A stretch of 64,000 nucleotides of DNA from Leidyana gryllorum EB-2025a (GCA_048772705.1 JBLWGC010000230.1:1302001-1366000); one strand, 5' to 3'; positions 1 through 64,000 are shown, counted from the first letter of the stretch. Made by a program: numbers and translations. Notes: generated from the sequence alone by a model not told the origin.

Positions 1-3000
1 TCCACGGAGAAGTTTAACTTTGAAAGATGGATAATAACTCGTCGATATATCTTCTTCCTGATGCGTGAAGCTAACAATGTCATTGATCTGGGTCTGGAGA
101 GAATATTGCACCAGATCTGGGAATTATCGATCCCTGATTTTGGCGTACCGAAGATCCGACGCCTACTGCGAGTTTTGGCCTCTCACTACTGGGTGGCGGA
201 ACTTGCCGTCCATCTTTTGGTCCACTTACATCATATCCAACACATTAAAGTCGACAAAGCGGTCTTGAGACTGCTACGCTCTATACATAAGAAAGAGCCG
301 TTAACAGTTGCTCGTCTCCGTCAAACCAAGGATTTGGAGGACGCGGTCGCAAATTACGATTTTGATGACCCCCGCCGAAACGCTCCCCCTCCAGAACCTC
401 CAAGTCTGGGCCGCATCTTCCTTCCACTCATCCTCTACACGGAAATCCGAGACTACGATGCGAGCTTCATGATCGACTGGGTCGAGTACTACGTCGCCAC
501 TGCCCAGTGTGAGCAGTTGACGATCCCAAACGCCTTCTGGCCTGACAGTACGCCACCACTGTCTGACGACGAACTGGAGGACGACGATGTGTCGTTCGCT
601 GGCGGTAACCTCGCGACTGGGCGTACTAGCTCGATCAGTCGAAAGGACAGTTCAACGGATGGACCGCCTGGATTCGAACGTATGGTGCAAAGTGGGATGA
701 AGCAGGTTGCTTCAGCTGAGGAACGGACACGTGAGAGGGGGCCTCGAGGTAATGTTCACCAGGCGAGTTCGTGGCCGTTCCGGAAGAGGCAACTCTGGAG
801 TATGTTATTCCACGACGGGGTACGAGATGTTTATCCCAAGCAGGGCGGTACTGATGTGGAGCTGTTCCTGTGTTGCCTGTGGGGTTTGACAAGTCACTGT
901 TGGGGCGTTTGTCCTCCCGAGAATATCATCAACAAAATGGAGGAGCGGATTCAGTGGTTCTCACACCGGTTCACGGAACTGTGCCGATCTGGAGGCAGCA
1001 GTGGCGGTCATCGGCGGTCTCTCCCTTCTGCAACAGCACCGTTACTCCGCAATGACTTGCTGCGGCCCCAGACGTTCTCTGTGATGAGCAAAGAATTGAC
1101 CAATCACATCAAATTGTACGACACCCTCCACCGATGGCAACCGGTGGACGGCGCCCATCGGCCCGCGGAGCTGGAGAAATTCGCTGCGATCAAACATGTG
1201 GACAAACTTCCGCGATGGCAATGGCTTTTCGGTCACGGCTATATGCTCAGTTTGTGCTACAAATACGTTGAGGCCCCTTCCTCAGACTTGTTGGTCGGCC
1301 GTCTCAAGTCTCACATCTCTCGTATTCGTTTGAAACAAAAGGAGGTGATGGACGAGCTTCCCGCTGTACTGACAGCTCCTCGCAAAGTGAGTCGAGCAGC
1401 CGCTCAGCATCTTCCCCTGGTGATGGTCCCGGGCGAGAGGCTGACGGTACATCGCGCAATGGGAGAGGTGACCTTCCAACGTCTCGTCACTCACATTATT
1501 CTCCACACCGGATTCCTACTGAGGAGCACCGTGGTGAGGCATATAGTGGAAGAACTGTATGTCGGGCTGGCACCCTTCTGTTACGCGGGAATGGACGGGT
1601 ACCAATTCCTGCGAAGTTGGTTCAGAACTGTGTTGGTGCGGGTCATAACATATGAAACCTTCAAGGTGTTCAAACAAGATGCGGTTGAGTTGCTGAGTTA
1701 CCTGAACACTCCAGAGATCACAACGATATTGACCCCGCGAGTGGTGGAAGAGGCGAACTTGATGATTTTTATGTACGCGGGGTTCCGGACGAGCGAATTG
1801 GCATTCGTCAACTGTATGATGTCGAGATTACTAAGGTGGGCGAACCATCTGAATCGCAGCCCCTACATGGCACTACTGGTGAATAAGTTGAATGTCTTGG
1901 CAACGTTGGCGGATGAGGCCAGCTTGTCTTGGAAGCACTATGATGGGCTCGTCAAATACGAGAACATCTACCTGCCCTTCCTGAAAACTTGTGTAAAACG
2001 CTGTCGATGTGATCCTGAAGCTTTGCTCCGAGACTGCCACGTTGTCGATATGCGACGTAAGATGGGGCGACAGTTCCGGTTCGCCGGCCCGGACGGGCAG
2101 GTCGAGTACGGCCACATCTGTCCTGATTGTGGGAATGTGATGAATGTCCAACAGTTCCGAGATTGGTACCTGAAGGCCAGCGCAGTTCGCACAGAGAAAC
2201 CACCCCTCCAAGAGTATTGGGACTTTTACAAAGTGGATCCTCTGTCTAATTTGGTGACTCAGTTGTGTTCCCATTTGGGTCTCCCCCCACACGTGGAACC
2301 CACTTTCCAGTCCCTGGTGGTGCCACTCGGAGTGGAAACAGAATATCGTTTGACTCTGGGCGATCTCTTGAGATCTAACATTGTTGAGATACAAAAGGAT
2401 GTGTGGATCTTTATGGCTTACCTAATTGCATGTGGCCGAGTTGTGGGTGTCCCGACGACATACCATAGTTTCCCGCAAGGGGTCGATCTGGACGAGCTGT
2501 TCTGTTACAAATTTGTCAGTGCCATTGTGTGCGGTGTGCTAGGTGGCTACGATGAGCTTTCGCTTACTGATATAAGTGAGGTGTTTCGGTCGGATGCCGA
2601 GATTTCAGCGATCCGCGTCCTGACGATGCTGAATCGACTCTTGACATTGAGGCTCATCGGACAGCCTCGATACAATTGGATGTACCGAATCATCGTTAGC
2701 CGCGTTCTCCGTTGGGCATGGATAAAGAATGCCGCTGGCCCAGTCGCCTATGGTATGATCTTCATCCACGGCATGACGAGACTGGTTGAATTGATGCCCA
2801 AGAAACCGAATCCCGCCGAATGGATCAAATATGTGGAGGAGCGAGAGAAGAAGTACAGTCGAGACACATTGGAAACCCTCGGGCGTCTGGGGATTGTGAA
2901 TCCGGACGCTCAGCCGACCACGAAACCGCGACCAGTGCACGAGGACCCTGACAATCCGTACTACGGCTACGATGGTGACTTTCACATAGACGAGCTCGTG

Positions 3001-6000
3001 TGGAATCTCAAACACGCTCATCACAATAGCAAGGCTCTGATCCTGGAGCTGAGTATGGCACAAAACTATTTGGAGGAGATTGGTCAAACGCGTGTGGCTC
3101 TAACCAATGTACTCACACACTCCCCTCTACATGTGGTATTCAAAGGCCATTGGCTCGATTGGCGTTGCTCCCCAGAAGTGAGAGGTACGGTGTGGGATAA
3201 ATGGATGGGTCGACGAGACCTCGAAGAGACTCAAGCTGAAGCCGAGAGACTGCAAGACAACGAGCTCGAATTGCCCAGAGGCATCGAGGCGGAGTATCAG
3301 TCCGATGCAATATCCAGCTTGCCAAACAATTTGACAGATGATTACTTCCTTAAGATTGCTCTGTACGCATTGAATAGTATCAACACTGTTGCACGTATGG
3401 TGAAGATTCAGTCTCTGTACCCGCCGGTGCGCTTCTTGAAGTGGGCTGTGTTTCCCTACAAGGCGAGATTCCGGTACGCGACTACCCGGATGGATGGAGA
3501 AAACGCCCTCAAGCCTCGATGTGATCGTACCAATCACAACGAAGACCTTATGCAAGATTTCTGGGCTGACTATCTGTATACCCGGCGGTGTGGCGGACAT
3601 TTGGATACGAGACAGATGCCGGATCAAAGCAAATATCACCGATTGAATCGTAGAGCGATCCGAGATCAGATGGTCCGATGGATGGAGAGATACCCGCCGA
3701 ACAAGAAATGTGAGATTCCGTGCCCGCGGCAATGGCCTGTAACCGATCCATTGGCCAAACCGACATGGTACGGCAATCGTGCCGAAATTATGAGCGCACA
3801 TGAAGAAGAGGCCGAATTGCAGAGGCTCAAAAACACAGCCCGTGCTCTGATCCGGGCGGGCAAGGCTGCCACTCGAGAAGAAGCAATGGAAATGGCCACC
3901 GAAGAGTTTGTGTTCGGACTTCCTCCTGACGAGGCCCAGACCTTATGTGAAGCGAAATTGGACTTCCATCGCTATCTCCGTTCAATGTATGAGGCTATGT
4001 TCCAGATGTACGCCTATCTGCGCTTGGAGACCCGCCCTTATGTCATGAAAGACGACTATAGGTTCTTCACTTATCGTTGTACCACCTTCCTCGGAACCCC
4101 AATGGTCGCCGATCTGGCCGTCCATCAGCTCGATGATATGCTTGAGATTACAGCCCACTGTGTCTACCTCTTAATGGGCCGTTATGTGTGTGGACCGGTC
4201 GCAGTGCTGCGTCGCACACTGGAGCAGGCAGTCAACACGGTAATTAAGCAGGTGATGGCTGAGAGGATCGAATTCTTGAAACAAGTCAACCTGGCCTACC
4301 AAGCTGCTTACCCAGTCCCACCTCCCAACCCGGATGCTGCGCTTGACCAAGTCATTGAGACTCTCTGTCACAGCATTGCGGCCGCCGGCAAGGGTACAAC
4401 GCTCCAACATCTTCCATCGCAACAATTCAAGTTTGCGACGCTCGTGAATGCTCTCCAGGCCGATCCAACATGTCTGAATCGCCCCGAAAGATGGATGGAC
4501 GAAAAGACTGTCTTTGAGGTTCAACCGGACTCATTGCACACCGCACATCGCGGAATCGGCAGCCACAGTTTGACCAGGTCTTATTGGTGGATCATGACAC
4601 TCCGAGGGGCCGCCATAGGGATGGCCGAACATCTCAAGCGCCAACCCGCGTTCACCGACCCCTACGCCCTGCGCAGAATGACCACTCCGAGCTTCGAGAC
4701 GCTGCTACGAGAGCGGTCCAAAGATGTCGTTGAGACCTCTCTCGGTCTTCACTATCTCAAGGCTTACGAAGAGGTGATCTTGGCCCTCACTGAAGGTTTG
4801 CCCACCGAAGCTGCGAAGATCGTGTTGCACAAAGTCGTGGCCATATGTCCGCGGGGATACTTCCACACCAAGGCATTCACAGATGTATGGCTCAGTCTCA
4901 TGAATATGGACGATAAAGAGGATCTGAGTGATTCGGTGCTGCTGAAAGCGCTTGAGACATACACCAATCACTACCGACCAAATGTTTCCTGGCAGTCGAT
5001 GCCCACTGGGTGGCCAAAAACGTATCCCTTCCCGCGTTTGGCGACAGACAGAGCAACACAGGCCGCTAAGCTGCTGCTGGACTCTGCATACATCCATCGA
5101 CAATATAAGGTCATCGCTCTGCGTACCCAGAAGTTTGCGAAACGGCCCGTGAAGCAACGATGGGTGCTCAAGAAGACCCACACGGACCTCATGAGACCCG
5201 GTGGGGTCATTCCGAAATTGCTGTACGATATTCCTGAAAACTATTACCTCGATGTCGATTGGGATGCATATTGCCGCATCGAACCCACAACTCAAGAGGC
5301 ACTGCAGGTCAAAGTGTTGGCCACAAAACCAAAACCCCATGGTGGTGACTTTGACTATCTTCCCAGACTGTGGAGTGTCCCCGACCCTCCAGAGGGAGAC
5401 CTGCGGCCTTTGCGTCTGGTGATGGACGTAGATGCTGAGCGCGCCAAGAAGTTTAAGCCGACTCTATGTGCCCGTTGTCCGACGTGCTTTGGGAATCTCA
5501 TGCCTTTCGAAATCGATCCCGAGTTGGTGAAGGACGCTTGCGAATCGATGGAGGTCCCTCCGCCGACCAAAGCTCGCTTCTTTATGGACATTTGCAATTG
5601 CAAAGAGAACCGGATCTCACACACCCCCAGATACGATGGCGAGAGACAGCCCGTCCAGTCGTACAAAGGCACCAAAGAGGAATGGGCATTGCTGCAATAC
5701 ATGAAGGACCCCTACAATGACATCATGTGGCAGCGTATCAATCAGATAATCATCCAACGGCTTGGGTACCTCTACAGATGGGAGGACGGCGCGCTGGTAC
5801 CAGCAGCACCCCTAAGGCGACGTGATGTACTCTCCCAAGAAGACATCCCACTGTATCCTGATGACGCAGATCGCGTGCCCAACGACGACTCTCCCAATGC
5901 CCCAGCGAGAGGCGGTCGCTCCGTCGTTCACGGCATGGGATTGAAAGACGCTTGGGAGCACTTTCATTGCGGTCTGACCCTCCGTAACGGACGACTGGAA

Positions 6001-9000
6001 CCCCTGATCCAGGACGTCGGGCGCAACGCCGCCGAAGTCTTCCTTCCCCAGTTGTGGCGGAATGAGGGGGACTCAGGCGCTCTACCGATGCCGTTCGCAC
6101 TCACCAAAAGGAATGATGTCAACACCGAGGGCATTCCGATAGTGCCTGCGGAGATACCGTTGGCTATGACCGATTTACAACAAGCCTGCGACAACATACG
6201 CCCTGAATTGGTCGAGCGTCTGCCTACTTCCGTACACGCTGACTCGCTGGGCTTCCACCCGGCCTACACACAGGAAGAGCGTACCCTGCTGCTCAAGTTG
6301 CGTATGGCAGAGCGGAACGCTCCCATCAATATCGGGTGGTTCCGGATTCGACCGGTATTTGGGCACGGGCCATACGCAACACTCTTCACCTCTTCTGAAT
6401 CACTGATTCTGAATAAATTGCTCCTCCTCGGACTATGCGACACAATGCGTCCGAAGTCTCCCATGATTCTCCCCTACGAGCTGGGCACGACCTACCGAAC
6501 TATAGTCACCAACTTTCTGACGCATCACATTGTTCCGCGAGCCAAGCGGATGGCTTGGGACATCCAGGCTCTCCCTCCTCCCAAGTACTCCCCTTCGGGC
6601 GTTGAGTTGTTCCAGCACGACCCGAAGCTGATGACTGAGCAGGACATAGATTCGGATGAAACAGAGTCCTCAGTGTCAGACGAGGTAGAAAAAGTCGAGT
6701 TTGAGGCTGTGGACGATCTGTTCTCCGCGTATCCGAGGGCCAATGCCAGTACCCGCGCATTAGTCAAATTCCTGGAAGGCGATGAGCTCATCACTCATGT
6801 GGGAGAGCACACCGAGCGGATCCTTTACCTCGACAGAGCACAAGCCACCCTTCCACTGCTGATTCAACGTGCTCTGCAGGAGGGAAAGCCCCTTCAAGTC
6901 AATGTAGTCGCCGCTCCTCCACCAGTTGTCAAGGCGATTGGCACCACCACGGCCGATGCCGGCGGCTCTGAGGAGAATCCGTCGTTGGAGGAAGAAGGAG
7001 AATCGAACAACAAGTTGTCGAAGATCCAAGAAGTCTGGGGCAAACATCCGAACCCGCCTCCCGGGAGAGCTCTCCAGGCTTTTGTGACTCTGCCAGACGG
7101 TACCTCCGTTGAAGTACTCCCTCGCGTCCGCAAGTTGGACTGCCGACTGATTCCCAGCGAAGCTCTCGGCGTCTTGGATAAACTCTTTGACGGCGTTGAG
7201 GGAGACGAGGGAATGCGAGCACAGCTCTTGTCGTTGTATTTGACGTGGCCGAATGCGGTGTTTGAACAGGGCGATGATTTGGACGCGCTGCTCACCAATC
7301 GGTTACAGTGTTACGTCCACCCAGAGACGGGCCGCAAGTGTCTCCGAGTACCACCAATCAATGTCAAAGGGCTGAGAGCTGTCATCAGAAGTCTTGAGGA
7401 AACCGGGAAGCTACCAGCCGTACAAGACGAGATTGGCGTCCAAACTAATGAAATAGTGTACTATTCTACGCCGGAGGTCTTCTTCCCGATCAGTGTTTTC
7501 GCTACCACCGATCGCCGCCGGATTCCCTTCTACGACTCTCTACAGCTTGCGGCTGCGGCGAGACGTCGTTTGTGTGCTGTGAGGCGGTATGCCCGCAAGC
7601 GGGCTATAGTCAAGACGAACCGCTGGGAGCTCGGTCACCTAGCGAGGGGACGGAAGCTCACATTACCCGTCATCACTCGCCACTCGAGACCCGTGACGGA
7701 AAAATGGATCAAGCGTCAGGTTGTCGGATCAACTGGCCATCCCTTCAGACGACTCAACAGGCAGGCCAGAGTTAATCTGTTCAGACGTATCCAAGACCAT
7801 TTCCACAACTGCACGCGAAACTATCGGTTATGGAGGCTCAAGTTGAATAAGACTACACCACTCTTCTCTCCGTGGCCGTCTCCAGAGGCTCATCTCGTCA
7901 CCCTCCTGGCCGAAGCCAAAGCTCGATGGGCAGTGAAAACCAGAGGTGTGACTGTATCTGTCGAGGCTGTGACGGAGGACGTGGACATGGATCTCGAAAA
8001 CCAGTCAAGTCTTGCTAATGTCGGACCGCTGGTAGACATATCGCGCCCACCGTCCAGTCCCGAGTTTGTGAGGCCCAAACATGTGTCTGATGACTTGCGC
8101 AGGTCTGTTATGTGGGATGCGGGCGCTGTGCCACAAATGCTCCCGAACGTCAAAGGCCAACCACCTCCTCATTACGCAATAGGCCAACTCCCCAATATGG
8201 CGATGGCTGCCGGTCCAATGGTCAGTCGTGGGGCACCCAACGATGATCCGCTGCCTATGCCACGAAGCCGTATGCCCTATGCGGTTCCGACACAACCGTC
8301 ACAAGAGAATGTGCTACCCAAGAGCTCTTTCAAACTGACGAGACAGGAATGCACCTACGATAATCAAGTGTTGAACGCTCGAGACCAGGAGCCACCACGA
8401 CAGGAAGAGGTACCACGACAGGAAGAGGTGCCACGACCTCATTTCCCTCAACAGGTGCCCGATCACTACGAAATGCCCTTAGTGGCTGGGCCTCGACGTG
8501 GCCTTGTGACACGTTGTCTCCCTCAGTCGCCACGCCGACCTCCCTTCCCGCGAGACTACCTGGACGACGAAGCGAACCCAGAAGAAGTACTGCCGTTCTC
8601 TCCGTCAATCCAAATGGACTGGCATAAATATGAGATGGTGGGTGGAGTGGTGCCTGACAGTCCCGACAGTGAGACGGTACCTCGAGTCCGAGACGAAGGC
8701 AAACGCTCGGAAGCCGCCCGAGAACCACCGTTGCCCTATCACCAACAGTGGGGTCCAATCTCACCTCCAATCTCAGTCGATGGATTTGAGACGCAGAATC
8801 GTGGGACGAGACGTAGCCTTGAGGACAGCGATTGTCCTCCACCGGGATTGGAGGGCGTCAACCCTCGGTACCAACCACCGCCACCACCTCCTCGACAAGC
8901 AGTGACAAACGTTCAAGCGACCCAAACGAGTCCTGAACGCACCTTGTCTGCTGCTGAAGAGAAGCCGGCAAGGCCGAAACGAGTCAACTTGACAATGAAT

Positions 9001-12000
9001 CCTGCATTGTGTATCAGTGTCTCGGGTGAGAAGGTCTTTGCCTTCTTACCCCCTGGAAACCATTCCATCTATCCGCAAACGAATGCTTACACACGCATCA
9101 TGAGGGCGATGCCTGGGACCCCCCGCGCGGCACCTAACATGCCACAAGTAACAGTGGGGCCGTTCGGCTCCGCACTTCCACCTCTACCGCCTCCTCTTGC
9201 ACCACCGCGACCTCGTAGTATGCACATCGAACCGGAAGATGCCGTCATCCTAACGATACATGACCACCCAGTTCCTACATTCCAGCCCCATACCATCTTG
9301 TCCCAAGAGGCGCCGCCCAGACCTTACAATCTGCCGAGGAATCTTCCTCCTCCGATCGACACCACGCCCCTTCCCAAAGCACCTCAAGCGAAAGCCATGC
9401 AACTAAACAGACCGTCCAACGCGGCAGGACCCTCCAGGCAAGATGTTCGGCCTCCAACGCAAAATGTTCGGCCTCCAACGCAAAATGTTCGACCTCCAAC
9501 GCAATATGTTCGACCTCCAATGCAAAGTGTTCTACCTCCGACGCAGCATGTCCGACCTCCAACGCAAAATGTTCGACCTCCAACGCAAAATGTTCCACCT
9601 CCAACGCAAAATGGACCAGGAGCTGGAAACTCAGAGAAGAAAGAGGCAGCGGACGCTCGAGGGGAGACTCGCAGAGGAAACAGAAAGAAGCCTTCTCCAC
9701 CGCCGTCTGACCCTGGCGACTCCTCCGGGTCATCGGACGAGGGCGACAACAAAGAAAATGCCGACGCTCACAACGATACTTGCATGCCGGGCAATAAAGC
9801 TCTGGACATATTCGAAGACTATCGCCCCTATGTCCAGCCCGGCTCAGTGTGGGCAGGAAAGAAGAAGAGAAGAGTTTACGATCGTTTCGATCAGAAGGAG
9901 ATCGCTTCCACACACGCGTGTGCGTTCAGAAACATACCTTCAATTCTGCGCGAGCAAACCAAGTGGACCGAAGATGCCCAGCTGTTGAACGAAGCTTGTT
10001 CATTCGTCCTACCTTGTATTCGTGATGCACGAATTGTATTCGATCCTGAGGAGGCAAGCAGGGTGGTGTCTGCGTTACGAGCGGCATGTCATCAGTGGTA
10101 TTTCGAACGCGCTACCAAGATGCGTCAGATGAGATACACATCTCTGACGGTGGCGAACCCGGCATCGATTGTACGACGAGTGGAAGCAAGGAAAAGAATG
10201 CCCAGATTGGGGCCTTTTGGCTTCGAGCCTAGTCGATTCGTGTGGACCGAGCACATAGATCGTGAACAGGCTGCTAAAGTCAAGGCCGAAATCAGTGATC
10301 TGATTGATGATGGATGTTGGGCAGAATTCTTGGCTGACTCTACACCGGTTCCGTTGTGTTATTTCTTCCCGGCTTCATTCGAGTGGCCATCAAACTTTGC
10401 GATAAATCAGCCCGATTGCCCCGAGATGGACATACCATTCTCGCAACGTCCTGAACCGGAACCGGCCTTCCCCGGATGTGCCGGATACACAATTGGCACT
10501 GTATGGATCAGGAAAGCAGCTGGCAGTAAAGAATTGATGGACCTGTTGGTGAACCCTGCCAAATGCAGAACCTGGCCAGAGATATCAAGCCTGATTGTTG
10601 CCTTGACCTCGGAATTCAGCAGCCTGCATCCACTCCGGACTGCATACGAGCATTCCAGAGAGAATCCGGCTTTACCGGAAAATGCAGTGATCGCTGAAGG
10701 AGTTGGGTGGGGTGATATTGAGCTGCACAGTTTGAGTGTTCCTGCCGATCCGCAAGAGAAAGCGACGTACTCGTCTAAACTGAAGTGGGAACGAGAGTCT
10801 AAATCTGAAGGACTCATTTCGCTGTTGCAATGTTATGGTGTACCAATGTCTAGTGACCAACCTGTGATCAGTTCAACAACTCGTGATAGCGGACCCATAC
10901 AAGTACCAGCTCAGTCGTCACCAACTGTTGCAACAGTACTCTTTGCTAATCTGGCCGATGAGGATGGCACTGCACTGCAGGATCTCCAGCCATTCAGTCC
11001 CGTTTGTACTCGCAAGGAGGAACAGGCCGCTCCCCCGCGTGTGTCTGGCGTCACATCAGATGTTGATCAAGATGGCGGCCGTAGTGCAGCTTTTGGTGCT
11101 CAACAGGCTGAGGTTAACCAGACGAGCGGAGTTACGAGCTCAGAATCCAATCAACCTGCACTCGCCATGGATTGGAACCATCGGTGTGCTGATGGGACTA
11201 ATCCGTTCGACCGAGATGTGCAGCGACTTCCAACGAACTCGGCTGCAAATCATGACACTTTGGCGGTCAGCGAGCCGCCGCAACGGTCCGAAGTCCGCCA
11301 AGACTTGTGGGATTACGCGGCCAGCCATGTGATACCGATCCTGCGACGCATGTTGGAACGACTGGCCATGGCCACAGACAGGCAGAGCATGGCGGAGTTT
11401 GCCTCGGAACGAAATTACTACTTACAACAACTGTTACGAGCACTAATGGGATGGGAACTTCAGGCACATTCTGGTGTTATGGTGAAACCGCATGACGTAA
11501 TGACTGTACTCGGAACGCTCCCGCCTTCCACACAAGTACCTGTATTCGTGGCACAGCACAAACGATGTTTCTGGCACCCTTCGGACTCCGAAAACAATGA
11601 GGAAGATATTGTCACACCTCGACAAATTCGGAACCAGCAGCAGCCTAACGAAGAAGCGCAGACCTCCGCTGTATTCTCTGAGTTGGTATATGAGGAGGCT
11701 TTCCTTGCCCGTCAACGACCGCAAGTAACTTGGAACGCAACACGGGATCATCGTGCGCGTTTAGGGGCAGCCTTGCGCCAAGCGCAAGGTGTCGGGGGCG
11801 GCAACCACGATCACTTGGCACAGCAGAGTCTGCTGACACACACCACCAATCAGCACCACGCTGGTGTCCACCGTGCTGCCGATGGCGGCCCCTATGCAGC
11901 CCATGTTCCGGTCGTGCGGCGAGCACAGGTTCCTAGCATTGAAGCCCAGGTCACCTTTGGAGACAGTCAGCCGGGTGCGGACCAGACATCGGATGACGAA

Positions 12001-15000
12001 CACGGGAACGGTCCTCGTCGCCCCAACGGCACTGTGCACGAGATCCCGGACCCTGATGCTTTTGACTCTCAGCCTCCTACGGACTCCGCCCGAGATGGAA
12101 CAGAGGTGGAAGATTTGGAGCTCAACGATCAATGGGAACTTGTCCGGCGGCCTGATGCGAACGAGTTTAATCAGCCGCCAGCGGAAGACCATTCTGTGAC
12201 CGTCAACGACGACAGAGCTTTTGCGAGTACACAACCGACAGCTACTGCCAGTTCGGATGCTGCACCTGCAGTCCAGGGACGTCCGGCTTGGGCTCTGAAG
12301 ACCAAATATCTGTGGCAGAAGTACCAAGAGATGGTGGATGCCTCCCCATACCCGGATTGCGACGAAGATGCCTGGGCGGATGCTGATCACGTGGCCCATG
12401 AGATTATTCATAAAGTCATTCGAGACCATCCGGAAGAGGTCAGTCGACTCAATCCCAAGTCCTTCCTGCTGTTTATTCGGAGGGCTGTGATACTAATCCT
12501 CGAGATGCAAGCGGCAGAAGCACCTCAGCCACGAAGAGGAGGCGATACCGAAGAGGGACCGGCTGAAAACCGGCCCCCATATGATGAAAGACGAGACCGA
12601 ACGCGGGTTAGGGATGGTCGACGGGCTCCCATGGACGAAGACGAGGAACCTGACAGTGCTGAGGACAGACCTTCGACCCCAGAGTGGCCGGTTGCGACTA
12701 CGCGAGAGGGCGTAGCAAGTCGTATGCGCGCGATCAGACTGAGTCGCCATGCTGCACAGCGACACTATAGCAGAGCTCGACCTCGGCCACCTGCTCCCGT
12801 ATTTGTCGACCCTCTGCAACAAGAGCGATTCAAAGAGCTGCTGGTGCAACGGCGAGCGTGGTTGAAGCACGACGTCACCCGAGGACTGCACGCGTACCTC
12901 ACTATTATGTATCGAATGAGGGATGAACACAACCGGTTGTGGGCGCAAAAGTATGTTCACTGTCAGCAATGCGTGGACCAAATTGTGAGTTCGATCGAAA
13001 AGACCTGCGGTGAGAGTGTAGTGGATCCACGAAAGGTTCGAGCGATCCATGATGTGATGGCTAACCGCCAGAAAGCAATGTTGGACGAGATGTGGGAGGA
13101 ATCAGCCGGTATACTCGAGAGGATAGGGTGGGCTGAGGAAATGCGTCGCCATGCTCAGCATGAGACTTTCACTGTCAAACTGTTCGACGCCTTCATTGAC
13201 CAGATCGTGTGGCCTCCCCTTATGGAGCACATCCACCGGTACGATCAGTGGGCGCAGATCAACTTTGATGACCTGCCTATCTTCGAGAGTGGAGCGTACT
13301 ACGAACCGGAGAAGAAGCGATGGTTCTACTACTCTCGCGAGAGTCGGTGGTCAACGCCGGCAGCCGCTGAGGAGAGTTCTGAGTTGACAGAGTGGGCCAC
13401 CCGGGAACGGGGCTCACCGTCGGCCTTCATATCCTCGAATATCTCGGAGACTTGTCTGAGAGACATATTGGGCCCAGACTTCAATCTGGTGGAGCGATGC
13501 AGCAGACCGATCTACAGTCGGTGGAGACCCATCATCAACATAGACGCCGATACTGTGACCATAGACACATTGGAGTCTGGCATGCGTCTGCAAGACGAGA
13601 TGGAAGGAGCTGACCGGGTGCGTCAAGACTGCATGATGGCTGAGACTGCATTGCGTCAGCTCTACTGCTACGAACCCGTCACAGCGAATGCCATCTTGTT
13701 GGGTGAGAAGGAGACGATAGATCTCCTGGAGCTTCCTGAACATGATACCATTGGGTCCAATGAGCAACCACTCGCTATGATCGATCTTTTGGACGCCTGG
13801 GCATATGTCATGGGGGCTGCAGAGTTCGAGTTTGCGCTGCCAGATTTGCAGATCCCACCAGCCATGATGGCGTGGCTGTGTCGACAAGTCCCGATCCCAC
13901 TCACGAAGGAACAACTGGCCGAGGGGACGGCACCGGTAATCGATGCCATATTGTCGAGGGCGACTGAGATATATGAGGAGAACATCCAAGTTGCGGCAAC
14001 CACGTTGTACGACGAGATAAGAGCGACTCTGGCTACAAATGAGCCACCAGCGGATGGATCGTATGAGATTGAGGGAGATCCGTCTCTTCGGCTGCCTCTG
14101 AGAGCGGGCCCGCCCCCGAGCAATCCGCTCGCGGAGAGGGAGTTCCTGATGAACCTGCCGCGCGAAGTGCGGAGATGTATACTAAACATATTCGGTTCAC
14201 TGAGCTCCGAAAAAGACACGGACGCTGATAAGGTGCCTCATACCAGCGCCAAGATCCCGGTGGTTGGTGGTCTGCTGGTCGCGGTGACTCACTTCACAGA
14301 CGAACAGACGCGAATTGAAGTGGGAACACGTGCCCTACCGGTGCACTTCCTGATCTCCAGGAACTCGATTGAATTCTGGATTGTTCTGGCCTACCGATGG
14401 ACAGAGTACCAGCGCGAGATCCAAACGGCAACGGAGTGCTACAAAATGAGTGTACCGGGCACTCAGTCGGCGGCTTTCCTATCCTCCGCCACCTCCTCCG
14501 CATTGGCCCGTGAGAGTCTGACGCACCGTGGCTCCGCGACTGCTCGATTTGTTCTGTTCCTTCGAGAGCTGACCCAGCGATGTGGCGCCGCCATAGTACA
14601 GACTGATGAGACTGGCGGCGCGTTGGTCACGTCAGAGGACGATGAGGCCGCCGATGGAGAATGGAATGAGGGTGATGAGACATATCTGGAAGCACCAGCA
14701 GCCGCGGTGCTGAAGCACAGCTTGGCTCAACTTCAAACACTATGTTTAAGGTTGGACACTCTGATATTGGCCGAGCATTACTGCAATCTTTTCCCAACAC
14801 TAATGCCGGTTGGTAAGGAGGATGTCACCGACACGCTGAGCGTTGTGTACAAATTACTGGTGCACGAGTTGAATGGTATCTTCATGGGCTTCAGGAAGAT
14901 TGCAGACGTTGACTTGGATACGACAGTCTTGTGGGCTGACTGCAAGAATATGGCCGCGATCACGATCACGCAACCTCTCATATGGGAAATAGCTGGATTC

Positions 15001-18000
15001 GCTGAAAGATTTGACATATATCCGGAAACCGCACCGAAAGATCTGAAAGTGGATGGCAAACATCTGCAGCGGCAGCGATATACAAAGCCGGAGGTGGTGG
15101 CCTTCCTACGACAAACCCACGAACACACCAAAGTTGAGCTCATGAACAGCGTCGAAGCCTGGAATTCGACCAAAAAGTATATGGAATACATCAAGAGAGT
15201 GCACACGGTTGTGTCCAGCCTGTCCGGAAATTGCTTAGGCGCAGAAATCGAGGAGGGACTTGATGGGTCAGGCGTAGGGCGACCCATGGCTGCCTACAAG
15301 TGTAGGCCACCCGCAAATATAGAAGTAGATTTCGAATTACCCCCCCTCACTCCAGTAACGCGAGAGGAGTTCCCATATATTCGTACATTACTTCGCCGTA
15401 TGGTGATGTTCCCCCCCGCCTTGAGAGCCTTCATCAGACGTCGGAGACTCGGGGTACATGCCACACTGCCAGCCGAGGTGGAGTATGAAGCCGTTCTCAC
15501 CGACCGTCTGACTCCAGTCATCGAAGCAGAGGTCTATCCACATATCAAACGGTGGAGTCTCTGCATTGAGGCGTACCTCGCTCAAGCACAACGCAGCATT
15601 GTCAGTCCTTATCTGCCAGCACTGCAGGAGGTCTTAAATGAACCTACCCTGTTCTTCCGCAACAGGGACGAGTTGAATACTCTGCCCCACGCGATGCGGG
15701 CCGACTTCCTGCGTCGCTCCTCTTATAGTGGGGACAACGAGGATGAGGGTGATGGTGATGACGCTCCGGTTGGCCGCCCGAGAGCACAGGCGTCTCTCCA
15801 CACACCGTTGAATCCAATCACTGCACGATGGATCGATAACTGGGAGATCGAGAGCGGCAACCCAGTCTTAATGCAGGCTTTGGGAGCGCCAGATACGCCC
15901 TGGTCCTCATACTTGCAGCCGGGCAAACTCCATCCGGCCTTTGACGGATATCTGCAAAGCCGGGACGAGCTCACCATGTTGCGCAGGGCGCGCAGGGCTC
16001 ACTGGACGGGCGAAGATGTCGCTCACTGGGTTCAGAGACTCCGATACAACGCAAACATCAATCCGGCTTGGCCTCCCCTCACAGCCAGCTCTTCCATTTT
16101 TGAGCCCGAGCAGGCGACTGTGTACGTGGAACGCAACCCGCATGAGCACATTCTCAAGTTCCGCAAACGATTCTGCGAAGCAATGCTTGCTCACGTCTGG
16201 CATTGGTATTCGGAATACTCTGCCACACACACTACCAGATTCTTCAATTCTTACAAGGCGGAGGACGCATCCTTCGATGATATCTACGATGTCGCCCGGC
16301 TCAGTTTCAATGACTTTGTCATCAAAATACATCGCTCCTGGTTCAAGAATCGCAGTGCTCGAGACTTCTTGGATGCGGGACTTCTCGATTGGTACTTCTG
16401 CTTTGAAGCGAGATACTACAGAGCGAGAGAGACGGACGATCTCAAGTTTGTCAGTTTCGACATCATGGAAGCGGCCGATGGCGGCGCTCTGCCTCATCCT
16501 GGGGGCCAGGATCATCATCCCCAGTCCACACCCAGTCCCGCCGTGTATATGGGCGGCCCACAACCGAGAAGTGGAGGTGAAAGGGACTCGGCTGGCCGGG
16601 ATCGCCCCTCGTCGCCTCTGCTACGTCCTGATGGGATCGAAGAGTTCCTCCTCATTGGGCCGGACATGGCTGACGCTCAATACGGTGCTGGAGACGACGA
16701 ACGGCCACCAACACCTGAGGAAGCCGAGCACTCGACCGGATGGCATGATTATGCCTGCCCCGAGGGCTACCAGTCGGAAGGTGGAGGAGCCTCTGGTGAG
16801 AGCGACGAGGAGGACGACGACGGCGAGGACGATGATACGGCACACGGTAGAAAACGCCGAAGGCCTGGCAAGGGACGTTTGAGTAAGCCTGCGGGAACCC
16901 TCGCGGGTCGTGGAGCCGATCACGGACGAGCTGAGGCGGGTGCGGAGGACGGTCACCTCTCGGATGATGTCGAAAAGGTCATCAGGTCTGTCGATAACTT
17001 TGAGGAAGCAGCTGATGCCGAGGAACACGAAGAAGAAGAGGAAGAGGAAGACGAAGAAGAGGAGGAAGACGAAGAAGAGGAGGAGGAGGAAGACGAAGAA
17101 GAGGAGGAGGAGGAAGAGGAAGACGAAGAAGAGGAGGAGGAGGAGCCAAAATCGGAATCGAAGCCATCTTCTATATCTAATGGCTCGCACGGTGGTCGAT
17201 CAGGTGGTCCGCCTTTCTCTGACGACGAGGATGAGGACGGGGAGGGTGGGCACTGTGGTCCGGCTGATCGGTCACAGAACCCTTCGAATCGACCTGCAAC
17301 TCACCCAGCGCACGATCAGGACAACTCGAACCAGACAGGCGGAAACAATCAGAACGGTCGGAGCACAAATGGACAAAACCGTCAGAACGATCTTTCTCAC
17401 CGCCACATTCGCTTCTTAAATCAAACCCCATACGACATTATCACAATTCATGCTGGCAATGCCGAGAGACCGACCACCGAGTCTCAATGCCGTGCAAGTA
17501 GCCATGTGACCATCTTTGATGTCCAGGACTTCATGCCGTCGATTGACATATCGGAGCCCTTGGCGCGGTTACGCGAGGCATGTAGCGCAGAATTTGATCT
17601 GGAGGTCGCCACCATAGCCTCAGCTGCCAGGGAGTCCTTACAGAGACTGGCAGAAATGCTCCCTTTGGATCGTCCGATCGAATTGAGTGTGCACTTCCTC
17701 GTGGTTCCTGATGGTAGCTCCAATGTACTCTACTGGGGTCACTCGTTGCCCAGCCCAACCAGAAGTGATGATACAGGCGCCAGACCCGCCCAGTGTACCG
17801 TTCGGATCTGCATGAATGAGTCCCGCTGGTCTGGAAGATTGGCCCCCCGAGCAGCTGCTGAGGCCACCTACGCTGGTGGGGATGGGGTGCCGGAACAGTC
17901 CAACCTCGACTACGACAACACTGTTGAGCATACCTCACTGGAGCCGGCGTCGCATGAGATCGAGGAAGACTTGGGAGTGCGTCCGGTAACCAATACTGGA

Positions 18001-21000
18001 ATGCAAGATGCTAATCTTAGCGATGAAATCCACTTCTGTGTCCCCCGTACACAACCAGGCACAGATCTGCCACATCGCGCTCCGAGCGTCTTTGATCTGG
18101 GATTGCAATACCTCTCCCCCTCTCGTCCCCTAACGGCTGACCCGACGTCTTCTTCCCACCACACGGCACCGACAAATGGTGATGCGCCCCCAGTACAGCC
18201 CTCGTCTACTCCCTCCGGGGCCACCATTGGACATGAGGATGCCACAGCTGAATCTTACGATGGATCTCAGCAAGCCGCTGCCGCATTCGGAAGAGAGAAT
18301 ATGACTGCTGCCCAGCGACTGGCGGCAAACGCGGATGGGGACAAGTTGGACTCAAAGGGTGACGCAATCGATGCCGTGAGTGGGAGCAAAGACGATCTGC
18401 CTCCTGCCCAAGCTACGCCGATCGAAGAGCTTCAAGCCTCTAAAGCTGAGGTGTGTGTGGCAGTGGAGTCAGCTTTGGATCAGGTCCCATCGCCACCCGA
18501 GTCGTGGAAGGACACTTCTATGGAGACTGGACCGGTTCAGACGGCCGTCCAGGAGGAGGCTGGGTTGGCAGGAGAAGCGCACATACCGCGAGTGGACCAC
18601 GCGGTGCCTCAAGAAGAACAGAAAGAGGACGTACCGATCTCAGACGGCCCCCAGGATGCTGGACTTACGGTTCCGGTCACGGCTGAGGCCCAACATTCTG
18701 ACCCTTCCCACAGTATGAACGTTTCTGAAGAGCCACTCCACGTAGCGTCTGGTCGCGAAATCCCTCTCACTGGTGATACAACTTGGCCACTGAAGACAGA
18801 GGTGCTCGGCACGGAAGTTCCGAGCTCTCTACCCCCCGTCTCCCAAGCAGATGTTGTGTCGGGTCTCCCGGGCACAGCGCCTCAGCCTAATGCCGAGCCA
18901 CACCCTCCAGTGGGTCGGACACAAGCAATCCCATCGGTTGCGCCGCTGCAGACCGACAGCAGTCAGGATAACGGCTGGAATTGGTCAGGTTTGCCAAACT
19001 TCAAGGGTATGCTGGCACCTGATCGTGGCGCGACAGCCTCTAAGAAGTCGGTGCGAGACCCCCTCACACAGGCGGCGCCAGTCTCGCAGGCGGAACCGTG
19101 CGTCAAGAATAATGAACAGAAAGGCTCTCCTATTCCGACATCTGAGGACCAGCCATGTGCCGATGCTTCTGGCACGCCAGACTTCGCGAGGTCGGGAACG
19201 ACTCCATCGGGCGAAGAGGGGTTACGAAGAAACGAGCCATCAGCCCATGCGATAGCGGGAAGCGATCCCTCGGACCCTCGAAGCCCGATAGGAACGTTGT
19301 GGTCACGTCCCACCAAGCCTCTGGAAAAGGACATTGTGGACCGGCGAGACCCAATTGGTCCCTCATGGGACTGTTCGAGCAGAGGAGGGGCAGCGGAAGC
19401 TCCCCCGGCTTCACCCCCGGTCCAGTCATCCTCCGAAAGGGGTGACGAACAGGGTGAAGGACACCAGCCGACGCTACCCAAGCTTTCGTCTGAAGGCTCC
19501 CCGCCCGACAGAGCCAGACAGTCAGCAACCAACATCACCACCGATCCTGCGAAACCCTCAGATCCCTCTGCCTCCTCGGCCGCTGTCTCTGCCGATCCCT
19601 CGATACTTGGAGGAGAACCGTCTGACAAAGTGCCCCCAAAGACCGCGATGTCCCACCAACCCACGGAAGCAACAAAAGGACTGCCAGCAGCTGCCAGCAG
19701 AGGAATATTCGGTGTGACTGCAGCGTTGAAAAGGCAAGCGAAGATCGGCGGCAGCTTAAACGGGCTGGATAGTGCTGCCACGGTTGGATTGCCCGCCACG
19801 ACCACAGCAACTACCGGAGACACCGCCGCATCGGGCCTGAAGAGTGGAGTATTCGGCAGCCCGATCACAGCATCCTTCGGGGACACCGGCGCACCGGACC
19901 TGAAGAGTGGAGTATCCGGCAGCCCGATGACGGGATCACTGTTCGGCCAATCGACCAGGGCACCGACCGGATACATCGCCGCATCGGGCCTTCAGGGCGA
20001 AGTTTCCGGCCAACCGACCTCAAAAACGACCGGAGACACCGCCGCATTGGGCTCAAAGGGTGGACAGCAGCCGATGACTGGATCACTCTTTGGCCAGCCG
20101 ACCTCAACAGCGACCGGAGACACCGCCGCATCGGGCCTTCAAGGGGGACGTTCTGGCCAACCGACCTCAACAGCGACCGGAGAGACCGCCGCATCGGGCT
20201 CGAAGGGTGGACTGTTCGGCAGCGCGATGACTGGATCACTCTTTGGCCAGCCGACCTCAACAGCGACCGGAGAGACCGCCGCATCGGGCCTTCAGGGCGA
20301 AGTTTCCGGCCGGCCGACCTCAACAGCGACCGGAGAGACCGCCGCATCGGGCTCGAAGGGTGGACTGTTCGGCAGCGCGATGACTGGATCACTCTTTGGC
20401 CAGCCGACCTCAACAGCGACCGGAGACACCGCCGCATCGGGCCTTCATGGGGGACGTTCTGGCCAACCGACCTCAAACACGACCGGAGACACCGCCGCAT
20501 TGGGCTCAAAGGGTGGACAGCAGCCGATGACTGGATCACTCTTTGGCCAGCCGACCTCAACAACGACCGGAGACACCGCCGCATCGGGCTCAAAGGGTGG
20601 ATTATCCGGCAGCCCGATGACGGGATCACTCTTTGGCCAACCGACCTCAACAACGACCGGAGACACCGCCGCATCGGGCCTTCAAGGGGGACGTTCTGGC
20701 CAACCGACCTCAAAAACGACCGGAGACACCGCCGCATTGGGCTCAAAGGGTGGACAGCAGCCGATGACTGGATCACTCTTTGGCCAGCCGACCTCAACAA
20801 CGACCGGAGACACCGCCGCATCGGGCTCAAAGGGTGGATTATCCGGCAGCCCGATGACGGGATCACTCTTTGGCCAACCGACCTCAACAACGACCGGAGA
20901 CACCGCCGCATCGGGCCTTCAAGGGGGACGTTCTGGCCAACCGACCTCAAAAACGACCGGAGACACCGCCGCATTGGGCTCAAAGGGTGGACAGCAGCCG

Positions 21001-24000
21001 ATGACTGGATCACTCTTTGGCCAGCCGACCTCAACAACGACCGGAGACACCGCCGCATCGGGCTCAAAGGGTGGATTATCCGGCAGCCCGATGACGGGAT
21101 CACTCTTTGGCCAACCGACCTCAACAACGACCGGAGACACCGCCGCATTGGGCTCAAAGGGTGGACAGCAGCCGATGACTGGATCACTCTTTGGCCAGGC
21201 GACCTCAACAGCGACCGGAGACACCGCCGCATCGGGCCTTCAGGGCGAAGTTTCCGGCCAGCCGACCTCAACAACGACCGGAGACACCGCCGCATCGGGC
21301 TCGAAGGGTGGACTGTTCGGCAGCGCGATGACTGGATCACTCTTTGGCCAGGGGACCTCAACAGCGACCGGAGAGACCGCCGCATCGGGCTCGAAGGGTG
21401 GACTGTTCGGCAGCGCGATGACTGGATCACTCTTTGGCCAGGCGACCACAGCGTCAAGCGGGAACACCGCTGAATCGGCTGCGAAAAGCGGACTATTCAG
21501 CAGTGGGCCAACAAACACAACGAATGAGCCGTCTGCGACATCGAGTACAGGACAAGGCGAGGCGCCGATGTTCGGCGGAAGCTCCTCATTCACTCGTGGA
21601 GCTCAAGGGTTCAAGTCGAAAGGCGGCCGTCGAAATCGCGGGTCGGCAACTGGACAGACGCCGAATCACACCGGGGCTCCCTTTAACTTTCCTGCAGGTG
21701 CAATGTCTTTCGGGGACACCTCCGCGGAGCTTCCTCGTGCTTCTCAAAGTGGGGCTGTTGGCACTTCATCAATATTTGCCCCTTCATCAATATTTGCCCC
21801 TTCGTCAATATTTGGGGGTCCGTCAATATTCGGAAGTGCTCCAACGGTCACGCAGCCACCCCCTGAATCGTCGGTGGACTGTGTTGCCGAAGCCAATGAT
21901 GAAAAGTTGAGGGTGCTGACGACCAGATTGCCGATATGCACATGCAGAGTGCGATGGTCCCACAGGCGTCACCAACCATCATGTGAGCACAGGTGGTACG
22001 AAGAGTTGTTCCAAGCGTACGATGGAGTTGGTAACAGCTCTGAAGAGGCGAAAAAGTATCAAATGATATACTTCCCAAAGACCAATCAAGTGCCTCACTT
22101 TAGTGTGGGAACATCACGGTATATTGTGTTGCGTCGGTTACGTCCTGCCCGAGACCAGAGGACAGTGAATTCGTACATTCCGTATGTTCCCATATGTCTG
22201 GATGAGTGCGGAGGTCTTCCGCTACGAGAGCTGGTCTGCCAACGTATGAAATATGTCTGGGATGGTTTGGTGAATGCAGCTCATGAGAAGGCGTTTTCGA
22301 TGCGTCGGAAACCACCGCCGGACAGTCTCTTCGACGCGGCTGACTCGAATGAATACGCACCTCTCACGAAATGGGAAGTGAAGAGCATTATGCGTGATTC
22401 TTTCCAGTTTGACCTTCACCGGCCATATGAGCACATATTAGATCTCGAGGGATACGCTCGAGTCAATGAGACAATGGCAGAGGTGATGAAGTACGCGTGG
22501 TATCACAGACTCACTATGCCCCAATGTCGACGACTGATACGTAAGAGTGTTGGGTACGAGGATCCGAAGCCGACTCGGAAGCTTCTACTCCATAACAGTC
22601 TGAACCTTCCGATGGAAATGCAACCCAGAGACAACATGTTTACCTCCGAAGAGACCAGTGAACTGCCCCATAGTGCGCTGGAGGTCAAAGCGACCACCGC
22701 TCGGATACTCATCCATGCGCTGTGGACGTGCTACCAGTGGTATGAAGTTACTGGATGGAATATCTTCAAAATGATTCCCGGCGAGCAACTTTTCGATGAG
22801 TTCCTCAGTGAGAATCATTTGATGCCGGATCGATTGACCAAGTCCAATCGTGAGCAGTTCTTCAAACTCCTTAGAGCCGAAATGAACCTCACTCTGGGCC
22901 CGGATGCGCTGCTCGAGTATGCTGTTACTAACAGCCTCGACGGCTTTGCTCTTCTCTTCCACGCCTTGGAGGGGGTCAAGGGTCTCGCACAGGACGAGGA
23001 GCCGCTCACCTTCCGTCAGTTCGTCAGCGAGTTCCGAAGCTTCTGGCTCAGGCACGACCTGACATTGGCGAGGGCTCATGACGCGGGCTTGGCTGAGTGG
23101 TGGTTCGCTTTCGAGGATTTGTGTCTGCAAAAAGACGCGGCTACCCGAGCTCATGGTGATTGGATCACGTACCAAGTACTGAAAGCGAAACAAAAGGTGC
23201 GACTCCAACAACGGTTTTATACTGTCGAGAAACCGCCCTCGTATGTACACGAAGAGCTGCAACTCGCGGTGTGGGAGGAACCTATCGACAACGGGCTCGG
23301 TAATCCCTGTGATGCTACACTACGCGCAAAGTATAACATGGAGTCTGCAATCCCTGCCGAATTGTTCGGATTCTATGATGGGAGAGTCATGATGAAGGCG
23401 CCCTGGAAACCGCCATATGACAGGACGAGTGGCTATCGCCGCAGAAAGCGGTACCCACTTCTCGGCCGCCTTCAAGAGGCCGGAGTAGCTGGTACCCCCC
23501 AGAACTGCGACCTGAGTGTTGCGTGGGTCAACTACTGTCTCGCCGATGTACCTCTGGCGACTGCAATGATCTATTCTACTCCGATCAATAGTTGGGACCG
23601 AGTGAAAGATATTTGTGTGGATCCATACGTTAGCACAATGAACTCTGCTGTGGACTACCAATTCGGAGAGTTTGTCGATGAGTACCCTCCCACGGGCCTC
23701 AACCCTGCCCCCTTGCCAGCAGGAGTGGAGGAGCCGGCAGAGCCCGTAATGGATCCACCCCCACGTAGCTGGGCGGTGGAGATGGACTGGTTAAACTCGC
23801 CGGCCGCGAAGGGTCCTGGCTTGCCTGGAGCTGGAACTGCCCCCAGCGAACCGAGAATCGACACGGAACAGACATTCGTCAAGACATTCTGGTCTCAGTA
23901 CCGCCAAGCGGCCGAGGGTCGGCATTGGCGTAACACAGTTCCGAATAAGTCGGAGGCGGTAGGCCAATCGCTGACAGAAAGCCCGGGGATCTACAGTTCG

Positions 24001-27000
24001 ATTGCCTTTGATGATCCGGAGATCTTTGACTCATTGAAGGAATCGGAGTTGTTGATGAATGAAGCAACTCTGAAGTATCCTCGATACCGTCAGATCTTAG
24101 AGAAAGCTCGAGATCTGGGATTGATGTTACATCGAATCTGTCACAACAATCTGACAATGGTTGAGATGCATCACATCTTGTTTGTCCTTTCAGAGTACGA
24201 GCAGTATGGAGTCTTACCTCTCCGTCAGTTGACGCTCAGTGGTTTGACCGAAATGGAGGCCTTTGCTCACCGTACATACAAGCGTCTCGCTATAACGTCT
24301 GGTGCCCCTGTCGATATGTTCCACGAGCAATCCGTCCCGGCTCCTCTGAATGCGGCCATCCCGCTGCCCGTTGCGCTTTCTGGACCAACGGAGGGAGATG
24401 TCACCTCGGCGACTCCTCACCGGCCTGAGTCTCACCCGAATGACGATGGGGAGGGTGAGGGTGAAATAGGTCAAGGCAAAGGTGCTTCTGTGACCGAGGG
24501 ACGCGGAAGCGTGACGCCCACACCGGCTAAGGGCAAAGGAAAATCAAAAGGCAAGAAACAGAGAGGCCAACCGAAGAGGGCTAATCAGACAGCAAATAAG
24601 CCGACGCAGGGTAACACAGCTACGAAGCCGACGGACGCAAAGCCGACGGACGCAAAGCCGACGGACGCAAAGCCGACGGACGCAAAGCCGACGGACGCAA
24701 AGCCGACGGAGGAGAAGACCGCCACAGAAGAGATCGTGGAAGAGCTCGTTCTCGGTCCAACATCTATTGATAATGGGCTTCCACTATATCGGACGGATCA
24801 CTGTCGGATATATGACGAGCCATTCAATGCGCCATGGCACGAGTGGATGCCGCTGCCAGTGGATGAGCCCCTCGAATATTTCGCTGACCAACACCTATTG
24901 AGAGAAGCACGTCGGCATCGGTGGAGTCAAGAGAAACTCGAAGTGAAATGGCTCATTCACAGAGGAGCAAAGAATGTGACCGTTGAAGTGCCGGTATGGC
25001 ACGCGGTTGATGTGCCATTAAAGCCCATTTGTTGGACTCATGACCTGTACAAAGACGTGGAGCATATACCCATTCTGGTGATGAAAAGGCTGGCAGAATG
25101 TTTGTTGCGGCAGCTGTGGGCGTGGTATCGATACTTTGAGATCACAGCATACCATCCATTTGGTTTCGATCCTCTGGATCCCAGCTACTGGAATCAAAAA
25201 ATGGCCATTAACTACAACAAATTCCGTCCCGTCAAACAGGCTCTGAAAGCCCACGCTCGGCGACCCACGAACCTCGCAGTGAACAACTGGGATACGCAAC
25301 CAAGCTGGATCAATCGTCCAAGCTTCTTGAACTGGCTTATCGACAGAACTGGGCTCTACGACATCAACCTCAACTGGTTCCAGTGCGCCACCCTACGCTT
25401 CGCCTACTGGCAGAAGTTGCACTTGTGGTACCTGGCGGAGGAAGAGGAGTATTGGCAGCTCATCAAGTACAAGAAACTTCCGCCCAAGTGCTATGAGCAA
25501 GTTGTGGAGAAGGAGAAGCTGAAAGTCAGATACAGAACGTGGACATGGCTCGACAACCTCAAACTTGCCGAGCCTGAACATGGCTATGGGTCCAAGGCGG
25601 TGCGACCTTACACCTTCCGTGGATGTGAGTCCAGTGCTTTGCTGCGCCACGGAAAGGATGAAGAACCACGGGTTGAGGTTCTCCCCCCCACGACGAGTAC
25701 TCCACCCCCGGATCCAGCACGAGACAGAGTCGTGGACGAGGCGGACGGCCCCTCAAACACCCCTAAACCGCAGAAACCTTCTGCGACCGCCAAGTCGGCG
25801 AGCGCACACACTCCTTCTCGTACGCCGGGCAAGAAACAGAGATACGGTGACGGAAACCGTGAGACTGGGTCAGCCAAAACGCACAAGACTCCGACACCGG
25901 ACGAAGCAGGCGATGAGGAACAATTCCTCCAGATGGAGGAAGAACTTGAGTTCCGGGTATCCGAGGTTCCGAGCCCCCCGCGCCAACCAGTCGATGACAG
26001 TGGAGAAGGAGAGGACGAATCAGGGATCGGTAGTGTTGTTGTGAGTCGTGTCACTGTTGACAATGCGGCAGGCCAGGAGGAAGTGTTCGAAAGCCCTAGC
26101 CCCATACGTGCCTCTGAAAAGGACTCTCCACCGATCAGGCTGGCGCGGAACGAAGATGCCAGTAAGAAGATCAAAAGCTGGGATCAGGACCTCGCTCACA
26201 AGGACCCGAATGTGTTTAATCCTGACGACCTGGACAAACGCGGCAGGCGAGCTCGGGACCATCCCGTTCCGTTCCTGTACACGAGAGTTCCGCGGCTGGG
26301 GGTCACTTCGAACTCAGAGCTGACGCCGCCCGAAGTTCGAAACTTCTACGAGCATCTACAAATTGAAATCTGCAAGAACATTTACGGAGAGAAACTTAGT
26401 GGCGGCGAGCCAATCAAAACACCCGACTTCATCGACAGGCCGCTGGAGCCTTTGACCACGGGATATGTGATGGAATTGCTGGACCGTGACATCCTGAAAT
26501 GGAGTATTATGTTTGACGGGTATCTCCGCGAAGAGGAAGCCGCCAGGCATCCGGACGAGTGTTATAGTCACCATGTGGTACACAACATGATGGATACGGG
26601 TAACACTATCCCACCAATCCCCGTGCCGCACTGTTTGCTGAGAATCATGTATATCGTCAGGGGCTTCGCGCAGTACAGATATGAGCGATACCTTGACGAG
26701 CCTCATGTTTGCGTGCTACCAACATCAACGTTACCGAAACAGCCCGCCGCCGAGTGGGAATTTGACACTCCGTGTCCACCAGCCGAGACAACCGGTGACA
26801 AATTCCATTTCCTAGTGGATTGGAACCAGGATGAGAACTTGATGCGCCAAGCTGTCATCGATCCACGTTTTCATCGTCGGTTCCCCTTCAACCCTGATCG
26901 CCCAAGGATTCGGGTTCTCTTTGAGCCCAGCGAGGTGATGGTCACCACCGCCAAGTTGGTGCTGGAACACTCAGCTGGTATCCCGGCTGCTGAGCAAACC

Positions 27001-30000
27001 GATGAACTCATCATGGCGTTCATTCGGGGCGACCCCCGAGCTATGGAAGACTTTGTAACCCTCCAGGACCTCGCAAAGACCCTGACGGAGGCGCGAGCGC
27101 ACGCTGCCGCCCTCGAGGAAGAGCTTGCATCCCTCCCACCACCGGTCGATCTGGAATCCGACGCTGAATCGTCAACAGCCCTTGAGGGTATGCCAGCCTC
27201 AGTTGACGACGATCTGAAGATCGTTGGCGACGAGCAGAGGAGATTGCGGTTGAACTTTGAGCTGCTGAGAGCCAAACATCGTTGTAAAGTATTACTGGCT
27301 CGGTGGCATCTGAGAAGAGCTCCAGACGCAGAACACCACAGAGTGTACAGCCAACGACTTCGAAACGCTCGCATTGAGGCCAGAGATCAGATCCGAGCAG
27401 CCCGTGCACACTATGATCTTCATCACAAGTACACTACTCGTTATGTTCTCAACCGTCAACGTGAAATGCTGATCCAAGCCGTTCGTTTAGCGGCATTGGC
27501 AAATGCACGGGGCGAACGACCTGTAACCGTTCGTACTCGTTCCACTGTGTGGACAGGCAGAGCCCCAGAGGTTGACAGAGGACCGTGGGTACCTCCCCCT
27601 CCGACGGAGCTCTGGGGCGACTTGGCCACTTTGGATCTCTGTTACCTTTTGGATCACAACCTCAAGGCCAAACTCGGCAACGAGCGTTTGTTCAAGATGA
27701 AAACTGGAGTTAGGGCCAAGCCAAAAGTCCGCCTCGATCCGATTATGCAAGGACTCGGTGGTAGATGGACGCCTAACCCCGAAGAAGTTATTCAAAACTT
27801 GCTGGCAATTAATGATGAAGAGCCTCCCGCGGTGTCAACGCGATCCTTCCCCTTCGGTTCCGTATTTGCCTCACGAAGTGCTGTTCAGTCGTTCTTGTCG
27901 GAAGAGGCCGAGGCAATGGAAGCTGCTGAAAAGTTGCTGAGAATTGAGAATTGGAGCCCTGGAGCTCCCCTGGACGACGACGGGTTCTGGGAATCACTCC
28001 CCACCCAAACCGAGCCGTCTACCACACAGGAAGCCGAAGATGTACCCCGCCAGACCGAAGGGGCTAATAGTACGAAAGCCAAGGCTACCAAGAAGTCGAG
28101 GGCCAAAACGGGCGAGGCGTCCAAGTCTTCTCTGGACGTAATCGTACTTCCTCCCCCGCCACCGGCACCCGTCAGCGTCGGCAGTACTGACGTAATCGTA
28201 CTTCCTCCCCCGCCACCGGCACCCGTCAGCGTCGGCAGTACTGACGTAATCGAACTTCCTCCCCCGCCACCGGCACTCGGCGGCACTGTGGATCCACCAG
28301 CGACAGTAAGCGTGGAAGGCCCGACCTCCGCTGCCTCGAAGTCTTCCTCGCCCGGGGATCTGAAACTCGAAGCCACACAGGGTTCGCAGGCCCCCACGTT
28401 GGATGCTCCGATCTCAGAGGCTCCCATCCCATGTGCTGACATCACTGGAGCCCCTGTGACGGTGTGTCAGAAGGTCCCCATTCCGCAGGGTGGCCTGACG
28501 GAGGACGGACGGGATACTTCCGTATTGAGAGCAAAGAACGTTGATTCCGCACCCGCTCCGCTGCCCGCGCAGACCGAGAAATCAGGTGCTCAAGTTGACT
28601 CCCACGTCCATCCCACCAAAAACACAGCTCTGGTACCAGAGAAGACGGAAAGGCCACCGCTCAAGGCCACAGCGGAGAGGCCGGCTCCCCCTATCCCTCC
28701 TGCCCCAACTCGCTCTACGGAAATGTCGCATACGTCGGAGTCTGCACCAATAACCGGTCAATCCGACTCATTGGCATCAGTAGCGGCCGCAGATGGGAAC
28801 GCCACTAAGCCCTCTGGGGTCTACCCGGAGACTGTCGAGGCGTCTCAGGTGACTCCCTCAAGTGAATCACTTGAGGCGACTTCGGGCAAAGAGGTCCCCG
28901 TCGCCCAGACAGCACCTGCGGACTTGGCACCGATCTCTGCGGATACGACAAAGAAGGTTGAGGCGACCTTGTCCGAGGATCATCACATCGCCAACACAGC
29001 CCAGCACACAACTCCGCATCCTGCTGAGATCAGTGCCGAAGCTGCAGCCACCGATATGTCCTCAGTCCCGATCCCGGTGTCTGAATCCGCCGATTGCTCA
29101 GGCAGTAGGCCTGGTGGTCCGCCGGATTTGCTCGATTGGCAAGATGAAAATGATCAGAGTGCAGAGCCAGCTGTATTGGCCAACAGACCGTCAGTTGCCG
29201 GAGACGCACCAACGAACCACCCTGTTGGGTCGAGTGTCGACGACGAACAACCTGTGCCGCCGCCGTCCGCTGTGAAAAGCGAGATCAAAAAAGAGACTTC
29301 TGTCAACGCGGCGACATCATCCGTTGCACCAACCACTGCACAGCCTCTGACTTTAGATACTGACGGAGCCAATCAGAGTGTTTCGGGCGGCGAAGTGTAT
29401 GAAGCAGAAGCCAATGGCGACCGCCAAAGACAAGGCGAAGGTCGCATTGACTCCCCCGCGAAGGTTGTTCCTCGAGTCGCCAGTGGGCAGGAAGGGTCTG
29501 TCCGCGAAGGCAAGGCTAAAGTCGAAAAAGACAAGAGTAAAGCGAAGCAGATAGATGAAGCCGGCAAGGAGGGCGGCACTGGAGTCAATAGAGCTCCACC
29601 CAGCTCCGAAGCTGAACCCCAACAGAGCTCTCGAGACGTTCCTAATGCTTCGACGAGAAAAGGTGACGACAAGACAGTGTTGACATCAGTTGAAGCACCG
29701 CACACGCGAGTTACGGAAGCAACTTTTGTTGATCCAGCGTTACAAGTCGCGAACGAGGCAGTTGTGGTGGACCCTGAGACGACGGATCCAGTGAACTATC
29801 CTCCTGCTGCGGAAGGTTTGCCGCTCTGCACACCACACGTGGAGCCGAGTAGAGAGACTGACAAGAGAGAGACTGACAAGAGCTCTGCCCCGTTGATGAC
29901 GGAATCCCCCCAGACGGCAAAGAAGGCATCCGCAGGAGCGGATTCGTCCCATAGGTCTCAGAAACCACCGGTCCATCGGTCGATTGACGCTAAAGGGGAG

Positions 30001-33000
30001 GCACCTGGAGCTGAGAAGTCTCATCTCGGAGCTTCCGCTGATGCCAAGAAGAAGAGTGCGGGCCCAGTAGAGACGCAGACACCCCAGCGAATTGCGGTTG
30101 GAGGGACTGACAACTCAAATACGGAGCCGTCTCGTGACACATCATTGTTGCCCGGTTCCGGAGCTCGAGTTCATTCTACGGAGACGACACGCTCGAAACA
30201 GATGGAGGCTTCCGCCCCTCGAAGAGTCCGCTCGCCCCCGAAAAATGACCCATCTCGGACACAAAAGGGTCCGAAGGGAAGAGGCCGCAAGTTAGACTCT
30301 GAAGCACCGGTCTTGAGGCAACCTCTACAGTCGCCAGAAACCAAACGAGACCTGAAGGGGGTCCCGCCTCCCGAGAATAAGCGACCGGGAGCGTCGCTGA
30401 CACAGACGCCATGTTCGACTAAGGTTGAAAACCTCCAGAGGGGCAACGTCCCGAAAGTGTGCAAAGAAACCGAGGGTATCGCAGATCGTGGTGAGCCTCA
30501 GCAAGGTCCAAGTGAGCGAGATCCCGTCTCTCCCGCTACGGTGTCGGTTAAGAAAACTGTACAGGCTGAAAGTGGTGCCCCCCCAGTGGAAAAGATCCAG
30601 GCGACGCCCAGAGACACATGCCCACCCAATGTTGCTGAGGAACCGGTTGAAAACGCTAATTTGGCAGAGCAACATTTGGGTGAAGACAATCAGTCCCCAG
30701 TCGCGCCAATTACAACCGGTGGGAAGTCACAGGCTGCCACACCTGCAGCAGAAGTTCGCGAAAGAGAAGAGCACCAGGGCAAAGGGCGGCCATGTGAGCG
30801 TCTGATTCCCCCCACTGGAGCAGCCCAACCAGCCTCTGCAGCTCCCCTGGATGCTGGCAACGGAGTGCAGTGCACAACCACTGAGGGAGACAACTCAAAG
30901 GAGAACTTGGCAGCGATCAATGAGGAATCACACAAAGCTGCAAGAGAAACCGACAACAATGTCACGATGAAAGCGAAAGGCGGCGAATGGAGAGATTTGG
31001 TTGTCAGACCCGTACTGCTGGAAGGAGGTTTAGAGCACCCCAGAGATATTGAAGGAAAGCCGGAGAGTTACAAACGATCAAAGCTGTCGCCGTACGCGAG
31101 CCACAAACCAGAAGTGGAGTTCGATTATGATGATCTGAGCTCGGAGGATATTCGGTCCAGCGCGAAAGCTGGAACAGCGGAGGTCGCGACTGCCGGTGTG
31201 ACCAGCAGCCAAGCAGCGATTTCGCAAATCCACACTGAATCGGCGTCTCCTCCAGCCTCCGACCCACCCCCGCCTTCGAGTCGACGAGAACTTCCCATTG
31301 AGATCAACCCCGAGCCGGCTGTGCAACTTCGTCATAACGAGGAAGACTCGATCGACAGTGCGAGTGAGATCATGGAGGACGACGACGACTCGAGTAGGAA
31401 GGAAGACGAGCCAGAGGCCGACGATAGTCAAGATGATGAGCAGTCACCAAGTGGAGGTGAGGAGCCCGGCTTGAGGCCACAGTCTTCGGTTCCGCGATCC
31501 GAGTTTGGACATATAAGTGTGAAGCAGCAATTTATCGAGAGTGTCCGAAGCTCCTCCCGCTCGTCGGGCTCCGTTGAGCAGAACGAGCTCCAGGAGGAGG
31601 TCAGTGAGCAGAGTGGTCTCGACTCGGGTTTTGAGTCTCAACAGACAGACCAGGAGCTTCCTAAGGAAGCGGAAGATACTATTGATGAGCAAGTCGAGGA
31701 GAAGGTGGTGTCTCCGGCGCCTTGTCCCGCTGCCCCTCGGCTCCCCGTGAGGTTACCCTCAAATCAGCAAACCCCTGCTGTGAGCCGACCGCCGTCTCAG
31801 GGCTATGAGAACGCGTATCGCGTCAATGGTGGTGCTTGGGGCCCGGAATACGAGCGGAACGGCCCATGGGAGACTGCTCCGCGATCTCCGTTCGCTCCAC
31901 CTATGCCTATCAGATACAATGTTCCGCCCTCAGGCAGCTATCATTGTGCCGCGGCCGTGGGAGGTGTGGTTCAATACGTTCCTCCTCCTGGTGAAATACC
32001 CACAGCTGTGGCTGGAGTGGCGATAGGGACTCCGTTCATGGGTTACAGTTTCCAGATCACCTTCAGCACCCCTGCGTGGTTGCCGCCGCCGTCGATCGGA
32101 ACCCCGAGAATGCATCCGGTAGACATGTCTCCACAAATGGGACCAGCCCAACCACCACCTGCACCCTTCACTCCTATGTACCCTGGCCAGTCCCCCTACG
32201 GCCCTCACAGCCACCCAATGGCTGATCAGATGTACGGTGTATATGGCCCTCGACCACCAATGAATTACCATCCAATGCCTCATCCGTCTTACCCATACTC
32301 CATGGGCTTCCAGCATCTATACGCTCCGCCATCTCCTGCTCCAGTATACCCAACACCGCTCGGGGCTGCGCCTTACCATCCGTATGCCGATGCCCAAAAT
32401 CAGACGTGGGCAACAGGCCCTGTGTGGCCCAGCGGGCATAATCCGAATATGGTACCCCACGGCTATCCACCTGCCGCTCCCGAGACAGGTGGAGAACGAG
32501 GGGCAGTACCAATGCCAAACACAAGCAGTGGAGCTCCACACTATTCCCAAGGAGGTGAGATTCCCTTTGGAGCCCTGTTAGGACCACAACGTTCAATGTC
32601 AGTCGGATACGAGGCCTCAGAGGCACGGTTCAACCCACAGGAAACGGTGCTCAGTTCACAGATACCGTCCCAACAGTCCAATGTCGAGCACTCGGGAAAG
32701 ATGAGCAATGTAGTTAGCATGGATCCAGCTGCTGACACTCATCCGATTGTGACAACAACGACACACAATGTAACCACCAGCGTCGCAGATGATCAGGAAG
32801 ATGACGTAATCGTGGAGCAAGGATGGAAGTTTGCCCCAGCTGAAGAGGCTCGGACTCAGACTCGGACTCAGACTCAGACTCAGACTCAGATTATCGAGAA
32901 CGTCTTCGTTGGGCACACTGGAGATGAACCCGTTAATATGGAGGAATACGAGTTGGTAGAAACTATCGTAGTGGACGAATCTGATGAGGAAGCGGAGGGT

Positions 33001-36000
33001 GAAGAGATCGAAGCAGATCGCTCCGAGAGCGAGGGTCAGGCAGACCCCTCCGAGAGTGAGGGTCAGGCAGACCGCTCCGAGAGCGAAGACCGCTCCGAGA
33101 GCGAGAGTCAGGCAGACTGCTCCGAGAGTGAGGGTCAGGCAGATCCTTCGGAGAGTGAGGGTCAGGCAGATCCTTCGGAGAGTGAGGGTCAGGCAGATGC
33201 TTCGGAGAGTGAGGGTCAGGCAGATCCTTCGGAGAGTGATGGATGCTCTGACGGTGTCCAACTTGGAATCACGCGACGTAACAGCTCATCGGATGATGAG
33301 GGTGGAGATGATGGTGGCCAGCACTTTGGTCCTTCTCAGGGTGGGAGAGGAGGTATGCAGTCGGTTGTTCACACTCAACAGAATGAGAGCCATGGAGGGC
33401 ATCGCAAAGGTGGCCAGACGAAGGGTCCCGCTCGGCAGGCAGCTGACGTGGACGCTCAAGAGCAATCACCAGGTCAGCAACCATTGAAGTGGACAGTATC
33501 AGCTGGTGACCGCAGTCCTGAGCCGGAGAGGCCTGATATAAGAGGAAAGGATCATTTAGGAGGAGAAACAGATGTCGACAGAAAGCCCCCCGGCACCAAC
33601 AATGACAATGAAGTTGCTACGGATGACCGGAGCACATATGATTTTATATGTCAAACGACAATGGTACATCGGAGCGGATTATCAATGAGTACGATTTCGC
33701 CAAACCCGGGATCGGCGACCCCAACCGACGGCGGATTTGTGGGATCTGAAACCATCAATGAGGATGGAGAAAGTATCGCGCGTACAGCTTTTGTCCTCCG
33801 AGGCCAAAACCTAACTACCAGTGCCGGCAAAAGCACAGTATCTGCGTGTCTTCCTGATACCTCAACCCGCACTGTAACGAAAGTGATAAGTGTTGAGTCC
33901 GTATCTCTGAAATCGCAGACAGAGTTCAAGGAGACGAGCACCAGTCCAGCCAGCTTGTCTGAAGTAGAGAGTGTGTACAACCTCAGCATCACAAATGCTG
34001 TCACGAGCCCTCTCAGGACCGCCCGCAGCACCCCGTGTCGTGGTACGACGAAGAAAGATGAAACCTTAATGGCCCAGGAGCCCTGTTCCGCCCCTCAACG
34101 ATTGAGTGAGATGTCTCCTACGGTGGAGGATGGACTGGCAGCCTTTGAGAAGGAACGTCAGCAGTACATTGAGTTTATCGCGGCCAAAAGGGCAGAGATA
34201 ACTCGAAAGATCCTCGCATGGCAACCTGAGGGGGTAGAATTGAGTCCAACCATTCGATTGCAAGAGGAGGAGGAAGAAGAAGATGAAGCTGCATCGTCAG
34301 TTGAGGGCATCAAGACTTGGTGGTTCGACGATGACTCACCCCCATCAAACGAAACTTATGATGCCGAGGACTCTCTGTTGACTGTGCACGGGAAGATCGT
34401 CAGACACTTATACATGTCGGGCCAATATGGCGACTGTGACGGCCACCCCCCACTGCCCCCAGGAAGACGTCGAGTGTTCATGTGGCACGGCCCACAGCCA
34501 CTGCATGAATCGGTTGTGGACGGAGAGAAGTTGGTGGACTTCACCGCCCCGATGTGTCGACTAGATACCAACCAAGGGAAATTAGTTCTATGCGCCCAGA
34601 GGAGTAGAGCGCGCAAAAGCCTTCGAAGAATCTTAGACAACATCTGGCGCCGACCCGACAACTTCCCACGAATGGACTCAAGGGGCTGGCAGAAGATCCA
34701 ACCTTTGTTAATGACTGGAAAAGTGACCGAAAAGTTGCAGAGTGAAGAATGGCCCTGTATCATTCGCGACCTTTCCCTCTCTGACTTTTCATCTCCCGAC
34801 GAGAGCGACGATGACGCTCCTGTTGCTGCTGCTCCACCGGTACAAGGGTCCCCGTATAGCCCCGAGACCTCGCCGGACAGTGGTTCTGTAGAGGATGACA
34901 CAGATTCTCCTGACCAAACGGCTCCTGTGCCGCCATTACCAATTCCTGAGCTCAAGTCCGGAGACATCACATCCCCCGTCACCCCAAGTTCCGAGGGTCA
35001 CAGCCCGGAGCAGTCAGGCCCCACGGGATGTACTTCCGATCCGTACGCCACTCGCCACGGCAGTCCGGTTAACCACGGCACCGCTGAGCATAGTCCCGAT
35101 CCGTACGCCACTCGCCACGGCAGTCCGGTAAAGTACGGCACTCGCCAGGACAGCCCAGATCAGTACGCCACTCGTCACGGCAGTCCGGATGAGCACGTAA
35201 TTAGTCCGGATAGTCCCGATCAGTACGACACTCGCCACGGCAGGCCGGATTGGTACGCCACTCGCCACGGCAGTCCGGATGAGCACGTAATTAGTCCGGA
35301 TAGTCCCGATCGCCACGGCGGTCCGGATCGGTACGATACTCGTCAGGATAGTCCCGATCAGTACGACACTCGCCACGGCAGGCCGGATTGGTACGCCACT
35401 CGCCACGGCAGTCCGGATGAGCACGTAATTAGTCCGGATAGTCCCGATCGCCACGGCGGTCCGGATCGGTACGATACTCGTCAGCATAGTCCCGATCAGT
35501 ACGACACTCGCCACGGCAGGCCGGATTGGTACGCCACTCGCCACGGCAGTCCGGATGAGCACGTAATTAGTCCGGATAGTCCCGATCGCCACGGCGGTCC
35601 GGATCGGTACGATACTCGTCAGCATAGTCCCGATCAGTACGACACTCGCCACGGCAGGCCGGATTGGTACGCCACTCGCCACGGCAGTCCGGATGAGCAC
35701 GTAATTAGTCCGGATAGTCCCGATCGCCACGGCGGTCCGGATCGGTACGATACTCGTCAGCATAGTCCCGATCAGTACGACACTGGCCACGGCAGTCCGG
35801 ATTGGTACGACCTTCGTCAGGATAATCCCGGTCAATACGACAGTACTTGCCAGGACAGTCCGGATCAGTACGGGACTCGCCAGGGCAGTCCGGACTGGGA
35901 AGACGGTGGTGAGGATAGTCCAGATCGGTATGGAAGTGGCGAAGGTAGTCCGGTTCAGTGTGAAAGTGATGAGGATGATTGCGATATGGAGTCCCCGCCT

Positions 36001-39000
36001 ATCTGCAAGTCTGGAGGGGACTCTCACTCCCCACCCGCTCGTTGCAAATCCGGCTACGAGGCATCAGTTGATGAGTTTGTTGAGCCCGTCGACTCGCCAG
36101 CTCTCGTACTGACCCCTCCGCTTGATGAAGATGATGAAAATGTGTTTGTGGGGCGTGATGGAGATGTGTTGATGGTGAAAGATCGCGAGGACGGCGATTA
36201 TAGGCCTGCGGTGGGGCGTGATGGAAATGTGTTGATGGTGAAAGATCGCAACCACCGCGATTATAGGCCTGCGGTGGGGCGTGATGGAAATGTGTTGATG
36301 GTGAAAGATCGCAACCACCGCGATTATAGGCCTGCGGTGGGGCGTGATGGAGATGTCGACTCGCCAGCTCTCGCACTGACCCCTCCGCTTGATGAAGATG
36401 ATGAAAATGTGTTTGTGGGGCGTGATGGAGATGTGTTGATGGTGAAAGATCGCGAGGACGGCGATTATAGGCCTGCGGTGGGGCGTGATGGAAATGTGTT
36501 GATGGTGAAAGATCGCAACCACCGCGATTATAGGCCCGCGGTGGGGCGTGATGGAGATGTCGACTCGCCAGCTCTCGCACTGACCCCTCCGCTTGATGAA
36601 GATGATGAAAATGTGTTTGTGGGGCGTGATGGAGATGTGTTGATGGTGAAAGATCGCGAGGACGGCGATTATAGGCCCGCGGTGGGGCGTGATGGAAATG
36701 TGTTGATGGTGAAAAATCGCAAGCACCGCGATTATAGGCCCGCGGTGGGGCGTGATGGAGATGTCGACTCGCCAGCTCTCGCACTGACCCCTCCGCTTGA
36801 TGAAGATGATGAAAATGTGTTTGTGGGGCGTGATGGAGATGTGTTGATGGTGAAAGATCGCGAGGACGGCGATTATAGGCCCGCGGTGGGGCGTGATGGA
36901 AATGTGTTGATGGTGAAAAATCGCAAGCACCGCGATTATAGGCCTGCGGTGGGGCGTGATGGAAATGTGTTGACGGTGAAAGATCGCAAGCACGGCGATT
37001 GTAGGCCCGCGGTGGGGCGTGATGGAGATGTCGACTCGCCAGCTCTCGCACTGACCCCTCCGCTTGAGGAAGATGATGAAAATGTGTTTGTGGGGCGTGA
37101 TGGAGATGTGTTGATGGTGAAAGATCGCGAGGACGGCGATTATAGGCCCGCGGTGGGGCCTGATGGAGATCGCGAGGACGGCGATTATAGGCCCGCGGTG
37201 GTGTCGAGAGCTATGGAGCTACTGGAGATGTATCAGTTGCGATGGGCTGCCAAGACGAAGGAGATGCGGGAGGCGCGTCTGCAAGAGTTACGTGAAAAGT
37301 CACAACAGCGTAACTTTGATGCATCAGAGATCGTGGGGTCGATGAAGGAGGTACCCCGACCACAGGGCGCCATATGTGACCAGTACGGGCTCTTTCGTAG
37401 TTTTACTCGATTTGATCATATCAATTACAACCTCGGTTGGTTGCAAATCCACCCCCCCGATGGCCGCTGTTCTCCCGACTGTGTAGGACCTCGTTTTGTA
37501 CTCTTTCCAGAAGGATCACATCTCTTTGTCCACGACTCCAACATTGTTCAGCGGTACATCAAGACGGATGAGAATGGGTTCATGCCGGTGGTTATTTGCA
37601 TAAGCCTGACAGACGAGGACATATTGCCTTTTGGTGAAGAGGAAATATTATGCGGTCACTCTCATTGTCGGGGAGGGTTCAACAAAGCCATGGGCGACGT
37701 TCCACTTTGGTATCTGAATGGACACAGCCCACTCGATCCCGTCTTGCTGGGAGGTCCGAGAGAACCATTCCCTGACAACGAGGCTCAAATTATCATGGCT
37801 CTGCGTCCCCGTCCTTTCCGATATCGACTTCCGCCCCCCCATCGAGTCGAAGATGTGTCAACGGCTGAAGTGGACGCGGCTCACGCGTCCTATAGGTTCG
37901 ATTTACTCCAAACTCGACAGAGGAAGAGAGCTCTCTCACTGCCGACAAATCGCTCACACTCAAGATGGATTGAACACAATCGACCAGAGAGAGCTCGATC
38001 AGACTTTGGTGGCGACGGCGATCAGTTCAACGAAGGAGGTTCGGGCAATGGAGACGATCCATTCACTCCCATCCCAGCACAGGCCACCAGCAGCAACCCT
38101 CAGCCGATATATCAAAAGGGACGAAGCTCAGGCCCGATGAAAGAGCTGTTGCGGTGTCTCCAAATGTCTCGCGAGCAGCAAAGCTGCGAGAGTTCACTTC
38201 AGGGTGACCGGCCTCAGCGCCCGCGGCTGCCAATGCCGACTCTCGGAAACGAAGATTACATGGCTTATGGTAACAAAGAGTCTGCGCTTCGACAATCGCT
38301 CGGTGGGGCCGCCCAAGTAGTAGAGTTTGCCTACGAGTCTATGTCCAGCCCAGAAGGGATTGACTTGTCGCCCGAAGAGTCTCCACCGGATGGAATCGTT
38401 TTCTACGAGGAGTCGCCGCCTCAAGACACAATCATTTTCTACGAGGAGTCCCCGCCTCAAGATTACCCCTATGAAGAGAGTCCTCCTGGCGAGACCGACC
38501 CATATGTCCATCGAGACTCCCCACCTGATACAGCGGAAGTGGGATACCTGCCTGACATGAGTCAACAGAGACGTCAAACAGCTCATCGTAGGAGCAACGC
38601 GGAGTGTTTTGCGTACGCGATGGAAGATGAAACCGCCAGTGACTATGAGCCCCGTAAGTAACCTGACCTGAGCTGTCTCCTCACCATTGCGCGCTTCTGT
38701 AGAACTGTTGCCTACCGACCACCACCAGATGGTATCTTTGATGCGACCTGTTTTCGTTGATGTTGCCAGCGACGACAGTTGCAGATTGCACAGCTCCTCG
38801 TCCGCAGGCTCGCGGGCATTGGCGACACCACACTTCCGGCAATCGTCTGTCTTCGTCGATTCCCCTCCGGCTACTACCCCGCAGCCCCCCTCAGGCCGCG
38901 AAGATGCTCCAGCCGTTATATCTGTTGGCACACCGACTGTTCGAGCCGTTATATCCGTGGAGTCGCCCACCACTCTCCCGGCTCACACCGCTCAGTCTCC

Positions 39001-40771
39001 CGCGAGTGACGGGACTGCTCGATCCGTTATATCTGTCGATGATGAAGATTCACCCTGTACAGTCATCGATATCTCAGCCACCCCTCCGGCAACTCCCGCT
39101 TCGCTTCCCGCCAAAGACCATTGCGTGATCGATGTGAACGACTCGCCACCCCGTGCAGGGCGGGAGGACAAATCGTGTGATGATGTGAGGAGTCGAGACA
39201 GCGATGTCGAAATCATCGAATCACCTCGACATGTAGTGAATTATCTGACTGACCGTAACAGAGGTGGCGAACTTTCCTTTCGGACTCCACCAAGCTGCAA
39301 TGTAAATACAATACCTTCCGTTGTACCAGTCCAGACAGCAAAGTCGTGCCCTGTGAGACACGCTCTTTCCCCTGACCTGTCACCAAGTCCGCAGATATCT
39401 CGTCCCGCAGGCGCACCCCCACCGCCCCCTCTCTCTGCGTTGGCACGTCTCCACGTCCCGACGAACGAGCAGACCTCAGCAGTTCTGACCACTCCCCGAC
39501 CAACCGGAACTGATCGTGAATCGACACCCGGAGCCACAGCAGAGTCGCCGAAGATTGTTGGCTTCTCGCCGAAGATTGTTGCCTCATCGCCAAAATCCGC
39601 CGGCTTCTCGCCAAAGATTGTTGCCCCATCGCCAAAATCCGCCGGCTTCTCGCCAAAGATTGTTGCCCCATCGCCAAAATCCGCCGGCTTCTCGCCAAAG
39701 ATTGTTGCCCCATCGCCAAAATCCGCCGGCTTCTCGCCAAAGATTGTTGCCCCATCGCCAAAGGCCATTTGTGTACAGCCGACTTCTCGAGTGACGGAGA
39801 GATCTGAGGATACTGACAGTGTGCGAAGCTCGCCGAACTGTCCGCTCGTGACCCCTCGCCCAGATTCGGTGGAAGGAGTGTCGAGCCCCATATCGCACGA
39901 AGTCGGTCGCATAGTCGCAGAGTTGAGAAGAACGGAAGCCCACTTTAATTATAATGCCGTTCCAAAGTCCGCATTGCATGAATACTATACTGAAACTCCT
40001 ATGTCCACGTTACAATTGGGATTTGAGCCCCGTATTGGGTTACCAGCTGAATGCTTAGATCAGTACATGTGTACCTTGGCGCTATGTTGGGGGTGTTGTC
40101 GCTTCGGCGAGCGATTTGGTTTCTTACTACCGGCTCCAGAGACATCGCGTTCTCATGAGCAGTGCGATGCGAACGCAATATTCGACGGTATCACCCGACT
40201 GTTGCAGTTCCCCGAAGAAATGGAACAGTTATGGGAGATGGTGACAGTACTCGGTTTATTACTCGATGAACCATCTGTTGGAGTCCAAGACGTTGAGAGA
40301 TACGTTGAGAAGTTGCGGGCTACACCGTTGATGGAGATGCTGACTTTCCTTCACTCTGTGGGAGGAGTGAAACCGCGCGAAGTTGTGGCTGCAGCGTTTC
40401 ACAAATCGATTCTAACTACGTCAGAATTGAGTCAGATCCTTCGATTTTGGGATCTGGACTCACGAACTCGCACCTACAAGTCGCTACGGTTGCCATCAAA
40501 TAAGCAATGGTCAGGATCTTCTGCCTCGTCTTCGAGTCGTGCGGGACGAGCAGCTGAAGGCCCTACGCCCCGGCCCAATGCCTTTGATAGGTTGTCAGAA
40601 GGTCAAGAGGTCGGGCCTATGTGGCAGGCAGCCGAGTTGACTGGTGATCCTATCCCACCAAACCGCGTCCTGGGCCGAGCAGACTCGTATGCAGTGATCG
40701 GAGAAAGTGTTGGACACAATGTGAGGCGGTTTCCGAGCAACGTTAGTGAACCTTGGGAAGATCATTTATGA
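1..40771 (+). CDS. Giant protein of unknown function, at least 13,573 aa, probably 5'-incomplete; exon <=1..38653, intron 38654..38702, exon 38703..40771
   Basis: Frame 1 is open from base 1 (STEKFNFERWIITRRYIFFL precedes the ATG at 61) and stop-free to 38661. GTAAGT at 38654 and TGTAG ending at 38702 define a 49-nt phase-1 intron; C|AA CTG TTG CCT joins the frame of ORF 38687..40771, whose listed start is a non-ATG TTG. Confidence 0.85.
9439..9612 (+). repeat. 21-bp coding tandem repeat (VRPPTQN, about 8 copies)
   Basis: gttcg(g/a)cctccaacgcaaaat units visible directly. Confidence 0.9.
17029..17145 (+). repeat. Poly-Glu/Asp acidic tract (GAA/GAG/GAC)
   Basis: About 38-residue run EEEEEEDEEEEED... 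Confidence 0.9.
19800..21500 (+). repeat. FG-repeat-like array (MTGSLFGQPTSTTTGDTAASG / GGLFG) with a 237-bp higher-order unit
   Basis: Repeated atgactggatcactctttggcca; identical antisense ORFs begin at 20445, 20682 and 20919 (period 237 nt = 79 aa). Confidence 0.92.
21766..21836 (+). repeat. Short (P)SSIF(A/G) repeat, about 4 copies
   Basis: tcatcaatatttgcccct units. Confidence 0.75.
24625..24710 (+). repeat. 15-bp perfect coding repeat (KPTDA, 5-6 copies)
   Basis: aagccgacggacgca tandem. Confidence 0.92.
28135..28280 (+). repeat. 54-bp coding repeat (DVIVLPPPPPAPVSVGST, about 2.7 copies)
   Basis: gacgtaatcgtacttcctcccccgccaccggcac repeated. Confidence 0.9.
33013..33240 (+). repeat. 27-bp coding repeat (ADxSESEGQ, about 8 copies)
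   Basis: gagagtgagggtcaggcaga units. Confidence 0.9.
35038..35900 (+). repeat. Y(A/D)TRHG(S/R)PD nonapeptide array with a 138-bp higher-order repeat
   Basis: gagcacgtaattagtccgga at 35281, 35419, 35557 and 35695 (period 138 nt = 46 aa). Confidence 0.92.
36088..37200 (+). repeat. Composite repeat VDSPALALTPPLDEDDENVF + (VGRDG(D/N)VLMVKDRxxxDYRPA)n, five units
   Basis: gtcgactcgccagctctc at 36088, 36355, 36559, 36763 and 37030 (spacings 267, 204, 204, 267; difference is one 63-bp subunit). Confidence 0.92.
38374..38490 (+). repeat. (Y)EESPP repeat, 4 copies
   Basis: EESPPDGIVFYEESPPQDTIIFYEESPPQDYPYEESPP. Confidence 0.8.
39545..39763 (+). repeat. 42-bp coding repeat (FSPKIVAPSPKSAG, about 5 copies)
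   Basis: ggcttctcgccaaagattgttgccccatcgccaaaatccgcc tandem. Confidence 0.92.
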
Positions 40772-40795
40772 ATGGGAATTTAGACCGGAAAAGTT

Positions 40796-41738
40796 ATGAG
40801 AATTTGGTTGCTGCACCTGTATCCCCTGCTTGCCTTGGGCGCGGGGGGCAGTGCAAGCCACAATGCCGTTAGTATTAGACTGGCGAGCTATAACAATGAA
40901 GACGTCACCGCCAACATAAAAGCTTTAGCTGCCCTGGGTCGAGGTGTTAACAACTTTGAGTTGGTACATTTGACTCCGACACCAACCTCAGCTTTGTCCA
41001 CCTATGTGACCCACTTTACTCCATCAGAAAAAGAGGACCTGCACGGATGGTTGTACAGCCGCTATAGGAACATTAGTGCCATTTTGCCAATCCGATCTTT
41101 GATATTCAGTGACCCCATGGACACCGCTCTGGATCTGTGTGGTTCACTGAGTCGGCAAGGCTTAGACAGCTTGAACTTTGTTATCGATGACTTGAGTTTT
41201 GAGTTGAAACATTTGACACGAGGTGACATCAGATGGCTGATCCCTTTCCTGGCCACCTGTCATACTGAAGTTCCTACCTTGAGCTTGACGCTCCCGCCCA
41301 AACTTTTGACCCCAACTACCCGAGAGGGGAACAGCTTCTTTCCTGTGTTCAGAGCAGTCAATACATTGGTGCATAAGGTGTATCTTCAGTATTTTGGACA
41401 GGTAGGTGGTGCAAGGGATAAAAGCAGAATTACTACTATGGCAGACAGAAAGTTTGTACAACAACATGACTGAGATATTTGCCAGACCCGATACTGGCTG
41501 GGACGCGATCGTGCAAAGAACATTCCCTTGGTTCAAAGGAGGTGCTAGGCGTTTGGTGGTATCAAAATCCTTGGAAACTGGCAGCGACGGATTTGTTGCT
41601 GCAAAACAGTTGAAGGCTATTCTTTGTTCTGCCACACAGGAGTTCGGATATTCGGGCGACGTGAGTGTGGACTACATCGCTCCTTTGAAGAAAACAGCAC
41701 AACAAATTGAGGTTCTAGCTGGTCCATGCCATAAATGA
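40796..41738 (+). CDS. Secreted protein, probably a degenerate GH18 chitinase-like TIM barrel (299 aa; intron 41402..41444)
   Basis: Signal peptide MRIWLLHLYPLLALG. A 43-nt GTAGGT..GCAG intron joins ORFs 40796 and 41406 in frame. GLDSLNFVIDD, VYLQYFGQ, RLVVSK..GFV and GYSGDVSVDY echo GH18 strands (xDGxDxDxE, NVQFYNQ, KLVIGKP..GY, GGVMxW). Confidence 0.55.
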
Positions 41739-42106
41739 GCTGGAAACAAGCCGCTTGGATTGGAGCCGCTGCGGGCACAATTATCGCAGCCTTCGCTGCC
41801 TATGACAAGGTGGACCGCGACAAACGTCTGGCTGACGAGTTGGAGGTGGCCAAACGGCCGAAACCTGGTCAGCGCTATGGTCAATTCGAATGCCCTAACT
41901 GCCACCACCAGTGGGATTCGGCATTCGCTTGGGTTGGGGAACGTCAAGCTTGCAAAAAGTGCTCCACTTGGGCCGTACCATACAGCCTAGAGAACTTGGA
42001 GGGTCGAGTCCTCGCCAATCTTCGCATCAAGCATTCCCATCACCCAGAACGATGTACCCGTTGTATCAAGTATCAGACGAACTGTGCAATGGAGCACCGT
42101 GACTAG
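41735..42106 (+). CDS. 3CxxC zinc-finger protein (ZCCHC24/ZAR1/RTP-type domain) with N-terminal hydrophobic anchor
   Basis: YGQFECPNCHHQWDSAFAW..QACKKC..VPY..H.PERCTRC..C matches the zf-3CxxC pattern. Confidence 0.75.
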   Translation: MSWKQAAWIGAAAGTIIAAFAAYDKVDRDKRLADELEVAKRPKPGQRYGQFECPNCHHQWDSAFAWVGERQACKKCSTWAVPYSLENLEGRVLANLRIKHSHHPERCTRCIKYQTNCAMEHRD

Positions 42107-43834
42107 AATGATTTGCCACGCAATGCAGCGAAGCGAGGATCTGTTCGAATAATCTCAGCAGCTGCTGGTCCCTCATCCACCGCATTCTTTTTCCCGCCCT
42201 TTTTCTTCTTGCTAATAGGCAATTGCTTCTTGCCTCGCCGACGCCGCCGACTTGTGCCGTCTTCGTCTGACGACGAAGAGGGCGACATGACGTCCATCAA
42301 ACTTCCTGCTTTCCCGACGATCTTTTCGTCCGTCTCCCCATCCGATGGTAACCCAGTGGCTTCTTCGTCATCACTCTCTTTGCCGATCAATGGGAACTGT
42401 AAAAGCAATGAAACAAAACCGAAACCAAAATGTCTCTCACCTCTTTCGTCTTGCGCTTCTTCGGAGGCGCCGCGGATGGCGCCGTCTGTTGCTCACTCGC
42501 GGCCGAAACGAAGAAGTCATCGTCGTCTCCCGCCGCCGTTTCGTCAGTGGCTGCAGCAGCCGCGTCGCCGAGGAGGGCTTTTCTGAAAGTGTCTACATCC
42601 TCCGGATCTTCTCCGTCATCTTCATCAGCTGAAGACGCCAGGTACTCTTTCAGATCCATACGAGCCAATTCGTCTGCGCTGAATTTCTTTCGTAACAGCT
42701 TGATGCGCTTGGCGGGTGTCTCGTCCCAGTTGAGCTTGGCTCGGCTGTGTTTGAGAGCTGTCGAAAACGCCGACGGCGGACTATACTTCTCCGATACAGT
42801 CTCGGACTCGTCCTTTGCTGCGTACGGAGGCACAATGTCATCCGGAACGAAGCGAAGATCGAGACCGTCAACGCAAAAGTCTGCATCCATTCCATCGAGC
42901 TGTTCATACAGCTTATCTCCCACTTCCACGGAGGAGCACTCTACGATTGCATAGTGATATTGCGCCCTCTCCTTTTGGTACTTTCGAATTGCCAAAGCCG
43001 TCACGGCATCGACCTCCCCGTCGTTCTCGTCGTTCTGACGTCGCGCCTTCTCTGACAACTCCAGAGCCTCCAACCGAGGACCCTCCCGCTTCTCCTGTTC
43101 CATTCGCTTCATTCCGAACTCAGAAGGATATATAGAAACTTTGAGAATGTCACTCGCCATATCCGATAGCGCTGACCGGCACATCACCAACAAATCTGTT
43201 GCACATAGATTATCCCAATCCAATCCCAATATGGCCACTCGTCGACTGGGCTCTCCCCTCGGGGCAGCCGCCTCCTCGTTGGTCCACACCTCCTCGCCTA
43301 ACTGGTCCACCAGCGCCTCATTCTCGTCGTCAGAGGAGTCATCGTCTGACGACGAGCTTTGAGACGAGGCATCAGCATATGAGGCCCCGCCTTTGCTTTT
43401 GTCCTTCCCCGGCCGTCTCTCAGCGTCAGAAGAAGAGTCCTCGTCCTCCTCAGAGGAAGAAGTTGCGCTCGCGTCCCAATGGAACTTCTCATCCTCGCTG
43501 GCCGAGTCGGTGAACGGCTTGGAGGAGGGGATGTCTTTCGCGAGGGTTTCGGAGACCTTTCGCTTCTTCCGCTTGCCGGTGTCCAAGACGAGGTGGCGGC
43601 GAGGGTCGAGGGTCTCGTTTGAAACATCGATCACTCCTCTTCCCGTCACATCGCGCTTCAGGGTTCTGGTGAAACGAGCATCCTCGAAAAGCCTGAAAAT
43701 CTGATTTAGAAACAATCACATCCTGAACCAACTCACGGTGCGAATCTTTCGTCTAAGACTGTCTTGGAATCCTTCTGATTCGGCTTTCTGAACGCGAGGT
43801 CGCGCTTGACCCTCTTGAAGCGGCCATCGACCAT
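42103..43834 (-). CDS. ESF1: Pre-rRNA-processing protein ESF1 homolog (introns 43693..43736 and 42397..42440)
   Basis: DGRF..F.KP..KTVLDERF N-terminus; RRVAILGLDWDNLCATDL, KVSIYPSEFG, IRKYQKERAQYHYAIVEC, YEQLDGMD..LDLRFVPDD, LNWDETP, LKEYLASS; NUC153-like DPRFAAL; two 44-nt GT-AG introns restore frame. Confidence 0.9.
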
Positions 43835-43860
43835 TGGCCCTGCTTTCTGAAAAAAAATTG

Positions 43861-45268
43861 ATGGGGGGCGACTATGATTCTGAGCCTCGCGACCCCCAAA
43901 ACCCCTTCCTATGGCCATTCTATCGTGTTGTCACCGACGGATCGTAAGCGGCAAGGTGCCTATGTATGTGGATTTTGAATTAGCCGACGCACCAAGCGAT
44001 TGAGAGTTGATCGACCAGCTTCGCTCCTGCTCAAGGATCAACCGCTCGGCCCATGTTATCACTCCTTGCTGTCCCGTCATGCGTTTCCAAATGGAGAAGT
44101 CTCGATATATACAGACATTGGCGGGCGCAAAGCTCAAGAAGATCGATTCACCTTTAATCCTACTCTAGGAGGACGGGAGGACTGCTCGCTCCTCGGTGTG
44201 TTCGATGGTACAGTGGGTGATTTCGCCTCTGAACATGTCAAATCTTTTGTCGTCCCGCATTTGCTGGCCGCCCCTTCGTGGGCAAAAGTCATTGCGCTTC
44301 TCGATGAACCCCGCCATGCTACTCCCGCAACCGTTCCGACACCGTCCGATAACACAGCGACCGGTGCCGAGGAGCAATTTGAAGAATTTAAACTCTTCCC
44401 TGCGCTCGCGGATGCTGTAGATGAGATGTACTTAGGGGCAGACTCCGAACTAGTTTCGGCGTGCGCCGCCAATCGGCAGCACTATGCTTCGTCTACCGCA
44501 GTGGTGGCAGTAATCGCTTCGAATTGCTGTGCCGTTGGACACTTGGTAACCATGGAAACCCACTATCTCTTGGTAGACCTGTACGTACACAGGGTGACAG
44601 TCGTGCTGCGTTGGGGCACTTTGGTCAGAATGAGGTGTTCGGCAATTTCATCACAGACGATCATAAGCCAAATCAATTCTATGAACGTACCCGTATTCGG
44701 GTAAGACATCCACATGCTTATGCGGAGACACGTGTTTTCATAGCATTCTGGTGGATCGGTGGAGTACCTTCACAATCACAACAACAAACCGTTCATCCGC
44801 GGAGGTGATTTTGCACTACGCAAAGCCCGTGGGGAACAGCCCATGCAACTACAATACAGCCGTGCATTCGGTGGCAAAGATCTGAAAACATTTGGATTGT
44901 CTAACGAACCTGATATCATTTGCTTCCGCATTGAACCCTTTCATTGCTGTTTAATCTTGGCCTCTGATGGCCTTTGGGACGTACTGGACGCGCCTACAGC
45001 CGTCCGGCTGGCTTTATCCGCCCGGCTTGCTGGTTAGTTCATGCTTCTTGCCTTTGTGTTGTGCAAACGAACGTGTGATTTGCCAGGACGGGACCCGGCC
45101 CGCGAAGTGGTGGAAACGGTCATCAATCATCAATCGTCTAGAAGACAGACGGCTGATAATGTGACTGCATTGGTGCATTTCTTTAATACAGTGGAAAATG
45201 CGAATGTTGAGCAAGACCCAGCTCTCCGACAGTTGTACAGTGGTGTTTTGAACGAGGGTGGTGTGTAG
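43861..45268 (+). CDS. PP2C/PPM-family Ser/Thr protein phosphatase (introns 43944..43983, 44546..44592, 44701..44743, 45033..45086)
   Basis: GGRKAQEDR, GVFDGTVG, SSTA, HLGDSRA, DHKP..ERTRI, SRAFGG, EPDI, LILASDGLWD and DNVT motifs; all introns GT-AG and in frame. Confidence 0.93.
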
Positions 45269-45296
45269 CACTACAAGGATATAGATAGAAAAGGAG

Positions 45297-46355
45297 TTAC
45301 TCTCCTTCTTCGTCCTCGAAGTCGTAGTCGTCGTCATCGTCTTCCTCTCCCGCGTCATGCGTGACAAACAAACCACTGAATAGGAGGAGAAGGTATACAT
45401 TCTGCCACTACAGGATGTCTTTGACTTACCCGAACGCTGTTTCTGTAACTTCCGCTGTAGCTGTGTGAGGCTTGCCCTGGCCACCTGTCTTGCTCTGCGT
45501 CCTCTCTTCTTTCTCCAGGGTGAGTGTGCGGACGACTTTTTCCGAAGGCAAGAAACCAGCTTTGAGCGCGTACGCATGGATGGTGTACTGGCCCGGGGCA
45601 GAGAGAGGCGGTGGCTGTCTCCGGTTGTACTGTGAAGATAGGATTTGCACCGAGAGAGTGATATTGTCCAATGTGTCTTACCCGACGCATCTGACCTTCG
45701 CCAATGGCGAAGCATATCTCCGCATCCGGTGTCTCGCACGTGAGCACCAGATCGTAGGCGGTTCCATAGCCCTCTTGCACGAGCGATGAGACTTGTGGTG
45801 GGGCGCCTGCAAGGGAGACACAATGATATATAGACTTGGAAGGGTAGAGTAGCTCACATCGGACGCGTCCGTCACTGTGCCCACTGGTACAGAGAGTCGA
45901 CAGGAGCATTTTCTCTTGATCCGGGCAGGGGAAGACATAGCCAGGTACACAGAGAGCGTCCGCCCCGGACGGATCATTGTACTCCGGAGGAGGACGTGTG
46001 AAGGCACCGAGCCGTCGGGCCAGACCCTGAAGAGTGCCGACTCTCAATCCCTCTGAAGAGACGTGACACTTTGGTCGCGGGCGGGTGGAGTGGTCTCACC
46101 TGTGATTTCTATCGTCTTCTGTTTCTCCAGACACGACTTATATATCGGCTCGAGGAGGTCTCGGGTCTCGAGTAGCTTACCGAGGAACTCATGGTGTGTT
46201 TCCAGATTGATGTCCTCAGTGTCCAGCAGTCGATTCACAGCACTGGCAAGACGGGCTGGTGAGGCATCATCTTGCGGAGAAGACTTTGGGAGTGACTGGC
46301 GTTGGGTTTGCCACGTATCCTTCACCCTCTCAAGTATACTGCCCAACTCCTCCAT
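45297..46355 (-). CDS. Multi-exon protein with a chitobiase/beta-hexosaminidase C-terminal (CHB_HEX_C_1, Fn3-associated)-like domain and acidic tail
   Basis: Spliced model (first intron 46053..46099) gives APPQVS..YDLVLTCETPDAEICFAIG..YN..P.L..PGQYTIHAYALKAGFLPSEKV; ends EEDDDDDYDFEDEEGE-stop at 45297. Confidence 0.6.
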
Positions 46356-46392
46356 TCCATTTTGACTCTACAATCAATTTCTTTTTGTTAGG

Positions 46393-46995
46393 ATGGACGA
46401 GGAAGCTGCAGAGCGACGAAGGCTACAAGCGCGGAGGGAGCGGCGGAAGCGGAATCTGATCGGGGAACAAAAGTCGAGGTTGGAGGTCACAGGTGGTGGA
46501 GCCGATGAAGTGGAAGAGGCTCTCAAATCGCCGACAGAGGAGGAAGAGGCTAAGGAGTTACACACTTCCCTCATGCCCGCTCCAATGGTTATACTGCGGA
46601 TCAAGACCCTAACGAGAGCTATAAATGTCCTGGCGTTGTTCCCTTTGGCGTACTGGTGTGCCCTGCGTAGCTATCAGCGTCGTTTGGCTAGTTGGTCATT
46701 GTCCGGGATGGAAGTACCACACACTGGGGCTATGTACTATTTTCTGGCGCTGGAGTTGGTTTGTGCGGTGATCATCAACGCCGACGTCAGTATTGGCATC
46801 TGGCTCGGCTGGAAAGCACCTAACAAGCGGTTTCTCAGCCAATCTTTTGGTCTCCCCAAGTGGGTGGACGACCTCTTGGTGTGGAAAGATCCGGCGTGGG
46901 CGGTCGGATCAGTGGTTGTCTCGATATTCAAGGACCTCATGGCTTTCATGGTCCTTTATCAGCTCGCCAGAGCGCTTGTTAGCCTAACCCATTGA
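46393..46995 (+). CDS. GET2/CAML-like tail-anchored-protein insertase subunit (putative)
   Basis: N-terminal AAERRRLQARRERRKRNL...SRLEVTG resembles the basic Get3-binding RERR..SRL motif; three C-terminal hydrophobic segments. Confidence 0.55.
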   Translation: MDEEAAERRRLQARRERRKRNLIGEQKSRLEVTGGGADEVEEALKSPTEEEEAKELHTSLMPAPMVILRIKTLTRAINVLALFPLAYWCALRSYQRRLASWSLSGMEVPHTGAMYYFLALELVCAVIINADVSIGIWLGWKAPNKRFLSQSFGLPKWVDDLLVWKDPAWAVGSVVVSIFKDLMAFMVLYQLARALVSLTH

Positions 46996-47075
46996 TAGAC
47001 CTTAGGACACGACAACTAAAAAAATATTTGCAGAGCAGTCCTGACAAATAAAGTTCGACGGTGGCAGACGAGGAG

Positions 47076-47712
47076 ATGGCTGAGGTCCAGCATATGAAGA
47101 AGGCCGAGAACCCCATGCGGGAGATTCGTATCGAGAAACTCGTCCTCGATATTTGCGTTGGCGAGGTAAGCTCAATCATTCAAGCACTTTACGAACATTA
47201 CCCTCTCTTTTAGTCCGGCGATAGACTCACTCGTGCGGCTAAGGTGCTCGAGCAGCTCACTGGCCAGAAACCCGTGCTCTCCAAGGGTAAGCACTCCACT
47301 CCGTCGCCTCTCCCCTACTCTCTCCTTCCCCAATGCAGCACGCCTCACTATCCGTTCTTTCGGTATCCGAAGAAACGAGAAAATCGCTTGCCACGTGACT
47401 GTCCGTGGTGACAAGGCCGCTGAGATCCTCGAGAAGGGCCTCCGCGTGAAGGAGTACGAGCTCAAGAAGCGCTGCTTCAGCAACACCGGCAACTTTGGTT
47501 TCGGTATCCACGAGCACATCGATCTTGGCATCAAGTACGACCCCAACGTTGGTATCTACGGTCTCAACTTCTTCGTCCACCTTGCTCGCCCTGGTGGCCG
47601 TGTCGCCACTCGCCGCTCCCAGAGAGCCCGTGTTGGCAACAGCCATAAGGTCACCAAGGAGGACTCCCAGCGCTGGTTCGTTCAGAAGTTCGAAGGTGTG
47701 CTTCTTGACTAA
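47076..47712 (+). CDS. RPL11: 60S ribosomal protein L11 (uL5); introns 47166..47213 and 47287..47338
   Basis: [19 protein letters not shown]|[51 protein letters not shown]; strongly C/T-ending codons. Confidence 0.98.
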
Positions 47713-47971
47713 ATAGTATGTTGCGTACTCTGCCACCAACCATCGTCGAAACAACTGACTAGCCTCTGCGCAAACTAATTGGCACTTGAAAAACCCTCCA
47801 CAGTACTGAGTGGGAGAAGGGAGAGCAGAGAGAGAGAGCAAAGAGAGAGTCTGTCTCGAGGCACTCTCAGCTCAGCTCAGCACATCTGTGGTCCCCTCTG
47901 CCCACCACTATTGCACTAAAACCCTTCTGTTGACCAGCTCGGCACTTGAGCCTCCACACAAAAAAGAGAGT

Positions 47972-48526
47972 ATGGATGTAGTTGGTCAGCATGTCAAGGG
48001 TGGCTTGCGTCGGTTGAACCAATGCGTACTCGAGGTCACAACCAAACTGTTACCGCTGCTAGCCGCCCACGAGGAGGGAGTGACAGAGGAAACCGGGCCC
48101 GAGTTTCGGGCAGTCAGGTCATTGATAGTTAAAGCGGTACGCCTCAATCCTTGCAACGTTGCAGCACTTTCACTTGACTTACACACCTAATAGGAAGCAG
48201 AGCTGGTCAAATTAGACGCTTTATTGGGTTCGGCTTCGGAGGGCGGTTCCTGTTGGAATCGTGTTTTGTACCCGTTGGAGGGGGCCAGTCACCTGAGCTT
48301 ATCTGCCAACCTGGCACAGGGCCGGCGTGACATTCTAGCTGCACGTATTGCCATCTGCCTTGACATATTAATGGGTCTACTTGTGGGGGACATTAGGTTA
48401 GAGCAAGCAACAAGAGCCACAATGCAGATTGGAGCGTGGCTGGAAGAGGAAGTAGACTGGAATCGTGTGGCTCCCGTGGAAGTACCTCAGTGTTCATTGC
48501 TAGCGGCTCACATAGCCACTCGCTAA
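47972..48526 (+). CDS. Hypothetical protein (intron 48137..48193)
   Basis: ATG after an A-run; a 57-nt GTACGC..ATAG intron removes the stop between same-frame ORFs 47810 and 48224. Confidence 0.55.
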
Positions 48527-48532
48527 AATCAA

Positions 48533-49746
48533 ATGGACGCCCAAGACACAGATCAAACTAGTCAAGAGATCCCCGGCGCCACATCCTCCCCAGACCCAGT
48601 TGGCCACACCAGTCAAGCTTCAGGGCCAGCCCGAGAAGAGGGGTCCCAAAGTCAGTTTCAGGACACCCAGAATGCTACTTGGGGTGGTGACAGCCCTTTT
48701 CGACAAGATGACGCGGCTTCGGTGTCAGGATTTGACGACGCACAGAGTGGGGTCTCTTCCCTAAATCGTCGACGGGGGTCCACAGGATCACCAACCGTGC
48801 AGAATGAGCAGCGAGAACCGAATCGAAATCGGCGGTGGTCATACAGTGCGGGGTCGTCGATCTTCGGTTCGCAGGCGACAAGGCGGTCTGGACAGGACAG
48901 TCAGCAGTCTCAGTGGGCGCACAGCACTGCGGTGAACCCGAATTCGAAGGAGCCCGTCAACCTCCATACCCCGCGACCCGTACTGGCCATTCTTCGGCGG
49001 TTTGTTGAGGTCATGCGATCCGAATGTGCCTTTCCCGAGCTGCTGCCGTCATGGTTTGGTAATCCCAATCACCTCTGCCCCGGTCTGGACAAGAGTGCCG
49101 TGGAGAAGCTCTTCAAAGCCTGGGAGGAGACACGGAAGACAGTGCAGAGCACAGTGAGCCCATCCGCGCGATCAAAGCCCCTTCACTTTGACCTCAACAG
49201 CCAGTGTCTATGGACAAGAGTGTGAGAGCACGATGGATGATTAATGAGGCAGCCGAGAGACGGTTGATGCGAGCCATTCAAATGTACCAACTGCGGCGAC
49301 TACACAAGGTGTTCAATGACCCCGTCACACCCCTGGAGATGCATGAGACAAACCCAACGGCCAAGCTGTATGAAGAGGAGGAGATGAAGGTGGCTGAGGC
49401 CTGGAAGAAGTTCACTGAAGATCGGTCGTTGTTCCTCCCAGAAGTAAGTTGAGACTAAAAGGGGGCGAGGGGCTGACCTGCTATTGCGTCGTAGTTGGAC
49501 CCTATTCACATTCATACCACTTCGTCTGAGCCTTCAAAGATGGATAATGCCGCTTTTGTTGAAGAGATGAAGCGGTCGGATCTCGATGAAGACGCGATGG
49601 GCAAGTTAGAGGAAGATTTTAAGCAATTTGAGAGTCGGGTTGAGTCAACTGGTTGTAAGAATCCTCTTCCCCAGGGACAGGTTTTCTTCACCTCGGAAGC
49701 TTTCAGAACGCAGGTGTTCAAAGGTCGCTTTATAGCTCGTCTGTGA
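48533..49746 (+). CDS. Hypothetical protein with disordered S/Q-rich N-terminus (introns 49154..49200, 49444..49494)
   Basis: Two GT-AG introns (47 and 51 nt) join ORFs 48533, 49204 and 49495 in frame. Confidence 0.7.
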
Positions 49747-49763
49747 TAGTCAAAAAATCTGCC

Positions 49764-52700
49764 ATGATGTACGCGGCGCCACAACGCTGGCCTCAACAAC
49801 CCAACCAGCAGCCCCACTGGCCTGGCCAACAATACCCTCAGCAGCCCCCTACACCCCAGTATCCTCCTTATGGAAGTGGTGGTGCCCCTCAAGGCCGCCT
49901 CCCATCGCCGGCTATCAATCCCCAACAGGGAGCCCCGCCGCCGCCGCCGCCACAATCCCGAGCAGTTACACCCTATGGGACTGCTGCCGTAGCCCCACCC
50001 ATGCAACCCCAAATGGGCTCTATGCAGCCACCCGGGGGAATGCCTCCGCAAGGGATGCCTCCGCAAGGGATGCCTCCGCAAGGGATGCCTCCGCAAGGAA
50101 TGCCTCCGCAAGGGATGCCCCCACAGTCGATGGCGGGTGGACAGCAACCGCCACAGGGTATGGTACAGCAGCCACAACAGCCCGGAATGCAAATGCCGCC
50201 CCATATGGCCAACATCCGTCCTGGTTCGAGTGCAATGTATCCTCAGCCGCAGCCCCCGCCACAGATGGGAGGTATGCCCAATCAGGGGATGGTGCCGCAA
50301 CAGGGTCAACAACCGGGTCAGGCTGTCCCGCCGCCACCCATGCAGCAGCAGCAATACGGAGGGTACATGCCGCAGGCTGGATACTCCGGTCCTGGGGCTC
50401 AGTATCAGGGGGGAGCTGACGCCGCTCATGACGCATTGGCAGTGAGTTAATATGTCCGCGAATGACCGGAACTCACGTCCGACGAAAACAGGCGGAATTG
50501 GCTGGCAGAAGCGCTTCTCAGGCGCTCGCTCGACCATCAATGAACAAGGTGCCAGGGAACAACACTGTTAAGGCAAAGCTCCAATTGCCCTTTGGGATGA
50601 TCTATCAGCCATTCAACAGCGAAGTAGATGTGCCTGTGGTCAATTATAATCAAGTTGTGAAGGTTGTGAGATGTCTCAAGTGTCGCTCATACATCAATCC
50701 GCTGGTTAAGGTGAGCAGATCAAATGTTCCCACTTCGAATGATAACAACTGCTCTCCTTTCTCTCCAGTGGATGCAAAACGGCAACAAATGGGTGTGTAA
50801 TCTGTGTGAGGCAGACAACGAGACACCGGCGCCTTTCCACTGCCCTCTCGATGGGAGTGGTCAACGTCAGGATCGTTCGAATCGCCCTGAGCTAATGTAC
50901 GGAGCAGTGGACTTCATTGCTTCCCAAGAGTATATGAACAGACCACCGATGGCACCCACATATTTGGTAAGGCAAAACGACCCTTCCTTGTTTGACGCTG
51001 ACCTTTGGCTCTCTTTCTCAGGTGTGTATGGACGTATCGGTTAATGCTGTGGCCTCTGGGCTGCTGAAGAATATGTGTGACGCTTTGAAGATTGTTATTG
51101 CTGAGGGGAAGTTGCCTTGTGTAGAGAGAGCACAATTTGGGATCTTAACATACGACACTAACGTTCACTTCTATACGATCAAACCCAATCAGACCACGCC
51201 TCATGTAAGTCTCAACGGCGACATTGTCGGTCTCCACTGTCCACTGTTCACTGAATGTCTAATTTCTCCGTAGATTTCGGTCGTACCCTGTGCACCTGAA
51301 CCCTTCCTGCCGACACCTGAAGGTATATTGGCCAGCGTGACAGAACGCAAGGATGAGTTCGTGGCCTTACTTGAAGCCTTGCCTGGGTACTGGAGAGCCC
51401 AAGATTGCCAGACTGTCAACGTTTCGGGTGCCGTAGACGCGTGCCGGACCGTTCTCAAGGCCACTGGCGGCAAACTGATATTCGTCATGTCCACTATGCC
51501 GACCGCTCCAGGACTCGGCTTGAACCCGAACCATGAGATCAAGGATGCCAAGAGTCGCCAAGGCGGAACACGGATACCCGACGAAGCCGATGGACTGCGT
51601 CCATCTTCAACGTGGTGTTCCACAGTGATCAATCAACTGGCGCTTCAGCAAGTTTCGGTCGACCTCATCGTTGCACCCCCCCAGAATACTCCCATGGACC
51701 TCGCCAGCTTGAATCAGCTGTGCAAACACAGCAGTGGTGACTTGAGATACTATCCAGGGTACAGGCCGCAGGTCTGGGAGACGAAATTGCGGAATGAATT
51801 ATTCAGAGCATTCAGTCGAAAGCAGGCGTAAGTGAAGTGTTTCATTGGGAGAAAAGCGGTTCTATTCTCTGTACAGTTGGGAGTGTGTGATGAGAGTGAG
51901 AGTCTCTAAAGGCTGGTCGGTCCGGATGTATTCTGGAAACTACGCCTTCCGTGGGGTGGACCTCATGTTGCTGCCTCAATTATCTGAGGACAGTAACTTT
52001 GTCGTTCAAATTGACAACGTGGACTCTGTTGTACCCGAACCCGCCTGCCATCTGCAATTGGCGGCCCTCTATACCACTTCGGAGGGAGAACGAAGAATCC
52101 GTGTTCTCACCACAGCACTGCCGACGAGTTTGGTGAGTGATGCGATATGTTGTCGGTAGGAACGAATGATGATTTCGTATTCAGCGACTACCGGAGCTGT
52201 CGACGGCCATCAATGTCCCCAATATGGCTCACGTGATTGCCACTCGTGCAATGGATGAAGCTCTGAAAGGGAAACTGGCGGATGCCCGGTCGGTTATCCA
52301 ATCTCAAACCGCCAGTTTGATCGCTGCGCTGAGCATTGGTCACCAGACAGTCCCACCGATTGCCGATCCCGCTTACCCGTTGGATGAGACGAATGCAATC
52401 CAACAGATGTGTCTGATCTGTGCGGGTATGCTGAAATGCTCCGCTTTCCGAGAAGGCAAAGACAGTAAGTCGAGATTGCAGCTCTCCTACATATACTGGT
52501 TTCCTCACCGTAGTTTCTGCCGACCAACGCGTCTTCTATTGGCATCGTCTGCGCACCTACAGCACCACGGCGCTGCACCGGTTCTTCGTGCCAGTCCTGA
52601 TGGATCTAACCAACTTGCCTCCACAGGCTGGGAACATAGATGATACTGGGTGAGTACTGATTGCTGGTTGGTTGTTGGGATAACGAACAATTTGTCAGCA

Positions 52701-53253
52701 ACGTGATGATGCCACCGACCCTTCGGCTGAGTCAACGTTTGATTAACGGAGAAGGAGTATATCTGATGTGTGACGGAGAATCGATATACATTTGGATCGG
52801 GAGAGGTGTGCGTCCCGAGTGGCTGCAGCAGATTTGGGGTTCCGCGTTCGCCGATCAGATTGGCTGCGATTTCGTGGACGAAGTTTTCGGTGAGGAGGCG
52901 AAACAAAGGTGTGGACAATGGAACGGCTGTGTAGGAACGACAAATTCGCCTCTGGCCCAACGGATAACTAACATTATCAGAGGGTTGAGAGCGAGGTACC
53001 CGGCGAACTACATGAAGGTGACATTGGTTAAACAGGGCGAGAATCTGGAATATCGGTGAGAGGGAGAGGTTGAGTGAGTGATTGATTGTACACTACTAAC
53101 TGCAGATGTTTCCTCCTCATGTCTGAGGATCGGAGTCATAGTGTTGGAGCGTCATTTATGGACATATGGCAGAAGTTCACCATGTCCAGAAACGCTCAAT
53201 CATCAGGATTGAGTACTACCCCACAAGCAAACTTTCAAGGAATATACCGTTGA
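49764..53253 (+). CDS. SEC24: COPII coat subunit Sec24 (multi-intron)
   Basis: P/Q-rich N-terminus; LPFGMIYQPF, RCLKCRSYINP..WVCNLC zinc finger, RPELMYGAVDFIA.EYMNRPP, DVSVNAV.SG trunk, SWECVMRVRVSKG, LQLAALYTTSEGERRIRVLT, gelsolin-like GVYLMCDGESIYIWIG, terminal MSEDR. Confidence 0.95.
50040..50125 (+). repeat. 15-bp coding repeat (MPPQG, about 6 copies) in the Sec24 N-terminus
   Basis: atgcctccgcaaggg tandem. Confidence 0.9.
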
Positions 53254-55603
53254 TCCTATCAGACACTGCAGCCGTTTGGGCGCCTTCTGTCCAATATCGG
53301 AGTCTATCCCCTTCGTCCTTGAGCGTATCGTTTTTGACACGTTCTTTGTATGTCTCTTCTGTGAATATTTCTTTACCCGACACAAACGACCCCTTGACAA
53401 GGCCTTGGAAAGGGTCTGGTGTGTTCGTGGCGGGCTGAAGAGTGAAAAATTCGCTGAGAGTGGAAGAGAGTACACTCCAAGCTTTTCTAAAGATGTTGCC
53501 AAGCCCCCCTGCTGCCAGCGAGTCTTCTTTTCGTAGCTGCTGGGTGGCTTTGACGACGTCAGTGTCGACGAATTGGTAGGGAGCGCCGACGTCAATGGGC
53601 TTTATTAACATGTAGCCTTCATCATCGTGATTCTTGTAACTGATCATACAGTGGACAAAAGCTTGGAAGGCCAGCAATGAGCGCTCGATCGCGCGCAAGC
53701 GTTTCCCTTGGATTCGTAGTAGAGTCTCCGCAACGCTTTGATTGCCCGGGAGCTCTTGCATTTGCTGTATACACGTTTGTTTCGCTGCTTGGCATAGTAT
53801 TGTGAAATTGCGCAGCTCTTCGGCAATGTCATTCAGTTTGGTGTTCTGAAAATACGCTTGGTCCCATCTGAATAAACCCTTCGAGTTACTGAGAGGAACG
53901 GCGCTGTCCGTTCGGCACCGTATCATTGTTCCGAGATTCGGGAGCTCAGGCTCCGCTTGCGCTTCATCTTCCTGACTCTGATGCTCAGCCGCCACACAGT
54001 CCATCATTCGGATTGCTTGCAGTTGTTTTAGCACTTCTCTCCCTATATTGACCAAGTCTCGGTGACTGCACTCAGTGAGAGTTGTGCACCCAAAATTCTG
54101 TGACGACTTGGCTCCCATTAGCAACAGGTCTTCTGACGCAAGCGGAGGCAAGGTCGGATCCGCTGCTCGCAGTGTCGCTACACTGGCATCGATCAGGTCT
54201 CGCCGGAAATCGTCCTTGTAGACCGATTTGGAGTCGCTTTTTTGATTCGCTGCCACCGTCCCGGCCCCAATTACAGCCAAGTCGTCGTCCGATAAAATAG
54301 TGTCGGCTGGCCGGTCAGGTACTATTTTCCAATGACTCAGATCCCCTTCAATGACAATCTCTCCCGTCTCCATATCATACGCATACTGCATCCACACCGG
54401 TGCAGACTTGTGGTATGGCGTAGCCCACATGCGATGAGCAGTCTCCCCAAACCCAGGAAGCCCAAAAGCGTGAATCACATACTCTACAGGCCGCTCCAAC
54501 ACCCACAGCATTTGCCGATAGTCTTGATAAGAAATACTCTCGCAGACTCGAAATATCGTCAATGCCAAACCCATAAGCCTCTTGTTCCATCCCCAAGCGT
54601 TCCCCGTGAGGATAAAGTGAGAAAGCCGAGAAGCCAAATTGCCGACCCCGATGATTCCCAAATTAGTATTTATTGCTTCTGCCCATGCAGGAGGAGTACT
54701 CCCCGTCTCCATGGGCTGATAGGGATTCTGTACCGGAGCGAGCGCTACGGCAATCTCATTCACTTCGTCGGCCGCTCCCGAATCCACGCTGCTGCCCTTC
54801 TGATTGGCCTCTGAACTCCCCCCCTTCAAGATCTTCTGCCAGATTTGTCTTATTCGTTGTTGACTTTGCGGTGTCGACGGATCCTCCTCGTTGTCCCCCC
54901 GCGCACAGTCAGTCGCCGGTCGGGTGCACCGAGTCCCAGTGAGTGTCTGCTTGCAGGGATCGATCGGAAGCAGTTTGAGAGCATTCAAACAGTGATAACG
55001 TGACATCTGGGTCGCTGCCGCCACGCGGTCCATGCAGCCGCATTGATGTTCTTTACAAAAGTTGAACCTCCCAGGACAGGTGCGGGACCGATGTTCGATG
55101 ACGAGACTCGAATCGGGGCTCGCGAAGGGGCCTCGTAGACTGGAAAATAGATCAGTTCGATATAAAGGTCGTAAAAGTTCACAAGCAATTAAGAGATTCC
55201 AGCAATTGGGATGGTTGAGACAAGTGGAGGTCCGCCAACTCACGCAGCTGCTCCGTTCCCAATCATTGAGTATATTGAATACCCGAGCCAGTTCGCTGAC
55301 TCGGCAATTCATGCAGCCTGGTGCTGCCGGCTGCGCCATAATGTTCGGCTCAAACGACCGAGCCGCACTCGGACATTGACTGGAAGCATCTTGAATGTGC
55401 CTCTTCAGCGTCGTCAGTATGTCGCCGGTCGTAATCGACCAAACTTTCCAAGGATGTGTGGCCAACTTGCGTATATCTTCCGTTCTTAGGGGCCCTGTGA
55501 CAACTTGTGGCGATTGCACATAGGAGAAGAGAGACACGCAAGCACCCAGTACCCAGCTAGGTGGGTCGTCAGATAGAAGACGCGTGCAGACACCTAACCG
55601 CAT
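53216..55603 (-). CDS. Intronless hypothetical protein (795 aa) with Cys/His-rich N-terminal third and coiled-coil-like C-terminus
   Basis: 2.4-kb ATG-initiated ORF; no family recognised. Confidence 0.7.
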   Translation of the reverse strand: MRLGVCTRLLSDDPPSWVLGACVSLFSYVQSPQVVTGPLRTEDIRKLATHPWKVWSITTGDILTTLKRHIQDASSQCPSAARSFEPNIMAQPAAPGCMNCRVSELARVFNILNDWERSSCVSWRTSTCLNHPNCWNLLIACELLRPLYRTDLFSSLRGPFASPDSSLVIEHRSRTCPGRFNFCKEHQCGCMDRVAAATQMSRYHCLNALKLLPIDPCKQTLTGTRCTRPATDCARGDNEEDPSTPQSQQRIRQIWQKILKGGSSEANQKGSSVDSGAADEVNEIAVALAPVQNPYQPMETGSTPPAWAEAINTNLGIIGVGNLASRLSHFILTGNAWGWNKRLMGLALTIFRVCESISYQDYRQMLWVLERPVEYVIHAFGLPGFGETAHRMWATPYHKSAPVWMQYAYDMETGEIVIEGDLSHWKIVPDRPADTILSDDDLAVIGAGTVAANQKSDSKSVYKDDFRRDLIDASVATLRAADPTLPPLASEDLLLMGAKSSQNFGCTTLTECSHRDLVNIGREVLKQLQAIRMMDCVAAEHQSQEDEAQAEPELPNLGTMIRCRTDSAVPLSNSKGLFRWDQAYFQNTKLNDIAEELRNFTILCQAAKQTCIQQMQELPGNQSVAETLLRIQGKRLRAIERSLLAFQAFVHCMISYKNHDDEGYMLIKPIDVGAPYQFVDTDVVKATQQLRKEDSLAAGGLGNIFRKAWSVLSSTLSEFFTLQPATNTPDPFQGLVKGSFVSGKEIFTEETYKERVKNDTLKDEGDRLRYWTEGAQTAAVSDRINGIFLESLLVG

Positions 55604-55823
55604 GATTGAAGAGGCATAAAGGATCAGCTTCCAGAAGAGGTTGGCCAGGCATACAAGGTGATATTACCCAGCCGACATCCAATCCGAGACTTGCTCGATC
55701 TTGGGACCGGTATGGAGATTGCGGTCGCAGATATATAATGAGACGAGGAAGATTTAAAAATTATGAGAACAAACATCGCAATGTTGAAAAGACGACTCAA
55801 GATGATCTCTCTCAACGCACTGT

Positions 55824-55905
55824 GAGGTCGGCTAAGTAACGACATCATTTTCACTTATACTGGGAGGTCGGCTAAGTAACGACATCATTTTCACTTATAC
55901 TGGGA
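55824..55905. repeat. Perfect 40-bp tandem duplication
   Basis: gaggtcggctaagtaacgacatcattttcacttatactgg at 55824 and 55864. Confidence 0.9.
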
Positions 55906-56759
55906 AACAGCTTTAAGCGACGCCGAAGTGAACTGTTCGGTCCCTCCAGGTTACTTTGGAGTTCCTTACATTCCTTCTCGAGTTGAGCTCTGGTGTATTT
56001 GAGAATAGCCTCAGTTTTTTCGGAATCCCCCTCCGCCACTGGAACCCATTCCTGAGAGCTCATTAACGTCAATAGACCTCTGAAAGACCCGTCTGGATTC
56101 GCTATACTGTCGTCGCCCCCGGAGTTCTCCCGACAAACCGCGCCAATTTGTTCGACTATTCGCTCGTGTTTCTTGTTGGACCCTACTCTTTTGTGCTGGG
56201 TAAAGACGGTATTACGGAGAAAGGTTCGCCTCAAGGCCTCCTGGTGGGCTTGAGCCTCGCTGTAGTGGCGAAGTAGACGCCGTTTCCCCCACGAAAGCTT
56301 GAGAGACTTGGGCGAGATGGCCTTGGGGGAGCCAGGGGTGACGTCGGTCCAGCCCAATGCCTGTTTAGCGAGCTCCAACATGCGGCAGCCATCGCACTTT
56401 ATAGCCAGATCGGAGTCTTTGGCGTGGTTGCAGGAGAAGTAGAACAAAACGGTCTCTAAATCGGCCCTTGAAAAAGAGAATGGTTCGTCTGACGCATATA
56501 ACATCAGCAGATTCTTCAAGGCGCCGAACCGGCGCTTGGCAGAATCATTCGCTGAGCCATCGGATATGTTCGAGTCCACGAGGGTGGCCGGAACTTCCCA
56601 TGTTCTAACAGTTCCAGGTGGGAAGATTGTTGCTAATATAGGGGATAGAGCGCAGATCCCGTCACTCTTGGCCTGTGGCCGAAATACCACATGCATTATA
56701 AGTGAACCTTCAATAAAAACAATATTGCCACCACGGAAATCAAACAGATTCTGTGTCAT
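55872..56759 (-). CDS. Intronless hypothetical protein (about 295 aa; start uncertain)
   Basis: Open frame 55872..56834; first true ATG at 56759 (MTQNLFDF). Confidence 0.55.
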   Translation of the reverse strand: MTQNLFDFRGGNIVFIEGSLIMHVVFRPQAKSDGICALSPILATIFPPGTVRTWEVPATLVDSNISDGSANDSAKRRFGALKNLLMLYASDEPFSFSRADLETVLFYFSCNHAKDSDLAIKCDGCRMLELAKQALGWTDVTPGSPKAISPKSLKLSWGKRRLLRHYSEAQAHQEALRRTFLRNTVFTQHKRVGSNKKHERIVEQIGAVCRENSGGDDSIANPDGSFRGLLTLMSSQEWVPVAEGDSEKTEAILKYTRAQLEKECKELQSNLEGPNSSLRRRLKLFPSISENDVVT

Positions 56760-57348
56760 CCGAATCGGTTTGTGGACCCTTCCGAGTTCCAGTGCGGATC
56801 TCCTTATAGTTCTTCCGCTCCCAACCTGATCCACCGACCGACACCACCATCGTCAGACTCTTCACCGCCCCATTTGCCCACCAGAAGGCAATGAAAAAGA
56901 GCACATACCAGGTGGTGGTCCATGCCATATTGAACTTATCCTCCGAGGTCACCCCATCATTGTCGACCCAGTAGATAATGAAGTCAACCCAACGACCGAT
57001 CAGAGTGAAGATCCAAGCCCACAGCACCAGTCCGAGCGCTGCAACGAGAAATTAAAACTCGAGAGAGAAATCTATATATTATTTACCTGTCTTGAAAAGC
57101 CCCAAGCCCTTCGGCCATCGGATCAGCACAGCCAGTATTCCTAGCACACCGCACAGGATTATGAAAATGTTTACAGCCAGAGTTATCCAGGTCCAAACGG
57201 AAGAGTGGTCTGATCGTATGTTGGACTGAAGGGTCACCACCTCTGCAGCCACAATAAGTACTGCCAGAATCAATACAAACAGCGATAACGGCATACACAG
57301 GACCTTGCTCATGTCTTTCCTCGAGGCAGGGATGCAACAGCACCCCAT
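56740..57348 (-). CDS. 4-TM membrane protein, GGxGWExK family, copy A (intron 57039..57086)
   Basis: MGCCC N-terminus, four hydrophobic helices, VVSVGGSGWERKNY; intron position shared with paralogs. Confidence 0.85.
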
Positions 57349-57461
57349 CTTATCGCGATACTATAACAACCTTAATCAGTGATTGACAAGAAATGTACCA
57401 AAACCCTAATATCAGTACCCATGAGCTCAAAGTATGTGTGCGATGTCCCACAGGTGCCTTA

Positions 57462-57517
57462 ATCAGTCTGTCTGAACTGTTCAATGGCCATCAGTCTGTC
57501 TGCACTGTTCAATGGCC
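57462..57517. repeat. 28-bp tandem duplication (1 mismatch), intergenic
   Basis: atcagtctgtctg(a/c)actgttcaatggcc twice. Confidence 0.8.
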
Positions 57518-57701
57518 AAAAGCGTCTTGGGTTTGGCAATGAATCATCGCACTCTATGTACAGCGGCCGACAAAGAATAGAAGAACGGAACCGAAAACTC
57601 AAACTAAGCCGAATATTCTTGCGTCCCTTCAGCCCTGTCTGTGACCAACGACAATCAAAATCTGAGGCTTATCCTTTCAAAAGCCGAATGACGTCGTCTT
57701 C

Positions 57702-58324
57702 TCAAGCCATCGCCGAAACATCATTGACGTCTTGCGATCCCTTTGCTTCGGTTTGGGCTCCCGCAATCTCGAGATAGCTCTTTCCTTCCCAACCGTGGCC
57801 TCCGACCGAACATACCTTCTCCATGCTCATGATCGCGCACAAGTACCAATGAGCGACGATCAGGTACAAGCCACCGAAGAACGAGGACCACCGAACCTGG
57901 AACACGACCCCCTCTGAAAACTCGGCGGGCAAGTAACGCGCACGGGTGGAGTAGATTGTCCATTTGGTGATCACAACGCACATCTCAATCGGTATGATCG
58001 CAGCGGCACCTAAAGTCAGAATGGATTGCCTTCTTCCGCGGAACCAAAACAAATCTTACCAATCCTTAGATACTTCAGTCCCCCTTCCGATCTCGCGGCT
58101 GCTGCTAGCAGCCCGAGAACACCACAGATTAGTACAAAGACATCAAAGACCATCACATCCCAGAAGTATCCAAGTTTAGCTTCATCTCTTGCGAAGACGA
58201 TAAGCTCTTCCAACTTGTTCACGATGAGCATTAATGAAACGATCAATACTACCAGGGCCAGCGGGCAGCATCCCCATATCTTGACCATGTCGTTCCTGGG
58301 AGGCGGCATCACAAGTCTTGACAT
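57702..58324 (-). CDS. 4-TM membrane protein, GGxGWExK family, copy B (intron 58010..58059)
   Basis: PPPRND..IWGCCPLAL..NKLEE..FDV..GVLG; WYLCAIMSMEKVCSVGGHGWEGKSY. Confidence 0.85.
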
Positions 58325-58655
58325 TGTTACAAAGTCGATCTGGACTCCGTGCCAATGTTCCTATCACCAACAAAACAGTCACTTATTTGACGAAGCTGTG
58401 AATTCAGAGGCAGAGCTGCGTGTGATCAATCCGCCGTTTTGTTGCTCCGCCTTTGCGTTGCAACACCGAAAAAGCGAATCCCAAGTATGATAACTCCGAT
58501 CAGTCACATTATCAGATCACTTCTCCGTCAGGTCACTCATTCATTGATTGATTGAGATGGAGTGATGCCAACTGAGTGGGCATTGTGCCGCCACATCTAT
58601 ACCACTCTGTCCACTTCACCATGGTCACGCTGCCGGTCGTAAAGTTAGCTCAGCT

Positions 58656-60545
58656 ATGTCACAATTCCCCGCTCGTCCGTACCCATCCATCCCCTCAATG
58701 AGATTCTCAAGAAACCTTAAGCTCCCTCACAGTCGTCGAGACACTTTGTACTCTTCAGGGGGTCGTAACGTAACGTCACGTCAACAAACGCCTCTGAATA
58801 GCTTTCGAAACTCTGTACCAAAATGCGCGTCCCAACTGATTCCAGAGACCGTTTTATCTGATCGGACTCAAACCTGGCGGCCTGCCCTCCACCAGCCACC
58901 ACTTGAGCCCATCAGGGCGACAAAATGCATTGGAGCAATTGCAGATCTCTGTAAAAGGTATACATACACACCGAGTTCCCCTCCCGTCACAGCCTCTATA
59001 CTGATGTTCAATCACCCCTCTCCTACTGTGTCGCGGTGTTCGGACCGTTTGAACCGTTTGACGCCGATTTCGACGAGTATGGCAACAGTGGCCGCTGAAC
59101 CAGCGCTGTCAATGAGAGAAAGAGCTCTGCCACCAGCCGGGGGAGGCACGTCGCCGCTCAGGGCGCTCCCCGACAGAGCAGCTGAGTCACACTTGTTCCG
59201 TCCGATGGGATCATTGGCTACTACCCCGGGCTATGTATCCCGTCCTTCGTCATCCGCGGCTGTCGGTCCGCCGGCCTCAACTGTACCTTTGCGGCGGATA
59301 ACAGGATCGACCTTACCCTACAGCCCGGCCCTTGAACTCAATCCAACTCAGGGGCGTCTGGATCAGCATGATAACAGCAAAGCCGTGGAGGAGCTCTGCT
59401 CCCGGATTCAACGTCTCAACGGGCACCCGGAAGCAGTGGCCATAGTCGAGGAAGTGCTGAACATCGTTGAAAGCCATCTGGGAACACCGCAAGAAGAGTA
59501 CATCAGGCAACATCTGCAGAGATGGGCATCCAATCCGTCTCCTTCAACTCCCCCCAGTGCTGTTTCTGATGATTATAAAACTCCAGAGTGGATATCAGTG
59601 CTCAACGAAATGACCGCCGCGGTCATTGAGACGCTTTTGGAAGGTAGTGATAGCTACTTTCCTCAGTGGCACACGATACCTCTGAACTGGGATCTGTCAA
59701 GATTGCATCGGCACGACTTCTCCAAGCCAATATTTCGAGAGAACGCGGTCAATGAAGCCATATGTGGGCTATTGAGCCAAGTTTCCAGCGAGGATTATGT
59801 CCTCGACCTCCGGAAATCGCCACCCTTGAGAGTCAAATGGAAAGGTCGGGGTCACGTCACAGCCGCACCGCCACCCTTACTCGCCACCTTGGTGTGGTTG
59901 TGGTCACCCTATCCAGTCTTCTGGAAACGCTTCACCGATGCCAAAGCTTGTGATGTGGTCTCTGACTGCAGCGTGATGCACTGTATGGCTTGCGGGGCCA
60001 GATGGAGTCGCTCACATTCGAGTCCGCCAAATCCGAAATGCATGTGCCGCCGAAGCATCCTGTGCCTCGACACTTTCGCCAAAGAGGAAGTGCCGCAGGA
60101 TCGAAAGCGCGTTAATGCCCTGACCGATGACGAGTACCGCAGATACGCCCGTAAGTGCCTTCAGATGGCAAACCGCGAGAGAAAGATATCTTGGCTCGAA
60201 GACGACTTCAACTTCCAGCCAACTCTTGCCGATGCTGAATGGCTCAAGAGTTTGTCTTCGAGCCAAGTTGAACGTCTGATGAGGTCACTGATTGTATTGC
60301 CACCTGGGGCCTCCACTTTGCTGCCACACCCCACTCCGTGTCCACTCTGCAATTTTGGACGTAGAGGCAACAGGAGGACCCGAGGCTGTTCATGGTGCGC
60401 TTCCTTGAAACCCGAGGAAATGGCTTCGGATTCAGACAGCTCAAGCGAAGGGGCTTTTCGAAAACGGAACAAGAAAGCGTCCCCTGGTTCCTTCAAGCGT
60501 AGACGAAACGAGAACGATAAGCCAGACCAAGAGATTGATAGATAG
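58656..60545 (+). CDS. Intronless hypothetical protein (up to 629 aa) with C-terminal Cys pairs and a basic NLS-like tail; start uncertain
   Basis: 1.9-kb ORF; HCMACG..KCMC, CPLC..CSWC, RKRNKK..FKRRR. Confidence 0.65.
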   Translation: MSQFPARPYPSIPSMRFSRNLKLPHSRRDTLYSSGGRNVTSRQQTPLNSFRNSVPKCASQLIPETVLSDRTQTWRPALHQPPLEPIRATKCIGAIADLCKRYTYTPSSPPVTASILMFNHPSPTVSRCSDRLNRLTPISTSMATVAAEPALSMRERALPPAGGGTSPLRALPDRAAESHLFRPMGSLATTPGYVSRPSSSAAVGPPASTVPLRRITGSTLPYSPALELNPTQGRLDQHDNSKAVEELCSRIQRLNGHPEAVAIVEEVLNIVESHLGTPQEEYIRQHLQRWASNPSPSTPPSAVSDDYKTPEWISVLNEMTAAVIETLLEGSDSYFPQWHTIPLNWDLSRLHRHDFSKPIFRENAVNEAICGLLSQVSSEDYVLDLRKSPPLRVKWKGRGHVTAAPPPLLATLVWLWSPYPVFWKRFTDAKACDVVSDCSVMHCMACGARWSRSHSSPPNPKCMCRRSILCLDTFAKEEVPQDRKRVNALTDDEYRRYARKCLQMANRERKISWLEDDFNFQPTLADAEWLKSLSSSQVERLMRSLIVLPPGASTLLPHPTPCPLCNFGRRGNRRTRGCSWCASLKPEEMASDSDSSSEGAFRKRNKKASPGSFKRRRNENDKPDQEIDR

Positions 60546-61734
60546 TCTTGTACCATTCAGCAAACCTGGCTCACGCCTGCTAACACCTTGACACAGCGTT
60601 CCCACAGACTCCTTGTTGGCTCTTAGTACCTTCACACACCATCAATACCGGCTCCTTGCCCCTCTCAGCACTGTCGCACACCCTTCACACGGGGTTCACA
60701 GATCCCACTTCGCGCTTGATGATCTTGCGGTGCTCCATCATCCGCGGCGCAGCTTCGATTCCTCCGTCATTCATTCGATATGTGACAGGCTGAGTTGAGG
60801 AGGTTCTTTTTGAACTCCCTTGATGAGCTGCATTGGCGTTCACCCATGCAGTGTGGTCGACGACTCAATTGACGAGATCTTTGCTTGTCAGGCGAGCTAT
60901 CTTCATGCATATATCCTAATCGAGTTGGCAGGGCAACCGATAGTGGGCAGAAGGGAGGGCTCCATATTGTATTGACACCTAACTCAAAGGGTCTGGACAC
61001 GGGATTCATAAGGCATTGGTAGCCCCTTCACACCCCATCACTACAGGGTAAATAGCCTATCATACAAGGTTCATAAAGTCTCACTACAGGATCACTGGTG
61101 GCTATGTCGTTAAAAGGGTGCATTTGCCGCTCACGTTCTCCCCGCCCGAATTGCGGAGTGGTGACACCCTGTATCCCAATGTGGCGTGTTGCCAGTGTCG
61201 GAAAGAGGAGGGAAGTAGCCAGGGCCCCCGAGAGGTCCGAGAGTGCTCAGCTGTCGAGTCATCTCACTCATCGGCGTTGACGTCCTCGGTCAGTACGGCC
61301 GCATCACGAGATACTTGCAGAACCTACGTTGCCTCTTGGATTCAGCCTCTGCCGGAATCATCAAAATTATTATTGCGCTGTTACAAACTTCGGCCCACTC
61401 AAATCTCCACGGGCTGGCCGTCAACGACCGATTCGTTGAGAACGACAACTTCGCCGCAGCAAAAGCACCCTAGTCGCGTATCAAGACAAAAGGGCTGGCT
61501 TGATGCCACGGGTCCGCAGAAAAGATGCGCGCTGTACATCATGCAGTCGCAGCCTGAAGGGTTTTGGAGGCGCTAAAACATGGAGGTCAGAACGCATGTG
61601 CCGCCTTGTGTGAGTCCGAGATCTATTGATGCAAAATAGTTCGGATCTCCAATCTTGGAGATCCAGAGGTATCTTGGTGACGAATGACGTGAGTCATCGT
61701 GGCTGAGGAATGCGGCGTACAATGGCCGTCCCTT

Positions 61735-61915
61735 CAGTACAATCAGATCGAAGGCCACCAGGTCACAAACACTCCGTAGAGGTCTCTAATGTGACGCACT
61801 CCTCTAGTTTGTTGGTAATGAGGAACAGAAAGACTGTGATGACTAAGAGAGCCAAAGGACAGAATCGTCAAATGGCTGCTTTGTCATTCCCCGTTGGAGG
61901 AGGTATTGACAATTG
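61735..61915 (-). pseudogene. Decayed exon-1 fragment of the 4-TM family (copy C)
   Basis: Minus strand reads SIPPPTGNDKAAI*RFCPLALLVITVFLFLITNKLEE, then a frameshift before AFDLIV; TGG>TGA relative to copy D (KAAIWRFCPLAL). Confidence 0.8.
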
Positions 61916-62144
61916 ACAGATTTGGGAGTCAAGTCAGTCGCGTCCGGACTCAAATCGTTGACCGGATTCTAAAAGGGCTGTCATTTCGCGAAGCCCCGGA
62001 TCAAACGTCCAGATCGTTTGACTCAAATGTATACACGATGTACACTCATCTGGATCGGTTGGGACCAAAAATACCTATTTCTTGGCAGAAAGTCAAGCAG
62101 ACACGAAGGATCGTCACCGCCGGATTAGTTTGAGAACCTTTCGA

Positions 62145-62790
62145 TTAGGGCTCGGTGAGGCCATCATCGACATAGACAGATGGGCTCTTCTCCTCGAAGT
62201 CTTTGAAGCTCTTCCGTTCCCAGCCGTGGCCGCCAGCAGCCACGACTCTCTCCATACTTTTGATAGCCGTCAAATACCACCAGCTGAGACCGAGGTACAC
62301 ACACGCCCATACAGTGGACCAAAGGCACTGAAGCCAGATGATTCTCTCCAGACTCCTTCCGGCGAGATACCAGTTCGTGATGTCATAATGGCCGTATCGA
62401 ACATGAATGCGGAAACGTGTCCATTTGGTGATTACGGATGCAGTCTCTATGAAAATTGCCGCAAAAGCGCCTGAAGCATTGATTCATCAGTCAGGGGGAA
62501 AGCTGTGAGACATTTGCCTTCTCACCGTGTCGGAGGGCTCTGAGTCCGCCTCCCCATCTCGTGAGTGTTGAGATGAATCCCAGGACACCGATGCAGAACA
62601 CAATCAGATCAAAGGCCATTTGGTCGTAGAACACTCCCCAGAGGTGTTCATCCCACTCCAACCTGATATACTCCTCCACTTTGTTGCCAATGGGGACCAG
62701 AGAGACTATGAGTACGAACAGAGCCAAGGGACAGAAGCGCCAAATGGCTGCTTTGTGATCCGTCGGTGGAGGTACTGTGCACTCAAACAT
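62145..62790 (-). CDS. 4-TM membrane protein, GGxGWExK family, copy D (intron 62471..62525)
   Basis: MFECTVPPPTDHKAAIWRFCPLAL..; exon 2 (missing from the ORF track) reads GAFAAIFIETASVITKW..WWYLTAIKSMERVVAAGGHGWERKSF..GLTEP-stop. Confidence 0.85.
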
Positions 62791-63083
62791 TTTGGGGCAC
62801 CAAGCAGCCGATCTCGGAGGTCGCACGCTCAGCCAGCTGTGCACCCGAATTCGCCTCCCAATCAATCGAACAGACCTTTGACCCCAATCTGGAAGTCAGG
62901 TGTCCAAAATATTTCTTAGTCGGCTAACCTTCTCAAACTCCACGTCCAGACGCAGAACAGACGTGTTGGCAACGAAACTACAATGCAAACTCATCGGCAC
63001 AGTGTCAGTTGAGACCAAAAATGCCCATCTCGTCAAGCAAGTCATTGAGATACTTATGAATATCACCCGCGGTATATTTCCAG

Positions 63084-63738
63084 TCAGGGCTCGTTGAGCC
63101 CCTCATCGACATTGACAGATCGGCTCTTCTCCTCGAGCTGCTTGAAACTCTTCCGTTCCCAGCCGTGGCCGCCAGCAGCCACGACTCTCTCCATACTTTT
63201 GATAGCCGTCAAATACCACCAGCTGAGGCCGAGGTACACACACGCCCATACAGTGGACCAAATGCACTGGAGAAGAACTCTCTTCTCCAAATCTATGTCC
63301 TCCTGCTGCACCCAATTCCCGTTCTGGTCGTACCCCCAGCTAAAGTCGAGATACCCTTCTCGGATCGCATCCCCGTATAGGCCCCACTTGAACCATACGA
63401 CACCGATCTCGACCAATATGACAGCAATCGCCGCTGCATTGTAATTCACTGTGGAAAAAGAGTGTCTCCTCACCTTTTGGGAGAGCGCTGAGTCCAGCTT
63501 GCCACCGCCCAATCACTGAGACCAGTCCCATAACACCGACCAGAAAGACCATCACATCGAAAGTCTGAGTGGTCCAGAAGAAGGAAAACAGGTCGTCATC
63601 GTTGTAGAAATATGCGAACTCCTCCACTTTGTTGATAATGAGGAATAGAGAAACTGTCACGATGGCAAGCCCCAAAGGGCACTTTCCCCAGATAGCCGCT
63701 TTGTCGTTTCGAGTCGGGGGTATTGTGCATCGACACAT
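63084..63738 (-). CDS. 4-TM membrane protein, GGxGWExK family, copy E (intron 63434..63473)
   Basis: MCRCTIPPTRNDKAAIWGKCPLGL..NKVEE; WWYLTAIKSMERVVAAGGHGWERKSF. Confidence 0.87.
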
Positions 63739-63756
63739 TGGGAGTGGCAGACAAAA

Positions 63757-63834
63757 GTGAGTGAGTGAGTGAGTCGGTTTGTCTCACGCTTTTCACCCGA
63801 ATTCGCGTTCCAACCAATCAATCAATCAATCAAT
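63757..63834. repeat. (GTGA)n and (TCAA)n microsatellites upstream of copy E
   Basis: gtgagtgagtgagtgagt and caatcaatcaatcaatcaat. Confidence 0.7.
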
Positions 63835-64000
63835 CCCAGAGACCACCGTGAATTTCTGACGGCATCAAACGTCGGATCCTATAAGCTTCCTCTTTTTCCA
63901 GAGTTGGAGGTGGACCTCCCAAAGCTCCGTATCAGACGTCAAAACAGCTTTGTTGGTAACGAAAACACAATCAATGTACACTTGTCGGTGCAGTGCCGGT

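Follow-up and report, generated by a model that had tools for sequence, protein, structure and literature searches.

Gene structure and genomic context

The window analysed here, a 64,000-nucleotide stretch of contig C230 of Leidyana gryllorum EB-2025a (GCA_048772705.1 JBLWGC010000230.1:1302001-1366000), is occupied from its first base to position 40771 by a giant gene on the + strand. Frame 0 contains zero stops between positions 1 and 38658, and another 2,094 nt are open on its upstream side, to C230:1299907. This uninterrupted frame of 13,584 codons would arise by luck with a probability of 1e-202 to 1e-299; the remaining two frames of the same stretch have 457 and 671 stops. If left unspliced, the frame stops at 38659-38661, whereas removal of a predicted 49-nt intron, as proposed in the earlier note, adds 688 codons in phase. 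A four-exon model with consistent phases amounts to 43,173 nt, or exactly 14,391 codons, encoding a protein of ∼1.58 MDa:

C230:1299354-1299578, + strand, putative exon 1 (225 nt), upstream of the window, predicted from sequence only
C230:1299641-1299797, + strand, putative exon 2 (157 nt), upstream of the window, predicted as for exon 1
1-38653, + strand, exon 3, window part (stop-free frame, phases, exon total divisible by 3)
38654-38702, + strand, predicted 49-nt intron, phase 1, GTAAGT...TAG (splicing keeps the frame open)
38703-40771, + strand, exon 4 (open frame 38705-40768, a 2,066-nt open frame; stop 40769-40771)

The giant open frame described from the window is thus borne out, in a gene that proves larger than was apparent. 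The main exon, exon 3, is 40,725 nt in its entirety and starts at C230:1299929, 2,072 nt upstream of the window, and the first ATG found by sequence inspection is not at window base 1 but at C230:1299354, 149 nt from a divergent M18 aminopeptidase ATG. The two short 5′ exons probably belong to the giant gene, together with their introns of 62 nt (GTAAGC..CAG) and 131 nt (GTATGT..CAG).

The surroundings are intron-dense and closely packed, as had been remarked previously. In Sec24, at a distance of 10 kb, introns recur roughly every 370 nt and at least seven exons of about 300-500 nt can be counted; PP2C and RPL11 are also visible in the window. The ATG of the downstream gene, at 40796, is 24 nt past the stop of the giant gene, which accounts for 0.28% of a 15.5-Mb genome where intergenic gaps are otherwise tens of bases. 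The host is an apicomplexan-type alveolate: alveolin loci number at least 15 in this genome and AP2 loci above cut-off number four, and the best PDB match of its uL5 exon is 5xxb, the Toxoplasma gondii ribosome.

An intron-free stretch of 40.7 kb in an intron-dense genome, lacking homologues, could feasibly have been retroposed or have come from outside, by horizontal transfer or from a virus, as the earlier note suggested. However, such an origin is extremely improbable, since the codon-position GC pattern (GC1>GC3>GC2) is uniform along the gene and the same as in neighbouring genes, and since the gene model has three introns of spliceosomal type, two of them at its 5′ end and one close to its 3′ end. 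Donor-like hexamers are, furthermore, depleted on the sense strand of the exon (0.29/kb, versus 1.21/kb in the rest of the + strand); viral, bacterial and mobile-element domains were not found, and neither a metagenome scan nor the protein libraries gave a match.

Similarity and domain searches

No Pfam family matched above cut-offs over the full length of the protein, in keeping with the absence of known giant-protein domains noted earlier by eye, and nothing was returned at E ≤ 10 when 500-aa pieces of the N-terminal 3,333 aa were searched. Exhaustive HMMER comparison of ORF residues 1-1200 with 1.84 billion representative proteins gave zero matches, as did three word-indexed searches over length ranges that included ∼5,500-aa proteins, a method that misses distant relatives. 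Relatives of the protein were likewise absent from PDB sequences, the metagenome scan and the organism's own genome, in which a search for a paralogue indicated that the gene is single-copy; internal domain duplications and embedded RNA genes were looked for within the gene, and none were found. As judged by these analyses of sequence, the locus appears to be one native, translated, single-copy gene of ∼14,391 aa that is specific to this parasite's lineage. A frame of 43 kb could hardly have stayed open unless selection on the protein, which is recognised in no database, were strong.

Walker A (G-x4-GK[ST]), kinase and RING motifs are absent from the protein. The lack of any Pfam match and of a P-loop speaks against an enzymatic or motor giant (PKS/NRPS, dynein, midasin, HECT, PIKK). 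PKS/NRPS megasynthases, dynein, midasin, VPS13/BLTP, HECT/UBR4 ligases and titin-like Ig/Fn3 arrays resemble the protein in size class only, differing in that it has no matching Pfam domain, Walker A motif or internal domain duplication. Nor does it have the features of a secreted mucin-like or adhesin giant: the protein has no transmembrane segment or signal peptide (the maximum mean hydropathy of 19-residue windows is 1.61), Cys makes up 1.2% of it, and the N-terminus encoded by exon 1 appears by eye to be without a hydrophobic core.

Folded-like blocks

Unique hydrophobic-rich sequence amounts to ∼7,600 aa and alternates with disordered linkers that are acidic or P/S/T-rich. Taken with the absence of relatives and paralogues, this supports the earlier proposal of a lineage-specific scaffold of ∼1.5 MDa. 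The composition profile delimits folded-like blocks at ORF residues 17-3533, 3992-4337, 4956-6214, 7981-8816, 8967-9242, 9434-9988 and 12733-13322, of which three are listed together with the C-terminal block:

1-8505 (window part), + strand, N-terminal hydrophobic-rich region, probably folded, ORF ∼17-3533 (composition profile)
12772-16548, + strand, second large folded-like block, ORF 4956-6214, richest in aromatics (composition profile)
21847-24354, + strand, folded-like block right after the FG domain described below, ORF 7981-8816 (composition profile)
39887-40768, + strand, C-terminal block (exon 4 sequence)

A single-sequence AF2 model of residues 1-1200, of low confidence (pLDDT 34), has strands in the first ∼100 residues followed by helical hairpins, and for the N-terminal region the sole leads from the protein atlas were weak ones to beta-propellers (0.76-0.84). 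The block at 12772-16548 had no protein atlas match and no homologue. Within the C-terminal block, the first ∼190 residues (∼400-590 of exon 4) are hydrophobic-rich and predicted to be helical, while the last ∼100 are predicted to be without regular structure; the AF2 model (pLDDT 41) contains helices only and is too poor for a fold search.

Tandem arrays, acidic tracts and a motif cluster in exon 4

Tandem Repeats Finder reported periods divisible by 3 in all 42 of its 42 rows, which favours a genuine coding unit. At least eleven unrelated arrays are present, where at least ten had been counted before, and several are internally 95-99% identical. The following features were mapped:

9431-9613, + strand, about 9 tandem copies of a 7-residue unit of PPTQNVR type
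17020-17145, + strand, poly-Glu/Asp run of 42 residues within a strongly acidic linker (sequence)
33013-33239, + strand, about 8 tandem copies of an acidic 9-residue unit of ADPSESEGQ type
35036-35894, + strand, about 28 tandem copies of a 10-residue unit of SPDQYDTRHG type, containing a 138-nt higher-order repeat of 99% identity
36088-37170, + strand, about 15 tandem copies of a 21-residue unit of VGRDGNVLMVKDR... type, arranged in 204-471-nt higher-order repeats
38885-39304, + strand, six V-I-[S/D]-[V/I] or VEII hydrophobic cores, each followed by an acidic or Ser-Pro tail (motif scan)
39560-39762, + strand, about 5 tandem copies of a 14-residue unit, GFSPKIVAPSPKSA

The six hydrophobic cores fall within 140 residues of exon 4, a clustering seen in none of 50,000 shuffles, and resemble SUMO-interaction motifs, suggesting a corresponding function. 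Acidity is pronounced across the C-terminal third as a whole, where each 500 aa carry a net charge of -30 to -60.

Near-identical arrays raise the question of whether the gene is functional as modelled. Their copy number could have been mis-assembled, and one possible in-frame intron candidate of 93 nt (25625-25717) might indicate hidden introns; a silent or decaying locus would be a further variant of this explanation, which is nonetheless very unlikely. A decaying locus would not keep 13,584 codons open, the coding composition pattern persists throughout, and the locus contains no Ns and lies inside a 1.73-Mb contig. Mis-assembly of arrays would, moreover, alter the length of the gene and not its existence. 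It seems probable instead that the giant exon grew in place, by tandem amplification, which is directly visible in the most homogeneous arrays, and likely also by accretion of disordered sequence; under this proposal the exon lacks the introns of its old, conserved neighbours because it grew in situ. For genome evolution, the locus clearly illustrates the growth of a giant exon, free of introns, within an intron-dense genome.

The FG-repeat block

One further region was identified within exon 3:

19699-21861, + strand, FG-repeat domain, ORF residues 7265-7985 (motif counts, composition, shuffles)

This block has 24 FG motifs in 721 residues, mostly SLFG and GLFG, a number reached in 0 of 20,000 shuffles, and G follows 77% of its F residues, versus 6% of those elsewhere in the chain. 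Together, G (21%), T (17%), S (15%) and A (11%) constitute 64% of the block and hydrophobics are few; charged residues make up 9%, compared with 1.3% in the GLFG domain of the genome's Nup98. As is typical of FG nucleoporins, the motifs are clustered in disordered sequence that is poor in hydrophobics and rich in G/S/T/Q/A/N. At its core the block consists of arrayed units of 21, 28 and 30 residues. Five motifs (at 7268, 7889, 7935, 7969 and 7975) are outside the Tandem Repeats Finder span, and FG occurs in at least three unrelated contexts, namely the main array, the N-terminal flank and the C-terminal flank, the last with a separate SSIFxP mini-array. The block had been missed on first reading of the window and is the one informative feature of the protein.

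Possible relationship to apicomplexan nucleoporins

The best reading of the gene, to which a rough probability of 0.4 is given, is that it encodes an FG nucleoporin specific to this lineage and hyper-expanded, comparable in kind to Nup593 of Toxoplasma and Nup637 of Plasmodium. When Plasmodium berghei was scanned for nothing more than clusters of FG (14-31 FG), five proteins stood out, and all four that could be tagged localised to the pore (PMC6062611); helical domains flank the FG regions of these five proteins, of which four have internal repeats and the longest reaches 5,440 aa (PMC6062611). In Toxoplasma, similarly, the pore includes numerous giant Nups that are sequence orphans, reaching 593 kDa (PMC12407827). 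PbNup637 (PBANKA_0107600) and TgNup593 (TGGT1_313430) share with the present protein an apicomplexan-type host, very large size and a lack of recognisable Pfam domains (PMC6062611, PMC12407827), as well as clustered FG motifs (14-45) within disordered sequence. The giant protein showed no sequence similarity to anything in the libraries searched. At 14,391 versus 5,440 aa, it is about 2.6-fold longer than PbNup637 and about 2.5-fold heavier. Hydrophobic-rich blocks flank its FG domain; as to a structured anchor (beta-propeller, alpha-solenoid or coiled coil) next to the FG region, the AF2 models of the two ends (pLDDT 34 and 41) are too poor to be relied upon and the propeller leads from the atlas are weak.

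Several observations count against a nucleoporin. Very large protein libraries, which should include apicomplexan Nups, gave no similarity, and no nucleoporin Pfam family matches the gene. PF08801, PF03177 and PF12110 (Nup133/155 Nucleoporin_N and _C, and Nup96) were among those without a match, both in the gene and genome-wide, a result that is little informative since control genomes were equally blank. The FG block accounts for just 5% of the protein, 8 of its 20 array units are without FG, and most of its FG motifs derive from a recently amplified array, the copies of which are near neutral (dN/dS about 0.9). The block is also more highly charged than the GLFG domain of the genome's Nup98, and a protein search with that domain does not match it. 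The array features would equally fit a giant cytoplasmic or nuclear scaffold unrelated to the pore, for instance a cytoskeletal, cortical or chromatin tether of the large gregarine cell, in which the FG block would merely belong to a set of about a dozen low-complexity arrays, all recently amplified, and have no transport role. Such a scaffold is a serious possibility, favoured additionally by the absence of matches to any other family, the 95% of the protein that is not FG sequence and the charge of the acidic C-terminal third. Against it, an extreme enrichment in FG is seen solely where the composition is that of a typical FG domain, FG extends to non-homologous flanks, and FG clustering alone correctly predicted pore proteins in related parasites (PMC6062611). 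If the protein does not belong to the pore, it would still represent a large, probably folded and entirely uncharacterised scaffold, with ∼7,600 residues of unique hydrophobic-rich sequence, from a group of parasites that has been little studied.

As an FG nucleoporin, the protein would dock into the nuclear pore scaffold via its N-terminal ∼3,500 residues and later folded blocks, the N-terminal anchor probably starting with a beta-propeller followed by helical repeats in a putative propeller-plus-solenoid arrangement. The ∼720-residue SLFG/GLFG block would be situated in or near the transport channel, offering sites for nuclear transport receptors, and the acidic, repeat-rich C-terminal third could extend as a filament carrying the SUMO-interaction-like cluster. 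That a single 1.58-MDa chain is a true gregarine pore component, by far the largest nucleoporin known and still growing by in-exon tandem amplification, and that it combines scaffold anchor, FG barrier segment and acidic filament with SUMO-binding motifs, is a more doubtful proposition. If correct, one chain would join roles that are spread over several proteins in other eukaryotes. A pore protein of this kind would take the apicomplexan trend of oversized, sequence-orphan nucleoporins to an extreme, and would provide a natural test of the disordered and repeat load tolerable in a pore component.

Comparison with Nup98 and RanBP2

The arrangement of GLFG/SLFG-type repeats, a subsequent folded block and an HFS tripeptide 80 residues past the FG block is reminiscent of the Nup98-96/Nup145 precursor, from which the gene differs in having no PF04096 or PF12110 match. 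A Nup98-96 orthologue is ruled out, the true one being on contig C43 and the HFS region being unmatched by PF04096. Indeed, the only PF04096 match in the genome, its real Nup98 autoproteolytic domain, is at C43:404718-405068 (66.5 bits), preceded by 44 FG motifs, mostly GLFG, with T/G/Q/A-rich spacers. A protein search of the genome with this Nup98 FG domain did not match the FG block of the giant gene. The HFS, at residue 8064 in the folded-like block after the FG domain, is not part of a Nup98-type autoproteolytic domain, and the ∼80 residues between it and the FG block are too few for the 148-position domain.

Nup98-96 also provides a precedent for self-cleaving pore-protein precursors, and seven folded-like blocks set apart by long disordered linkers, in a genome with tiny intergenic gaps, could reflect fusion of once-separate genes by stop-codon loss, possibly still cut into separate products. 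Fusion is improbable, however, as no block matches a stand-alone protein or domain and fused genes would be expected to carry introns along, yet 40.7 kb has none. The processed polyprotein envisaged in the earlier note found no evidence: there is no protease or autoproteolytic domain, and the single HFS is about what chance would produce (an estimated expectation of roughly 0.7 in 13,584 residues).

With regard to the FG nucleoporin reading, RanBP2/Nup358, the metazoan cytoplasmic-filament nucleoporin of 3,224 aa, has Ran-binding domains, zinc fingers, TPR and a cyclophilin domain, none of which was detected in the giant protein. RanBP2 is a very large pore protein in which a structured anchor at the N-terminus is combined with FG repeats and with SUMO-binding elements borne on a long filament; the giant protein would resemble it in this, the SUMO-interaction-like cluster of exon 4 being a putative parallel, at the level of motifs, to the SUMO-binding elements.

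Open frame and gene model

The forward-strand frame that is open at the first base of the window was found to be free of stop codons across positions 1-38658 and for a further 2,094 nt upstream of the window, amounting to 13,584 stop-free codons, and the 457 and 671 stops present in the two other frames over the same stretch translate into a probability of 1e-202 to 1e-299 that the frame is open by chance. Overall, codon-position GC in the giant gene agrees with that of neighbouring genes, and it follows the order GC1>GC3>GC2 in all 3-kb slices but one, the exception (18.9-21.9 kb, where GC2 is highest) being the slice that contains an array of FG repeats. In addition, Tandem Repeats Finder returned periods divisible by three in 42 of 42 rows for positions 1-41000, and neither a tRNA nor an Rfam family was found within the gene. 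The length of the stop-free stretch, its coding-type GC and its repeat periods indicate that the giant frame described in the earlier note is real. That the locus is silent, or that the gene is an artefact of modelling or assembly, is considered quite improbable.

The unspliced frame stops at a TAA codon (38659-38661). As had been proposed, a short predicted intron would extend it in phase into exon 4, whose open frame terminates at 40769-40771. At the 5' end, where the earlier note had placed the true start of the gene beyond the window, inspection of the sequence located the first ATG of the upstream open stretch at position 1299354 of the parent contig, C230, and two candidate introns would delimit two short 5' exons.

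Predicted features of the giant gene (+ strand)
5' exons: two, of 225 nt (C230:1299354-1299578) and 157 nt (C230:1299641-1299797), inferred
5' introns: two candidates, of 62 nt (GTAAGC..CAG) and 131 nt (GTATGT..CAG), with correct phases into the giant exon, which would begin at C230:1299929
38654-38702: intron of 49 nt (GTAAGT...TAG), joined in phase to an open frame of 2,066 nt

The resulting four-exon model, with a main exon of 40,725 nt, totals 43,173 nt or exactly 14,391 codons (~1.58 MDa), which would make the gene larger than the at least 13,573 aa of the earlier claim. The gene occupies 0.28% of a genome of 15.5 Mb (237 contigs). The description of its surroundings, with the intron-dense conserved genes Sec24, PP2C and RPL11 and with tiny intergenic gaps, holds, the corresponding features having been seen in the window.

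Conserved genes in the window
42.4-43.7 kb, minus strand: ESF1
about 44.0-45.0 kb: PP2C
about 47.2-47.7 kb: RPL11
50.5-53.1 kb: Sec24, split into seven or more exons, each of 300-500 nt

At an intron density like that of Sec24, roughly 110 introns would be expected in 40.7 kb. Within the giant exon, a single possible in-frame intron candidate was identified (25625-25717), and the sense strand is depleted in hexamers resembling splice donors (0.29/kb versus 0.61/kb antisense and 1.21/kb elsewhere on the + strand). Growth in place, by tandem amplification and by accretion of young disordered sequence, best accounts for the lack of introns in the giant exon. A foreign or retroposed origin, which the earlier note had entertained, is contradicted by the native composition of the gene and by the introns at both ends of the model, and is scarcely credible.

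Anatomy of the giant protein

Approximately 7,600 residues of the protein lie in hydrophobic- and aromatic-rich blocks that are probably folded, as judged from the composition profile. Residues are numbered here from C230:1299907 (ORF residue 1).

Folded-like blocks (ORF residues)
17-252
382-3533
3992-4337
4956-6214
7981-8816
8967-9242
9434-9988
12733-13322
further, smaller blocks

Outside these blocks the protein is rich in P, S, T, E, D and G, its C-terminal third is strongly acidic, and the gene carries at least 11 unrelated tandem arrays, several of them with 95-99% identity. The alternation of aromatic-rich blocks and P/S/T/E-rich linkers with at least ten arrays that had been reported was seen again. 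Chunk-against-chunk BLAST of the protein revealed tandem arrays only and no ancient internal domain duplication, so that the folded-like blocks constitute unique sequence. No TM-like segment, signal peptide, Walker A, kinase or RING motif was found in the protein. That several former genes have fused, or that the product is a polyprotein which is subsequently processed, is regarded as unlikely.

The most informative segment comprises ORF residues 7265-7985 (window 19699-21861), which form an FG-repeat domain with 24 FG motifs, mainly SLFG and GLFG. This block, which represents 5% of the protein, is composed of 21% G, 17% T, 15% S and 11% A, with only 9% charged residues, and glycine follows 77% of its phenylalanines, as opposed to 6% in the remainder of the protein; 24 FG motifs were reached in none of 20,000 shuffles. 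Units of 21, 28 and 30 residues make up the array at its core, and further FG motifs are situated outside this array, in the N-terminal and C-terminal flanks, which are unrelated in sequence, and in an SSIFxP mini-array distinct from it. Most of the FG motifs arose by recent amplification. The array copies differ nearly neutrally (dN/dS ~0.9), and FG is absent from 8 of 20 units. For comparison, dN/dS is ~2.5 between copies of a 63-nt array, on few changes, and 0.3 between copies of a 30-nt array, on 11 changes; purifying selection between copies was thus not seen in the FG and 63-nt arrays and is at most weak for the 30-nt one.

Exon 4 contains, at window 38885-39304, six V-I-[S/D]-[V/I] or VEII cores within 140 aa, with acidic or Ser-Pro tails, a pattern reached in none of 50,000 shuffles. 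The cores resemble clustered SUMO-interaction motifs. Similar units of a hydrophobic tetrad and acidic residues were observed at 28135-28276 (DVIVLPPPPP, three copies) and 38394-38462.

Searches for relatives and structure

The designation of the gene as an orphan was borne out by every homology search conducted, with exons queried individually. Pfam yielded nothing above cut-offs over the whole length of the protein at E<=0.1. When the N-terminal 3,333 aa (in 500-aa pieces), both 5' exons and the C-terminal 290 aa were searched at E<=10, it yielded only sub-threshold matches, all on acidic or low-complexity stretches. An exhaustive HMMER search (E<=0.001) with ORF residues 1-1200 as query gave no match among 1.84 billion representative proteins, nor did word-indexed searches, tuned to different candidate lengths, with window residues 1-5000 among giant proteins, with ORF residues 4956-9988 or with ORF residues 1-3333. 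PDB sequence searches with three large segments returned nothing meaningful, and a metagenome locus scan returned no hits. No paralogue was found in the organism's own genome, where, apart from self-matches, only weak matches on two other contigs were obtained. Those on C104 are two in number, below 20 bits and full of stops. On C35 (58502-58936, minus strand), a 1,012-aa open frame matches the FG array with 31% identity (E 0.016) and may encode another T/S/G-rich or FG-type protein.

In a protein atlas, the N-terminus of the giant protein was matched to WDR97, RAB3GAP2, ELYS and Med16 with scores of 0.76-0.84. These lie short of the useful range and are weak leads towards a beta-propeller; the middle block matched nothing. 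AlphaFold2 models generated without an alignment had a pLDDT of 34 (residues 1-1200) and of 41 (C-terminal 294 residues) and were too poor for a fold search; at this low confidence they hint at strands within the initial ~100 residues and at stacked helices thereafter.

Possible relationship to nucleoporins

The genuine Nup98 orthologue of the genome is located on another contig, C43 (PF04096, 66.5 bits).

Nup98-type gene
G000:C43:401512-405068: about 44 FG motifs, mostly GLFG, followed by the Nucleoporin2 autoproteolytic domain (PF04096)

The autoproteolytic domain is broken by an intron or stop where the 994-aa open frame ends, and no Nup96 Pfam match was found downstream of it or anywhere in the genome. 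Its FG motifs sit in a T/G/Q/A-rich context comparable to that of the giant gene's FG block; a genome search with the genuine Nup98 FG domain did not retrieve that block. Scaffold-Nup Pfam families had no match in the giant gene, a negative that says little, since they matched nothing in the genome or in control genomes either. An HFS tripeptide 80 residues past the FG block prompted the idea that the giant gene might itself be a Nup98-96. This was rejected because PF04096 has no match at the HFS and a single occurrence is about the chance level (~0.7 estimated for 13,584 residues).

A search of Plasmodium berghei by clustering of FG alone (14-31 motifs) led to five Pfam-blank proteins, the largest of 5,440 aa, in which the FG regions are flanked by helical domains and, in four proteins, internal repeats occur; all four that could be tagged localised to the pore (PMC6062611). 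In Toxoplasma, too, orphan Nups of giant size, reaching 593 kDa, are numerous at the pore (PMC12407827). A giant, sequence-orphan FG protein is of a kind already known in apicomplexans. The present product is ~2.6 times longer than the largest described, is encoded in a far smaller genome and lacks detectable relatives.

The giant gene is provisionally assigned as a native, lineage-specific, hyper-expanded FG nucleoporin, with a probability of roughly 0.4. In such a protein the folded blocks would anchor it in the nuclear pore, the FG block would contribute receptor-binding sites, and the acidic, repeat-rich tail, including the six cores of exon 4, would extend as a filament. A scaffold acting away from the pore, in which the FG array is incidental, is a serious contender, against which stands the success of FG clusters alone in finding pore proteins in P. 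berghei.

Neighbouring loci and host lineage

Upstream, an M18 aspartyl aminopeptidase (C230:1297883-1299231, minus strand; Pfam 354 bits) is encoded by one intron-free exon of 1.35 kb; it and the giant gene are divergently transcribed, their ATGs lying 149 nt apart. The next gene downstream (40796-41473, + strand) begins with an ATG 24 nt past the stop of the giant gene; its product, which lacks a Pfam match, starts with a stretch that resembles a signal peptide. At 49743-50450 (+), a Pro/Gln/Met-rich open frame carries seven PPQGM repeats. The antisense frame there (49512-50540, minus strand) is likewise open, a common occurrence in repetitive sequence. On the minus strand at 56740-63738, a small membrane protein with two exons is present as at least four tandem paralogues.

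Exons of the membrane protein paralogues (minus strand)
57079-57348, 58016-58324, 62491-62865, 63340-63738: first exons, sharing an 'IPP.RND...IWG.CPL' start and a hydrophobic segment
56740-57027, 57702-58052, 63084-63512: second exons, sharing a 'GGHGWERKS[FY]K' motif

AP2-domain matches exceed the Pfam cut-off at four loci of the genome, and alveolin loci number at least 15. Against the PDB, the uL5 exon matched best to 5xxb, which we take to be the Toxoplasma gondii ribosome, with 3j79, presumably that of Plasmodium falciparum, in fourth place.
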